DNA of 64,000 nt from Vitrella brassicaformis CCMP3155 (GCA_001179505.1 CDMY01000354.1:1-64000); one strand, 5' to 3'. Shown: positions 1 through 64,000, counted from the first letter of the stretch. Program-made: numbers and translations. Notes: generated by a model not told the origin, from the sequence alone.

Positions 1-582
1 CGCGAGCAAGGATGCCTTGCCGCTCTCTCACGGTCGTGGTGGCCCTCCTCTCTCTCTCCCTGGCCTTCCAGCCCCTCCTCGTGCGGAGGAGGTCCAGGCC
101 GAGTCCTACCTCATCACCGACCCTGAGGAGTGTCTGGGCTTGCTGCCCGCACTCTTCGGTGTCAGTGATGACAGCGGCCACGTCCCGCCCGGGTGGGACC
201 TCTCGGCTGACGACCTGCAGGCCATCATGGGCAAGTGGGAGCAGAACAATCCGCTGCCCGATGACGACGAGGCCGACGAGGGTGGGGATGACGGCGAGTG
301 GTACGACAATGACGACGAGGACGCCAGGGCCGTCCGCCGCCGCATTCGCAATGCGATGCGCCACAATCGCAACACACACACAAGCGGCCACGTGAGACTG
401 TCGGATACCACTCGCCGCATCCAGGCCGCCATCCTTCGCAGCCGCACGTGGAGCCGCCGAAGCAGCCGCAGCAGCGTGCAGAGCCGCGTGTCCCGCGCGG
501 GCAACAACGAGAGCAGACAGGACGGCAGCAGGCGGGTCAGGCTGGGCCGCCGACAGAGGCGCAACAGCGACAGCTCGGGTAA
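1..582 (+). pseudogene. 3' part of a lineage-specific family member (copy 1), partial at window edge; frame continuity uncertain
   Basis: SYLITDPEECLGLLPALFGVSDDSGHVPPGWDL..WEQNNP aligns with SYLITDPAHC..YGIKDDTGAVPEGYDL..FENQNP at 3630-3850. The tail ..QRQLG* (taa 580-582) is in a different frame from the upstream part. Confidence 0.55.
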
Positions 583-700
583 GACGTCAGCGGTGATGAG
601 GCACGAGCCAGGTGATGGAAGGGAGCATACGATGTGTGTCTCTCTTGGACACAGACGGAGGCACGCCTTCGATTGCTGCCTGCATTTTATATTTTGAGGA
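565..700 (+). repeat. Dispersed stop-codon/3'UTR element, copies at about 565-700 and 2365-2500, weaker traces at 5065-5085 and 5360-5400
   Basis: acagctcgggta..cacgagcca..gtgatggaaggg..tacgat..gtgtgtctc..acggag..cgattgctgcct..ttttatat occurs at both main positions. Confidence 0.75.
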
Positions 701-1089
701 TTCTTTGAAGAATTGCGCGATGTACCCATCCCAGAGCTACCGAGAATCGGGTACATATCGAAGGACAGACAAAATGAACGATAGAAGTTACAGCCACTGC
801 ATCCTGTGTCTTGCATATTCCTCAGGAGTTTCTTCGGCCGCCCAATGAGGCGAGAGGGCTTCCAACGACAGCCCGTGGCAGCAGGGTGGAGGAACAGGAC
901 CCGAAGCCCACCAATCTCACAGAACATCGAAAGCCAACGCGAAGGTGAGAAAGACGCAATGCCACGGCCCGACGCAGTGAGATGGCGGTGAAATCATGTA
1001 CCTCATCCATTTATACGTCGCTCGTTTCATCGGCTCTGTTGCAGGTAACAAGGTTGATGCATTCGTGAGCACTGCGACCTCCTTGAGCC

Positions 1090-2393
1090 ATGTCGGGACA
1101 TGTGTCGCGGGGGAAGGGGCTGCCGGCGCCCAGCCCTCTTGCGGCGCGGCCTCTTCCGCAGGAGAGCCAACCTAGGAAGCCAGGGAGCAAGACCAGGCCG
1201 GGGAAGAAGGGGAGGAACGGTGCGCACGAAAAGAGAAAGCAACACGGGCCGCCACAGCTGGTTGGCAAGGATGCATCCATTGCAATGATTGTGCTGCATT
1301 CTGTTTCTGTGTCTTCCGCAGCCGAAAGGCAGAGGAAGGCTCACCAGCGCGAGCAAGCCCTGTGGAGCGCGATAGAGGGCGTGGTCAAGTCCAGCAAATC
1401 CATGGACAACAAGGGGGGCGACCTGAGGAGAATACTGCACGAGAACGACGACGTGACCGATGACATGAAAACCTACATCGAGAAGCGGTTCAAAGGTAGA
1501 GTGCACAGAAGGCAGGAACGCATCACGCATTCATGCCTTGATCCATCCATCCGTCCCGGCATGTGTTTGTCCTTTGTTTTGTGTGTGCAGGCTACGAGAG
1601 TGCGTCGCCCCTCAAGAGCCAACGCGAGGGCCCTGCTGCTCAGCTGCAGCAGGCTGGCGGCGCGTCTGCGACGGGGAAGCATGGGCAGCAGGGCGGGGGG
1701 GGGCCGCGACCTCACAGACGGCTGTGGGAGTGGGAGCTACGGGTAGTGGCAGGGGGCGGGGGAGTAGTCCAGGTATCCATGGACACACAATAGAAGAAAG
1801 TCACATACACACTCATTTCCCTTCTGCCACGTGGGTACGTGTGTGTGCAGGGTGGTGGTGTGTCTGGTGGCGCGGGCAGCAGCAGCAGCAGCAGCAGCGA
1901 CGGTAACACACTGACTGGGGGAATGGCTGACCTCAACAACGGGCAGTGCCGGATGAAGAAGCACTGGAAGATGCTGTGGCTCTTCACCGACATAATCATC
2001 GTATGCAAGCTCTGCCCGAAGTACGGCGATGGGTAACACACCTGGAGGGAGGAATGGATGGATGGGTGGGCGTATCCTAGCCATGGTGACACATGTGACG
2101 TATGTATTGCGGTTCTCTTGTGTGCTTGTCAGGTTTCGTTGGTGCATCATTATCTGGTGCCGTGTCGTCGTGGTGCCCATCTGCCAGCTGATCAGGGCGA
2201 CCGGCCGTCAGCCTCGTATCGTTGACGGCCGGGTCAACCTGTATCAGCAGCACGGCAGATGGTACATCGAGATGGAGAGCGGCGCCCCCTTCCTCATCCC
2301 TGAGCGCTTCGCACTGCGGCCGAGATCCACGAGCTGGATCAGGATGGGGAGGAGGCGCTGCTGCAACAGCTCGGGTACGACGTAAGTGTCTGA
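1090..2393 (+). CDS. Lineage-specific family member (copy 2), multi-exon, probably internally truncated
   Basis: GT-AG exons give MSGHVSRGK.., AAERQRKAHQREQALWSAIEG.., KHWKMLWLFTDIIIVCKLC and CQLIRATGRQPRIVDGRVNLYQQHGRWYIEM, which resemble QWNIKWIFADMII and YKLIK..KVVNGRAIPFEQGLYWYLQM of copy 3. The family-type tail EEALLQQLG lies in another frame. Confidence 0.55.
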
Positions 2394-2899
2394 TGATACA
2401 CGAGCCAAAGTGATGGAAGGGTGGATACGATCATGTGTGTCTCCCTTAATTAGATACGGAGACACACTTCCGATTGCTGCCTACGTTTTATATCTGACGG
2501 ATTCTCCAAGATCGCACGACGCTTTCCTTTCTGAGCGATCCCGACATTGTTCCCCTGAGGAGTGTCGTTGGGATTTCGCCAGTCACAAACCATCATAATT
2601 CCTGCGGTGTTGGTTGGCCTCAGGTGATGATGGCGAGATCAGTGTGTGACGATCTTGGCCGAGGCGCGCGTTAGATGCACCTGCGACGATTGCGGTGCAT
2701 CGTCTGCTGTCGTGTTACCCCCAGTAAAGCGTCCAAGCCACAGCCAGTGATATCCTCCGCCACAGAGCGAGTGAGAGAAAGCCCTCTTGCCCCACCACCA
2801 CCAACTCAACGAAGGAGCGTCGCCATCAGCCCGTCTGAGCCACCATCATGGCGCCCCCCTCAGCCGACAAAGGAAATCAGAACGTTCATCAGAAATCGT

Positions 2900-4330
2900 C
2901 AGGGCTACCGCACCCGCCACCCCGACGTCATCCCGCAGGGGGTCAACAAGGCCGCCCCTGGACAGGCGCCACGGTGGGGATTTGAGGGCTTCGCCAGCTA
3001 CCTGAGGTGTTTGCCCACCTGCTGCACTTCAGCGCCCGGCAGCACTTCCAGAGCATCCACATCACCATCCCACTGGAGGTGGTGCTGCCCCGGTTCTGCG
3101 AGTACGCCGACCTCACTCACCAGGTGCGGGTCACCGACCAGTGGAACATCAAGTGGATATTTGCCGACATGATCATTATCATCTGGTGGTTGAAAAGTCA
3201 TCGTCTGCATCATCAGTTGGGTCAAATGCGTCCTCTCCCTCAACTACAAGCTGATCAAGCAGCGGAAGGACGCCGTCCTCAAGGTCGTCAACGGGCGGGC
3301 AATTCCCTTCGAGCAAGGCCTCTACTGGTACCTCCAGATGGTCAAGAAGAACGGAGGCGGCCCGGCCCCTCCCCTCCGTCTGCCCCGCTGCTTCTGTGTC
3401 ATCGCCGAGCTCTTCCGCCTCACGCCCGTCGAGCGCTCGTTCGTCAAGGGCAACAACCTACCGGCGAGGGACGACAGCTCCAAGACCAACAACCAACAGG
3501 AGCTGCGGGACACGGCCAGAGAGATGGTGGAAGCCAGCACCACCACCCACCCGGACCTCAAGGCCGTCATCCAAGTGGTTTGACGAGTGGCCCCTGCCGT
3601 CCTGCCAATTCTCAGACGAGATCCGCGGCAAGTCCTACCTCATCACCGACCCAGCCCACTGCATACGGCATCAAGGACGACACGGGTGCGGTGCCCGAGG
3701 GATACGACCTGACTGCCCATCACCTCGGGATCATCCTCAAGACGTAAGCAGCGAAGCGAGGGAGACACACACCACATGCATGCAGCGATGACGTGATGTG
3801 TCTATCTTCCATAGATTTGAGAACCAGAACCCCATCGACGAGGAGTGGGAGGACGAGGCGATGGGGCTGTCCCACGCTCTGCAGCACCTGACGGACCGCA
3901 ACGTCATCGAGATAGGACGGGGGAGAAGAGCCGCCAGCTGCAGAGCAGAGGGGTCGTCAGAACAACACACGGCACAGGTGTGCGGAGGGCAATGTTTGTG
4001 TGCATGAATCCGTCTCTCTGTTCACATGCAGAGCGAGGAAAAACTCTCAACCGACCATGTGTGTCTCTCTTGTGTATTCGCGGTCGTAAGTGTCGTGCTT
4101 GCACGAATTTCACCTGGCGGGGCTTCTGCACCTGGATCTGAACAACATAATGTTCCCTGAGAAGGCCCCGCTCCAGGTGATGCCCGTAGACCTGACGGGC
4201 ACAAGGGGGGGCAATGACGCACGACCATGGGCAGCTATGCAAGGGATATCCGGTCTATGTACGCCATGAGGTTTACGAAAAGGTGACAGGCGGAATCTTT
4301 GTTGACTACGTCCTCTACTATTGGGCAGAT
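2900..4330 (+). pseudogene. Lineage-specific family member (copy 3) with several frameshifts, followed by a degenerate kinase-like segment
   Basis: Homology to copies 1 and 2 changes frame near 3005 (FASYLR to VFAHLL), 3575 and 3665. LHLDLNNIMF and GYPVYVRHEV lie at 4120-4275, split by a 7-G run. Confidence 0.6.
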
Positions 4331-4499
4331 GCAGCCCCGCTTCCACGGCCGACACGCAAGCCCCAACAGCCTCAGGGGCATCGAGCAGTCGCCCAGGTAC
4401 GAAAGGGGAAAGCCAAATGCACTCACAGAGAAGTCTCCCATGTGTACGTATGTGTGGTCCTTCATGTCCGCAGGGACGACTTGTTTGCTGGTGTGAGGG

Positions 4500-5085
4500 C
4501 CGCCCTGAGCGTCATAATGACGCCGGCGTCGGCCTCGCCTGGCGCTCCGTGGGCCGCTGGGAGCAGAAGCACCTGCTGCCCGATGACAACGAGGCCCACG
4601 AGGTGAGGATGACGGCGAGTGGTATAACAATGACGACGATCGTGCTGAATGGGAACGTTTCAAGCAGCTCTCTCAGAAGAATCGTGCTGCTTGAGAGCAG
4701 CAGTCGTCCCCCGCTGCTGCTACTCCCGTGATTCCCGTCGGCTCATCTTCGTCGGACAGGTGAGACACAAAGCCGAACAAAAGAGACAGACAGCACTGAC
4801 GACGCATGTCCTTGTAGATTGGTTGCCGAGCGGACGCCAGAGCCGTCCGCCGCTGCATCCGCCACGCCATGCGGCACAATTGCAACACTCACACACGCGG
4901 CCACCTCCGACTCTCCGACACCACTCGTCGCATTCAGCAGGGCCCCCCTCGCAGCCGCTCATCGTCAAGCCGCATCAGCCGCAGCAGCGTCCAGAGCCGC
5001 ATCAGCCGGGCGGGCAACAGCCACCGGAGCCGATGACCAGGGCAGCAGCAGACAACGAAGGAGTGAGCAGCGACAGCTCGGGTAG
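4500..5085 (+). pseudogene. Degenerate 3' fragment of the same family (copy 4)
   Basis: tgggagcagaagcacctgctgcccgatgacaacgaggcccacgag..gatgacggcgagtggtataacaatgacgacga (4557-4640) closely matches 236-320 and ends in the same QRQLG* tail. Confidence 0.65.
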
Positions 5086-5702
5086 AGCAGGATGGCGATT
5101 TGCTGGTTCGTCGAGTGATGTAGGGGCTGAAGTGGAGAAGGTGGTCGACGCCTCCATGACTAGCTGAGACATCGCAGCCTATCGGCAGCCGTCGGTGGAG
5201 GCCTCTCTTGAGTGTGGCGGACCAAGACGAGGGCTTGCTGCCAGCCCTGTGCAGACTGCCCGTATGGGCTCACACGTGAGCACATACGTCATGCTGTGCG
5301 GCATATGCATGGACGGGGGAAGGGGACTGAGTGTGCGTGTCGCTGTTTGTGTGCCTTCCAACGAGGAGGCACAGCCATCGTTGTCTACATTTTATATCGT
5401 GCTGTTCGTTGCACGTTTGACGAAACTCGTGTTGACTGACAGGCCTTGGCTTGTGACTCCCCATTCACGTTGGTGTTTGCGCGTCTGCGTGTCTGCGTGT
5501 GTGCATGTGGACAATTTCTCGTTCGAGCGGCTCACATTGACCTGTCCACACACGGCCCCTTGCTGAGACCCATAGCAATGTCGATGTCAGCAACACACAC
5601 GTCTCTATGTGTTGTCTGTTCATCCCCAAGACACACCGCCCCTATCTACACATGCAGGCAGTCAAGCCGCCCCTCCCCTCATGCACACGTGAGCATAATC
5701 AA

Positions 5703-6708
5703 TCAGAACAGCGGCACCTTCCTCTCAGCTCGGATCGATGGGCGGACCACCCCCTCCCCACTCTTTTCCCCGACCCCGCTGCCCTTGGTGCGCCTGGTCT
5801 TGTAGACTACCTCTCGTCTGCCACTTCCTGCCGTATGCTTGCTGCTCTGGCCATCTCTCCGCCTCTCCTCTTTCGGGCGTGTGTCGCTCCTCTGTTGTTT
5901 GGGGTGTGGTGGAACGGGTGGCGACGCTGACGGTAGAGAGAATGACGTCGTGACAGTGCATGATCCCCTCAACACGTCGTTGGCGTCATCGTCGCCATCA
6001 AAACAATAAGCCTGAAGGACAGTGAATGAGTCGACACACGTGTGCACTGGAGCAGTGTCGTCGCATGTAGCCTCCCACCTTGGATGCTTGTGCAGGCTCG
6101 TCTGGAGGCTCGTCGTCTTCAGCATCGTTTGGCGATGGGTCACTGTGCTCTTCATCATCGATGGCAGGCTCATCGCCCAACATGTGTTCATCATCAGCAT
6201 CGTCACCTGATGGGCAGACAGCAAGAAGGGACATCGGCTCCTCACGTGGACTGGCTCCCTGCGCATGTTGCTCCCCTCCTCCCCCTCACCGTCATTGGGT
6301 TTCTTGCCGTGTAGTCTGACCAGCTTCTGCAGCGCGAGTTCAGCACTCGTCTGGCCCAGCTTGACCTGGGCAAGCTGCTGCCTCACCTCACGACGCCTCT
6401 CCTCTGCACAAATGATACCACAACACCCAGAGCACCATTGACCAGATGAAAGCGCCGCAAACGATGCCGTGCTGTGTAATTACTGCTCACGTTTCATGGC
6501 CCTGACGTCCTCCCTCTCCTTCTCCTTCTTTTCTGCCTTGGCCTTGTCCCTCCTCGCCTGTTTGCGCTTCCCAAAACCAGTCAAATAGCTCCTGCACAAC
6601 ACAACACAGCACCGATACTGGTACACGACACACGAAGAATGCACATCGATCATCACACCTTCTGGAAGATTCATCGAAGGACACCTCAGATCCCTTTCGT
6701 TTCTTCAT
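5703..6708 (-). CDS. NOL12: Nucleolar protein 12 / Rrp17 (Nop25 family)
   Basis: Spliced N-terminus MKKRKGSEVSFDESSRR|DYLTGFGKRKQARRDKAKAEKKEKEREDVRAMKREQ matches the family motif V.FD...R..YLTGF.KRK..RR; acidic then basic tail. Confidence 0.85.
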
Positions 6709-6857
6709 TCTTTTCCAAAGATCCTTCTGCCTCCGGCTACCTGTTAACTACCCCAAACAGCAAGGAGCGGGGAGATCCGCCAAAAAACTGCGAGCTGTCG
6801 GATGGGCCCGGCATCAGGCAGCTTGGCGTATAGTGTGCAGTTGGCCTCTGTAGCAGC

Positions 6858-8178
6858 ATGAAAGAAGGCATTCCGTTCTGCCGCGTTCCGGGCGACGTCA
6901 CACAGACAATCACCAGCTACCTGGACTCACCCTCCGCCCTCTCGCTGCGCCTTGTCGACAAATGCCGCGCCGCCGCCCTCACTTTGGCGTCGTTAATCGC
7001 CCTCTTCAGCAGCCTGCTGGCCAGCATCGCTAACGATGCCGAATTGGAGGGTCTACTCCAGGTGCCCATCCCGCAGCTGCCGCTAAACAGCGACTTGAGC
7101 CACTTCTACACAAGCGGCATCACCCGCTGGCTGTTTCATCAGCTCATCTCTCGACTCTGCATCTTGGATAACTGCGGTTTGTCTCGATGGCGGCTGCCCC
7201 TGCTGATGCTGTACTACATCAGAGGTCGGCGGCCCCTGGTGCTAGAGAAAAAGAACTTTGGCGTCTTCGATTCCGTCGCTGATGCCCTGCGGCAGCCGGA
7301 GGCGAAGCGTCAGTGGTCTGTGATGAGCCACTGCCTGCAGCTGAGTCTCAGCCAGGGTGGTGCGCAGCCTGTGATGGAGTATGGGCGCATCAGCAGCCCA
7401 TCCAACATCCGCCACCACCTGCGCATCGCTGTACGCGACAGCCCCAGCCCGCTCTGCCCTGATGCATTCGACCCAAAGGACCCCACCACGGAGATCGACC
7501 AGACAGACACCGTCTTCCACACCTACAGTGGTGCGCAGCAAGCAAGGCGACAGACTTGTGTGTGTATATATGAATGTGGCCTCCATGCCATGTGTCCATG
7601 TGTCTGATGTGGTGGGGTTCATTCGTGCAGGCATGGTAGCGTTCACCCTGGCGGGCCTCTCCCGCCGGCCCTCGGGGCGAGATGCCATTAGACCGAGGGC
7701 CACCCCCGGGACGGCCGTGAGCTTCCTGTGGTTCGCCCGCGATCGCAGTTCGGCCATCGCTCGGTGGGTCAGGGCCGTGCTCGAGTACCCGGCATCAGCC
7801 CTGCCCATGCGCGTGTACGACAAGGTGCTGCGTCGAGGAACTGACCGCAGGTCTGTGAGCGAGCGGGGCACGTCCATCGAGATCCGCAACAGCCGATACC
7901 GCCTCATCGTGGTGACCACAAGCACACAGCATGGGCACTTTGCGTGCGTCACAGTCGGAGATTACCCATCGTTGGTCAGTGGGCTGGCAGGGACTTGTCG
8001 GTGCTCATATGAGCGCGCGTGAAGGTTGCGTGTGTGTGCACCACAGGACATCTATACGACAGAGCAGCCGCCCTTCACCGCCACCCGCGCCGCTTTGCAG
8101 ATGCTGCTGGGGCAGCAGGCGGCTGATGAGGTGTGGTGGTCGCTGGTGGACGACGAGCATGTCACGGTGCATGTCTGA
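6858..8178 (+). CDS. Lineage-expanded hypothetical protein with F-box-like N-terminus
   Basis: Long first exon (IPFCRVPGDVTQTITSYLDSPSALSLRLVDK..); further exons GMVAFTLAG.. and DIYTTEQPPFTATRAALQMLLG..VHV*. The F-box-like call rests on pattern only. Confidence 0.6.
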
Positions 8179-8471
8179 GGCAGAGATGGAGAGAGAGGGG
8201 GCTGCCTGGGTGGATGGGGTGACAGGTAGACAAATAACAGATAGGGGCCGCGGAGGGCGGAGCCTGCCTGCCTGGGTGGGGTTGTTTTGTTCGGTTTTGT
8301 CTTGTGTGTGTGTGTGTGTGTAAAGACCCTGTGTGAACAAGACCACGTGTGTCAAAAGCTACTATGTATGATGATACCAACGAGCGATTGACAGGCGATG
8401 AAAGGCACGCAAGACAGTCGAGTCACCGTACAGGCCGCAGCAGGCACATGCCTACATCCGGCCATTGACAC

Positions 8472-11421
8472 TCACTTGCCAGGCCTGTAGACGGTTTTGA
8501 AGTCTTTCCTGAATCGCATGCAGAGCCGCTCTTCCTCCTGCTGCGGCAGAGCACACCGCTTCCAATCGGCCTTCTCGGGCGATCCCAACGCCTCACAGAG
8601 CGCCTCGCGACCCAGGTTGAGCGGGATGCGCACCTTGCTGGGGCCGCCCGTGATCAAGTAACTGTCCACCTGACGGCCTGCACAGGCACACACACACACA
8701 CACACGCACTTGGATGGATGCACCTGTGGTGGCTTGACTGGCGGACCTCTGGCAGTATTGTCGCCGGGCAGCTCCAGGTAGAGGTAGGGCATCTTGGCGT
8801 TGTTGACCCGCTCGGCCAGCTGCCTCATCTCGCCCACACCCTGGCTGCCGCTGCCGCCCTCGGGCATTGGCTCTCGCCTCTCCAGCCGCTCGTAAGTGAG
8901 GTTTGCCTCCTTGGCCCTGGCCTCAAAGATCTGGCCGATGGAGGCCTCGAGCTGTTTGGGGATCGGCACCACCTGCAGTTGGGTGTGGGCGGCCGTGGTG
9001 TTGTGCATCGGCACATAACGCTCGAACACCACACACGAACGGCCCTGAGAGAGAGAAAAGGCGAGTTCTCTGTGTGTGGCCCGGCCTGGACCAGGCAGCC
9101 ACCTACCTGGCTGTGGTAGAGCTGCCTCAGTACGGAGAGGAAGGTCATCACTTCGGTGAGCATGTCGGGCGGGCCTGTGTGGCAGGCAGGCAGCCATCAC
9201 ACAATGGGTGTTGGTGTTGGTGGCTATGGTTGGTGGTTTGTGCCGTGTCTCACTCACCAGCCATGAGGTATGGGTAGTGGTTGATGGGAATCACCAGAAC
9301 GTGGTCGGCAGCCAGGCCGCCCTTCGCCATCGCCACATACACCTACACACGACACACGGCACACGCACACCCAGACAGACAGAGGTGTGGATTATGCCTG
9401 GAGCGGTTCGTGAACCCGTCCACCACCACCACCACCCGCTCCACCCACACACACGCACCTTGTCGCCCACATGCACAATGAGGTGCTGCTCCACCTTCGG
9501 ATTTGCAAGACAAAACCAGCACTCTGCCACACACAACCATGGCACACTCACTGGTTTGTCCGTCTGTGGTCTCTCTCACTCGAACACACCTGCATGTGGC
9601 TGCATATCGATGACGAGCGGCTGCGGCCCCCTGGGCCTCCCATGGCCGCCCTCCCCCCTCTCGCCCTTGGCGTGCTGCTGCGGCCCTCTCCTGGGATCGC
9701 CCCCTCTGTGGAGCATGATGCGGATCATCCTGTTGCCCGCCTCGATCTGCTCGCTTGCCTTGGTGGCCTCCTCGGCCATCGCTGCCGTGGCGTACTTGAT
9801 CCATCCACGCCCAGTGCCCCGCCTCTTGCCGCCGCCACCACCACTGTCGGCCCCCTCGCCGCCCGTCAGATCGAGATGGACCCACTCGATCTCGCCGAAG
9901 CCCTTCATGACCTTGACGAGCTGGTCTCGTTCGATGTCAAAGGGCAGGTTGGTCAGGAACACGATGGGCGTCTCCCTTGGTGCGAGTGCCGGCCCCTCGA
10001 CCCTCATGCGCTTGGCGGGCCGCTCTGGGCGTTCGGTGGGTGGCGGGGGCGGCTGCAGGTCCCGGAAAGTGTCCAAGAAGGGGTTTGGTGTGCAGGGGGA
10101 GGGCAGCTGGTTGAGGTCTGCGGGGAGGAGGGAGGAGCCGGGGGTGATCTTGATGGCGTGCAGCCACTTGGTCGCCTTGCCGGGCGGAGAGCCGACACCG
10201 CCCAGAGAGATGAAGCGGCATGGGTACCCTGCACACCGACAGACAAACACACAGACAGACACACAGACAGACACACACAGACAACACACGCATTCACGCA
10301 GACGAGAGCAGCCTCGCGTGCACGGCCTTTCCTTTTACCTCTCAGTGTGTCGTATGGCGGGCGCTGGTAGAAGACGCCGCTCGTGGCAGCGATGTGGTAA
10401 CGAGGCGACAGGTGAAAGGCCACACGAGAGACCGTCGGCGAGCTGACATTGACACACACACACACGCACGCACACACACACACACACACACAAGGGGATA
10501 GGAAACCGATCAGCGCGCCTTTCCGCTGGCTGAACCATTCCTTCCCACCTGCACTGCGCTCTCTTGTCAGACGGCAACAGCTCGTCCAGGGCGCTCTTAT
10601 CCTCCGCAGGGAGCCGTCCGTCGATGGCCTGCGGCCACTCTGACGTCACCAGCAAATCGATCGGGACCGACGGCGACGCACCGTTATGCTCACGCTGGGA
10701 GAGGAGGGTCTTCATGGCCATGGGTGTGTAGTTGGAGCCGACGAACGGCTCCGAGTCGCCGCCCTGGTCCTCGCCGCTCGCTGCGCCATCTGCAGCACAA
10801 CAAACACAACACGGCACAACACAACACAACACAACACAACACAACACGCAGCTGATGGTCTTGTTCGTGGGTTCCCGTTGCATCTCCCGCCCGCCCGCCC
10901 TTCCGTCCATCACCCACCATGTGTCCCCTCCGACACGGCCTTGTCATAGCGCCCAGAGAGGAAGGCGATCCTCAGCCCCTTGACGACCTTGATCCCACAG
11001 CCGCCGATGAATTCCAGATCCTCGGCCAGCCGCTGGCCGCCTTTGGCAGAGGCGATGAGCGCCGCTCCCTCCCCCCCAGCACCGCCCTCGATGAAGTAGG
11101 TCGAGATGGGCATGGTCTTGGTTCCCGTCACGAAGTCAGGGAGGTCGGTGGACGGGCCGTCGGGCGAGCCGAGGAAGGACCCGCAGCAAATGAGCAGGTC
11201 GAATGGGCCTTGGCGGGCGTTGACGGCTGACACCTGCAGACAGACAGACAGAAGATCCATGACATGAGAGCATCCGATTCCATCATGGCGCATGCCTCGT
11301 GTCCTGAGGTTTGTCTGCACCCACCCACCCACGTACCCACCTGCTTGGCGAGAAGTCCCAGCTGCCCTTTGACATCGCCGCAGAGCAGCACCTTCACTGA
11401 AACCGTTGCGCCCTCCATCAC
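8472..11421 (-). CDS. CWF19L1: CWF19-like protein 1 (Drn1): metallophosphoesterase-like N-terminus, internal RRM, CwfJ C-terminal domains
   Basis: KVLLCGDVKGQL..GPFDLLICCGSF..TYFIEG..GLRIAFLSGRYD; DLLVTSEWPQAI; CWFCLANPKVEQHLIV; VAMAKGGLAADHVLVIPINH; FERY..HTQLQVVPIP; DWKRCALPQQEE. RRM IVFLTNLPFDI..GRGWIKY at about 9720-9975. Confidence 0.92.
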
Positions 11422-11624
11422 GGAATCACCAAAAGGCAGATCTGCACTCCCCGGCCTTCAGACTTCGTGTCATGCGCTCAGTGGCGGGAGATCTCACGGA
11501 GATGCTGTCAAGCTCGCACCAATTGAGGACAACTGTCCGACGCTTCTGCTTCTTCTCACCCAACGAAGGCCTCACGGCACAGAAGATCTGGTGTGGAAAA
11601 GCTGTGTTGAGAGAAGAAGCAAAG

Positions 11625-13364
11625 ATGACATATTTTCACACGATGAACTGCTGCCTCACGACCTTCGGGCCCTTCGGCGTGCTCTACTACGGCACCGGAC
11701 TGTAAGAATGAGAAAAACAGAAGAGAGATCTGCACAGCCGCCATCTCCTCAATCAATCATGCTGTGCTGCAGGTGGGAGTACAGCGGCGCGCTGGGGCTG
11801 TGCTTGTTTGCTGGGATGTACTACACCGTCACACAGATCATTAAGGTGAAGCACGACAGCTGTTTGCAAGCTGATCCATCTGTGTGTGTGTGGTGTGCAG
11901 CTGTTGCTGCTCGTGACGATCATCCCATCGGGCGAGACCACGTCGATATCGCAGGCGTGCAGGCAGAGGGAGCGATTCATCTGACGGCTCTTGGGTCATG
12001 CCTGTGTCCGTGTCTGTCTGTCTGCGTATGCCCATGCATCAGGAGCTCTTTCGCAACTGTGTCAACCTGGCTGACGCCGTGGGCATGCACCTCATGCTGC
12101 AGAGCAGGTGAGCAGCTGGAGCCATACACACACACACAGGCACGGGCAGCCGGCTGGAGCATGGCGTCTGTGTGTCTTACGCAGGCGGAGCGTTGGCTTC
12201 GAGCCCAACACGCGGCTTCTGGGCGTTGGCCTGGGTGAGATGAGATACGTAACAGAGATCCGGCCCGTGCGTATCTCACCAGCATTCGACAGCAGTTTTC
12301 TGCCTGTGTGTGTATCTGTGTGTCGTTGTGTGTGTGTCAGGCTGGGCGGCGGCTGACGCCATCTTTCAGCACATGATCGCATTCCTTGTCGGTGAGAGAG
12401 GGACAGAGAGAGGGACAGAGGGAGGGAGGGACGGAGGGAGGGATTAGCAGAGAAGACAGGCAGAGCTTCAGACAGAGAGTGAATATGGCAATAAGGGCGG
12501 CGTGATGAAAACACATATTAGGATCAACCAACTGACTCCACAATGGAGACAAAGGGAATGTTTTCCTGACCCCAGCACCCAATCCGTGCAGCAGACAGGA
12601 GACGACCCTCGCCATGCGCTGCTGCTGACATGAATGCATGGATTCGTCTGTCTGTGTGTGTGTGTGTGTGTGTGTGAAGGTGCGACCGGTGCCGAGTTCG
12701 AATGGACCTTCATTCAGAGGGCGATAAGCTCCAATATCAACATGGTATACACGCGAGGCTGGCTGGCTGGATGACACGCTTCTATGCTGCTTGGTGTTTC
12801 GCCTGTCTGTCTGTCTGCAGATCGCACATTTGGTCTTCACCGTGCTTGTCTTCATCTACGGCAGGAAACGGCTCTACGAAAAGTGAGCACAGTCTCCCAC
12901 CCAAATGGCCCTCATTGCCTATCCCTCCCTCCCTCCGTCCGCCTGTCCATCCGTCAGGTACACGTACCCCGTCCTTGCCATCGGTCTGCTGCACCTTGTC
13001 GGCATGCCCACCATACAAAGGTACACACACGCACACACAGACAGACAGACAGACAGACAGACGTCCCAAGCCACCACGCTCATAAAGCCTCTGTCATGCC
13101 CCCCGCCCAGTGTGTTCTTCACCTCGCCATCTGCTGGTGGGGCAGAGGGGGGCGCCGTCAACCCCTGGAGCAGCGGTGTGGCGGGGTGGAGGTTTCTCAT
13201 GCTGCAGTTCGTCTTGGTCAACATTGCCGCAGGATACTGCTGGTGAGGGCAGTGCGGCACGGCAGTCGTTGTTGTGTCGATGGGACATCCACATGGCTGT
13301 GTCTGTGAGTGTGTCCAGGTATGTGTATGGGTCGCGGACGGCAGCGGCGGACAAGGACAGATGA
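11625..13364 (+). CDS. TMEM147: Transmembrane protein 147 (BOS/nicalin-NOMO complex subunit)
   Basis: Spliced MTYFHTMNCCLTTFGPFGVLYYGTGLWEYS..QIIKLLLLVTII..ELFRNCVNLADAVGM..LLGVGLGWAAADAIF..GATGAEFEWTFIQRAISSN matches the TMEM147 signature (MTLFHFGNC..SEY..GWA.AE..GARG.EFDW.YIQ). Requires a GC-AG intron at 11955-12042. Confidence 0.92.
12495..12575 (+). ncRNA. Candidate intronic box C/D snoRNA in TMEM147
   Basis: Box C GTGATGA 12502-12508, D' CTGA 12532-12535, C'-like ATGGAGA near 12543, box D CTGA 12566-12569, ggg/ccc flanks. It sits in an intron of about 290 nt, versus about 70-110 nt for the other introns of the gene. Confidence 0.45.
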
Positions 13365-13394
13365 CAGACAGCTCCTTGACGACAGACACGTATT

Positions 13395-13424
13395 GATTAT
13401 TCGATACGGTCTTATCGAATAATC
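13395..13424. other. Perfect 12-bp AT-rich hairpin 30 nt after the TMEM147 stop
   Basis: gattattcgata-cggtct-tatcgaataatc. Confidence 0.6.
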
Positions 13425-13643
13425 TCGTCGATTAATTACACACATGAATGACACGCACAGGCAGGCACCGCATACCCACTCACAGCACCTCACCCTCACA
13501 AAGTCAGCCACTCCCTCACCCGCTCTGCACCCCCTTAACCTTGCTGGCCTTCGTCGGATGGACGGGGCAAAAGAACCGAGCATCAGAATAATGATAAAGG
13601 TATCGACACAGGCCCCTACGGACTGACCCCTGACCCTCTCTCA

Positions 13644-14342
13644 TCAGTAAGCGAATGTGACGTCAGGCTTCTCGTCTGTTGGCTTGAAGTTCTTGGCCGT
13701 GGGCACCTTCCGCTCGCCCTCGGGGGGCGCCACGGGCCGCTCGTCAGACTCGTCATCGCGAAACACACACGACTTGTACCTGCAACACACACCACCACCG
13801 CCACCATTCACACACGCCGCCGAGTGGGTGTGAGTGGCTTCGCGTCCACACGCACCACTGCGAGGGGTGTTCGCCCGGCAGCTTCCGCTCGTTGTCGTTG
13901 CCGTCGTGCCACCGCCTGTCGACCTCATCGATAGGCGTCAGCTTGGGAGGCTGCACGTAGTAATACCCGCCCTTGACGTCCGTCACTGAGCAAGGAAGGA
14001 GATCAACAACAGCACACACACACACACACACCTCAGAGGCGTGTGTGTTATGTTGTCGGCGTGTGTGGCTTATTACCGATGCCAGGTTCTTTGCCTTCGT
14101 TGAGGAGCGTGAACATCTCGCCGGGCTCTGCGTCGCGGTCGGGTGTGAAGGAGGGGTTGAGCGACTTGAGCTGAGTCCTCTCGCTCGCTGTGTGCGTCGG
14201 CTGCACACACACACACACAGCAACACACGCAATGCAAGCAACGTACAGCACAACGCGAAGAGAGGAACAAGATCTTCATCTCATCTCTCTGCGTCGTTAG
14301 CTGAGTGTGTGTCGGCCTCACCAGCCAGATCGGAATCACCAT
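13644..14342 (-). CDS. Small hypothetical protein (about 130 aa, 4 exons)
   Basis: Canonical splicing joins MVIPIWL|PTHTASERTQLKSLNPSFTPDRDAEPGEMFTLLNEGKEPGI|VTDVKGGYYYVQPPKLTPIDEVDRRWHDGNDNERKLPGEHPSQW|YKSCVFRDD..DVTFAY* with matching phases and GC3-rich codons. Confidence 0.75.
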
Positions 14343-16335
14343 TGTTGTGCTTCTGGATGGGTTTCGTTTCTTCCTGCGTTCGCTTGCTTGAGCTCGCAAC
14401 GGTAACGGCACTGTAAATTTCCTTTCTCGTCGATATGGCTGTCTGTCTCGTTGTCTCTCGTGTGCGTGTGATCGGCTGTTGGGTGTGCCTGGCGGCAGGC
14501 ACATGACCCGAACACTCCTGCAAACAGGAGTGCGGGTGCGCCTACTCGCACAAACAGAGAGACTCCAGCAGTACGCATGCAATACTCAATTATGTATTGA
14601 TTGGCCGCGCATCCCCCTACGAAAACCTCTTGCCTCCGCTGCATTTCCGACACACAGTCTTGCTCAGCAACAGCGAGGCACCCATATATAGCCCTTCAGA
14701 CGCATTCGTGTGTGTGCCTCGAGTGAGCTCCGCGCGCAGTGACACAAGAGAGATACAAAAAGCCATCGATAGGTATGCCCCGGCAACACACACACATACA
14801 AGGGCAAGTGAGCACCAAGTCACACGTGTTGATGGAAAGCCAGCCAGCCAGCCAGCCAGTCAACACTGTCGGCAGCACGCATGCCGTGCATTGTCAGACG
14901 TCATATATAATGCTATGAATTGAGCCTCTAGACCATATGTGTATGTATGTATGTGTGCACGAGGAATGCAGCCAGTGATGCGATGCGCCGTGGCAATGAT
15001 TCGGAGCTGGCTCCACGCCCACACCAAAACCACTTCCGAATACCCCCTTGTTTGTCGTGGACAATCCTATCTCACTGTTCTCTTCCTGGCAGGCACATGC
15101 ATATGTTGGCACGCAGCTGCACCATGCACCAGCAGCACATGCGCAAAGTGAGCAAGATTACACGAGAGCAACAAGTCAGTCACACGCCAGAATGAATGAA
15201 TGGCAGCCTGCCAACATTGCCGGCAGTGCCTACGAGAAACACAGCAGCCAGTCATGTGCCCTGTCCCTGTGTATCCTCCTCGTGTGTCTTGGCGAATCCT
15301 CTCTCGATTGCTTGTCCGCCCATTCATTCGCGCACAGCCGGCCAGCCGTCATGCAACAAGAAGCAGGCAGAGTTAGTGTCTTGAATGCAGCATGCGCGAA
15401 CATGCAACACACTTGCCCGCCAGCTTGATGTCGTGTGTCGGCTTGCTGGCAGGGGAATGCAGTCAGTGCGGCACCATCAGTGTCTACGTACAGAACCGCG
15501 ACAATACAGCGGCGGATGTCTTGTTGACTCAGCCCGAAACATCCGTCAATACCTCCTTCCTTCCTTGCTGGTGTCTGTGCGTCCACCCACACGTGGTCCA
15601 CTTCTGTAGGTGTGCCGTCACATCGATCACTTGTTCCTATTCCCGTGTACGTCGGCAGAGACCACAATCACAGACAGACATACAGACACACAGACACACA
15701 GACACACAGACAGACAGACAGACAGACAAATGTACGTAGCTATCCACAACACACATAGGCACGCAACACGGAGGCATGCAACACACACACACACGCACCC
15801 ACGGGAGGCACACACGACCCGACCACCACCACCACCACCACCAAAGACTCGTACGTGTGCGACAGGGAGCGAAGAGCATGCACGCACAACACAACACAAC
15901 ACACAGCAGCACCAAGAACACACCTCACAAGACACGCACACCCCCGAACCACACACCCCAGGCAGGCCCCCACCGCCGCACCACGCCACGCCATGGACCG
16001 CACGGGCAGCACAACCGAGCAAGGAGTCGCACACACACACACACACACAGAGACAGACGAGAGACACTCCGACCTACTGTACGTCCACGTATGTCATATG
16101 AATGTCATATGAATTATGAAGTAAGTCTTCTTCGCTCGATCGCTCCTGACGACCATGCACTCAACGAAAGCCGTAATACGCAGCCAGCGCTAGTACTGCG
16201 GCACAGTCAAAGGACGACACGCACACCACCAAGCAGCGACCTGCGACACACAAGACACAAGACACAACAATGACGTCATGGATGGCCTTCTTGGTGTGCA
16301 TATCGTCATCTACCTCAGCAGGGGGGGTAGTGTGT

Positions 16336-18484
16336 CTACGCCGAGACAGGAACCTGCACCTGCAGCAAACACACACACACATACACCCACACACGCGTCC
16401 TGTGCGACTCAGTCTTTCACCCACCGCTGCTGGGTCGATGCCTCTGAGCCAGTTGACGACGAGTGTGACCTTGCCGAGCTTGATGTGGCTGCCCAACACC
16501 TTGTCGCTCGCTTTGCGCGAGTCAAGGTCGGCGATAGCCAGCACCTCGGCAAAGGTCTCCCCGGTCAGCTCCTCCTGGGCAGATACACACACGCACACAC
16601 CACCATCACCACAACAACACCGCACAGCACACCACACATGAACGAGTGCGTGTTTGCCATTTTTAGTTGCGTCTCTGCGTACCTTCTTGACGGTGTCGAC
16701 GAGTCCCCGCAGCTTCTCATCTCGCTGGAATATCTTCACGACGTCGTCAGCCGTGAGCTTCGACAGCTCGACCGTCACAAAGGTCTCTGCACAGACACAG
16801 ACACACACGCACACACACACACAGACAGAGCCAGGCGTCACCGAGGCCGGCCAATTGATTCATTCATTCACGTGTGTGTCGACTGACCGTCGTCCTCGAC
16901 TTCCATCTTGACGTGCACCTCGCCAGCACCAGCACTGGCATCAGCCTCACCAGAGGCCTCACCAGTGGCAGCAGCAGCACCGTGGTCACCATCTCCCTCC
17001 TGCTTGATGCCGACACCAGCAGCACCACCACCACCATCACTACCAGCAGCAGCATTGCTCTCCGTGGGGAAGAGCAGCGCCTCGGGGGGCGCCTGGTCGC
17101 CGTCCGAATCGACACGCGAACCTTCGACACACAGGTGAGGTGACACGATGAGGACGCCATGACTGTCTGTCCATTCACACATGTATACCTACCTGTACGG
17201 CGCCTTTTGCCGCCCCGTCGCTTCTGCTTCTGCTCCTTATTGCCGGCGTCGCGGGCCGCGGCAGACGCGGACGGCTTCTCCTAACACGAAAACCAGACGA
17301 CGGGCGCGCGAAGGCATGGAACAATATCGACCCCCCTCCCTCCCTCCCTCCCTCTCTGTCGGCCTTGCTCGTTACCTGGTCGTCATCTGGGAAGGCGTGA
17401 GCGGCGAGGAGACCTTCCCAGCCCTTGATGGGCATCTCGGTGGGGATGGCCTTGTGCCGGTAGTCAATGGCGGCCTCGACGGCCGAGCGGGCGGTGTGGT
17501 AGGTGGACAAGGAGAAGGAGCGGGCCTTGCGGAGCTTCTTGTGGCTGACAGTGGCTCCGTCCTTGTTGGCGTACACGTAGAGGTACGGCACCTGAAGGAC
17601 ACGCAACGGACAGAGCGGACCTGCAGTGCCCATATGCTGTGCAGCTCGCACACCTGGCCATCGAGATGCTTGAGCTTCTGCAGGAAGGCACGGAGGCTGA
17701 TAATGGACTGACTCACGTCTGATGAATAGATGAAAAATGACACATCCTCACACATGCAGAAGATGGACCCTCAGGCAGAACCCACCGTTTCCCGCGGTCC
17801 GTCGTCGCTTCTTACGGCCGTCAGGGGAAGGGGTCGGCGAGCGGGCCACGGCCTGGGAGACGGAGAAGTAGCCACGAGTGCTCGCTTGTGGTCACTCATG
17901 GCCACACCCACCCATCCACCTACCCGTGCGTGGAGAAGGTCGTTCTCGCCGCTGTCGTCATCCTCACCGGACGAACCCTCATCGCCGTAGTGTCCTGATG
18001 CGAACCACATGTGTCGGTGTGTGGGTCGCTGCTGCAGCGGTGACCGTGTGCTGTGTGTGTTTCTTACGGCGTTCCGGTGCGTGACGGTCACCATCGTCCG
18101 CACCCTACACAGACACGCAGGCACTTGCATTTGAGGCGCTGACGGGCGAAGGTCTCTCTCTGCTGTCTTCCTTGGCACTGACCTCGCCTGCACCATTCCC
18201 TGAGCCAACCATCTGGTCATCAGCGGCAGAACCTGACACACAGCCACAAACACCCACACAACCCCACGCACCATCCATCGGCTGCACTATTGACTGTCCG
18301 TGCCTCACCCACCTTGGCCACCTGCCGACTCCCCGACCTTCCTGCCACCGTCCTCCTCCATCAGCACATGATCAGGCCGCCCCCCGTCGCTGACATTGGG
18401 ACATGGCTGAGGGCCGGCGGCAGCAGCCACGTCCTCACTCTCCTCCTTGATCAATGGAGACGGGCCGACAGAGCTGCTCGCCAT
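16336..18484 (-). CDS. ApiAP2-type DNA-binding protein with C-terminal SAM-like domain
   Basis: AP2-like YLYVYANKDG..RKARSFSLSTYHTARSAVEAAIDYR (about 17440-17600); SAM-like LTADDVVKIF..EELTGETFAEVL..LGSHIKLGKVTLVVNWLRG (about 16420-16790); low-complexity linkers; ATG at 18484 after a 5'UTR intron. Confidence 0.7.
18344..18455. repeat. 112-bp inverted duplication, partner at 20603-20714
   Basis: The reverse complement of 18344-18455 matches 20603-20714 at 110 of 112 positions (encodes LIKEESEDVAAAAGPQPCPNVSDG..EEDGG). Confidence 0.92.
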
Positions 18485-19076
18485 GGCGTCAATCAAGAGG
18501 CCTCACCTGAGAGACACACACAGCGCCCGGACCCTCGCTTTCATCAGTTGCGTCATCTGCTGCTGTGTGTGTAGCCACACACTCCCGCGCACACACGGAT
18601 GCTTTCCTGCACTGATCTATGTGCCTGCCTGCCTGCGCAGCTGCCTGTGTGTGTGCCCATGTGTCCGCTCACTGGAACAAGGCTGCTCCGAGCCGACAGG
18701 TGTTCCCAAGCCTCGGGTGTGCGCGCGCGGACACGCGTCAACAAAGGGGAAGATGCCGCCGTCTCTGGTCTCAATGAGGACGATGCTGCCGGAACCACAC
18801 CAGAGAGAGCGGCGCAGCCGTCAGGAGGGCAGCGCACCAAGCCAATAGAGCCGGAGGGTTTGACGAGGGGCAAGGGTTTTTTACCCTATAACCCTACGAG
18901 AGAAGGCGCCAAGATATCTGATGCCTCCCTCGGTGATGCGGCGAGAGCTGATGCGGTGAGATGGCGGGCCATTGAGCTGCCAGATATCGGAGGTGAGGGA
19001 GGCTATCCTTTTTGGCATCTCTCTCTCTGTGCATGTGTCTGTCGGCCCATCGCTGCAGGCGTGTCGTTGAGGAGTG

Positions 19077-20571
19077 ATGGCGGCCTCCTCATCTGCCGCT
19101 GCCGGTGGTGGTGGTGGTGCTGGTGGTTTATTCAGTTGTCTGCATGCTGATCTGTCCATCTGAGCATCGAACCAGGTGAGCCGCACACAGATCAATGAGC
19201 AGCATGCTTGATGCACACGATCCTCTGTCGGCTCTGTCGCTCTGTGCAGGCTGTCGTCGAGCACATCATAGCAAACCAGATGCAGCAACCGCATCAGGAT
19301 CGGGAGCAGCACCCCTTCTCGTATATCTTCGTCGGCCGCCGCACCTACTACCTCCTCAGCAGCATCAAGGACATCCTGCGGCTGAGGGCCACCTGCACGT
19401 GGCTCAGAGGTCTCCTCGGAGCGGCACAGCTGAGAGATCGGCTCCGCCACTCGCTGGGCTCACAGGAGGGGCTGCGGCGGGCGGTGAATGGGCAGCAAGT
19501 GCAGCTGCTGCGGTTCGATGACGACCAGTTCGGCGTCCATGATCTGCTGGCGGCTGTGTGTGTGATGGAGGAGGGAGAATGGGTGGAGATGGGCGAGGTG
19601 ATTGAGCTGGCGGCGCAGTGCGGCAACTGTGAGCTGCCTGTCATCCTAACAGCCGATGACATCAACACACACGCAAACAAAACGGTGAGCCAGCAGACAC
19701 AGGGGCGGGGAGGGGAGGGAGAGGACCTCATTCTGTCTGTGTGTGTGTGTGTGGTCTGTGTGTAGGCGTATGTGTCGGCTCCCCGTGTGTTGGCGCAGCT
19801 TAAGATGGTCGGCCGCCACGTCCGCTTCAGTGACGACAGCTGCCTGCAGCTGTTCCAGCACGGCAACGACTGGCGGGCCATCACTGACGAGCCCGGCTTC
19901 CGAGTGGAGGTCGACCCGCCCCTCCCTGCCGGCCACCTGTACCAGCAGTACCGACAGCCACACGACCCACCAGTGCGTGAGCGCATCTACTACTCGCCCG
20001 CCAACGCCAGATGGATGTCGACCGGTGGCCCGGGGTACACCGAGGCGTCAGTATCGTCCTTTGCCAAGTTTATGGTCCTTGATCACTTCAACAAGACTCA
20101 CCAGATCAATGACCAATCAATTATACTCAACAGGTGACAACTCACCGATGGCACCAGGTGCGCCGTTGATTGTGCGTATGCATGTGGTTGGTTCAGGTAT
20201 GTCGGTGGCGGCCGTCTGGATGGCCTGCTGACCGAGTCGCCCCACACACCAGTGGCGGGCTGCACCACCACACTCGGCTGGGGCGTTGATGTGCGGTTTC
20301 TGGTGCTCACCGGCAGCAACCACTCCTTCGCCGCATGGATTGACATTAGGAGATCAGGAAACAACAACGGTCAGGCCTTCCCGACAGAAAGGAAGCTCTG
20401 CTAGTCATCACTGCCTTCTTTCCTTTGTGTGCAGTGGGTGTGCGTGTCAGGACCACTGAGGCGGCTGTGTGTGGGAGTGGTCCCTTCAAGCACCGCTTCC
20501 CGGTGACCACCCAGCTGGCTCGTGTGGCGTTGCGGGCGGTGGCGCCATACGCCTTCGACGGGCAAGTATAG
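19077..20571 (+). pseudogene. Lineage-expanded family gene with an in-frame TGA at codon 29, otherwise intact
   Basis: ATG 19077 MAASSSAAAGGGGGAGGLFSCLHADLSI*ASNQ|AVVEHIIANQ.. (TGA 19161-19163), then clean exons to ..RFPVTTQLARVALRAVAPYAFDGQV*. Confidence 0.65.
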
Positions 20572-21212
20572 CAGCAGCAGCAGCAGCAGCAGTAGACGAC
20601 GGATTGATCAAGGAGGAGAGTGAGGACGTGGCTGCTGCCGCCGGCCCTCAGCCATGTCCCAATGTCAGTGACGGGAGGCGGCCTGATCATGTGCTGATGG
20701 AGGAGGACGGTGGCGCACTCCAGCTGCTTCTGCTGAGCGTACTATTCTTTCAGAGTGTCAGTGTTGTTTGCGCATAGACACGGCACGTAACAACCATGAT
20801 AAAGCGTGTCTGTTCTCTGCACAAACGGACGCCGCATGTGTGCGCACACGGTGTCTGCCTGCCTGCCTGCCTGCCTGCCCGTCGTCTGCCTGATGGCGTA
20901 CACGTGTGACACACATGAGGGCAATTAATTAATCGACACGCACATGAAATCAGCCCTCAAACAAACACTCACGCACGCATTCACTCTCCACCGACGCACA
21001 GACACGGAAAACGACAAACAGACAGACGGAACCAGACAACACACACTGGCTCACTCCACAGTGGCACAAAACCAGACAAAACCTGTGCCTCACCTCACCT
21101 CCTGACCCATCCACCAACCAGATAACACAGACAGACAGTAGCAACGACCAAAGCCCTTTGAGTCCATCCATCGATCAACCCAGATACCTCACACATCCAT
21201 CCATCCATCAGA

Positions 21213-24113
21213 TCACACAGCCGTGCCCACAGTGACGGTCCACCCCTCCTCGCCGATCTTCACTGGCGGCTTCTTGACAGCCACCACATACACACCGCCA
21301 CCCCGCGGCTCCTCACGCGACCGACAGTGCACCGGGGCGCCCTTGGCCTTGCACTCTGACACTGACGCGGGGGCCCCGTGCACTCGAATGGACTCGACTG
21401 ACACAGACAGACGGAGAGAGAGAGAGAGAGAGAGAGAGTGGGGAGACGGGGAGAGGTAGGGGTCGCAGTGAGTGCTTACTGTTGAGGTTGTGTGGGGTGA
21501 AGTCCTTCTTGGTGAGACTGTGTGGGGTGAAGTCCTTGGCGGTGGGGGTCTTGTCGTCGAGCGGGAGGGGGAGCGACTTGGCGGTGAGGGTGTTTTGCCT
21601 GAAGTCGAGCTGCTGGAAGAGGAACTCGCCCTTCTTGTAGGCCCAGCTGTTGTGGTCGTCCTCGTAGATCAGACCTGTCGCCTCGCCCTTGTCGCTCGGA
21701 TAAACGTCCACCTGATACACAAACAGGGAGGGGACAGTCATGCGAACGGTCTCCCCCCCACTCTCTCTGTCTCTCTCTCTCTCACTGTGAAGGGGTCCAG
21801 CCTCTGCTGTGTGGAGCTCCGTCGCCGCCGCCCCTTGCTCACCAGGACCGACCCCGCACGCACATATGTCGGCACATACCGCTGGCTCAGCGACACCACA
21901 TGCGTCTGCCCGCCAGACAGCCGAGCACCCGTGTAAAAATCATACCTGACAGGTTCAGAACACACGCAGAGCAGACGTGGCGATTGGATTGGCTGACTGA
22001 GAAGCACATGAGCCCCACCCGTACCATCCGCCAGGGTTCTCGGGCAGGTAGACGGCGGCCGTGCTGTTCTTGGCCATGGGCTGCGTGACGGCCTTGACCA
22101 TCACGCTGCCGCCGACCATCATCTGGTCGCTGATGGTGTATGTCTGAGGGTCGCTGATGAAGGCGTTGTCGAACCAGAGTGGCCGGATGATGGGCTCGCC
22201 CCGCATGGCGAAGAGGGCCGTGGCGGTGTAGAGGTACGGCAGCATCCGGTACCGCGTTGTTACGGTGTCACTGATCGATGGATCGATCGACAAGCAGATG
22301 GACAGATGGGGAGGTGGAGGTGCGTGTGGTGTGGTGCGCGTACCGAATGATGTCGGTGACCTCCTGCCCGAACAGCCACGGCTCCCGCCGAGCAGTCTCG
22401 AGATGCGCATGCGCCCTGTAAGTTTGTGAGACACACACATAACATAGAGTGAGTGCCTTCGTGTGTTGTGTGGTCGTGTGGCGGCTCGCACCTGTAGAAA
22501 GGGTACCAGATGCCGAGCTGGTGCCACCGGTAGAGCAGCTCGGGCTCGGGGTTCTTGAAGAAGCCTCCCACGTCAGCACCTGACCGACGGTTGGACGGAT
22601 GGATGGATGGATGGACGTACACACAACAGACACACAGAGGGGAATAATAGTTGCATGTGTGTTTTTGTTCTTTATGTGTGTGCATGTGTTGGGGGGGATT
22701 TGTGCGATCGACGGACCGATGTATGAGATGCCGCCGAGTGCGTGCGACAGCAGCATGGGAATGGAGATCTCCAAGTGACTCCACTCAGCCGCATTGTCGC
22801 CCGTCCACACATAGCCGTACCTGAGTGCCAATGCCAGCCAATCAACCACACACAGATCAGCGATGATGTGTGCGTGTGGGTATGTGCACAGACACACACA
22901 ACACACGGCACACACCTGCACACACCTGTGTGTGCCGATGAAGAATGATCGTGTGAGAACGAATGGCCGCTGGTTGGGGTCTCTCCGCGTGAGGCCCTCG
23001 AAAGTCGCCCGGTGGTAGTACATCCCGTACAAGTTGTGAACCTCTCGGTGCTCGCGCTGGCCCTATCAACACACACATCCACCCGCCGCCCACACACCCC
23101 CAGTGAGCTTGTCTGGTTGTTGTCTGGTCGGTGAGCAAGCTGACATACATAGTGAATGATGTCCCGCTGCATCGACACCTCCGGGCCGTTGAACACCGAG
23201 GGCTCGTTCATGTCGTTCCAGATGAACAGATCCTGCCCAGTCGCAGCACACACAGATGGATGGATGGATGGCATACACACGGCCGACCTGTGTGCCACTC
23301 GCTCTCCCTGCTGACCTTGGTGCTGCCTTCGTATCGGCTGAGGTCGAAGAGAGAGGCCCAGAAGTCACGCACCTGTTGACAGACAGACAGACAGACAGAG
23401 GGAGCAAGGAGTGAATGGCATGGTCTCTTTCTCTCTCCCTCTCTCTCTCTCTCTGTGTGTGTGGTGTGTGTTGTGCATGCCTGCGGGTTGGTAAAGTCGG
23501 GGTAGAATGAGCTGCCAGGCCAGCACCAGCCCTCGTACTGAGTGCCATCGGGCTGATGTATCACACACACACACACGCACAAACACAGCGAAAAGATCCG
23601 TGGGGATTCATCCTTCGTGTGTGTGTGTGTGTGTGTGTCTGGTACCTTCTTGACAAACAAGTCTTGATGACGGCACTCCTGCATCCACGGGCGGACAGAC
23701 AGACGGACGACGGATTGATGCCAGCAGACCATGATTCACTGACTCACCCGGTAGACATAATAGTTGTCGTCCTTCTTGATATGCGGATCAACAATCGTCA
23801 CCTGGGCACACACACACACACACACACAGACACAGACACGAAAGGCCTCATCCCCTTGGCTTGTGCCGCCCATCCACACGCGGACCATTTTCCTGCCCTT
23901 TGCGGCGATTTTGTCGATCATCTCTGCGGGCTTCGGGAAGAGGTGGTTGTTCCAGGTGAAGTACTTCTTGCCGTCGGTGTGCTCGATGTCCAGCCATATG
24001 ACGTCGTACGGAATGTCGTGCTTGTCGAAGTTGCTGTCGACGTCAAACACGTCAGCCTGCACACACACACACACACACACAGAGACAGACAGACAGAGAC
24101 AACACAGATGCTT

Positions 24114-24152
<39 letters not shown>

Positions 24153-25814
24153 TGTGATTCTCACCCACCCACTCACCTCGTCCTTGTAGTTCCACCTGCA
24201 TTGGTGCTTGCCGAGGGCGAAGAGAGGCGGCATCGTCGGCAGACCTGCGTGTTCACGCGTTGTGTCAAAACAGAGAGGGGACGCTGTGCTGTGTTGCGCT
24301 GTGCTTTGCTGTGCGTGCTACATACCGGCAACTGAGTGGAACTGCTTCATGACGTTCATGGGAGTGGGGCCAAGGAAGACGAAGAAGTCCATCACACCGG
24401 TCTCGGCCACCCACCACGAGTACTTGGTCGGCAAGTCACCCTCTTTCTAACACACACACACACACACACATCCAGACACACATACTGTGGATCATCTCCC
24501 CCCTCCCTCTCTGTGCTCACGGTTTCCTGCATGAGCTTGGCCCATGACTCTGAGGGGTTGGTCCAGAGGAATCCCGTGACGACCGGTGGCTGGCCCTTGG
24601 GGCTGTCGTGTATAGCGACGAGGTGCGGGACGGTGCCGTAGAGGGCCATCTCGTTGTCCAGCTCGTACTCAAACACGTCCAGATTGAAGAACCTGACATG
24701 AGAGGGATGCTTGGTTGGTTGGTTTGTTTGTGTGTGTGTGTGCATGGTTGGTGTGCAGGCAGGCACCTGTATGGCTCTGGGTAGGACGGCAGCGGCATGG
24801 GGGCGGCATGCTCAGGCAAGCCATACACATGCTCCACTGATACAACATAACAATCGGTTTCATCCATCCCTGTCTTTATTGGGTCTCATTCCTTCCCACC
24901 CACTCCTTCACTCACTCACCGCCAATGAAGGCCACGTCGACGCCCACGGCCGAGGGCCCGTGCGGCCTGCTGTCGCGGTGACCCCCGAAGCTCTCCTCCC
25001 ACGCACCGTCCGCATCCACAGACACGGCATCCACAATCACCTTCGCCTCTGGCTCATCCTTGGCAACGCCCTCAGCCTCCGCTGCAGCCTCCTTCTTCCC
25101 CTCATCCCCCTCCTGCTGCTCCTGCTGTTGCTGCTGCTCGTCGCCTTCATCGCCCTCTTCGTCTGCTTCGCCATCTGCAGCAGCTGCTTGGGCGGCGGGA
25201 GGTTGGGGCGGGGGGGGTGGCTCCTCTTTCTTGCGATAGCGCTCGAGGTTCATGAGCTGGTCGCCGTTGACCACCTGCACCAGCCGCTGCCGCACGTAGA
25301 AGGCCAGCTTGAAGGGCGAATGCTGCAGCACCACCCGGCCGGGCGTGATGCTCTTGGCTGTGGCATCCCAACACCCAAACGACACAGCACTCTCCGTCGC
25401 CCCCACACTCACGTCAGCACCGTGCTGCGGCCGCAGCTGAGAGTCGACGATGGCGTCATCCTTTGGCAGACGATACCTCTCGCGCAAGCCAGCGACCTCA
25501 TCCACCGTCACCCGCAGTGCCCCGCCCTCGAGCACCTGCAGCACGCCCTGCAGCTTGCCGTCGTGATGCCTGTGGCTGACGGTCCAGGTGAGAGTGACGT
25601 TGTTCTTGTCGAATGCGACGGATGATGGGTCGACGGTGTAGAGCGAGTCGGGCAGCGCCTGCACTCGGCTGATGTAGCTGCGGTATCTGCGGCAGGGGGA
25701 GGACTCGCTGCATTTCTTGAACTTGTGCCGGTCCACCGACAGGGCCGATGGGAGCAGCCAGGTGGAGATGGCCAGCAGCAGCGAGATCATCCGAAGGCGG
25801 CGGGCCAGTGCCAT
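21213..25814 (-). CDS. GANAB: Glucosidase II alpha subunit (GH31), ER glycoprotein processing
   Basis: Signal peptide then [19 protein letters not shown]; [11 protein letters not shown]; GKHQCRWNY; [18 protein letters not shown]; [11 protein letters not shown]; GWCWPGSS; catalytic [15 protein letters not shown]; [12 protein letters not shown]; [23 protein letters not shown]. Confidence 0.97.
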
Positions 25815-26034
25815 GCTCGTATTGGTACAACACGACGATGCTGCAGTGACCACCAGCCCGGGAGACGCACAGATCTTGCTTGAAATCAGCTGCTCATGCT
25901 CATACACAGCTAGTGCGTCAAGCAGGAACCCGGCTGCAGCACCAAATTCAGCAATTCTGTCACCTGTGGCGAGCTTTCCAAAGGCGTGTTTTCTTCCCCC
26001 TTCTCTCTCACGGCTGCCTTCTCAATCTCCCGCA

Positions 26035-27663
26035 ATGCGGCTTGCATCCATCGGCATCTCTGTCCTCCTGTCAACATCAGTCTCAGCCGATGAACCACCA
26101 TCGTCAGATCTGCCCAGCAGGCCGCGCCCGCCATGCTCTCTACCGTTCGTTCGTCGTCGATGCCTTCCATCCCATGAGTCATCGCGCCCTGACCGTCACC
26201 GATCTTCTGATGCTACTCTGATGACCAGCGCACAGAGGAGAAGAATGGGCCATGCAGCACACGGCGATGACATGCACGCGCCCAGCTATCCGCCGACCCA
26301 CCATGACTCGGCTTTTGTGCGCGGCTTCCCTATTATGAGGATGCAGCGAAGGAGGTCCTGGCGCCGTCAGAATGTGGTTCGGATGGGGTCTGACGGCCGC
26401 GACCCGCAGGCGCCGTGGGACATGTTCGCCCGGATGATTGAGGCCAAAAAGGCCGAGGTGAAGCGGCTCGTGGAAGAACACAGCAGCGACATGGACCCGC
26501 TCATGGTAGGCTGGGCTGGGCTGGGCTGGGCTGTGGATGTGGTGTAGGTTGGTCGCCTCTATGTGTGTGGCTTCTCTTGCTTGCTTCAGATGCGTCTGCA
26601 GTACGTGCGAAGCCCCGTCAACATCAAGATCTCCGAGAGCCTGCGGCCGCCGCGCAACGACTCGGACTTCTGCCACAAGCTGACGATGATTGCCGACCTC
26701 AAGCGGGAGTCCCCCACCCACCCGGACCCCTCTCAGCGACGTGTCCTCTCCTACAGCGACGCCAGTGAGATGGCCTGCGCTCTGACAAACATGGGATTCG
26801 ACGCCATCTTCGTCAACACGGACCAGTCGTTCTGGGGCGGCTCGTATGACGACATCCGCAAGATCAAGGAGGAGTTCAGGGTGCGGGGGGTGCGCTTCAG
26901 TGAGCGGCCTGCGATCATTGCGAAGGACCTGATGCTGCACCCCCTGCAGATGGCCTATGCCGTCGAGATGGGGGCCGACGGGGTGGTGCTAAACTCCCTG
27001 CTGCTGGGGCAGGACATGGAGCACATGATGGAGGCCGCCATTGTCATGGGCTGCGAGACCGTCGTGGAGGTGCACACACAGCAGGAGGCCGACGACGCCG
27101 TCAAACAGGGGGCAAACATCATCATGGTAGAGAGGCACGTGTGTGTGGTAAGGCGCTCCATCTCTGTGTCATGTGCGCAGGTGAACCAGTGGGACCGTGT
27201 TGACGGCCGTCTGTCGCCGCTGCAGGCCGGGAAGCTCCGCGACCGCATCCACCCAGAGGTCATCACCATCGTCGCCGGCGGCATACAGGACTACAAACAG
27301 GTGAGGACCGACCCGACACGCGGACACATGGAGTGGATGGTGTGTGATTGGCCCGCCCGCCCGTCTGTGTGTGTGTGTGCAGATAAGTGACATCGGTATG
27401 CTGGGCTACGATTCTGTTGTGTTGGGGCGCAAACTCGCCGATGTAAGTGCCGGAACCTCTCGCCATGGCCCATGCACACACGCATCAACACACGCCCCCC
27501 TCCCTCCCTCTCTATGTCTCTCTGTGTGTGTCTGTGTGTGTAGGAGGATGTGCCGCAGCTGGTCGATAGGGTGCGTGCGTGGGAGGGCCCCCCGCGGCTG
27601 ACTCTGACGATGGGCATGGGGCGGGCCATCAGAGACGAAGTACAACAAGACATGTACTACTGA
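26035..27663 (+). CDS. Divergent indole-3-glycerol-phosphate synthase-like TIM barrel with bipartite (plastid-type) leader
   Basis: IADLKRESPT, IFVNTDQSFWGGSYDDI, PAIIAKDLMLHPLQMAYAVEMGADGVVL, VVEVHTQQE. Leader MRLASIGISVLLSTSVSA followed by an S/R-rich region with SAF. Several TrpC ligand-binding motifs are altered. Confidence 0.85.
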
Positions 27664-28034
27664 ATGAAGCGTTGTGAATGATGGACGTGTTTGTCGGTCG
27701 CTCGGTCAACCATCCTCACCCACACACAGATTCATTGCCAAGTCCATTCATCAACCGATGAGCATGCAGGATGAAGGCACGAGCGAGCAGGGACCACACG
27801 AACACCAAACTCACAAACAGAGGCACACGCACAATTCCATCCACCAATTAGCTGGAGGATGGCAGCCATATATGCTTTTGCAGCTCCCATGCACGCCCGA
27901 GAGCGGCACACCCCCACACAGATAAATCCCTCACACGAAGGCCGACCAAAAACATGCAACCAGCCGCAATCCATTCGCTACTCACTGCTTTGCAGAACAC
28001 TCACACGCACATTCAGGCGTCTGTCTTTGCATGC

Positions 28035-30259
28035 TCAGGCGCTTGCATCGTTGTCAAGGTCGGACATGTCCTCTGCCGGGGCAGAGGCACCCTTGGCCGC
28101 GCGTGTCATGTCTACGAGTATGTCTTTGATCTCCTTGCGGCTCTCGGCCGGCCTGATAAAGGGCAGCCGCAGCTTCATCGACTGCCCCTCCCGCGTCACC
28201 TTCAGTGTCTGCATCCCACCCGCACACAGCACAGGTCACACATGATGGATGCAGCACCGGCATCCCTTCGTGCTGTTGTCTGTCTGATCGGGTTTGGCGT
28301 GACTGACTGACCATTCCCAGTCGGTCGAGGGTCGTTATGTCAGCAGTGTCGACGGGCAGACCGATGTAGTGCTTCACCTGTGTTTGCAATTGACACGCCA
28401 AGAGACAGATCCCCTTTACAAACAAATGCGCAGTGGGGTGTGTGTTGGCCACCCGTGTATACCATGGCCACATTGGCGTCGCCGTGGTCCGCGTTCATGT
28501 GTCCGGCAACGGGACCAGAGAACGCCATGATGTCGTCAGGCTTGGCCGCCAAGTACTCCGCAGGATCGATGTCGCCCACCCTGCACACATTTGCACACAT
28601 ACGTCTTCACCCCTTCACCAATGTGTCTGTGTGTGTGTGTGCATGTGCATGTGAGTGACCTCGCAAATCCGCCGACAAAGCGCAGGCCGACCACCTCGTC
28701 CATTCGATACCACTTGAAGTCGCCTGCACAACACACGACAGATGCATATGCCATGGACGCAGGGAGAGTGGTAGCTGGCTGCTTTGCTGACCGAAGTTGA
28801 CCCAGTATGCTTCTGGGTGTTTCCGAAGAAAGGCCTCCTTCAGAGGGGCCGTCTCATCGGCCGTCACGCGTGTCATGGTGCCAACCAGACTCACACGGCC
28901 GTCAGACAGACCCTTTACGCAGGCAGAAAGGGAGCATCACACATGGAACTGCTTTACGTCGCCCACCCACCTTAAAGTCTCGAGCCCGGATGGTCACTGC
29001 TGCCTTCTGGTTCTTGATCAGATCCTGGCAGGCACCAGGACCCACACGCACACAAGCAGGCGTCTTGATGACATCTGTCTGTCTGTCCTCTGTCCCTTTC
29101 TTACCTGTCCGTGTGTGGAGAGGCCGGAGAGGCAGAGGATGGGCCTGCCCTCCTCGTCGACGGCGAACTGCACCACTCCGCCGCCGGGGTAGCCCTCGAA
29201 GTGACTCGATATGGTCGATATGGTCGCGTATCTAACCCGCACACACACACACACACACACGGACGGATGGACGCGGTGTGTGCTGATGTGTCTGCATATA
29301 TGAGTACCCGTCTGCGTATTCGACGAGCGACCTTGCCTCCTCTGCCGGCGACAGGAGGGCGGCTGCCTTCTGGTGCTGCACAACACAACACAGCCCAGCA
29401 CAACACAACGAAGCGAACGAAACAGAAACTGATGTATCGTCTGTGTGGGCCGCTATGCGGGTGTGGTTTGGGCGTCCGTGTGTACCTCCATGACTTTCTT
29501 CTGCAGTTCCATCTCCTCAGCGGAGATCTGATCATACCAAAAGGCAGCAACAGGCACTCACTCGGTGGCTGGCTGTCAGGCTGTCTGGCTGTTCCCCCCA
29601 CCTCAGGCTGCTCAGGCACAGCGTGTCCGCCCCGAGCGCCCGCACCCAGACGGTCCTCCTCCTCCTCCTCCTCCTCCTCTTCGGTCGCCGGAGCATCGGC
29701 CGCCGTCGATGTGCTGCTCGACAACATCGTCCGGGGCGTGTGCACTGATGAAACGAAGAAACTCATCCACACCGGAGCGCAGAGCAAGCAGATGAGCTGT
29801 GCTGCAGACGTGCTGACCTCTCGCTCGTGCCATGAGGGTGCTGGTGCTCTTCGCTGCCGGCCCGCTCTGCGTCCTGAAATGCAACCTCGGCCCATCAACC
29901 ATAGCACGCTGGATGCCTGGACTGGCCACGATGGATCTCAGAGGGTAGCCGAGGGACGGTGTCCGCACTCCTGAGCGGAAAGCAGACGCCCGGGAGGCGG
30001 CACGCGCTCGAACGGAGAGGCCACTCATGAAAGCTTCACTGCTCAGCAGAAGGGGGGAAGGCGCAGGCGCGTCAAAGCGCTGCAAAAGGCACGCAGCAGT
30101 TGCCTGCCTGCACGTGTCTGGACGTGTTGCGTGTATACCTTGTACCTGATCTGGCCACGGGGCATCGATGTCGTCTTGCGATGCATCTGCCGATACATGG
30201 TTGACAAAACTCTCTCCAATCAAACTGCTGAGCAGCAGAGAGCATGCCAATGCCTTCAT
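28035..30259 (-). CDS. HugZ/HOZ-type split-barrel heme-binding/degrading protein (PNPO-like plus DUF2470), plastid-type leader
   Basis: HQKAAALLSPAEEARSL; YATISTISSHFEGYPGGGVVQFAVDEEGRPILCLSGLSTH; AFLRKHPEAYWVNFGDFKWYRM; PVAGHMNADH; KLRLPFIRPAESRKEIK. Leader MKALACSLLLSSL..VSA plus EAFMSGLSVRARAASRASAFRS. Confidence 0.85.
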
Positions 30260-30349
30260 GGTGCGAGAGGAGGGGAGATCTGCGCGTCCAAGCTCGCAAG
30301 AGGATCGCCAATCCAAACGAAGTGCACTGTGTTGGCCTCTCAGCGCATC

Positions 30350-31004
30350 ATGGTTGCAGCTGCGTCCAAAGATGTGTCGATTGAGGAGAAATTCGCCGTG
30401 CCGCCGAAGGTGCTGTATCAGGCACTCCTGAGCGCTGATGACCTGACGAGGATGGCACTGGGAGCCGCCACACAGATGGTGAGATGCGTATAGGCTCAGG
30501 ATCTTCACAGAGAGGGAGTGAGCTCGTTTGTGCGTGTCTGTCATCCGTTGCAACCTATGGCAGGACGCCACGGTTGGCGGCAAGTTTTCCCTTTTCGCTG
30601 GCGGCGTGTGCGGCGAGAATGTCGTCCTCGAGGAGCCGAGCAAGATAGTGCAGAAGTGGAGATTGTAAGCCTGCACTGGCATGCAACACGTGACCTTCAC
30701 ACTCGCTCAGCACAGGCAGGGTCTGTATTTCTGTCTGTCTGTCTGCCTGTGCTGTGTGGATGCCGGTGCCGGATGTCTGCGTGGATGCAGTGCCGAGTGG
30801 GCGGACGATGTGTATTCAACGGTGGAGATCCGCTTTATCGAGGAGGCCGAATGCGTCACCCGCATAGAGCTCAAGCAGACGAACATACCTGGCGAAGACA
30901 AGTTCGGCAATCCCGGGGCATACGAGCGGTGTCTGCATGGGTGGAAGGGGAACTTCTTTGATCGCATGGAGAAGGTGCTGGGGTACCCGCGCGAGCGAGG
31001 CTGA
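30350..31004 (+). CDS. Aha1 C-terminal (AHSA1/SRPBCC) domain-only protein
   Basis: IEEKFAVPPKVLYQALL..GGKFSLFAGGVCGENVVLEEPSKIVQKWRF.EWADDVYSTVEI..ELKQTNIP..GWKGNFFDRMEKVLGY. Confidence 0.85.
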
Positions 31005-31202
31005 TGGACTACTCACGCACCTATTTCTCCACTCACTGGCCGACGGGCCGCTGGGTGACCGCTGGCTGTCGATAATCTGCATGTGTGTGGGGGTAGAAGC
31101 TGCTTCTTGTGTGTCATGTCATGTCATGTCATGTCATGTCATGTGTGGGAGTTTTGATCGTCCGTGCATCTGTGAAGTCAGTCAAAGATGCTTGTGGTGA
31201 GC

Positions 31203-31229
31203 TGGTGCTCACGGCGGCCGTGAGCACCA
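31203..31229. other. 13-bp perfect inverted repeat with 1-nt spacer in the Aha1-lifeguard intergenic region
   Basis: tggtgctcacggc-g-gccgtgagcacca. Confidence 0.55.
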
Positions 31230-31455
31230 TGCCTGTTCGTGACGTGCAGATCTAAGCACATATGCCCTGTATTGTATTCCCTTGCTGCTGAAATGCCTTC
31301 GACCAAGTCACGATCCTCGCCAGAGGAGCTCGCATTCCTAAGCCCCCCCAATTCGTCCTTTTCTCCAGGAACAAATTGGAGGAAAGCGACTCCTCGTGCC
31401 GCATTCTTACGACCACACAGTCGCCTCGTCTTGAGAGACCCCGCGCGTTGCCAAA

Positions 31456-32819
31456 ATGATCCCGATGGCGTTGGTGAGTAAGACTGGGCATGGGTATCAA
31501 GAAGCCCAGCAGCCCCACCCAACTCCTCCACCATACGGCGACTCGCCGCAAGCCGCCTACCCCTCTCAGCAGCCCACTCAGCCGTACGCACAGACGCCCC
31601 TGCCGCAGCCCATCATCCAGTACGGCAACCAGCCCGTGCAGCAGCCCACATATCAACCATACGCCCCACAGCCACAGCCAGTGTACCAGGGGGGCTACCA
31701 GGGTGGTGGTGGTTACGACAGTCAGCCAGCCGTCATGTACGGGACGGCGGCGCACCCTGGGAGTGCGCATCACAAGCCTGAGGCGGGTCTGAGTCATTAT
31801 CAGGGAGGCAGCGGTATCCAGCAGATGTATATGGGAGGGGAGATGCCGGTGGGACACTGAGACAGCATGTGGCTGTGTGACCGAGCAGAGACGGACTTGT
31901 GTGTCTGTGTCTGTATGTGTGTGTGCGTGTGTGTGTGTGTTGTGTGGCTGTCAGATTGAGATCCGCCATGCGTTCATCCGGAAGGTCTACGCCATCCTCA
32001 GCTTCCAGCTGCTGGTCAGCAGGGCAAGAAGGACACACAGGCAGACAGAGAGGCACATGGCTGTTTCGCTCCTGCCGGATGTGCAGTTGACATTTGCCAT
32101 TGCGGCGTTGTTCTTCATTGAGGGGTCGAAGCAGTGGCTGCTGAAAAACCCCTGGCTGTTCATTCTCGCCCTCATACTCATGTTTGCCAGCCTCATCAGT
32201 ACGGAAGGACACACATGAGGGAGACGCGCAGCTCAGCACATTGAGCATCGCTTGTGTGTCTGTGTGTGTGTGCAGCTTTGTCATGCTGTGAGGGCCCCGC
32301 CAGGACGTACCCCACCAATTATCTGCTGCTCTTCCTGTTTACGGGATGTGAAGGCCTCTTCATCGGGGTGAGACAAACAGACAGAGACACGGAGGCCGAC
32401 CAACAGCCATCTACTCTCACACACACGGTGTTGTGTGTGCCGCAGGTGACGACGATGCAGTATGACATCCCGGCCATCGCTATCGCCGTCGCCTCCACCG
32501 GAGCAGTCTTCTGCGCGTGCACCGTGTTCGCCATCCAGACCAAAATCGACTTCACAGGTGGGGTTAGACAAGGAGACACAGAGACACAGAGATACAGAGA
32601 GACGCAGGAGGGTTCGTGTGTGCTGTGTGCTGTGTGCTGTGTGCTGTGTGTGGTGCAGGGAAGGGCGGTTACCTGTTTGTGGGTCTGATAGTGCTGTTCA
32701 TCTTCAGCTTCATCATCCCCTTCTTCCCGAATGTGCAACTGGCACAGAAGATTTACGCCGGCCTGGGCACACTGCTCTTCTCGATGTACCTCGTCTACGA
32801 CACACAGGTGCGGCCTGCA

Positions 32820-32854
<35 letters not shown>

Positions 32855-33094
32855 TGCATCTTGTGCACATGTGGGTGCGTGTGGTTCAGCTGATTGTTGG
32901 CGGGAAGCACAGGAGGCACCAGTTCTCAATTGACGACTACGTCTTCGCCAGGTCAGTCAGTTGTCGGATGGCTGCGGGTGTGTGCGTGTGTGTAATGTCT
33001 CGGTGTCTGTCTGTCTGCCAGCCTGATGCTCTACATCGACATCATCCAAATCTTCATCTTCCTTCTCTCACTCATCGGCAGCAGGACAGACTGA
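31456..33094 (+). CDS. Lifeguard / Bax inhibitor-1 (TMBIM) family membrane protein
   Basis: P/Q/Y-rich N-terminus; EIRHAFIRKVYAILSFQLL; RTYPTNYLLLFLFT; FAIQTKIDFT; YLVYDTQLIVGGKH; IDDYVFASLMLYIDIIQIF. Confidence 0.93.
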
Positions 33095-35971
33095 CACACA
33101 CTCACGATCACAGACCACACACCAGGCTGCAGGCGTGGAGCGTGGGAGAGAGGGGCTAACCGAGGACTTTTTCAATCTGCCTGGACAGCGCGTGCGTGTT
33201 ATGTCTTTTTCGTCTGCATCTCCTGTGGCTGCGTGTCAGTGGTGTGTGAGAGACTACTTGCCATGTGTACATGTCGATTGATCATCTGTCGGTCCGTCGG
33301 CGCAGAGATACAGCCGTCCACATATCGGTCTGGTCTTTCCTGCCTCCTCTCTCTCTCTGTCTGACCATTCTGCAGTAGTCAGCCAAATCGCAGGCAGAGC
33401 AATCAAGCAACCATGAACGACCCAATGAACGGTGTAAGCCGGACACAGACAGTCAGACAGAGAGGGAGGGAAGGAGGGAGGGAGGGAGGGGGGGAGAGGG
33501 GGGCAGCAAGTGGGTGGGAGATATCCACAGTGGATGTATCTGTTGGATGGATTGGATCATAAGGAGGCAGGTAGGCAGTAAAGCGAGTCGAGAAGCGAGT
33601 CGAGTAGCAAACTAGGCAGATCGATGGGTTACAAATAAGGACACCACGCACCACAGCACAGCACAGCACAGCACTAGAGGCAGGCAGACAGGGAGAGGCA
33701 GGCAAGCGGCAGGGAGGGAGAGCACCAGACAGAAAGCACAGACACAGCCCCAGCCACAGTGAGTCGATCGGCGTTCGGGCGTCCGGCCATCCATCCATCC
33801 AGCCAGCCAGCCAGCCAGCCGTCCTATTATGCTGTAAGCTCTTAGCTACTTCATGTTGCGGGTGTTGCGGGCGAGGCAAAAACTTCCGATCGACCGACAA
33901 AAAGCCCGCTTAGCTTCACGGCAGCCAGTGTGAGAGGCAGGTAGGCAGGTAGGCAGAGATGGAGGCAAGAAAGCTAGATCTAGATAGATAGAGAGACGGC
34001 CAGGTAGAAAAATGTGTGTGTGGCGGTGCGGTATGTCGCTCGGTCAGGTGGCTGGGCGAAAGTGAGGTGGCGTGACGCGTGAAAGAGAGAGGTGGGAGAG
34101 CCCATCCATTGGACAAGGAACGTAATGCATGCATGTGACCATCTGGAAACTTCTGCAGGGTCGGACCACTCCCACTCACTCACTCTCTGATTCAGACGAA
34201 GCAAGCATAGGCACATCCATGGAGGCAGGCAGGCAGGCATGAAAGCGATCGTGTCAGGTGAGGGTGCGATCCGTCCGCGATTGTCCGTCCTGGGCCCCCG
34301 CTGGCCCAAAACAGAAGGGACCACTGACATAACACATACGTACATACACAACACACACATACGCGACACAAAGCTCGACAGACAGACAGACACACAGGCA
34401 GAAAGTCACTCACTGTGTGTATGCCATGTCGGTGGGTAAGGTAAGTCAGTGGGTAAGTGATATGGGCCACCACATACATAGGAAAACAGAGGGCCCGGCC
34501 CGCCTTAAATTGCTGGCTGCCCTGCCTGTCTCCACATCCACCCCACTCAGACATGCAGGCAAGCAGCATGTTGTCAATCAACGAGACCATGTAATGTATG
34601 TGTGTTGACATGTAATGCACAATGATGGACAAAGACACACCCACCCGTCCCCCTCCCCCTCCCCCAAGCCAGCCAGCCAGCCATCCATCCGGCCATCATA
34701 CCCACGCACCGCAGGGACGAAAGGCCACACACAGCGGCCGGCCGTCTGTCTGTCTGTCTGGCTTTCCAGCACAGCTGCCCCCATCCACAATGATGCCGGC
34801 ATCATGAAAGCAAAGCAAAGCACCAACGCAACACGCACACCTGACTGACTGACTGGCCATAACTGACTGGTGAGAAAGAGGAAAAAGGCCAACTGTTAGG
34901 AGGAAAAGGAAAAGGAAACCCTCCGTTGTCAACTGACTGACTGATGTGCAGAGGTTCTTGACGAGAGAGAAACAAAGCCTGGGAAAAACGAAAAGAAACG
35001 AAAGAAAGGCGCTGAACCAAAACAAAAGAAAACCAAACAAGTGTGTGTCCGTCACGTCAGGTCAATATGCATGAGTGTGTGCAGCCAGTTGGTGCATCCA
35101 CCAGGGGGTGCGGTGCGAGCCGCCCGCACTTTGCGAGCAGCACACACACACACACACACCCCGACACATCAGGTTGTTACGTACGCATCACTGAGCTGCC
35201 TGGTCAATCAGGTACGCAACGGTACGTGTGTGTGTCGCGTCGCATCGCATCGGAGAGCTTTTGACAGCAAGTAGTTGTTGACCGATAAAACAAACCAATT
35301 AAAGAAGACATGAGTGTGTCCGCTCTCACCCCCGCCCCCACCCTCTCTCTCGTGTGCCCAGCCCACATGCATGTTGTCTGTTTCCCTGCGTCTCTGTGCA
35401 GGTCAAAAGCAGCACAGGAAGGTCTTAGGAGTGAGTCACCTGAAAGCACGCATGCGTGTGTCTTGCGTCGCCTTGCCATCCGTCCATTAGGACAGGCGGG
35501 GCGGCGGCACACGGCACACACAGGACACGCAGGACACACCACGGCATATAACGATCGGCACGGCAAATTGAGACAGTCAGTACTGTGTGGTGTGTTGTGT
35601 TGTGTTTGCGAAGAGACAAATAAACCCCCAAGTACACCGAAGCCACGGTAGGTGTCTGTCTGCACCCACCGATGGCATGCACATGTCGGCGGCCACCAAC
35701 CAATGGTGAAGTGAAAAACAGTGGGTCCGTTCGTCGCTTGCTCGCTCGCCAGTCAGGTGAGCCGAAACTGACAGACATGAGGCAAGGCACCATGGACGGA
35801 CGGGACGGCAGGCAGGCAGGCACACGCGTAGAGAGGACGATAGGCAGGCAGATCGTTCGTACGATAGATGGGATGGGATGGACAGGCACGCACCGCACGT
35901 ATGTATCGTGTCTATGGGCATCAATCAATGTGGGCAGGCAGGCGTCACAGCTCACTCGCCACCGCCCCCCC

Positions 35972-36271
35972 NNNNNNNNNNNNNNNNNNNNNNNNNNNNN
36001 NNNNNNNNNNNNNNNNNNNNNNNNNNNNNNNNNNNNNNNNNNNNNNNNNNNNNNNNNNNNNNNNNNNNNNNNNNNNNNNNNNNNNNNNNNNNNNNNNNNN
36101 NNNNNNNNNNNNNNNNNNNNNNNNNNNNNNNNNNNNNNNNNNNNNNNNNNNNNNNNNNNNNNNNNNNNNNNNNNNNNNNNNNNNNNNNNNNNNNNNNNNN
36201 NNNNNNNNNNNNNNNNNNNNNNNNNNNNNNNNNNNNNNNNNNNNNNNNNNNNNNNNNNNNNNNNNNNNNNN
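35972..36271. other. Assembly gap (300 N) after a poly-C run; similar gaps at 37012-37311 and 57691-57990
   Basis: Each run is exactly 300 N and borders a C or G homopolymer, consistent with placeholder gaps. Confidence 0.95.
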
Positions 36272-37685
36272 CACACAGACATACAGACATTCAGACAGAC
36301 AGAGAGACAGCCCTATACAGCAGCGAGAGACTCAAAATTCACCCCCTTGCATGCAACCCAGCCCCACCACACCACACGCACACACACACACACGCAGAGA
36401 GACATACATACAGAAAGGAAGACAGACAGACAGGCCCACAGAGCTAATGAGCTCTCACACACAGCTGCTCGCTTGTTTCTTTCGTCCCGCCCCCAACTAA
36501 TGAATGCAATGCAGCGGCTTCGGTGCGGGTCACGTGCTGGACTGACCAGCAGGCACGTGTTGCGGCCGTGTCAGGTCTTGACACGACCACAGCGCGTACC
36601 CAAACGGTTCGCCACACACAGCCCGCACTCTGCCCGCCTGCCTGCAATCGTGTGTGTCGCTCGCTTCGTTCCAGATCTCTGTCGGCAAATGAAATGAACC
36701 AAAAGGGGAGCTGTGCACAGATCTCATGCCGCGAGAGCACCAAGAAAGATGGACAGGGCACCGACGTACGGGCGCCCGTGACAAGACGGACGGGATGGAA
36801 AGGCAGAGAGAGAGAGATAGAGAGAGAGATGGCCGGACGGCTGGCTGGCCATCCATCAGAGAAAGGAGGATCTCGATCATTAATCGACACGGAAGAATGG
36901 GCACGGTAGCTACACCCATACACAACCATCCATTCACTCACTCACGCAGACACGAACATTCGAATATCATGAATTCGATCCTCTCTCTCTCCTTCCCTCC
37001 CCCCCCCCCCCNNNNNNNNNNNNNNNNNNNNNNNNNNNNNNNNNNNNNNNNNNNNNNNNNNNNNNNNNNNNNNNNNNNNNNNNNNNNNNNNNNNNNNNNN
37101 NNNNNNNNNNNNNNNNNNNNNNNNNNNNNNNNNNNNNNNNNNNNNNNNNNNNNNNNNNNNNNNNNNNNNNNNNNNNNNNNNNNNNNNNNNNNNNNNNNNN
37201 NNNNNNNNNNNNNNNNNNNNNNNNNNNNNNNNNNNNNNNNNNNNNNNNNNNNNNNNNNNNNNNNNNNNNNNNNNNNNNNNNNNNNNNNNNNNNNNNNNNN
37301 NNNNNNNNNNNCCCCCCCCCCCCCCCCCTTCTCTCTCTGTCTTTTGTGACCCTTGCTTTGCCCGCTTCGCTCCGCTTCTCCGTCCTGTCCGTGTTTTGTT
37401 TGCTCTTAGACGAAAAACGCCAGACGCCAGATAGGAGATTGATAGCTTGCCGACCGACATACACAAAAGCAGACAGACAGATCGACATACAGACAGATCG
37501 ACATACAGGTCGATAGAGATACATAGAGGTGGGTATCCACACGCTTGCTCGATCGCTCGCTGGCTCGCTCACATGCACACATGCACACATGCATGTGATA
37601 CAATACACACCCCACTCCCCTGCCCCCTGTCCCCTGCCCCCTCCCCCGGGCTGTGAGTCAGTGAGTCAGTCAGTTAGTCAGTCAG

Positions 37686-39568
37686 TCAAATGAACCCGAT
37701 GGGGTCGCAGCAGTAGATGTCTTCCTCACCGAAGCCCTCCTCATCGCCGTCACTCCTACTCCACCACGAGCCCCCCCGGCTGTGGAGCTTCTCGTCCCCA
37801 CCGCCACCGCCACCGCCGTCACTTGCCTCCAGCTGATGCACAGGATGCACAGGATGCTCTCCCGCCAGGCTCCTCGTCCGTGTGTGGGTGTGGGTGTGGG
37901 TGTATGTGGTCGGCTGCGACGGCAGCGAGGCCGCGGTGCCGATGCTGACATCGGGGCTGACGCCGGCCATGAGCCGGGCGAGGGGTGTCTCCCTGTCGTC
38001 ACTGTCGCGCCCCAGCATGGCGGCCTCCGAGTAGATGCGCCGCATCTCGGGCATCCCTGGAGGGTTTTGTGGCTTGGAGGGCCGATTGGCCCACCAGTAG
38101 TCGAGGCTCGTGCTGATGGAAGAATTGGAGTTTTGCGACGAGGCGCCCTCGAGGTCGCTGGGGATGGGTGGACGGAGGTTGTCGGGGGTGGAGCCGTCTA
38201 AGTCGGCCAGTGTGTCGATGCTGGCTCGGTGGTGGATGGGGTGGATGGGCAGGGGGCGGGGCAGCGATGGGAAGAACGGAGTGGACACACTCTCCGTCGA
38301 CGACACAGAACGACTCACCACCAACTGAAGGAGCCAATCAACACATGAATAAGCATCCATCCATCCATCCATTGGCTCTCTCTGTGCAGTGCTGCACCGT
38401 CCGGCCGTACCTGCTTGCCCTCGTCGCTGTGTATGGGCGACGCCGCCTCTCCCTCGTTGTCTGTCTGGGTGCCCCGGGCAACCACATTGCCGATGAAGCT
38501 CGCGCGCCTCTTGCTGATGGGCGAGGGGGAGGGAGAGGGGGACGTCGACGCACGGCCCAGGTTGACCAGACCCTCCACACGCCGACGTGCGCGCTGCAGC
38601 TGGGAGGCAGGCACCAGCACACGGTAGTTGAGTAGGGCCTGAACCATTGCATGACAGACAGACAGACAGACAGACAGAAGGCACAGACAGAGTTGTTCGA
38701 CCAGCACACACGGCAGGCGCAGGAGTGGGTGCACCGCACTGACCAGCAGCTGCGCGATGTCTCGATTAAACACTTCAGCAAGCCTCCTTGTCTGGCAGCA
38801 CAGTCGATTGGGACTCGCCGTCGCCCCCCCGCTAGCACGGGCCGCACCCGCACCGCCCCCACTCTCCCCCTCTATCCGCCTCAGCGCCTCCGAGCAGTAT
38901 CGCAGTGGCCATATGAATGACCGTGCCGAGATCTGCTCGTCCTCGATGAGGCAGAAGCTCAGGTAGAGGCACTCGAACGCCCTCCACAGGTCCTTGGCCG
39001 CGGGCTCCCTCTCGCCCTCGCCATCATGGCCACCGTGCCCATGACCCTCACCAGTTGGGAGGGCCGGGGTGCCATGGCCGCCATGGCTGGCTCGTGGGGT
39101 GGAGCTCCTGTTGAGCTCGCGCTTGGCCTCGGCGTCCTCTAGCCGGTCGAGCAGACACATGGAGTGGTAGACGACCGTCGCGAGGTCCTCCTTGGGCAGC
39201 TGGCGAGACTGCAGGATCTCCGCCGCCCGGATGATGGCCATCTCGTACTCAATGGTGGCATTCTTGATGCACGTCCGCAGCAGGGCCAGCAGGGCGACAC
39301 GAAACGAGGGATGGATGCGCTGCCACATGCCGATGACGCGCTCGGGAGTGGGCAGCGGGGGCAGGGGATGAGATGGGGTGGTAGTCAGGACGGCCTTGTC
39401 GACCTCCAAATGTGTCGGCGGCGACGCCGAGGGCAGCGACGCCGACTTCGAGCGGCATTGCCAGGGCAGCTGGTGGGTCGCGGGGGGTGCGTTTGCGTGA
39501 GGGAGGGAATGTGCCACACGAGGGAGGCCGGGTGGCTCCTCTGGGATAGCTGGCAAAGTCTCCTCCAT
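37686..39568 (-). CDS. Hypothetical protein, possible cyclin-like helical domain plus S/P-rich tail
   Basis: Long stop-free first exon with GC3-rich codons; VVYHSMCLLDRL..RAFECLYLSFCLIEDEQIS resembles cyclin-box helices. Further exons ALLNYRVLVP.. and LVVSRSVSSTES.. Confidence 0.65.
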
Positions 39569-40241
39569 CTCGACTCTCACAAACACGTCTCCTCTATCAT
39601 ATTACAGCTCGAATTGCGGAAGGGCGCCACACTCGTCCGCTGCGATACTCAATGCGTCGCTAATAGCGCCCTCATGAGAAGCACGATTATACGCGACAAG
39701 CGATGTCAATCAGAGGAAGTTCCTCTCGCGATGAAGCGAGGCGTCCACTAGGCGCTGCTGTCGTTTTCGCTGTGTCGTTGATGCGCGCGCTATCTCTCCC
39801 TTTCTCGGCTCGCCTTCGGTTTCACGGACCATAAGCTCGCAGCGGGAGAGGAGGAAAAAAGGAGAGAGGGAAGAGGACGTGTCGAAGAGCAAGACACAGC
39901 GATGCACCTCCCCCGCACACACATCCATGGCCGCAGCTTGCCATTCTGCGTAGGACAGGAATAATAGTACATCTTAACGGCCAAAACAGGGGCGAGGACC
40001 TGCGTGCCGCGCCTTCCACGTCGGCACACACACATATATACATACTATTATAACATGGTTCCATTCAAGCTCCGCTCTTCTGTGATGATGCCGTTGCTGC
40101 CGTACACTGTGGCAGCCACCTCAGCTGAACGACTCTACTGAGCTGAAGGACGACGTGTCGCGCTTTGCTTCTCACCCCCTCCTCTCCCCCTCTCCCCGAC
40201 CCCCTTTGCTCTATTTAAAAGCCTGATTTTGAAGGAGGAGG

Positions 40242-40619
40242 ATGGCATTGCCTCTTGTGGCGCCCTCGTGGCTGACGTGGCCCGAGAGCGAGACCAGCAA
40301 GCGCAACTTCATCGACGTCATCGACGGCCACCTCATCGGCGATGGGCTGCTGTCCCCCGCTGCAGAGCACCCAGAGGAGATGGCTGAGTACCAGACCATC
40401 ATTCGCAACATTCTGCGGCTGTTCCAAGCGCCCCAGGGGCTGGACGGCGTGACGGTGTTTGAGGAGATCGTGCACAAGTTCCGGTTTCAGGAGGACAGCT
40501 ACCACAACCAGTATGAGGACATCGCATACTCGCTCATTTCCATCGCACTCAGAGACCACCCTCCCACCACCGAGGTGCGGTTGGTGCGTCCACACACAAG
40601 GCGTCAACACTCGCGGCCA

Positions 40620-40650
<31 letters not shown>

Positions 40651-43600
40651 GTGTGTGGGTGGTTGGTCAGGTGACGCGTGCGATGCGCGACAGGGGGTTC
40701 ACTCGGCTGGAGGAGTACGTGCTGTATCGGTTCCACTGGAAGCTCTTCAAGAACTACCGCAGGTGGTGCCCCTACGTCGGCGTCAAACCGTTCCCGTGGG
40801 GCGAGGGCAGGGCCAAGCCAAAGAAAAGGACCTCGGCAGCCGTGGCCTACGAGAAACACAAGGAGAAGCAGAGGAAGAACCCAAAGACGCTCCTGAGTAA
40901 GAAAGAAAGACGTCTTGGGGCGTGTATGTGTGTATGTGTACGTGTGTGCGTGTCGCTTCGTTCAGTGCTGATGGCCCGCGAGATAGCGTTGTGGAAGCTG
41001 CTGTGGGGCGAGTCGGCGAACCTGCGTCACTGCCCCGAGATGCTGCTGTTCATCTTCCACTGGATGGTCAAGAGCTGGGACGACGTCGAGCCCCACAAGA
41101 TGCCCGCCTACATCGAGACCATCAGCCCGGTCATCAACATGTTCTGGGAAGAGATGCGGTGCGTGGACATGCACCTACCTGTGGGCGTGAGCTGCCTGCA
41201 CCCAAATGTGTGTCTGCCGATTTGTCCGTCAGTCGTGCCTCTGGCGACCACCCCGTCAAGATGAACTACGAGGACTTCAACGAAATATTTCACAAGGCCC
41301 CGTTGGTGCACAGGTGGCTGGGCGTGGTGGGCAGGGCCGGCCTGGGCGGCGTGTGGAAGGGCAACCTCATCGCCGTCATCAGGATGGAGACGCAGTCGCG
41401 CCAGCTCGTCCATATACACCCACCCAGAGGGCGGAGGAAGACCTTCATCGAGCAGCGGAGCTACCTGCATGTAAGTGGGTGGGTGGGGGAGGGAGGGAGG
41501 GAGGGAGGGAGGCAGGGACGGGTGCGTGCGAGGCTTGGGTGTAAGTGTTGCACATACATGTTATGCGCTCATTCGTTCGTCTCGTCGACAGTTCTTCCGC
41601 ACCTGGTGGCGGTTCTACCACGCCCACCTGGTCACCCTTCTCATTCTGATGGCGTTCCGCGCACGGCAAAAAGGTCGGTGAGTGCCACACCACACCACAC
41701 CGCAATTCCGACCGTCTGTGTGTGTGTTGTGTGGGGTGATCAGGGTGGGACTGGGATGGTTGGTGGGGCATGGTGGCGATGGGGTCCTCTGGAGGCGGGG
41801 TCGTTCGCGAGATGCTGGACATCTTCTTCTACTGGCTGGCGCCCATGCCCTTCCTGCAGCGGGCCTACGACGTCATCGAGAACATGAGGCGGCTCAACTG
41901 GTACCCTACCCCATCTAGTCCACACAGCCATTCATTCTCTTCTCGCCATGGTGTGTGTGGTGTGCAGGTGGGCTCGTCAAGGCATGGCGGCCGTCCGGTG
42001 GGGGTTCTTCCTGGCCGCCGTGTACGTCAGGCACACGAGCCCCAGTGGCCTGAGCGACCCCCTCCTGCAGCCGACAGGGTACATCTGCGGCGGCTACCTC
42101 GTTTTCTACGCTGCCCACGGGCTGTCGTACTTTCTCATCCGTGCGCGGAGGGCCGTGCGGTGCTGGCGCAGGAACCCTTCCAACTGGAGCTCTCACGCGA
42201 CGTACTATGGAAACGCCACCATGCTCAGCGACGAGTACAGACACTTGGTGGGCGTCGAGGGTGGGCGGGTGGGTCGGTGGGGGCTGGAAGGTGGCCGTGC
42301 ACAGTGCGTTGGTGTGTGCGCGTGTGTGTGTGTGTGTGTGCAGGCGGCGTATGGGCTGTTTTGGGCGCCGATTATTGTGTCGAAGCTGTACATGACCTAC
42401 ACCTTTCTGGTCAGCTCCTTCATGGAGTTTCTGGAGCTCGTCAACAGCTCGGACGGAGAGCCGCTCACGTGCGCACACACCTACCACCACAGACGCAGAC
42501 ACAGACACAAGACACACGGACTGTAGCAGAGTATGTGTGCCCGGAGTGGTGATGCCTTGGTGTGTCGGCTCGCCTCCTTCTTTGCAGGTATCAGTTTCTG
42601 TGGTTTCGTTTTGTGGACATGCCCAAGGTGACGCTGTTCATTTACTACGTGCCACCCATGTTCCTGCTCTTTTTCTACGATATCATGGTCAGCCAGTCAG
42701 GCGCCGACAGACCGGCCGAACGACCTGTGTGTGTGTGTGTGTGGTCAGTTTTACTTTTCGATATTCCAATCTTTTGTCAGCTGGCTCATTGGATGGTTCA
42801 GGGGGGTAAGTGTTAGCCAGTGAGTCCGACAGCGGAACAGACAGGCAGGCGAGGGCAGCTGCTTGTGTGCATGTACCTCTTTCTTCGTGTGTGTGTGTCA
42901 GATCGGCTTCATCCACAACCTTTCGGTTATCCAAAAGGTCTTCCCTCTGCTGCCAGTACAGGTGGGCCCCCACTCTCCCACCCTCCGTGACGCACACACA
43001 CACATCCATCCATCCATCCATGTGTCTGTTGTGCCTGTGTGTTCCTGGTTGGTTGGTTGGTTGATGCGTGTGCAGTACGACCGTCTGCTGTCCGAAGATG
43101 CGGGCGGTTCCCTCCACGGCCTGCAGCTCCCCACGTCGCCCTCGCCCAACGCCAATGGCTCCGGGCTCGACTGGCTGCTGCATTGCATCATGTGCTGCCT
43201 CTGCTGCGGCGTGTTCCGACGGAAGCAGCGGATGAAGGTTACGCCCAAGTCTTACTTCAGGTATGTCATGTCAGCCACGCACACAGCACAGATGACATTG
43301 CTGGTGGTGGGGGTGCGATGGGCGTCAGGTCTCACTCGCGGCCAAAGTACGCTCACCCGCTGCGGAAAACGTCCCGGCAATCGTCCCGCCCCACCCCGAC
43401 CTCGAACATGGCCCTGCCCCTCCCCCCGACCAACACCCGCAACACAGACACATCAGACCATCACAGGAAAGCCGCCAATGCGTCGGTGGCTGTGGATGAA
43501 GACACAGCTGCTGCTGATGGTACTGCTGGTGAGACCCTCACCAGCGTGCTCATCCGCCCCTCTCTGCCCCTCCCGACATCCACGTACACCTCCGCCCCTC

Positions 43601-46600
43601 CCTCGACATGCAGGCGGCGCACCCTGCCTTTGCTGCACGCACAAGGGCCCAACGCGGAGGACAGCGAGTCAGATTATTCCCCGCGGCCCACGGCGGCTTG
43701 CGGTGCCACCGGCGACCCATTCGGCCCTGCTGCTCACGCCGGTCATACTGGCGGCCTCGCCAATGCGCCGTGTCGGAGGAAGGAGCCTGCAGACGTGCTG
43801 GGGGGTGGTGGGTCTTGGTGGCACCGTGAGATCGCTGCCGTGTATGACAACACCGTCCCGGCAGAGACTGTCGAGCACCAAATCCGAAGGTGGGCGGGTG
43901 GGTGGGTGGGTGGTCGTGTGTGTGACGCAGTTGTCCGACCCATTCATTGATTGCTCAGGTTTGGTTTTCTGTGGAACGAGGTGGTTGAGTCATGGCGCGA
44001 GGAGGATTCCATCGACAACGCCGAGAGGTGCAAGCTGCAGTTCAACGAGCTGCCGGCAATACACTTCAAAGACATCAGTGTGAGTACTCGCACACAGGAG
44101 AGAGAGACGCAAGGCCAGGCCATTCACCCTTCCTTCCTTCCTGCAGGAGCTGACCATGGCGAGTTGCCATGAGGAGGGCGATGTGGGCGTGTCGTGGGAT
44201 GGTGAGATCCGGCATCCGGTGTGGGTGTACTGCGACGTCCTCAAGACCTTCCAAAGGGAATGTGAGAAGCACCAGAGCCACGTCAATGACATCTGGGAGG
44301 GGCTGCGGGTGAGTGAGTCAGCGAGTGCCTCTGAGACGCTGTCCATCCCCCCTAATACGCACCCTTCCCTCCCTCCCTCCCTGCCTCCCTCCCTCTGTGT
44401 GTCTTCCTCTCAGGCCCATTATCGCTTCAATGACAACTTCACCCAACTACACCTGCAAGAAGTCTTGGACCTCCCTCCCACATCCACAGCAATCACCACC
44501 ACCAGCAGCAGCCAATGGGCTCTCACAGCCAAGGCCAAAGTCAAGAGAGCCCTCACGAAGGCGGGCGAAGACTTCGTCAGGAGGCACTTCGGCAAGTCCA
44601 CGGTGACCCTGGCCGACCCGCGCAAGGACAGCCACCAGTTTCTGCTGCGGCTGGCGCTGCTGGAGATCTATGAGGCGCTGTGCTTGTACCTGACGAGGTT
44701 CTTCCCCGACGGGGGCAGCATCGCCTTCAAGCTCTGCTCGCTTGTCCGACGGGTGAGTAAGCCGTTTGACGGGCAACACACAGACGGCAACAGATGTCTG
44801 TCTGCATGTCCGTGCTGATCAGGTGGGCCGTGACCCTTTCTGCCTGTGTTTGCTGAATTTGAATGCGGCCAAGGACTTGCAGGCCACCCTGGCGGCCGTC
44901 TTCGCCGCAGCACAGGGCGACAACGCGGTCAAAGTGGAGGAGAGCGGCGTCAGGCTGCTCAAGGCGCTTCAAAAGGTGGCCCTCCCCGCCCTCCTGTCCA
45001 CTCGCGGCTCGCCCGTGTTGGCGTCACGAGGCATGCTGCGGCACTTCCCGGAGCTGGTGGAGTTCCTCGAGGCCGTCGGCGAGACACTCGCCATCAGACA
45101 GTCCCTCAAGTGGTGGGTGGGCAAGAGACCCTCATCCATCCATCCACCCACCCACCCATCCGGCCACTTGGCGTGTGTGTGTTGTTTGTGTCAGTGTGGG
45201 CAAGGCGGACACCCACACCCACACCAACACGCCCATGTCGACTGACGCCTCCTTCCGCTCGTCGAGCGAGACGGCCAGCTGGGACGACACAGAGACAGAG
45301 ACCGAGACCGAGACTGAGACAGGGACAAAGACCGCCCTGGACAGCCTGATGGACCGCGTGGACAGGGACTTCGGCTCCAGCCGGGCCAGTAGTGGGTCCG
45401 ACGTCTTCTACAGCCCACGATACGACACCCCCACCTCCACTTTCTCGTCATCAGAGGCGTCTCCACATGTACCATCATACCCCCCGGTGAGGGACTTCGA
45501 AGCACATGCTCGTCGGCTCGGTGTGGGAGAAAGTGGGACGGCGAGGTACGTATCGCCTGCTGCCGCAACACCGCCACTGCCAGTGGCGAGCACAGAGGCC
45601 TCTGTGGGCAGTGGTGGTGGTGGTGGTGGGGAAAGCGACATGGACGAGTGCGAGTGTGGTGATGCGACTGCTGTCAAAGGCGAGGAGACGGCCCGCGAAG
45701 AAGAGTGGTGGAGCGTAGATGACCTGCAGGTGGGTGGGTGGGTGGGTGATGGCAACGGAGCATGGATGTTTGGTCTGTTGTGTTGTGTTGTGCTGTGTTG
45801 TGTTGTGTTGTGGTTGTGGTTGTGCTGCATTTAGGAAAGGGTTCTGGTGCATCAGCCTCTGAGGTTATCTGATGCGCTGAAGCTCTTCTTCCGCCGGGCC
45901 AACCGCATCCTCACAGCACATGGATACAGACTCAAGACGGGGCTCGCACAGACCAGGTACGCGATCCTCACCCACACCCACACCCACACCCACGCACACG
46001 TTGCATCCCTCTCTGCCGTGTGTGTGGGTGGGTGTGCAGGTTGAAGTATTTCTCGAGCTCGCTGTTCATGGAGATGCCCGAGGCGCCCAGCGTGCAGCGG
46101 ATGGTGTCCATGTGCACATTCACCCCCACATACACGGAGGACGCCATGATGAACGCAGCTGTAACCCACCCAACAGCACTAAATGATGGATGGATGGAGG
46201 GGTGTGTGTGTGTTTGTGTGTGGTGCAGATGCTGAACGAGAAGACGATGGAGGGCGTGTGTCAGTTCGACTTCATCCGCACCATGTACAGCCAGGAGTGG
46301 GCCAACTTCCTGGAGAGGATGGACCCACAGGGGGTGCGATACGACTGGTACCAGCACAGCCAGACACACAGGGGCGTCCTCAGCAAAGACACCAACACTA
46401 TGGCCGCCAAGTAAGGGCGCAGTGATCCATGGACATCCATCCACAGACGTGCCAAAATGCGTCGTGCTGTGTGTGTGTGTGTGTGTGCGTGTGTGTGTGC
46501 GTGTATAGGTTTGAGAAGGACATAGAGGAGTGGGCGTCCAACAGGACGCAGACCCTCTGGCGCACACTGAGGTCCGTCATGTACTACGAACAAGCCTGCA

Positions 46601-49600
46601 GGATGCTGGTCAGTCAGTCAGCCACCCAACACTGCACACACCCATCACCCTGTCTGGCTGTCTGACAGGCGTGGATGGAGTTGCAGGCGCAGCGGGGGCT
46701 GAGGGTGCACCTGTGCCACGACCGCAACCTGCTGTCCTTCGAGCAGAACGAGCGGCTCAACTGGCAGAAGGTCCCCGTCCAGCCAGACACACCGGAGAAG
46801 ATGATAGGTGAGTCAGCGGGTGTGCTAATGGTGGTGCTCCCATTGCCTGCCTGCCTGCCTGCCTGCCTGTCTTCCTGCGTGTCTGGTCTGTAGAGTTCCT
46901 GCGTCGATGGGACCGGTGGCACAAGCACAGGACGTCCACCGACCACAGGCCCTACAATAACGACCCCGTTGCAAAGGTGGGAAGCAGAGCACTCACAGCG
47001 AACTCCCCTCACCTGTCTGTGGGCCCATGTGTGTGTATGCCTTTCCTTTGCTCGTTCATCAGGCGCTGGCAGTGCTGCGGTTCCAGTACGTCTTGACGGC
47101 GCAGACACTGGGCGAGGACCTCAAGGCCCCTCCCTCCAACATCTCCGCCGCCAACCGAGTCCGGTGCATCACCGAGATGTGCAGGCGCTACCCCACGATG
47201 CGCGTGGCGGCCATCGAGAACTGCGACATCGTCCTTCCCTCGGGCAAGGCCAAGACGGCGCGTTGCTCGGTCTTGTACAGGTGGGACGTCAGCCAGCAGC
47301 GGCTGGTGCGGGTGTATAGGATCGTGCTGGGGCTGCTGGAGGGCGCCGCAGGGGCCAGGTCAGAGAGACAGACACAGACACACCATTCGGTGGATGGTGC
47401 GTTTCCGTGTGACTTGAATGCTCTCTCTCTCTCTCTCTGTGCGTGTGTCTGCAGGAATCCTATTGTCGGGGAGGGCAAGAGTGAGAACCAGAACCACGCC
47501 ATCATCTTCACGCGCGGCGAGACCATCCAGGCCATCGACATGAACCAGGAAATGTACCTAGAGGAGGCCCTCAAGCTGCGCAACCTCCTGCAAGAGTTCG
47601 CCAAAGACTCCAAGATGGCCATTATGGGATTCCGCGAGCACGCCATCCTCCCCGGGGCCCTGACGCCCTCCTACCTGGCGAGTGTGCAGCAGACGTGCTT
47701 CACTTCCCACGACGCGCGGGCCTTCCACATGCCCATGCGAGTGCGGTTCCACTACGGCCACCCTGACGTGTTGGACCGGTACCTCGTGCAGACGATGGGC
47801 GGCATGAGCAGGGGTAGCGCCATTATCAACGTGACCGAGGACGTCTACTGCGGCATGAATTACGTCCAGAGAGGATACTCTTCCTCACAAGTCGACTACA
47901 TCATGGTAAATCCAATCGCACCACTACCCACACACATGGATGGATGGATGGATGTGTGTCCGTGTGTGTGTCCAGTGTTCGAAGGGCTGGCCGAACGACC
48001 TGGATCAAGTGGTGGCGTTCATGCGCAAGGTGGCGTGCGGGAGCGCCGAGGCGCAGACGTCCAGCCGGGACGCTTACAGGATGGCTTACGGGATGGACTT
48101 CCTGCGCCTGCTGTCGCTCTTCGCGGCCTTCCCCGGGTGGAACATCCTCAATCCGCTGGGGTTCTTCCTCCTGTGGCTGAGAATGTACTCCCGGATACTC
48201 ATCCACGCCTTCATCGGTGAGAGAGAGCAGGGACGCATGCGTATCCCTCTCTCTGTCCCTCTGTGTGTGCGTGTGTGGTGTGGGTGGGTGGGTGGGTGGG
48301 TGGGTGACACGCTCAGCCTATATCCCTGGGCGGCTGCTGACCTTTATGAAGGGAGAGGATTCTCGCGCGATTGACGGGATGGAAGTGTTCTGGCTGGTCC
48401 TGGTCGTACTCTTCTACCTCAAGTAAATCCGGAGAGGGAGGGAGCTTGTATTGTGTCTCATTCCTGCCTCCACACTGTGTGTGTCCGTGTGGTAGGTACT
48501 GCTCGATGGTTGCTATGGAGAACGGCGTCGGTGCGGGCATCGAGCACCTGTGGTTCCACATCCGGTCGTTGTCTCCCCTACACTACACCTTCACAAGTAA
48601 ACCGTCCACCCATCCAGCCACCCATCCAGCCACACCGACGTGTGTGTGATGTGATGCGGTATGTCTTCCTCTGTCCTCTGTGCAGTCGGCACATGGGCCA
48701 GCAGCTTCGACGAGACGATCCTGTTCGGCCGGGCCAAGTACCTGAATGCTGGCCGGGGGTTTACCGTCAACCACAGAGACCTCATCCACCTCTGGAAGCA
48801 ATACTACTACTCCCACTTCCAAGTCGCCGTGGAGCTGCTGCTCCTGCTCTTCTATCTGCGCGTCAGTCAGTGTTGGAGGGAGAGTGGAGGGAGTGTGGGG
48901 CGTTCGTTGCACGTGTGTGTCACGTGTCGTGTGGGTTTGTGTGTGTGTGTGTTTGTGTGTGTGTGCAGTTTCTGCAGGATATGCACCCGATAAGAGCTGT
49001 GAGCATGTGGTGGCTGTACCTGCTGGCGGGGTCGTTCCTGTACGTGCCGCACCTCTACAACCCCATGGGCCTCTCGTGGGGCCACCTCACCTCCGATATC
49101 ATCACCTTCTCAAAGTGGATGCGGTCAACGGTCAGTGCGCTGCGCTGCGTTTCCATCCTCCCTCCCTCCCCCCCTCACTCGTGTGTGTGTGTGTGTGTGT
49201 GTATATATATCAGGAGAGGCATGACATTGACGAGAGTTGGTACGCCTGGTGGCGGCAGCAGATGGAGTTCCGCAACAGCGCCTCGCCACTCAACAAGGTC
49301 ATCATCTTCACACGCGAGTGGAGGTTCCTGCTCCTAGCCTTCTGCTTCGCCAAAGCAGCCAACTGGTGGGTGCGTCACGGTGCGTTGCACAAAGGAGGCG
49401 AGCGATGCATGGATGGATGGCCACACGGTGTGCAGGCAATGGCATGAGCTGATAAGCCTGAGCATGCCTAAAGGGGGCTGGACGTACGAGAGCGTCGTCA
49501 CGTGGGCCACCAGCCAGGAGGACCTGGAGCGCCTGGCTGAGAAGAGCCCTTTGCTGGCGCCGCTGATCTTCACGGTGCTGCTGGTGGTGGCCATGGGCAT

Positions 49601-50530
49601 GTCCACCGACAGGGGCAAGAAGACGCACCAACCCAACCTCCACAGCACTCTCACAACGGTATCCCCTACCCTCCCACAAGAAACACTGTGTCTGTCTGTC
49701 TGTCTCTGTCTCTCCTCCGATGAATGCACGGTTTGCAGCATCGAGTGATATCCCGTTTCGTGACCCTGGCAGCCGGAGCGGTGCAGATCGGTATAGTGGT
49801 GCTCCTGCTGACCCCTCATGTGACTGCCCCCACCTACCGCCTCTCCTTTGGCACTGTCATCGGCGGCATGGCGGCCTGCCTGCTCTCCTTCTCCTGCGTG
49901 GCCAACCTCCTGGCAGAGTGCTTCGGCGTCCTCGAGTGGGCCCCGGTCGTCGAGACCATGCGATTGTGGCACTTTGGGCTCGGCATGGTTATCACGAGCC
50001 CGCTGCTGCTTGTCGCTGCGGTGCAGTACCTCCTGAGCCCGAGCGAGATGCAGACGCACTACCTTCTGGCCTCTTATGGCGTGGCAAGAAGCCAGCTGCA
50101 CATGGGTCATGTGCAGAAGATGCTGCACAAGATACGGATGGACAACAAGCAGGAAGCAACGGTCGAGTACACAGCACCGACACCAGCAGCGGCAGCAGCG
50201 GCAGCAACAGCAGCAGCAGCAGCAGCGGAGGCAGGGGAGGAGGGGCCGAAGGACAGTGCACGCAGCAGAAGTAACAGCATCGCCCGGGCAGTTGAGACCC
50301 CTCCCGCCCAGCGGAGCGACCGTCCACTCGTGTTGCCTTTCGACCCCAGAGACACTGCAGGTGTTGGTGGATTGGGGCGGGGAGAGCCTGCTGGCCCCAT
50401 GGCTGCTGCAGGTGGCTGTGGTGGAGGGGCATCGCCATCACCATCGCCCTCGCCCTCGCCATCACCCTCATCGTCGTCCTCGTCGGGTGAGGGTGGTGGC
50501 TGTTGGTCTAGAAGAGCCTTCACAAGATGA
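40242..50530 (+). CDS. 1,3-beta-glucan synthase / callose synthase (GT48, FKS1-like), multi-exon
   Basis: HKFRFQEDS, LFKNYRRWC, WGESANLRHCPE, NYEDFNEIF, KTFIEQRS, WNEVVESWREED, YFSSSLFM, FTPTYTED, EWANFLER, WASNRTQTLWRT, GEGKSENQNHAIIFTRGETIQAIDMNQE, RFHYGHPD, NVTEDVY, AKYLNAGRGF, multiple C-terminal TM helices. Confidence 0.96.
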
Positions 50531-51960
50531 GCAGCAGTGGCAAAGCGGGGCTGTCGGGCGACACTAGTACTATTCTTATGTTGTCGCTGATGGCGGACGG
50601 TGGCTGTCCCATTTCGCGTCCCATTGCATTACATCGCATGGTGAACACAATAAATAGACAGGCAAACAGCCAGACAGACAGGCAAGTGGATACACAGACA
50701 GACAGACAGACAAACGGAGATAAGCACGATGACATACATACACACATCGGCGCGCAATCGATGGCCGAGACAGGTACGTGACGAAACGTAAACATAATAC
50801 TTACAGAGGCAGCCGGCGCAAAGAGGTCTTTGTGTGTGCGATGGACGCAGGTATACCTACAGGCCGGTGGGTGGACGGACAGGGACAGACGTGTGTATGG
50901 GGGGGAATTTCTGTTGTGGTGTGGTGTGGTGTGGTGCGGTACTCACACGCAGACGAGTGACAGGCCACTAACCCTGAGCTGGTCCAGTTTTGTTAACCAA
51001 AAGGACAGCTAGGCTGGCCGGCATGCCACGCACAATGACTGACTGACTGACTGGTAGGTAGGTAGGTTCGGTGGCTGGCTGGCTGGATGTGGGTGTGGCA
51101 TCTCGTGTGGCATGTCGTTCGTGTCATGTGTGCAGCAACTGATTGTGAACACGGCTGGCGTGTCTCAATATAGCCGCCCTACCTGCCTGCCTGCCTGCCT
51201 GCCTGAGTCTGTGCGTCATATTTGTCTCGGTCGCCTCGACTTACTGCCCCTGTTCTAGCTGGGAAGCGTGTGTGACCGATTGGTACATTCGTGTCTTCAT
51301 ACTACCTGCACATGTACACGTTTGCCATCCATCAACCAACCACTGTCCCCTGACGCACTCCGTCACGTATTGAGCTTAAATCCCACCCACCCCCCGTCTA
51401 TCTTTTTGGTGCAGCAGCGAGGCCTTCAAGCTGTGGAGGCCGAGATCTCTGCCGTCATGACCCAGATCTCCACCAGCATCGCCACAACTCCCGACAGCAC
51501 TTCGCAGCAACTCGTTAAAACGGCACAACCAACTACCACGTGTCTCCCAGAGAGAGCCACACACAAGTGCACGCGTTGCTGCACACCGATCCACAGCCCA
51601 ACACACAGCCCACACTGAAACTGTCTGACGCTCATCCATCCCAAGAAGCTTAAGGGTACGTTGACCGACCTGCCGCAGCATCCGTCAGACATGCCAATGC
51701 GAAACACTGTACATCCACTAGCTAGCCACACCCGCAGAGCAGTGAGTGCAACTGTAGGCCGTAACTTTTGTACATCGACACACGCCAGCAGAAAATACGT
51801 ACACACAGGCAGTCTCTCTTTGGCATTCCCAAAACCGTCAGACAAACAAGCGACGACCGCCAGAATTAAAATTCCGAACAAACAAGCCAGTCACCGGGAA
51901 AAGGCCAATCACGAATGCGCCTATGTGTGCGTATACATGACCTTAAGCTGTGCCGTCATA

Positions 51961-53919
51961 TCAAGACATTGACTGAATGAAACTGGGTCTATGGACCATT
52001 TCGCGATAAATCGCCGTCACCGCCTCATTCCGATCGAGACACCAGTCCACATCCCCGCCCACTATGGGTTCATCTTTGTGTATGTTGAACCAGAAGACCG
52101 CTGATATCAGGGGGAAGTCATGCAGACTGCCATAGACCTGCTGCAGCCAGGCCGACTTGATGTCAATCTGCAGAAGTGCATGAGCATGATGACAGAAAGA
52201 ACGGATTAGCATCCGCCATCACGTGTGTACCTCAGATGCGCCTGCGCGGCCAGTGTGGAAAAGCGACGACGTTTCAGAGACCATCATCGGCTTGTTCAGC
52301 CGAGCAGCAACCTCGTTGTAGAATTGGCCAACAGCACGGTAAAATTTTCCTCGCTGAGAGACAGAGACAGAGAGAGAGAGAGAGAGAGAGAGGGGAAAAC
52401 AAGAGAAAAGGATGAAGATCACATTTCCACTAATACGGACTTGCGCTACCTACCTGTGGAATGACGTTGCACCCAAGTGCTCCTGCGCTGTCACAATCGC
52501 CCCAATGATAATAACTGCAACAGCCGACAGGCATGCAAGCAGTGAGAGTGACGAACGAAGGGTCAGCGTCAGGGAGGGCACTCTCACCTCATACCAATCC
52601 AATCAACCTAAACACACAGGCTGACTATCTCTTTTTCTCACTGCATGTGGCAGCTCTCTGTCTCTCACCGTGTCTGACGAGTTGGGGAAGAACTGCCAGT
52701 AGGGGTCTTCGCGGCCAACACTCGGATTGGAGTACTTCTCTCCTGGCCATGGAAAGCCTAATCTGTTCGTGCAGCCCACTCAGATAGACGACGAGTGGAC
52801 GAAAGACATCCAGAGGTGTCTCTGTTGACGTACTCGTAATTGGGCGTCCACACCATCGCGACGTGTGTCGTTCGAGCCTGCGTGACGAGCAGAATCCAGG
52901 ACGGGAGTCGTGAAGGTAGAGATGGGACCCCACCTTGATGATTCGCGAGAACTCCTCAAACTTGCTCTTGTAGAGGGCGGGTTGCTGACCCCTGATTGAT
53001 CGATCGACGGAACGGAGAGACAGAATCAGTTTGCGCGTGCCCTGTGATCCGATCAGTGCCTCGCTCACCATGAGTACCAACTGAAAAAACAAGAATGCCA
53101 CCAAAAAGAAGCCGCAGATGTAACCTTCATTTGCCGAGCGGCTGCCGTGGGCTGCGTTGCGTACCTTCCGTTCATCTCGTGATTGAAACGGAGCCAGATG
53201 GGTACTGAGTCCGACCAAATGTTGAGGAAGTCTGCGAAATCATTGATTTGCTGGACGCTGTATGAGTGCAGCCCTACAACAAGCACACACAATGGGCCGC
53301 CGCGGGGCTTTCATGTGCCAGGCGTACCGCCGTCTGTCATGACGGTCAGCGCGGCCATCGCACCGTTCTCCTTGCACTCGGTAAGAAAGTCTGAGACGGA
53401 CGCATGTTCTTCGTGAGTGTCATTCACCGCCTCGGGGAACTTGATGAAGTGCAAAAATGCCGCATGCCTGCGCCGTGCTCATACACGCTTCTCATCCTCT
53501 CTCTCTCTCTCTCTCTCTCTCTGTGAGTGTGTGTGCCAGGTGTGTGTGATTACCTCACTTGTGTGCGGGCGTTGAAAGCGGATTGTGTCTGTCCCGTTTG
53601 CACCCCACGACAGATACGAACAGCGGGTTGCCATGTGACTGCCCTGCGTACCCACCTCCGGTGGCTGCAGGATGCCTCCCAAGTAGACGCCATTCGCTCC
53701 AATAGCATTCGCTGCAGATGGCGGTCCCACTTGGGCCTGGCCACGCACACCAAAACGACCAGCACCAACAGCAACAATGTCAACAGCGTCGGCGGCCTCA
53801 ACACCATCCAGCGGCGGTGCTGTTGGGACGATGATCGTGTCGCCTTCGTCTTGGCCACGCACGAAAAGCCCCTCGTACCAATAACACAGGAGGAACACAG
53901 GCAGGCAGCGCAGCGACAT
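51961..53919 (-). CDS. Secreted GH26 glycoside hydrolase (copy A, catalytic domain only)
   Basis: Signal peptide MSLRCLPVFLLCYWYEGLFVRG; GVYLGG; IWLRFNHEMNG.WYSWGQQP (acid/base Glu); AMVWTPN; VDWIGMSYH; KPMMVSETS (nucleophile Glu); AVFWFNIHKDE. Confidence 0.88.
53741..53841. repeat. 101-bp inverted repeat, partner at 54251-54351, inside the N-termini of the two GH26 genes
   Basis: 8 mismatches in 101 nt by manual alignment (DTIIVPTAPP.DGVEAADA.D.VAV.AGRFGVRG). Confidence 0.9.
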
Positions 53920-54001
53920 CGCGCAGAAGGCTACCGAGCGTGCCCAAATATACAGAATGCCTTCCAACGCCTGAATAACGGCAGAGGAGGCCGCAGACAG
54001 A

Positions 54002-57000
54002 ATGGCGTCCGCCGCCAGGAGAGCAGGCGCTCTTCTGTTGACGCCCGCTCTGCTGACGCTATGCTGGGCCCTCCCGCGGCCCCTCGTCACCACCGACACC
54101 ATGCTCAGCGACGAACCCCGCCCTACTGTGCGCGGCCTCCAGAGCAACTCAAGCAGCAACTCAAGCAGCAACTCAAGCATCTCTACGTGCACCGGCAACT
54201 GCACCACAAAGGGGCCCGTCGCCGCTGCTGCTGATGCTGGCAGCACCGAAGACACGATCATCGTCCCAACAGCACCGCCACCGGATGGTGTTGAGGCCGC
54301 CGATGCTATTGACGCTGTTGCTGTTGATGCTGGTCGTTTTGGTGTACGTGGTGATGCCGCCGCCGCCGCCGCCGCCGCTGCCGCTGCTGCTGGTGATGGT
54401 GCTGTGGACGATAGGTACAGGGGATGGGGAAAGAAGATGCGCGCCCACCGTCCCGTCCCGGGCCCAGGGGTTTACCTAGGAGCCACCTTAGCGGTCAGAC
54501 AGAGAGGGAGGGGGCGCACAGACAGACAGACAGGCAGAGAGAGCGGATGGTGGTGCGCTGTGTGTCGTGTATGGTGTGTGTCAGGGTGCCCAGCCGATGT
54601 TGGCCTTCAACCAGCGCACGGGTATCCACCATGCGGCCTTCATGCAGTTCATCAGCTTCCCAAATGTCACGACCGACGAGAATAAACTCAGAGAGGTAAT
54701 CCACCGACCACACGCAAAGCAGCTCTTCCCTCCCCCGAACACACCAATGCCCATCTGTCTGCAGCTGGTGAAGTTCATGCGCGAGTGTCGCGAGAACAAG
54801 GCCATGGCAATGTTGACCCTCCAGACGCCCAAGGGTCTCGATTCGTACACGCGCAAGCACGTGAACGACTTTGCTCTCATCCTCAACACCTGGAAAGACG
54901 TGCCGGTCTTCCTCCGATGGAACCATGAGATGAACGGCAGGTGATCAACGGTTCCATCGGAGGCAATTGATGTCTCTCTCTCTCTCTCTCTCTCTCCACT
55001 CATTCTCTGGGCGCGCGGATGTGTGTAGCTGGAATTCGTGGGGCCAGCAACCTGAGCTGTACAAGACCAAATGGGAGGAATTTGCATCTGTCATGCGGGT
55101 AAGAAAGGGAGATAGATGGCATACGCGCTGGCTTCTGTTCGTTCATTCGCTGTGCTGTGCGTGTGTCCTTCCTTATGCGCTTAACAGAGGCTCGCCCAGC
55201 AAGTGGTAAACAAGGGATGGACACTTCTCACATACACTTGACTTACATGTGAATGTGAATGTCGTCTATGCGTGTGTCGATTACCAGGCGATGGTGTGGA
55301 CGCCCAACCAGGAATGGGTAAGAAAGGGAGATGGACGGCACACGCGCTGGCTTCTGTTCGTTGCTGGCTTCTGTTCGTTCATATGCTGTGCTGTGCTGTG
55401 CTGTGCGTGTTCCCAGGGTTTCCCTTGGAAAGGCGGACCACACTACAATGCGTAACCACCCGCCCGCCCACCCACCCAGACACGCCATGCAACACGGTTG
55501 TCTTATGTCTCCTCTTGTGTCACTTAAAAACTGCTGTCAGTTCAATCGACCACTACGATCCGTACATGCAGTTTCTGCCCAACCCAGCGCTGATCGACTG
55601 GATCGGCATCTCCTACTTTCACCTCGGCCACGAAGTCCGCGGCAGCCGACTTATCCCAGGCAACAACATCGTCCCACTCCCGCACTCCTTCTTCCCGCCC
55701 ATTGAGGAGTTCTACAGGTTCGCCGAGAAGCTCAACGAGCGCCTGGCCGAGGGCGAGGGACGGCCCCCGCGGCTGCCGGTGCTGATCGCCGAGACAGGCG
55801 CGATGTGGAACGTGGATGGCCCCGTGAACAAGATGTATGGGAAGAGTACCTCTGGGAGTGTGTCGACCAAGAAGCGGGCGTTGGTGGCGCGGGAGGATGA
55901 AGACTACAACTGCACAAATGAGGGTGTCACCGAGGTGAGTGCGAACACGCACGGCCGCACTCGGGGTGTGTGTGTGTGTGTTTAGTACGAGGTGAAGCGT
56001 ATGTGGATAGACGAGGTATACGATATCGACGACAAAGGCAAGAACCTCAAAAGGGACTTCCCGCTGATACGTGAGACGTACACGGACGTTTGCGCGAACA
56101 GTGAAATGCTCAACTCATGCATGTCTCGTTTCGTTATGCCGCTTACATTTTGTATGATAAACCTTAGGGGCGATCTTCTGGTTCAACGTCGCAAAACACG
56201 AACCTAGTCGGCGCCCACCCATTCACCCACCCACGTCTGTCTGTCTGTTTGTCTGTCTGTCTCCCTGTTCAGGTTTCGGTGGTATCTACGCCGATTGGCG
56301 TCTGGACGTGCAGCCGGCCGTCGCGATGTTCTATCGCAAACAGGTCAAGGACGACTATTTCCTACAGTACGCCGTCATCCCCCCAAACGCCGACCCGCCG
56401 CCCCTCCCCGCCCCCAACCACACGTTACTCACCAAGGGCACAAGGGACATCTCCTTCCTGGACCGGCTGCGTGTGTGCAACGCGCACCCACATGAGGGGA
56501 AAGGGTTCCATATCCGCCATCGGTCCACACGGCTGACCAGGAGTGGTGGCCCGTTGGGTTACAAGCGCTGCAGGGACTTCGAGACGAAACTTACAAGAGG
56601 AGACGGAATCGAATTCACCCTTGATGGTACGCCGACCAATAGACACCCAAGAGGGAGGAAAAACAAACACATTTGTGTGTGCGTAGATGGGGGGAGGGGG
56701 GCGTTCTATGTGTCCGAGCTGCCGCCTGCTGAGGGGCTGTTGCTGCTGGTCGTCTACGGGCGTGATAGCTTCTCCGCGGCAAACCTGCTTGGATCACAGA
56801 TCGCCGTCATAGACGCTTACAAGGTCTCTCTCACACAACGCACACAGATGTGTGCAATGTGTTTCACTCACCGTATGTGCGTGCGTGTGTGTGCAGGGCG
56901 GCGCAGAAGCCCATTTGTCGATATTCGACGACTATCCTGATTCAACAAGGTCCCGGTCTGAGGAGCTGAGATTCGACACTGTCGTGGCCGTCAACGAGGG

Positions 57001-57462
57001 ACCATACAGGCACGCACCACGGGGCACAAGGAAGAAGGACGTCAGGCGGGCACGGTACATGAATGGATGGATTCTGTGTGAGTGTGCAGGGCCGTGTTGA
57101 GCAGTGACGACGGCGAAGAGATCGACAGCGCCCCGATTGTGTGCCGGAAAGAGTAAGGGTGGATGGGAAGGAATGAAATGGCACGCCAATCCAACACATG
57201 CGCTGTGCACATGCAGTGATTCGTATGTGGTCATCCGAGTGGGAGCCGAGCCTTCGCAATCCGGCGGCAAAAGATACCCTCAGGTGTGTACAAGTGGTAG
57301 GGTGGATGCCTTGTGTCCACGTGTCGATCGTTCTTTCAGGAGCTGTTGGTCTATCCCCCGCCCCTCCCGCCTCCACGCACCGGAGCAGCCACCACCACGG
57401 CACCGCCGGCATTGGCCGTATCGTTGTCCCTGCTGCTGGCTGTGCTCGTCAGCGCTGATTGA
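54002..57462 (+). CDS. Secreted GH26 glycoside hydrolase (copy B) with C-terminal extra domain and GPI-anchor-like tail; start codon uncertain
   Basis: Signal peptide MASAARRAGALLLTPALLTLCWA; GVYLGA; VFLRWNHEMNG.WNSWGQQP; AMVWTPN; IDWIGISYF; PVLIAETGA; FWFN; then RLRVCNAHP domain; tail TGAATTTAPPALAVSLSLLLAVLVSAD*. Confidence 0.88.
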
Positions 57463-58425
57463 TTCCACTGCTCCTTTGCATACGGACCCCCCACTCCGCC
57501 CTCAGAGATGTAAATTAGCCATTGCGCATGCGCGGGGGTAGTTAGCAATGGGTAGTTAGGTCTTTGTCGTCAGGTATGGATGAGCTGATGGTAATTCAAG
57601 TGATAGGAAGTTTGGCGCTGGAGAATGAGCCTTTAATTAGTTGTACGCTGGTGTGCTGGTTGATGTGTCTGAGGGGGGGGGGGGGGGGGGNNNNNNNNNN
57701 NNNNNNNNNNNNNNNNNNNNNNNNNNNNNNNNNNNNNNNNNNNNNNNNNNNNNNNNNNNNNNNNNNNNNNNNNNNNNNNNNNNNNNNNNNNNNNNNNNNN
57801 NNNNNNNNNNNNNNNNNNNNNNNNNNNNNNNNNNNNNNNNNNNNNNNNNNNNNNNNNNNNNNNNNNNNNNNNNNNNNNNNNNNNNNNNNNNNNNNNNNNN
57901 NNNNNNNNNNNNNNNNNNNNNNNNNNNNNNNNNNNNNNNNNNNNNNNNNNNNNNNNNNNNNNNNNNNNNNNNNNNNNNNNNNNNNNNNNNGGGGGGGGGG
58001 GGGGGGGGTGATCGCATGCGAGAGTGAGTAGCATTTGGCAGCATTGCAAGCAAGGCCAACTCTTTTTCGACATGGCATAGTGTCATTGTTGCTATCATGC
58101 TACAGTCCAGTCCGCGTAAGTGGCTCACCGTATATATACATACGTAGCGTACGTGGGTCAGCCTGACACAGTCTGATACATACTCTTTCTCCCGACTCTC
58201 TTTCCCTGCCTCCAAAGCACCCACCCTCTCACGATGAGAGCATCAATCAGCCACGGAAGAGGAATCACTTACGCGGTCTGGACTGTACATTCCTCTTCCG
58301 TGGACCTGCTGGGCGCTAGTGGCCGTCGACAAGTACAGGGGTAGAGATAGGGGACGATCTTAGCTTCCGGCCAGGAACGGTCGTTATTTGCACATTGTGC
58401 AATTCCATCATCGCACATACGCCGG

Positions 58426-61263
58426 ATGCGGCTGCGTAGTTTTGTAAGTGTAGCCGTGCCTGCCCACATGTTCCTGTGTATCTGCACGACCTTACTCTTT
58501 GCTCGTCTGTCCTCGGCCCTCACTGATTTTGAGATCGCCCAGCTCAACACCGACGCGCTGCTGAGGCTGTCCCAGCGTGACGACGACACCAACAATGACG
58601 GTGGAGCTTTCCGCGGCAAGGACAGAAGGCGGCGGCTGGCCCCTCTCGATGACCTCCAGCAGCAGACCCACCTGCTGTACTCCCACCCTCTGTAGGACGC
58701 ACGACGTGGCATCGTCCGGTCAAGGAATTGCCTGTCTGTGTGTATGTTGGTCTCTCTGTCAGGCCCGGCGGCGAGTTCGTCTCGCCATACACCACGATTG
58801 GCTGGCGGGTGGGAGAAATTCGCTATATTGAGGAATGGGGTTTTATGCCGAAGTCAAAGGCGCTGCGGGAGGAGACCATCCACGGCAAGCTGACTCTGAC
58901 CGGCGATGCGTCGGGCGACCACCGTGAAGGAGAGACTCACCTGCTGCGTGACAATGCGACCTTTCTGTTTGTGCCGGCCGTGCCTTTCGACCCTGGGGAG
59001 AGGGTGACTGTTATCGTGGCGGCGGGTGTCGAGACCATCAGTGGGAGGGTGCTGCCCGAGGCAACATGGAGTTTTCAGGTCTCGCACAATGCTCGCGACA
59101 TCTACTTCACCAAGGTCGTCAACCTCGGAGCACCCAATGGCATGTGGGATGCTCCCACGCAGAGGAGTGGCAGCAGCAACAGCAGCGATGCTACCGCGGA
59201 AAAGACTCGACGGCCGCAGAAGGGGTCTGGCGCCTCCCGTCGAGAGCTCCAAGGCGTGAAAAAGCGCGAGTACACATTTCCCGACCACCGCTATCGCACA
59301 CTACCGCAGAACTTCCCCCAAGGGACGGTGGTGGTTTACGGCAACACGTCGCAGCTGGACGAGGGGTACATCTGGACACATAAGATACTCAACGACCCGA
59401 TCTCGCTCAATGGCAGCCTCATCATGCAATCCTGGGGGGATCCCGTATACTTCCACGGTATGCAGATACAGAAGGGGTGTGGGTCAGTGATGGCACAAAG
59501 GTCTGAATGGCCGGCAGTGTGTCTTGGTGTGATATGCGATGTGTCAGAGGGCAACCCGACAGACTTTGCTCCGACGGGAGCAGGCGGAAGCAAGATGCTG
59601 GGCAGAAGCAGCCTCACGGGCATTGTGCTGTGGGGCCAAGATTACAAGCCTGCGGGAGAGATATTCGCGCAGCATGGCCACGGTGAGTGAGTGAATGAGA
59701 TTGTCGACGCCAATACCTCTTCCACCCCTCCCCTCTCTGCATGGTGGTGCAGGAGTGAATTTGGTGGGCAGAGAGCAGGGAGGATGTTCAGTAATGGTCA
59801 TGCAAAGATCTTTGTGTGGTCTTGCCATGAGTGCAGCACGATTACATGATGCTGAAGAATGGCAACGGGCTTCTCTTGCTGTGAGTATTAGTAATACACG
59901 ACCGTCCATCGATCAGCGCTCCTGTTTGTGTGTATGTGCCCTCTCTCAGTGATGACCTGCAAATCCTTGACTCGACGAGGATGCGTCCTGCGCCTGAAGG
60001 GGCGTCGACTAAGACGACGGTGGTGACTCATATTGTACAAGAAGTCACACCAGAAGGTGAGCCGTGGAAGCAAGAGCAGACAGGGACAGGTCAACACATG
60101 AGACGCTTGACTGCCCTCCTCCCCTTCTGTGCATGGCTGCAGGTCACTGCATCTTGGAGTGGCGTATGTGGGACCATCTGCCAGCTGCCTGGCAGGACAC
60201 TGAGGAGGGAGTCCACGACGACAATGGGTGGGACATCGCACATGTCAACAGCGTCGGTGAAGCCCCAGACGGGAACATAGTCGTCTCTTTTCGAAATCTC
60301 AACCAAGTCATCAAAATCGACAGGTACTGTGCGCACCACACGTATACATCAACACACAGCCACACTGTTTTCGTCTGTCTGCTGCCATGCATGTAGGACG
60401 ACTGGGAGGGTTTTGTGGCGACTGGGCGGCAAGCGCAGCTCCTTCAAGATCGAGGGCGACCCCAACGGTCAGTTCGCCGCCCAGCATGACGCAAGAGAGA
60501 TCGACGACAACGTCATCACCCTGTTTGACAACGCATACTGCACTGGAGACGAACACGCACGGGCAATGGACTATGAGCTGAAGTTCGACAATGTTACTGG
60601 GGAGCCGACTGTGGCCAAGATGACGAGTATGTGGAAGAGCGGTGTGACGGCTCTCGCCAAGGGCAGCTACCGGCGGTTGAAGAACGGCAACAGGGCGGTG
60701 TCCCTCGGGTTCGATTTGCTGCCACATGCGTGCAAGGGAGACAGTAAAGGAGCACCGCCGACCAACATTGGAAACCACTTCTATGTGGAGGTGCGTTGTG
60801 CACATAGACCCTCGCATTACACTGCATGAATCGATCGACCTCCCTGCCGCATGTCTGTGTCCGTTGTGTCCGTGCGCAGACTGACCCAGGTGGTGCACTG
60901 CTGATAAGCATGAGTTGGGACTGCGAGTGCCACAGCTACCGGAGCATCAAGGCCCCCTGGACGGGCCGGCCGACCTGGAAGCCCGTCGCTGTGATCGACT
61001 CCAACAACTCCGACAACGTGCTCCAGCTGCACTTCAGCTGGAATGGCGCGACGGAAGTGGCCAGCTGGCGGGTCACACAGGGCGACGGACGCTTCATTTT
61101 CAAGCCCTTCGCGACTGTGGCCAAGACACAATTTGAACATTGGGTACAAATAGAGGCTGGGCGTAGGCAGTGTCTGTACTATCGGGCCGAGGCACTGGAC
61201 GAAAGCGACACAGTGCTGGGCTACACGGATGTCGTGGAGTCTCCAGGCTGTATGAGTGACTGA
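58426..61263 (+). CDS. Secreted aryl-sulfate sulfotransferase (ASST, PAPS-independent type) with N-terminal Ig-like domain
   Basis: Hydrophobic leader; LYSHPLPGGEFVSPYTTI..FLFVPAVPFDPGERVTVIV..WSFQV (Ig-like); HDYMMLKNGNGLL; IVQEVTPEG..VLEWRMWDH; DIAHVNSVGEAPDGNIVVSFRNLNQVIKID; LWRLGGKRSSF; FAAQHDAR; ITLFDNA. Confidence 0.9.
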
Positions 61264-61704
61264 CCGGAGTTTTCTTGTTTGGACGATGGAGGGTCATTTA
61301 CATACGGACTGGATTTTTGTCGTGATTTGGAATGGTCATTGACGACTGGTTTTTGCACGTTTGAACGACGGCCATTGATGGGTGTTCGGCAAATTGGTCG
61401 AGTCCATTGACGAAAGTGACTCACACATCAACACAACCGTCTGCATCACACATGACAACACAGGCACGAGGGGAAAGGGTCAATGTCACGTGTGTAGCTA
61501 TCGCCGGGATGCTTCTCCAAGAGAGAAGAGAGAGAAAGTTATCCTATCACTGCTCTGATGGACAGAAAAACGTGTCGCTCCCATACACATACAACACACA
61601 ATACATGAAGCCGCCACTGTACAGTGAGTGACAATCGCCCTCGCCCAACAGCTGAATGTCCTGCCCTCCCCTCCCCTCCCTCCTCCCTTCCCATGCCCTC
61701 CCCC

Positions 61705-62282
61705 TCATGTAGACCCCCTCTTGCCCAGGTCCCCGTGTGTCTTGGAACGCGCTGTTTTCCCCTCGCGCATCGACGCCGCCAGCCCATTGCCATTCCCATG
61801 TTCCCCCTTGGGTGTCTTAGGCCGTGGGGCGCCCGAGTCCCGTCTCAGCGACTCTCTGCGTGAGAAGGAGGTGGTGAGGCTCTTGCTTGGCTTGGCGGTG
61901 GGGAGGAGCAGGGATGAGGGGGGCGAGACGGAGAATGAGGGGCTGTAGCCGTAGCTGGTTGACCACTTGCCGTATCCCTTGGTGGCCGGTGCGTGGCTGG
62001 AGATGGCCGTGTTGTACTTTGGGTTGCAGTAGGACGATGTCGTCTGCGTGCGCGGGTCCGCATCGCCGCTGAAGCACTCGGGATGATAAAACAACCTGCA
62101 CGAGCAGACAGACAGACGTCGGTGTCGGTGTCCCGTGCAATGTGTGTCTCTCATTACCTGATCTTCCTGCCGTCTCTGACAATCATGGTCTCCCCCTTCA
62201 TAATGTAGCCGCGGCACTCCCGGCACATGTGTCCGTTGCGCACGGCCACACCGGTGCTGACGGTCCAGTAGTCGCCCTCCAT
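61705..62282 (-). CDS. Small PARP-type zinc-finger-like protein
   Basis: MEGDYWTVSTGVAVRNGHMCRECRGYIMKGETMIVRDGRKIR|LFYHPECFSGDADPRTQ gives C-x2-C..H-x2-C; S/K-rich tail. Confidence 0.75.
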
Positions 62283-62574
62283 CGGCCAACCAACACCAAA
62301 CAGAGCAAAAGAGCACCGCCGGAAGCCTCAAATGTGCCACTGGTGGGCTGTTGCTTCGCGTGAGGCAGAGAGAATTGGGGCCCGCTGTGGGACGGTCAGC
62401 CGTCAATTGTGTCACCTGTTTTCGCTACGAGACCGTTCACCGAGCTGATGTGAGTGTCCCAGAGCGAAAAGAGAGACCCCGGCATTGAGAATTTTTGGCT
62501 TTGTGTGATCAGGGTTCCGCCTAAGCTCGCATTTCAGAATTTCGAGCTCGCAGCCCGAAATCAGCTCGGACGAG

Positions 62575-63105
62575 ATGGCGAGTCCAGATCTGGTGTGGCT
62601 GTGCGTGCGGAACAGCAGTAGCTTCATCAAGAAGTCGAATGGGATCACGCTGACCAACGAGCCGGGCAACCTCACTGGGGAGAACAGCTTCAAGTACAGC
62701 GGACTGGCCAACAACAAGACAGTCGATGTGGTGCCCACGAAGGGCAAGAAGAACACACGACCCGTTCTCGTCAAGAAGGCCAAGAAACTCAGGTACGTCA
62801 GAGAGGCAGAACGGGGTGTGGAGGGATGGACGTGTGTCTGTCTGTGTGTCTGTCTGTGTGTCTGTCTGGTCATGTGTGTGCTGGTCAATCGGTGCAGATC
62901 TGTCGAGGGTCGCAAGTGCACGACGTACTTGAACATCGACTTGACTCAGTCGTCGAAGCGCATCAGCACCCAGCTGCAGAAGGGCAACTACCGCCCCGAC
63001 CTCATTGCTGACGCCGAGAAGAAGTACCTCAAGGTGCGCGGCGATATCAGCAAGACGGCTGCAGGCGGCCGGCCCGTCAAGAAGGGACGCAAGCCGCGCA
63101 CCTGA
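62575..63105 (+). CDS. RPL28: 60S ribosomal protein L28e, one intron at 62793-62897
   Basis: MASPDLVWLCVRNSSSFIKKSNGITLTNEPGNLTGENSFKYSGLANNKTVDV..GNYRPDL. Confidence 0.96.
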   Translation: MASPDLVWLCVRNSSSFIKKSNGITLTNEPGNLTGENSFKYSGLANNKTVDVVPTKGKKNTRPVLVKKAKKLRYVREAERGVEGWTCVCLCVCLCVCLVMCVLVNRCRSVEGRKCTTYLNIDLTQSSKRISTQLQKGNYRPDLIADAEKKYLKVRGDISKTAAGGRPVKKGRKPRT

Positions 63106-63516
63106 TGGGACTGACGGGGTTTGATGTGATGTGAATGGGTTTGGGTTGAGTGTGTTGGCATCTGGACGGCTTTCCGTCTGATGGATGGATGGATGATGTG
63201 GCAATGTGCGTGTTTCATGCGTTCGTTGCTTCGTGTGGCGTATGGGGACTCTGCGTGGATGGCTCTTTCCTTAACAGTCTTTAAGCCCAATCCACGCTTT
63301 TCCCATCACATGTGACTGAGCATCAACCACCTTCAGTCGCTGGCAGTGTGTTTATATGGCCGTGACGCACTTGCGACAGCTCCGGTGCGTGTGAGTTAGC
63401 GAGCTATGATACGAGTGCCTTCACTCAGTTGTGACAAATATCCACACACATACACGACACGGCTGTCCTTATCTGGTCGTCATGTCAGCCACGTCCATCC
63501 ATCGTCACATTATCCG

Positions 63517-64000
63517 TCACTTGACCTTATCTCTACATGGCAACAGGTCGGCCGTCTCGCCACTCGCCTGCTGCAGCTCGCCCGACAAGAAGCCAAACAA
63601 ATCATTGCCTGAACACACACACAGCCACGCAAACGCACGCACATCCATCCGCTTCTCTGTCGGTCGGTCGGTCGGTTGGTCGGTGCATCCCATCCCATCC
63701 CATCCCTCCCGCACTCACCGTGCCTCGTGGATTTCCACCGCGGCTCTGATGCAAACTCAAAGTAATGCGCCCCGCTGGATGTGGGACACAGACACACGAG
63801 TGCCGCCGTGTCTGTCTGTCTGTCTGCCTGCCTCTGTGCGTGTGCCATCCTTGCCACATACCTGATTGGCGAGGAGTACCAGATCTGCCTGGTGACGAAG
63901 TGCTTGTTGATGACGAAAGTGCCGTGCTCGCCAAGGTCGATGTTCAACACGCCCTCCTACAGGCAACAGGCAACAGAGCGATGCACATGTGCGTGCGTAT
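63517..64000 (-). CDS. FXN: Frataxin (CyaY family), 3' exons only; 5' part lies outside the window
   Basis: EGVLNIDLGEHGTFVINKHFVTRQIWYSSPISGAHYF..WKSTRHGNDLFGFLSGEL matches GVL.I.LG..GTYVINKQ....QIW.SSP.SGP. Confidence 0.88.

What the first reader, a model, noticed from the sequence alone, without database searches (positions are those of the whole stretch)
40242..61263. Candidate eukaryotic polysaccharide gene cluster: GT48 glucan synthase, two GH26 hydrolases and a secreted aryl-sulfate sulfotransferase
Seen: four consecutive genes are all membrane or secreted glycan-related enzymes (synthase, two signal-peptide GH26s with both catalytic Glu, a signal-peptide ASST), bounded by unrelated genes. 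Established: GT48 makes beta-1,3-glucan; GH26 includes beta-mannanases, beta-1,3-xylanases and lichenases; synthase plus hydrolase pairing is typical of bacterial exopolysaccharide operons; ASST-family enzymes such as Cpz4 can sulfate sugar hydroxyls without PAPS; coccidian oocyst walls contain beta-1,3-glucan. Inference: a co-located module for making, trimming and possibly sulfating a cell or cyst wall glucan in a chromerid. I know of no description of such a cluster but could not search the literature.
Basis: partly seen in the sequence, partly recalled or inferred. Interest (0 to 1): 0.85.

Follow-up and report, generated by a model that had tools for sequence, protein, structure and literature searches.

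The report
Glucan synthase beside bacterial-type glycanases
In the coral-associated alga Vitrella brassicaformis a beta-1,3-glucan synthase gene does sit next to two secreted GH26 glycanase genes and a secreted aryl-sulfotransferase gene. The glycanases descend from bacterial enzymes that often sit beside cellulose-synthase-like genes, but nothing yet shows that the four algal genes work as one unit.

Summary
The window is the first 64 kb of Vitrella brassicaformis contig CDMY01000354.1. It carries four consecutive genes:
- a GT48 glucan synthase (to 50530, 2496 aa);
- GH26-1 (minus strand, 388 aa);
- GH26-2 (plus strand, about 706 aa);
- an aryl-sulfotransferase (ASST; 58426-61263, 738 aa).

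RNA contigs show that both GH26 genes are spliced and transcribed, with 5' ends about 40 nt apart. Both keep the two catalytic Glu. Their closest solved relative, by sequence and by predicted fold, is the lichenase CtLic26A, not a mannanase.

New here: the only eukaryotic relatives found are a third Vitrella copy and one from Piridium. These form one clade inside bacterial GH26s. 18 of the 80 best bacterial loci have a processive, BcsA-like GT2 synthase within 10 kb, so the hydrolase comes from a family that often accompanies a synthase.

The assembly gap (57691-57990) lies between genes and is flanked by poly-G. ASST linkage therefore rests on the scaffold.

Still unsupported: co-regulation, conserved linkage, GH26 activity on the GT48 product, and any role for the ASST (0 of 80 bacterial loci have one). 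The third Vitrella GH26 has no glycan-related neighbours.

Earlier first-stage notes of this scan flagged this same locus. Verdict: partly supported, moderately interesting.

The parts
40242..50530 (+). GT48 (FKS/callose-synthase type) beta-1,3-glucan synthase gene with many introns, annotated product 2496 aa.
   Evidence: Pfam FKS1_dom1 (E 7.7e-9) and Glucan_synthase (E 1.3e-45 on 46961-48217; further exons cover profile positions 11-704). PDB FKS1/GSC2 at E 3.5e-24. Annotated gene end.
51398..53949 (-). GH26-1 mRNA: 1760 nt, 12 exons including 12-nt and 20-nt micro-exons. CDS 51961-53919, 388 aa, equals P0003. Short N-terminal signal-like segment, about 70 disordered residues, then the GH26 barrel. 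Acid/base Glu179 lies in RFNHEMNG and nucleophile Glu306 in MVSETS.
   Evidence: Splice joints in RNA contigs of runs X1, X2 and X8. Model built and identical to the annotated protein. Pfam PF02156. CtLic26A alignment. AF2 model plus Foldseek.
53734..53841 (.). Left arm of a 108-nt inverted repeat (90% complementary), inside exon 1 of GH26-1.
   Evidence: It encodes DTIIVPTAPP..GVEAADA..GRFGVRG, a motif shared only with GH26-2.
53989..57541 (+). GH26-2 mRNA: 2519 nt, 14 exons including an 18-nt micro-exon at 55188-55205 and a GC-AG last intron. CDS runs from 54002 to 57156 (706 aa) if unspliced beyond 57149; the annotation runs to 57462 (768 aa). Layout: signal peptide, low-complexity N-terminal region, GH26 domain (about aa 150-525; NHEMNG and IAETG), then a C-terminal part of about 180 aa that resembles DUF4397.
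   Evidence: Joints in X1 and X8. Model, corrected with the environmental orthologue L088. 41% identity to GH26-1. GC-AG intron. Alternative annotated end. The DUF4397 resemblance is an atlas lead only.
54251..54358 (.). Right arm of the inverted repeat, inside exon 1 of GH26-2.
57691..57990 (.). Assembly gap: a 300-N placeholder flanked on both sides by runs of about 20 G. It lies between the GH26-2 3' UTR and the ASST 5' end.
58426..61263 (+). Secreted bacterial-type aryl-sulfotransferase gene, annotated product 738 aa. Layout: signal-like N-terminus (MRLRSFVSVAVPAHMFLCICTTLLFARLSSA), an Ig-like (Big_5-like) region, then the ASST beta-propeller region.
   Evidence: Pfam PF14269 (E 1.5e-9) and PF05935 (E 9.2e-7) on exons and on the annotated protein. 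PDB 9kf4 'Sulfotransferase' at E 3.4e-7, with the HxNS and QHD histidine motifs kept. The atlas lead for Big_5 plus ASST clusters points to bacteria only.

Best explanation
This is a real neighbourhood of four intron-bearing nuclear genes of Vitrella brassicaformis. Its plausible functional core is the GT48 beta-1,3-glucan synthase plus the two divergently transcribed, secreted and catalytically intact GH26 enzymes.

The GH26 genes were acquired from bacteria before Vitrella and Piridium separated. They come from a clade whose bacterial members often sit next to a processive, cellulose-synthase-like GT2, in the position BcsZ holds in bcs operons.

The most likely mechanism is that the GT48 extrudes a beta-glucan at the plasma membrane, and the secreted GH26s cut or trim a self-made wall or sporangium beta-glucan outside the cell, for remodelling, chain-length control or release of daughter cells. 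The ASST is a secreted neighbour of bacterial type with no demonstrated link to this pair.

Shown here: the gene identities, intact catalytic residues, splicing and transcription of both GH26 genes, their bacterial ancestry, and the synthase association of the bacterial relatives.

Inferred: that the GH26 substrate is the alga's own glucan, that it is the GT48 product, and that the genes are co-regulated.
For: The four genes are consecutive.

The GT48 is confirmed.

GH26-1 equals P0003. It has a Pfam GH26 hit and both catalytic Glu aligned to CtLic26A. The AF2 core has pLDDT above 90. The top Foldseek hit is the lichenase CtLic26A (E 1.7e-16, TM 0.78 by target), followed by a mixed-linkage xylanase, then mannanases and a beta-1,3-xylanase.

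Both GH26 mRNAs are spliced and present in RNA contigs, with 5' ends about 40 nt apart.

Homologues are two other Vitrella copies, Piridium, and otherwise only bacteria. The eukaryotic sequences form one clade (SH-aLRT 96) nested (100) among Riflebacteria, Verrucomicrobia and Desulfobacteraceae GH26s.

18 of 80 bacterial loci, including 4 of the 7 nearest relatives, carry a QxxRW GT2 that scores best as CelA/BcsA within 0.3-8.6 kb. One other locus has a GH16 beside the GH26.
Against: There is no expression data for the GT48 or the ASST. RNA run X2 holds GH26-1 (depth 14.9) but no GH26-2 contig, although contigs cannot prove absence.

The Vitrella paralogue P0004 has no glycan-related neighbour.

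No Chromera homologue appeared in the 214-679 aa range searched, so GT48 organisms do not generally need this GH26.

As far as I know, the known GH26 activities (mannanase, beta-1,3-xylanase, lichenase) do not include hydrolysis of pure beta-1,3-glucan. The bacterial partners are GT2, not GT48. CtLic26A scores only about 6 bits above the mannanases in the profile search.

The genome is compact (median intergenic distance 92 bp, 22,817 genes; PMC4501334). Earlier unchecked notes of this scan list many scattered beta-glucan-type secreted genes in it, so an adjacent GT-GH pair somewhere in the genome is roughly what chance predicts.
Confidence: 0.4

Rival explanations
1. Chance neighbourhood. The four genes are real but function independently. 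The GH26s are secreted enzymes for another glycan: a beta-1,4 or mixed-linkage wall polymer made by a different synthase, or bacterial, host or prey polysaccharide. The head-to-head pair simply lies between a GT48 gene and an ASST gene in a gene-dense genome.
For: - The paralogue P0004 has no glycan-related neighbours.
- GH26-1 and GH26-2 differ in their presence in run X2.
- The four genes lie on alternating strands as separate transcripts.
- The genome is compact, with 22,817 genes (PMC4501334).
- With roughly 100-150 GT and 100 GH genes (my assumption), about one adjacent GT-GH pair is expected by chance.
- An earlier follow-up on another supposed glycan cluster in this genome found such genes common and scattered (an unchecked note).
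- A GH31 gene lies 15 kb upstream without any obvious link.
Against: For the specific pairing of this GH26 locus with a GT48 gene, the expected chance is about 1e-4 to 1e-3 (two GH26 loci, a few GT48 genes, 22,817 genes). The same GH26 clade is also synthase-linked in bacteria at roughly 20 times my rough expectation.
Confidence: 0.4
2. All four genes cooperate: the GT48 makes a wall or cyst beta-1,3-glucan, the GH26s trim it, and the ASST sulfates it outside the cell without PAPS.
For: The genes are adjacent. The ASST is secreted-type and keeps two conserved His motifs. From my own knowledge, not checked here: the ASST-type enzyme Cpz4 sulfates a sugar hydroxyl.
Against: - None of 80 bacterial GH26 loci holds an ASST.
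- The ASST is joined to the rest only across an unresolved gap.
- ASST-type genes occur elsewhere in this genome fused to Apple domains (an unchecked note), so the family is not specific to this locus.
- I know of no sulfated glucan in chromerids, and none turned up in the searches.
- An extracellular aryl-sulfate donor is unexplained.
Confidence: 0.1
3. Landing site for foreign genes. The GH26 pair and the ASST are neighbours because both are bacterial acquisitions that entered, or were retained in, the same tolerant region. Function has nothing to do with it.
For: Outside Vitrella and Piridium, GH26 relatives are bacterial only. The nearest atlas clusters for the ASST N-terminal exon are all bacterial Big_5 plus ASST proteins (a lead only).
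Against: No bacterial GH26 locus carries an ASST, so co-transfer is unsupported. The GH26 acquisition is old: the gene is shared with Piridium, the paralogues are only 41% identical, and there are 11-13 introns. ASST phylogeny was not done.
Confidence: 0.1

Closest known systems
Clostridium thermocellum lichenase CtLic26A (GH26; PDB 2bv9, 2vi0, 2cip)
   Same: Best sequence match (E 3.5e-8) and best fold match (E 1.7e-16, TM 0.78 by target) of GH26-1. Both catalytic Glu align. Same (beta/alpha)8 retaining GH-A architecture.
   Different: Only about 21% identical. The Vitrella enzymes have a signal peptide, a disordered N-terminal region and, in GH26-2, an extra C-terminal domain. Substrate is untested. 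Mannanases score only slightly lower in the profile search.
Bacterial synthase-dependent exopolysaccharide operons such as bcs (BcsA synthase, BcsZ hydrolase, BcsC TPR protein); the hydrolase family varies (GH8 BcsZ, GH5 CcsZ; PMC7710045)
   Same: A processive membrane synthase is encoded next to a secreted endo-glycanase. The bacterial cousins of these GH26s sit in GH26-STAS-TPR-GT2-GH26 or GT2-STAS-GH26 arrangements.
   Different: In Vitrella the synthase is a eukaryotic GT48, not a GT2. The genes are separate, spliced transcripts on alternating strands, not an operon. No TPR, STAS or export partner is present.
Fungal galactosaminogalactan cluster (uge3, gtb3, sph3, ega3, agd3; PMC4817252)
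   Same: A eukaryotic precedent for a co-located synthase, two glycoside hydrolases and a polymer-modifying enzyme that make one extracellular polysaccharide.
   Different: In that cluster co-regulation, conservation across fungi and enzyme activities are all shown. None of these is shown here, and the families differ (GT4-like synthase, GH135, GH114, CE18).
Coccidian oocyst-wall beta-1,3-glucan system (GT48 synthase with GH17 and GH81 hydrolases; PMC3518913)
   Same: A related lineage in which a GT48 makes a structural wall beta-1,3-glucan that is accompanied by secreted glucan hydrolases.
   Different: The hydrolases there are GH17 and GH81, not GH26. No gene clustering or sulfation is reported.

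Membership tests
CAZy GH26 (Pfam PF02156) | Match to the family profile above the curated cut-off | tested here: met
   GH26-1 (P0003): 28.8 bits against a cut-off of 20.2, E 1e-6. A profile of 11 relatives hits 25 GH26 structures at E <= 1e-3. GH26-2 counts only through its 41% identity to GH26-1; its single exons give no hit.
CAZy GH26 (Pfam PF02156) | (beta/alpha)8 barrel of clan GH-A | tested here: met
   AF2 model of GH26-1: mean pLDDT 75.9, with most of the core (residues 73-388) above 85. The 34 best Foldseek matches are all GH26 structures (two of them engineered proteins containing CtLic26A or a mannanase scaffold).
CAZy GH26 (Pfam PF02156) | Catalytic acid/base Glu (HE.NG motif) and nucleophile Glu | tested here: met
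   In GH26-1, E179 and E306 align with the two catalytic-motif Glu of CtLic26A and are invariant in 11 relatives. GH26-2 keeps NHEMNG and IAETG.
CAZy GH26 (Pfam PF02156) | Hydrolytic activity, and which substrate | not testable with these tools
   Only nearest neighbours are available: a lichenase, a mixed-linkage xylanase, a beta-1,3-xylanase and mannanases.
CAZy GT48 (FKS / callose synthase) | Glucan_synthase (PF02364) and FKS1_dom1 (PF14288) domains, and similarity to solved FKS1 | tested here: met
   (profile positions 11-704 are covered over several exons). FKS1/GSC2 at E 3.5e-24.
CAZy GT48 (FKS / callose synthase) | Product is beta-1,3-glucan | not testable with these tools
   Inferred from the family only.
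Aryl-sulfate sulfotransferase (PF05935 / PF14269) | Profile match | tested here: met
   PF14269 at 38.1 bits (cut-off 27) and PF05935 at 28.6 bits (cut-off 24.2) on exons. Both families are on record for the 738-aa product.
Aryl-sulfate sulfotransferase (PF05935 / PF14269) | Active-site histidines, including the sulfo-histidine | tested here: inconclusive
   Two His motifs (AHVNS and QHD) align with the solved sulfotransferase 9kf4. Mapping onto the catalytic His of E. coli ASST was not possible. No full-length reference was available, because the spliced protein could not be passed to the tools.
Functional polysaccharide gene cluster (bcs-like operon / fungal GAG-like cluster) | Co-regulation of the member genes | tested here: inconclusive
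   Both GH26 mRNAs are present in X1 and X8. X2 holds only GH26-1.
Functional polysaccharide gene cluster (bcs-like operon / fungal GAG-like cluster) | Linkage conserved in relatives or at paralogous loci | tested here: not met
   The Vitrella paralogue P0004 has no glycan-related neighbours. Piridium is known only from a transcriptome. No Chromera homologue was found. The environmental orthologue contig is only 3 kb. A metagenome scan found nothing.
Functional polysaccharide gene cluster (bcs-like operon / fungal GAG-like cluster) | The hydrolase and the modifying enzyme act on the synthase's product | not testable with these tools
   Needs enzyme assays and wall chemistry.

The most novel reading that the evidence does not exclude
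A bacterial, BcsZ-like GH26 taken up by the common ancestor of Vitrella and Piridium has been recruited as the working glucanase partner of a eukaryotic GT48 synthase. Together with a secreted PAPS-independent sulfotransferase it would form a chimeric eukaryotic gene cluster that builds, trims and sulfates a wall or sporangium beta-glucan. It might replace the GH17, GH81 and GH16 copies that earlier, unchecked notes of this scan describe as catalytically dead in this genome.
Probability: 0.1. Interest if true: 0.8.

Novelty: new variant of a known kind. Interest (0 to 1): 0.5.

Why it matters
Gene clusters for making extracellular polysaccharides are routine in bacteria but rare in eukaryotes; the fungal galactosaminogalactan cluster is the main example. 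If the GT48-GH26 pairing is functional, it would be a second, independent case in a close relative of apicomplexan parasites. It would have been assembled by placing a horizontally acquired bacterial 'synthase-companion' hydrolase next to a eukaryotic synthase of a different family. That would give a concrete handle on the unknown wall chemistry of chromerids and on the origin of the glucan-containing oocyst wall.

Independently of Vitrella, the bacterial result is a testable lead for a new class of exopolysaccharide operon in which GH26 takes the place of BcsZ. A large GH26 clade sits beside QxxRW GT2 synthases, with STAS and TPR partners in some loci. I found no description of it.

Tried and rejected
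- Single-exon searches for GH26 gave nothing: Pfam at E up to 10 and PDB phmmer. The one all-library HMMER job, run on the 130-aa nucleophile exon, found only an environmental orthologue fragment and a spurious repeat protein.
- The large ASST exon found nothing in the word-indexed protein search, because the 738-aa product lies outside the length window. I therefore never obtained an id for the ASST, GH26-2 or GT48 proteins and could not fold them or search with them whole.
- My first GH26-2 model, with a 17-nt micro-exon at 55480-55496, was wrong. The environmental orthologue L088 showed that exon 55417-55451 joins 55541 directly, and the missing 18 nt are a micro-exon at 55188-55205.
- 'The head-to-head pair is not a local duplication': the tree groups GH26-1 with P0004 and GH26-2 with Piridium, but an AU test does not reject GH26-1 and GH26-2 as sisters (p 0.41). 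I claim only that the paralogues are old (41% identity).
The laid reads stop at 57149, however, and the annotation continues to a hydrophobic end at 57462. This stays unresolved.
- The literature searches found no paper on this locus, on GH26 in chromerids or on ASST in chromerids. PDB entry 9kf4 could not be traced to a paper.
- The metagenome scan for Vitrella-like contigs with more flanking sequence found nothing.
Full report
**What the window is.** A look-up of the GH26-1 protein placed it on Vitrella brassicaformis CCMP3155 contig CDMY01000354.1 (104,650 bp). Record coordinates equal window coordinates. GC content is about 59% and coding regions are broken by many short introns.

The annotation lists these genes consecutively: GT48 (2496 aa, ending at 50530), GH26-1 (388 aa, minus strand), GH26-2 (annotated 768 aa, 54002-57462) and ASST (738 aa, 58426-61263). 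After them come an unknown 171-aa gene, RPL28e and frataxin. Upstream of the GT48 lies an ORF with no Pfam hit. Further upstream are an IGPS gene and a GH31 alpha-glucosidase gene.

**The gap, tested first.** The N run at 57691-57990 is one of three gaps of exactly 300 N in the window. Runs of about 20 G flank it on both sides. The GH26-2 RNA contig ends near 57541 and the annotated ASST start codon is at 58426, so the gap is intergenic and no reading frame depends on it. It looks like a placeholder for an unreadable poly-G tract. Linkage of the ASST to the other three genes therefore rests on the scaffold.

**Gene identities.**
- GT48: Pfam FKS1_dom1 and Glucan_synthase hit exons from 40.2 to 49.3 kb and cover profile positions 11-704. 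Yeast FKS1/GSC2 are the best solved matches.
- ASST: PF14269 and PF05935 hit separate exons. A solved 'Sulfotransferase' (9kf4) aligns at E 3.4e-7 with two histidine motifs conserved. By language-model features the N-terminal exon resembles bacterial Big_5 plus ASST proteins; this is a lead only.
- GH26: single exons gave no Pfam or PDB hit, so I built the transcripts.

**Transcripts of the GH26 pair.** RNA contigs from three runs gave the splice joints.
- GH26-1 is a 1760-nt, 12-exon mRNA that includes 12-nt and 20-nt micro-exons. Its 388-aa product is identical to the public protein P0003.
- GH26-2 is a 2519-nt, 14-exon mRNA. My first model was wrong in one place. An environmental orthologue (L088, 77% nucleotide identity in exons, introns at the same places) showed the error. 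The corrected model has an 18-nt micro-exon at 55188-55205 and reproduces the contig length exactly.
- Its last intron is GC-AG. If no further intron follows 57149, the protein has 706 aa and ends without a hydrophobic tail. The annotation instead runs to 57462 and would end in a GPI-like tail. This is unresolved.
- The 5' ends of the two RNA contigs lie about 40 nt apart, on opposite strands.

**Are they GH26, and of what kind?**
- P0003 passes the Pfam GH26 cut-off.
- By sequence its best solved relative is the C. thermocellum lichenase CtLic26A (E 3.5e-8). HEMNG and SETS align to that enzyme's HEANG and AEFAS motifs.
- Both Glu are invariant in 11 relatives.
- An AlphaFold model has most of its core above pLDDT 85. 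It matches CtLic26A first (E 1.7e-16), then a mixed-linkage xylanase, then mannanases and a beta-1,3-xylanase.
- GH26-2 is 41% identical to GH26-1 and keeps both motifs.
- The nearest characterised enzymes therefore act on substrates containing beta-1,3 linkages. The margin over mannanases is small in the profile search, and no GH26 known to me cleaves pure beta-1,3-glucan.

**Where the GH26s come from.**
- The protein search found a third Vitrella copy (P0004, 52% identical by BLASTP to GH26-1, on another contig), one from Piridium sociabile, and otherwise only bacterial or metagenomic proteins. No Chromera protein appeared.
- A scan of bacterial genomes found at least 559 related loci.
- In a tree of 92 sequences the four eukaryotic proteins form one clade (SH-aLRT 96). 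That clade is nested (100) with GH26s of Riflebacteria, Verrucomicrobia and Desulfobacteraceae.
- The likeliest history is one old transfer from bacteria, followed by duplications and intron gain.
- The order of the duplications is not resolved. The tree pairs GH26-1 with P0004, but an AU test does not reject GH26-1 and GH26-2 as sisters (p 0.41).

**The new piece of evidence.**
- The closest bacterial relative (P0006) lies in a GH26-STAS-TPR-GT2-GH26 arrangement.
- In Modestobacter the GH26 lies next to STAS and a GT2.
- Across the 80 best bacterial loci, 19 have a related GT2 within 10 kb. 18 of those carry the QxxRW motif of processive beta-glycan synthases, at 0.3-8.6 kb and mostly under 3.5 kb.
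- Four of the seven nearest relatives of the Vitrella clade are among them. Two of the other three have truncated flanks.
- The two GT2s tested, from L003 and Modestobacter, score best as cellulose synthase CelA/BcsA, below the equivalog cut-off.
- By my rough estimate, chance would put such a gene in under 1% of 20-kb windows.
- So this GH26 clade is, in bacteria, often a synthase companion like BcsZ. One further locus has a GH16 next to it.
- I found no paper describing this. Other hydrolase families in that role are known, for example GH5 CcsZ (PMC7710045).

**What this does and does not show for Vitrella.** A hydrolase from a synthase-associated lineage lying next to a glucan synthase is suggestive. 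Several things weigh against a working module:
- The partner here is a GT48, not a GT2.
- The genes are separate transcripts on alternating strands.
- The paralogue P0004 has no glycan-related neighbours.
- One RNA run holds GH26-1 at normal depth but no GH26-2 contig.
- Nothing could be learned about expression of the GT48 or the ASST.
- Synteny in relatives could not be tested.
- Coccidia pair their GT48 with GH17 and GH81 hydrolases (PMC3518913).

On chance: Vitrella has 22,817 genes with a median spacing of 92 bp (PMC4501334). For the specific pairing of a GH26 locus with a GT48 gene, chance is about 1e-4 to 1e-3. For the looser, after-the-fact class of any glycosyltransferase next to any glycoside hydrolase, about one case per genome is expected (my estimate, using assumed family sizes). 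Earlier notes of this scan, which are unchecked, report many scattered beta-glucan-type secreted genes in this genome, and another supposed cluster that a follow-up judged unproven.

**The ASST.** It is a genuine, secreted-looking, bacterial-type enzyme. Nothing links it to glycans:
- No bacterial GH26 locus has one (0 of 80).
- Related genes occur elsewhere in this genome with Apple domains (an unchecked note).
- It is separated from the rest by the gap.

**Verdict.** The closest known analogues are bacterial bcs-type operons and the fungal galactosaminogalactan cluster (PMC4817252). If the pairing is real, this would be a new variant of that kind. Interest 0.5.

Noticed in passing
window 53734-53841 and 54251-54358: A 108-nt inverted repeat (90% complementary) lies inside exon 1 of both GH26 genes, although the proteins are only 41% identical overall. 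The encoded motif (DTIIVPTAPP..GVEAADA..GRFGVRG) is absent from the third Vitrella copy and from Piridium. This points to local gene conversion between the head-to-head paralogues. The 5' ends of the two RNA contigs are about 40 nt apart.
   Followed up: partly
window 54002-57462: The public model of GH26-2 (768 aa) disagrees with the RNA contigs. These give an 18-nt micro-exon at 55188-55205, a GC-AG intron at 57010-57089 and, if no further intron follows, a stop at 57156 (706 aa). The annotated end at 57462 would add a hydrophobic GPI-like tail. The laid reads stop at 57149, so the C-terminus is unresolved.
   Followed up: partly
window 53069-53080 and 52588-52607: GH26-1 has 12-nt and 20-nt micro-exons, both supported by RNA contigs and present in the annotated protein.
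   Followed up: yes
L088 (ENA ERZ893784, contig k147_552419, 3054 nt): An environmental orthologue of GH26-2: 77% nucleotide identity in exons, introns at the same places, GC 56%. This suggests an uncultured relative of Vitrella in that metagenome.
   Followed up: partly
L003 6323-14344; L008, L009, L013; L005 8001-11695: An undescribed bacterial arrangement: GH26-STAS-TPR-GT2(QxxRW)-GH26 in Riflebacteria-like genomes, and GT2-STAS-GH26 with partner-switching regulators in Actinomycetota. It is a candidate new exopolysaccharide system with GH26 in the place of BcsZ.
   Followed up: partly
window 56275-57006: The C-terminal part of GH26-2 (about 180 aa) resembles DUF4397 and AlgF-like beta-sandwich proteins, by language-model features only (score 0.90). 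Pfam does not hit it. It may be a glycan-binding module.
   Followed up: no
window 51150-57149, run X2: The RNA contigs of run X2 hold the whole GH26-1 mRNA (depth 14.9) but none of GH26-2, while X1 and X8 hold both. This may reflect differential use of the shared 40-nt promoter region.
   Followed up: no
window about 21300-26000 (minus strand) and 26548-27387: A GH31 alpha-glucosidase gene (Gal_mutarotas_2 plus the GH31 barrel) and an indole-3-glycerol-phosphate synthase gene lie upstream. The GH31 is another glycan enzyme in the window with no evident link to the locus.
   Followed up: partly
window 35972-36271, 37012-37311, 57691-57990: All three assembly gaps are exactly 300 N. The third is flanked by runs of about 20 G on both sides.
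   Followed up: partly
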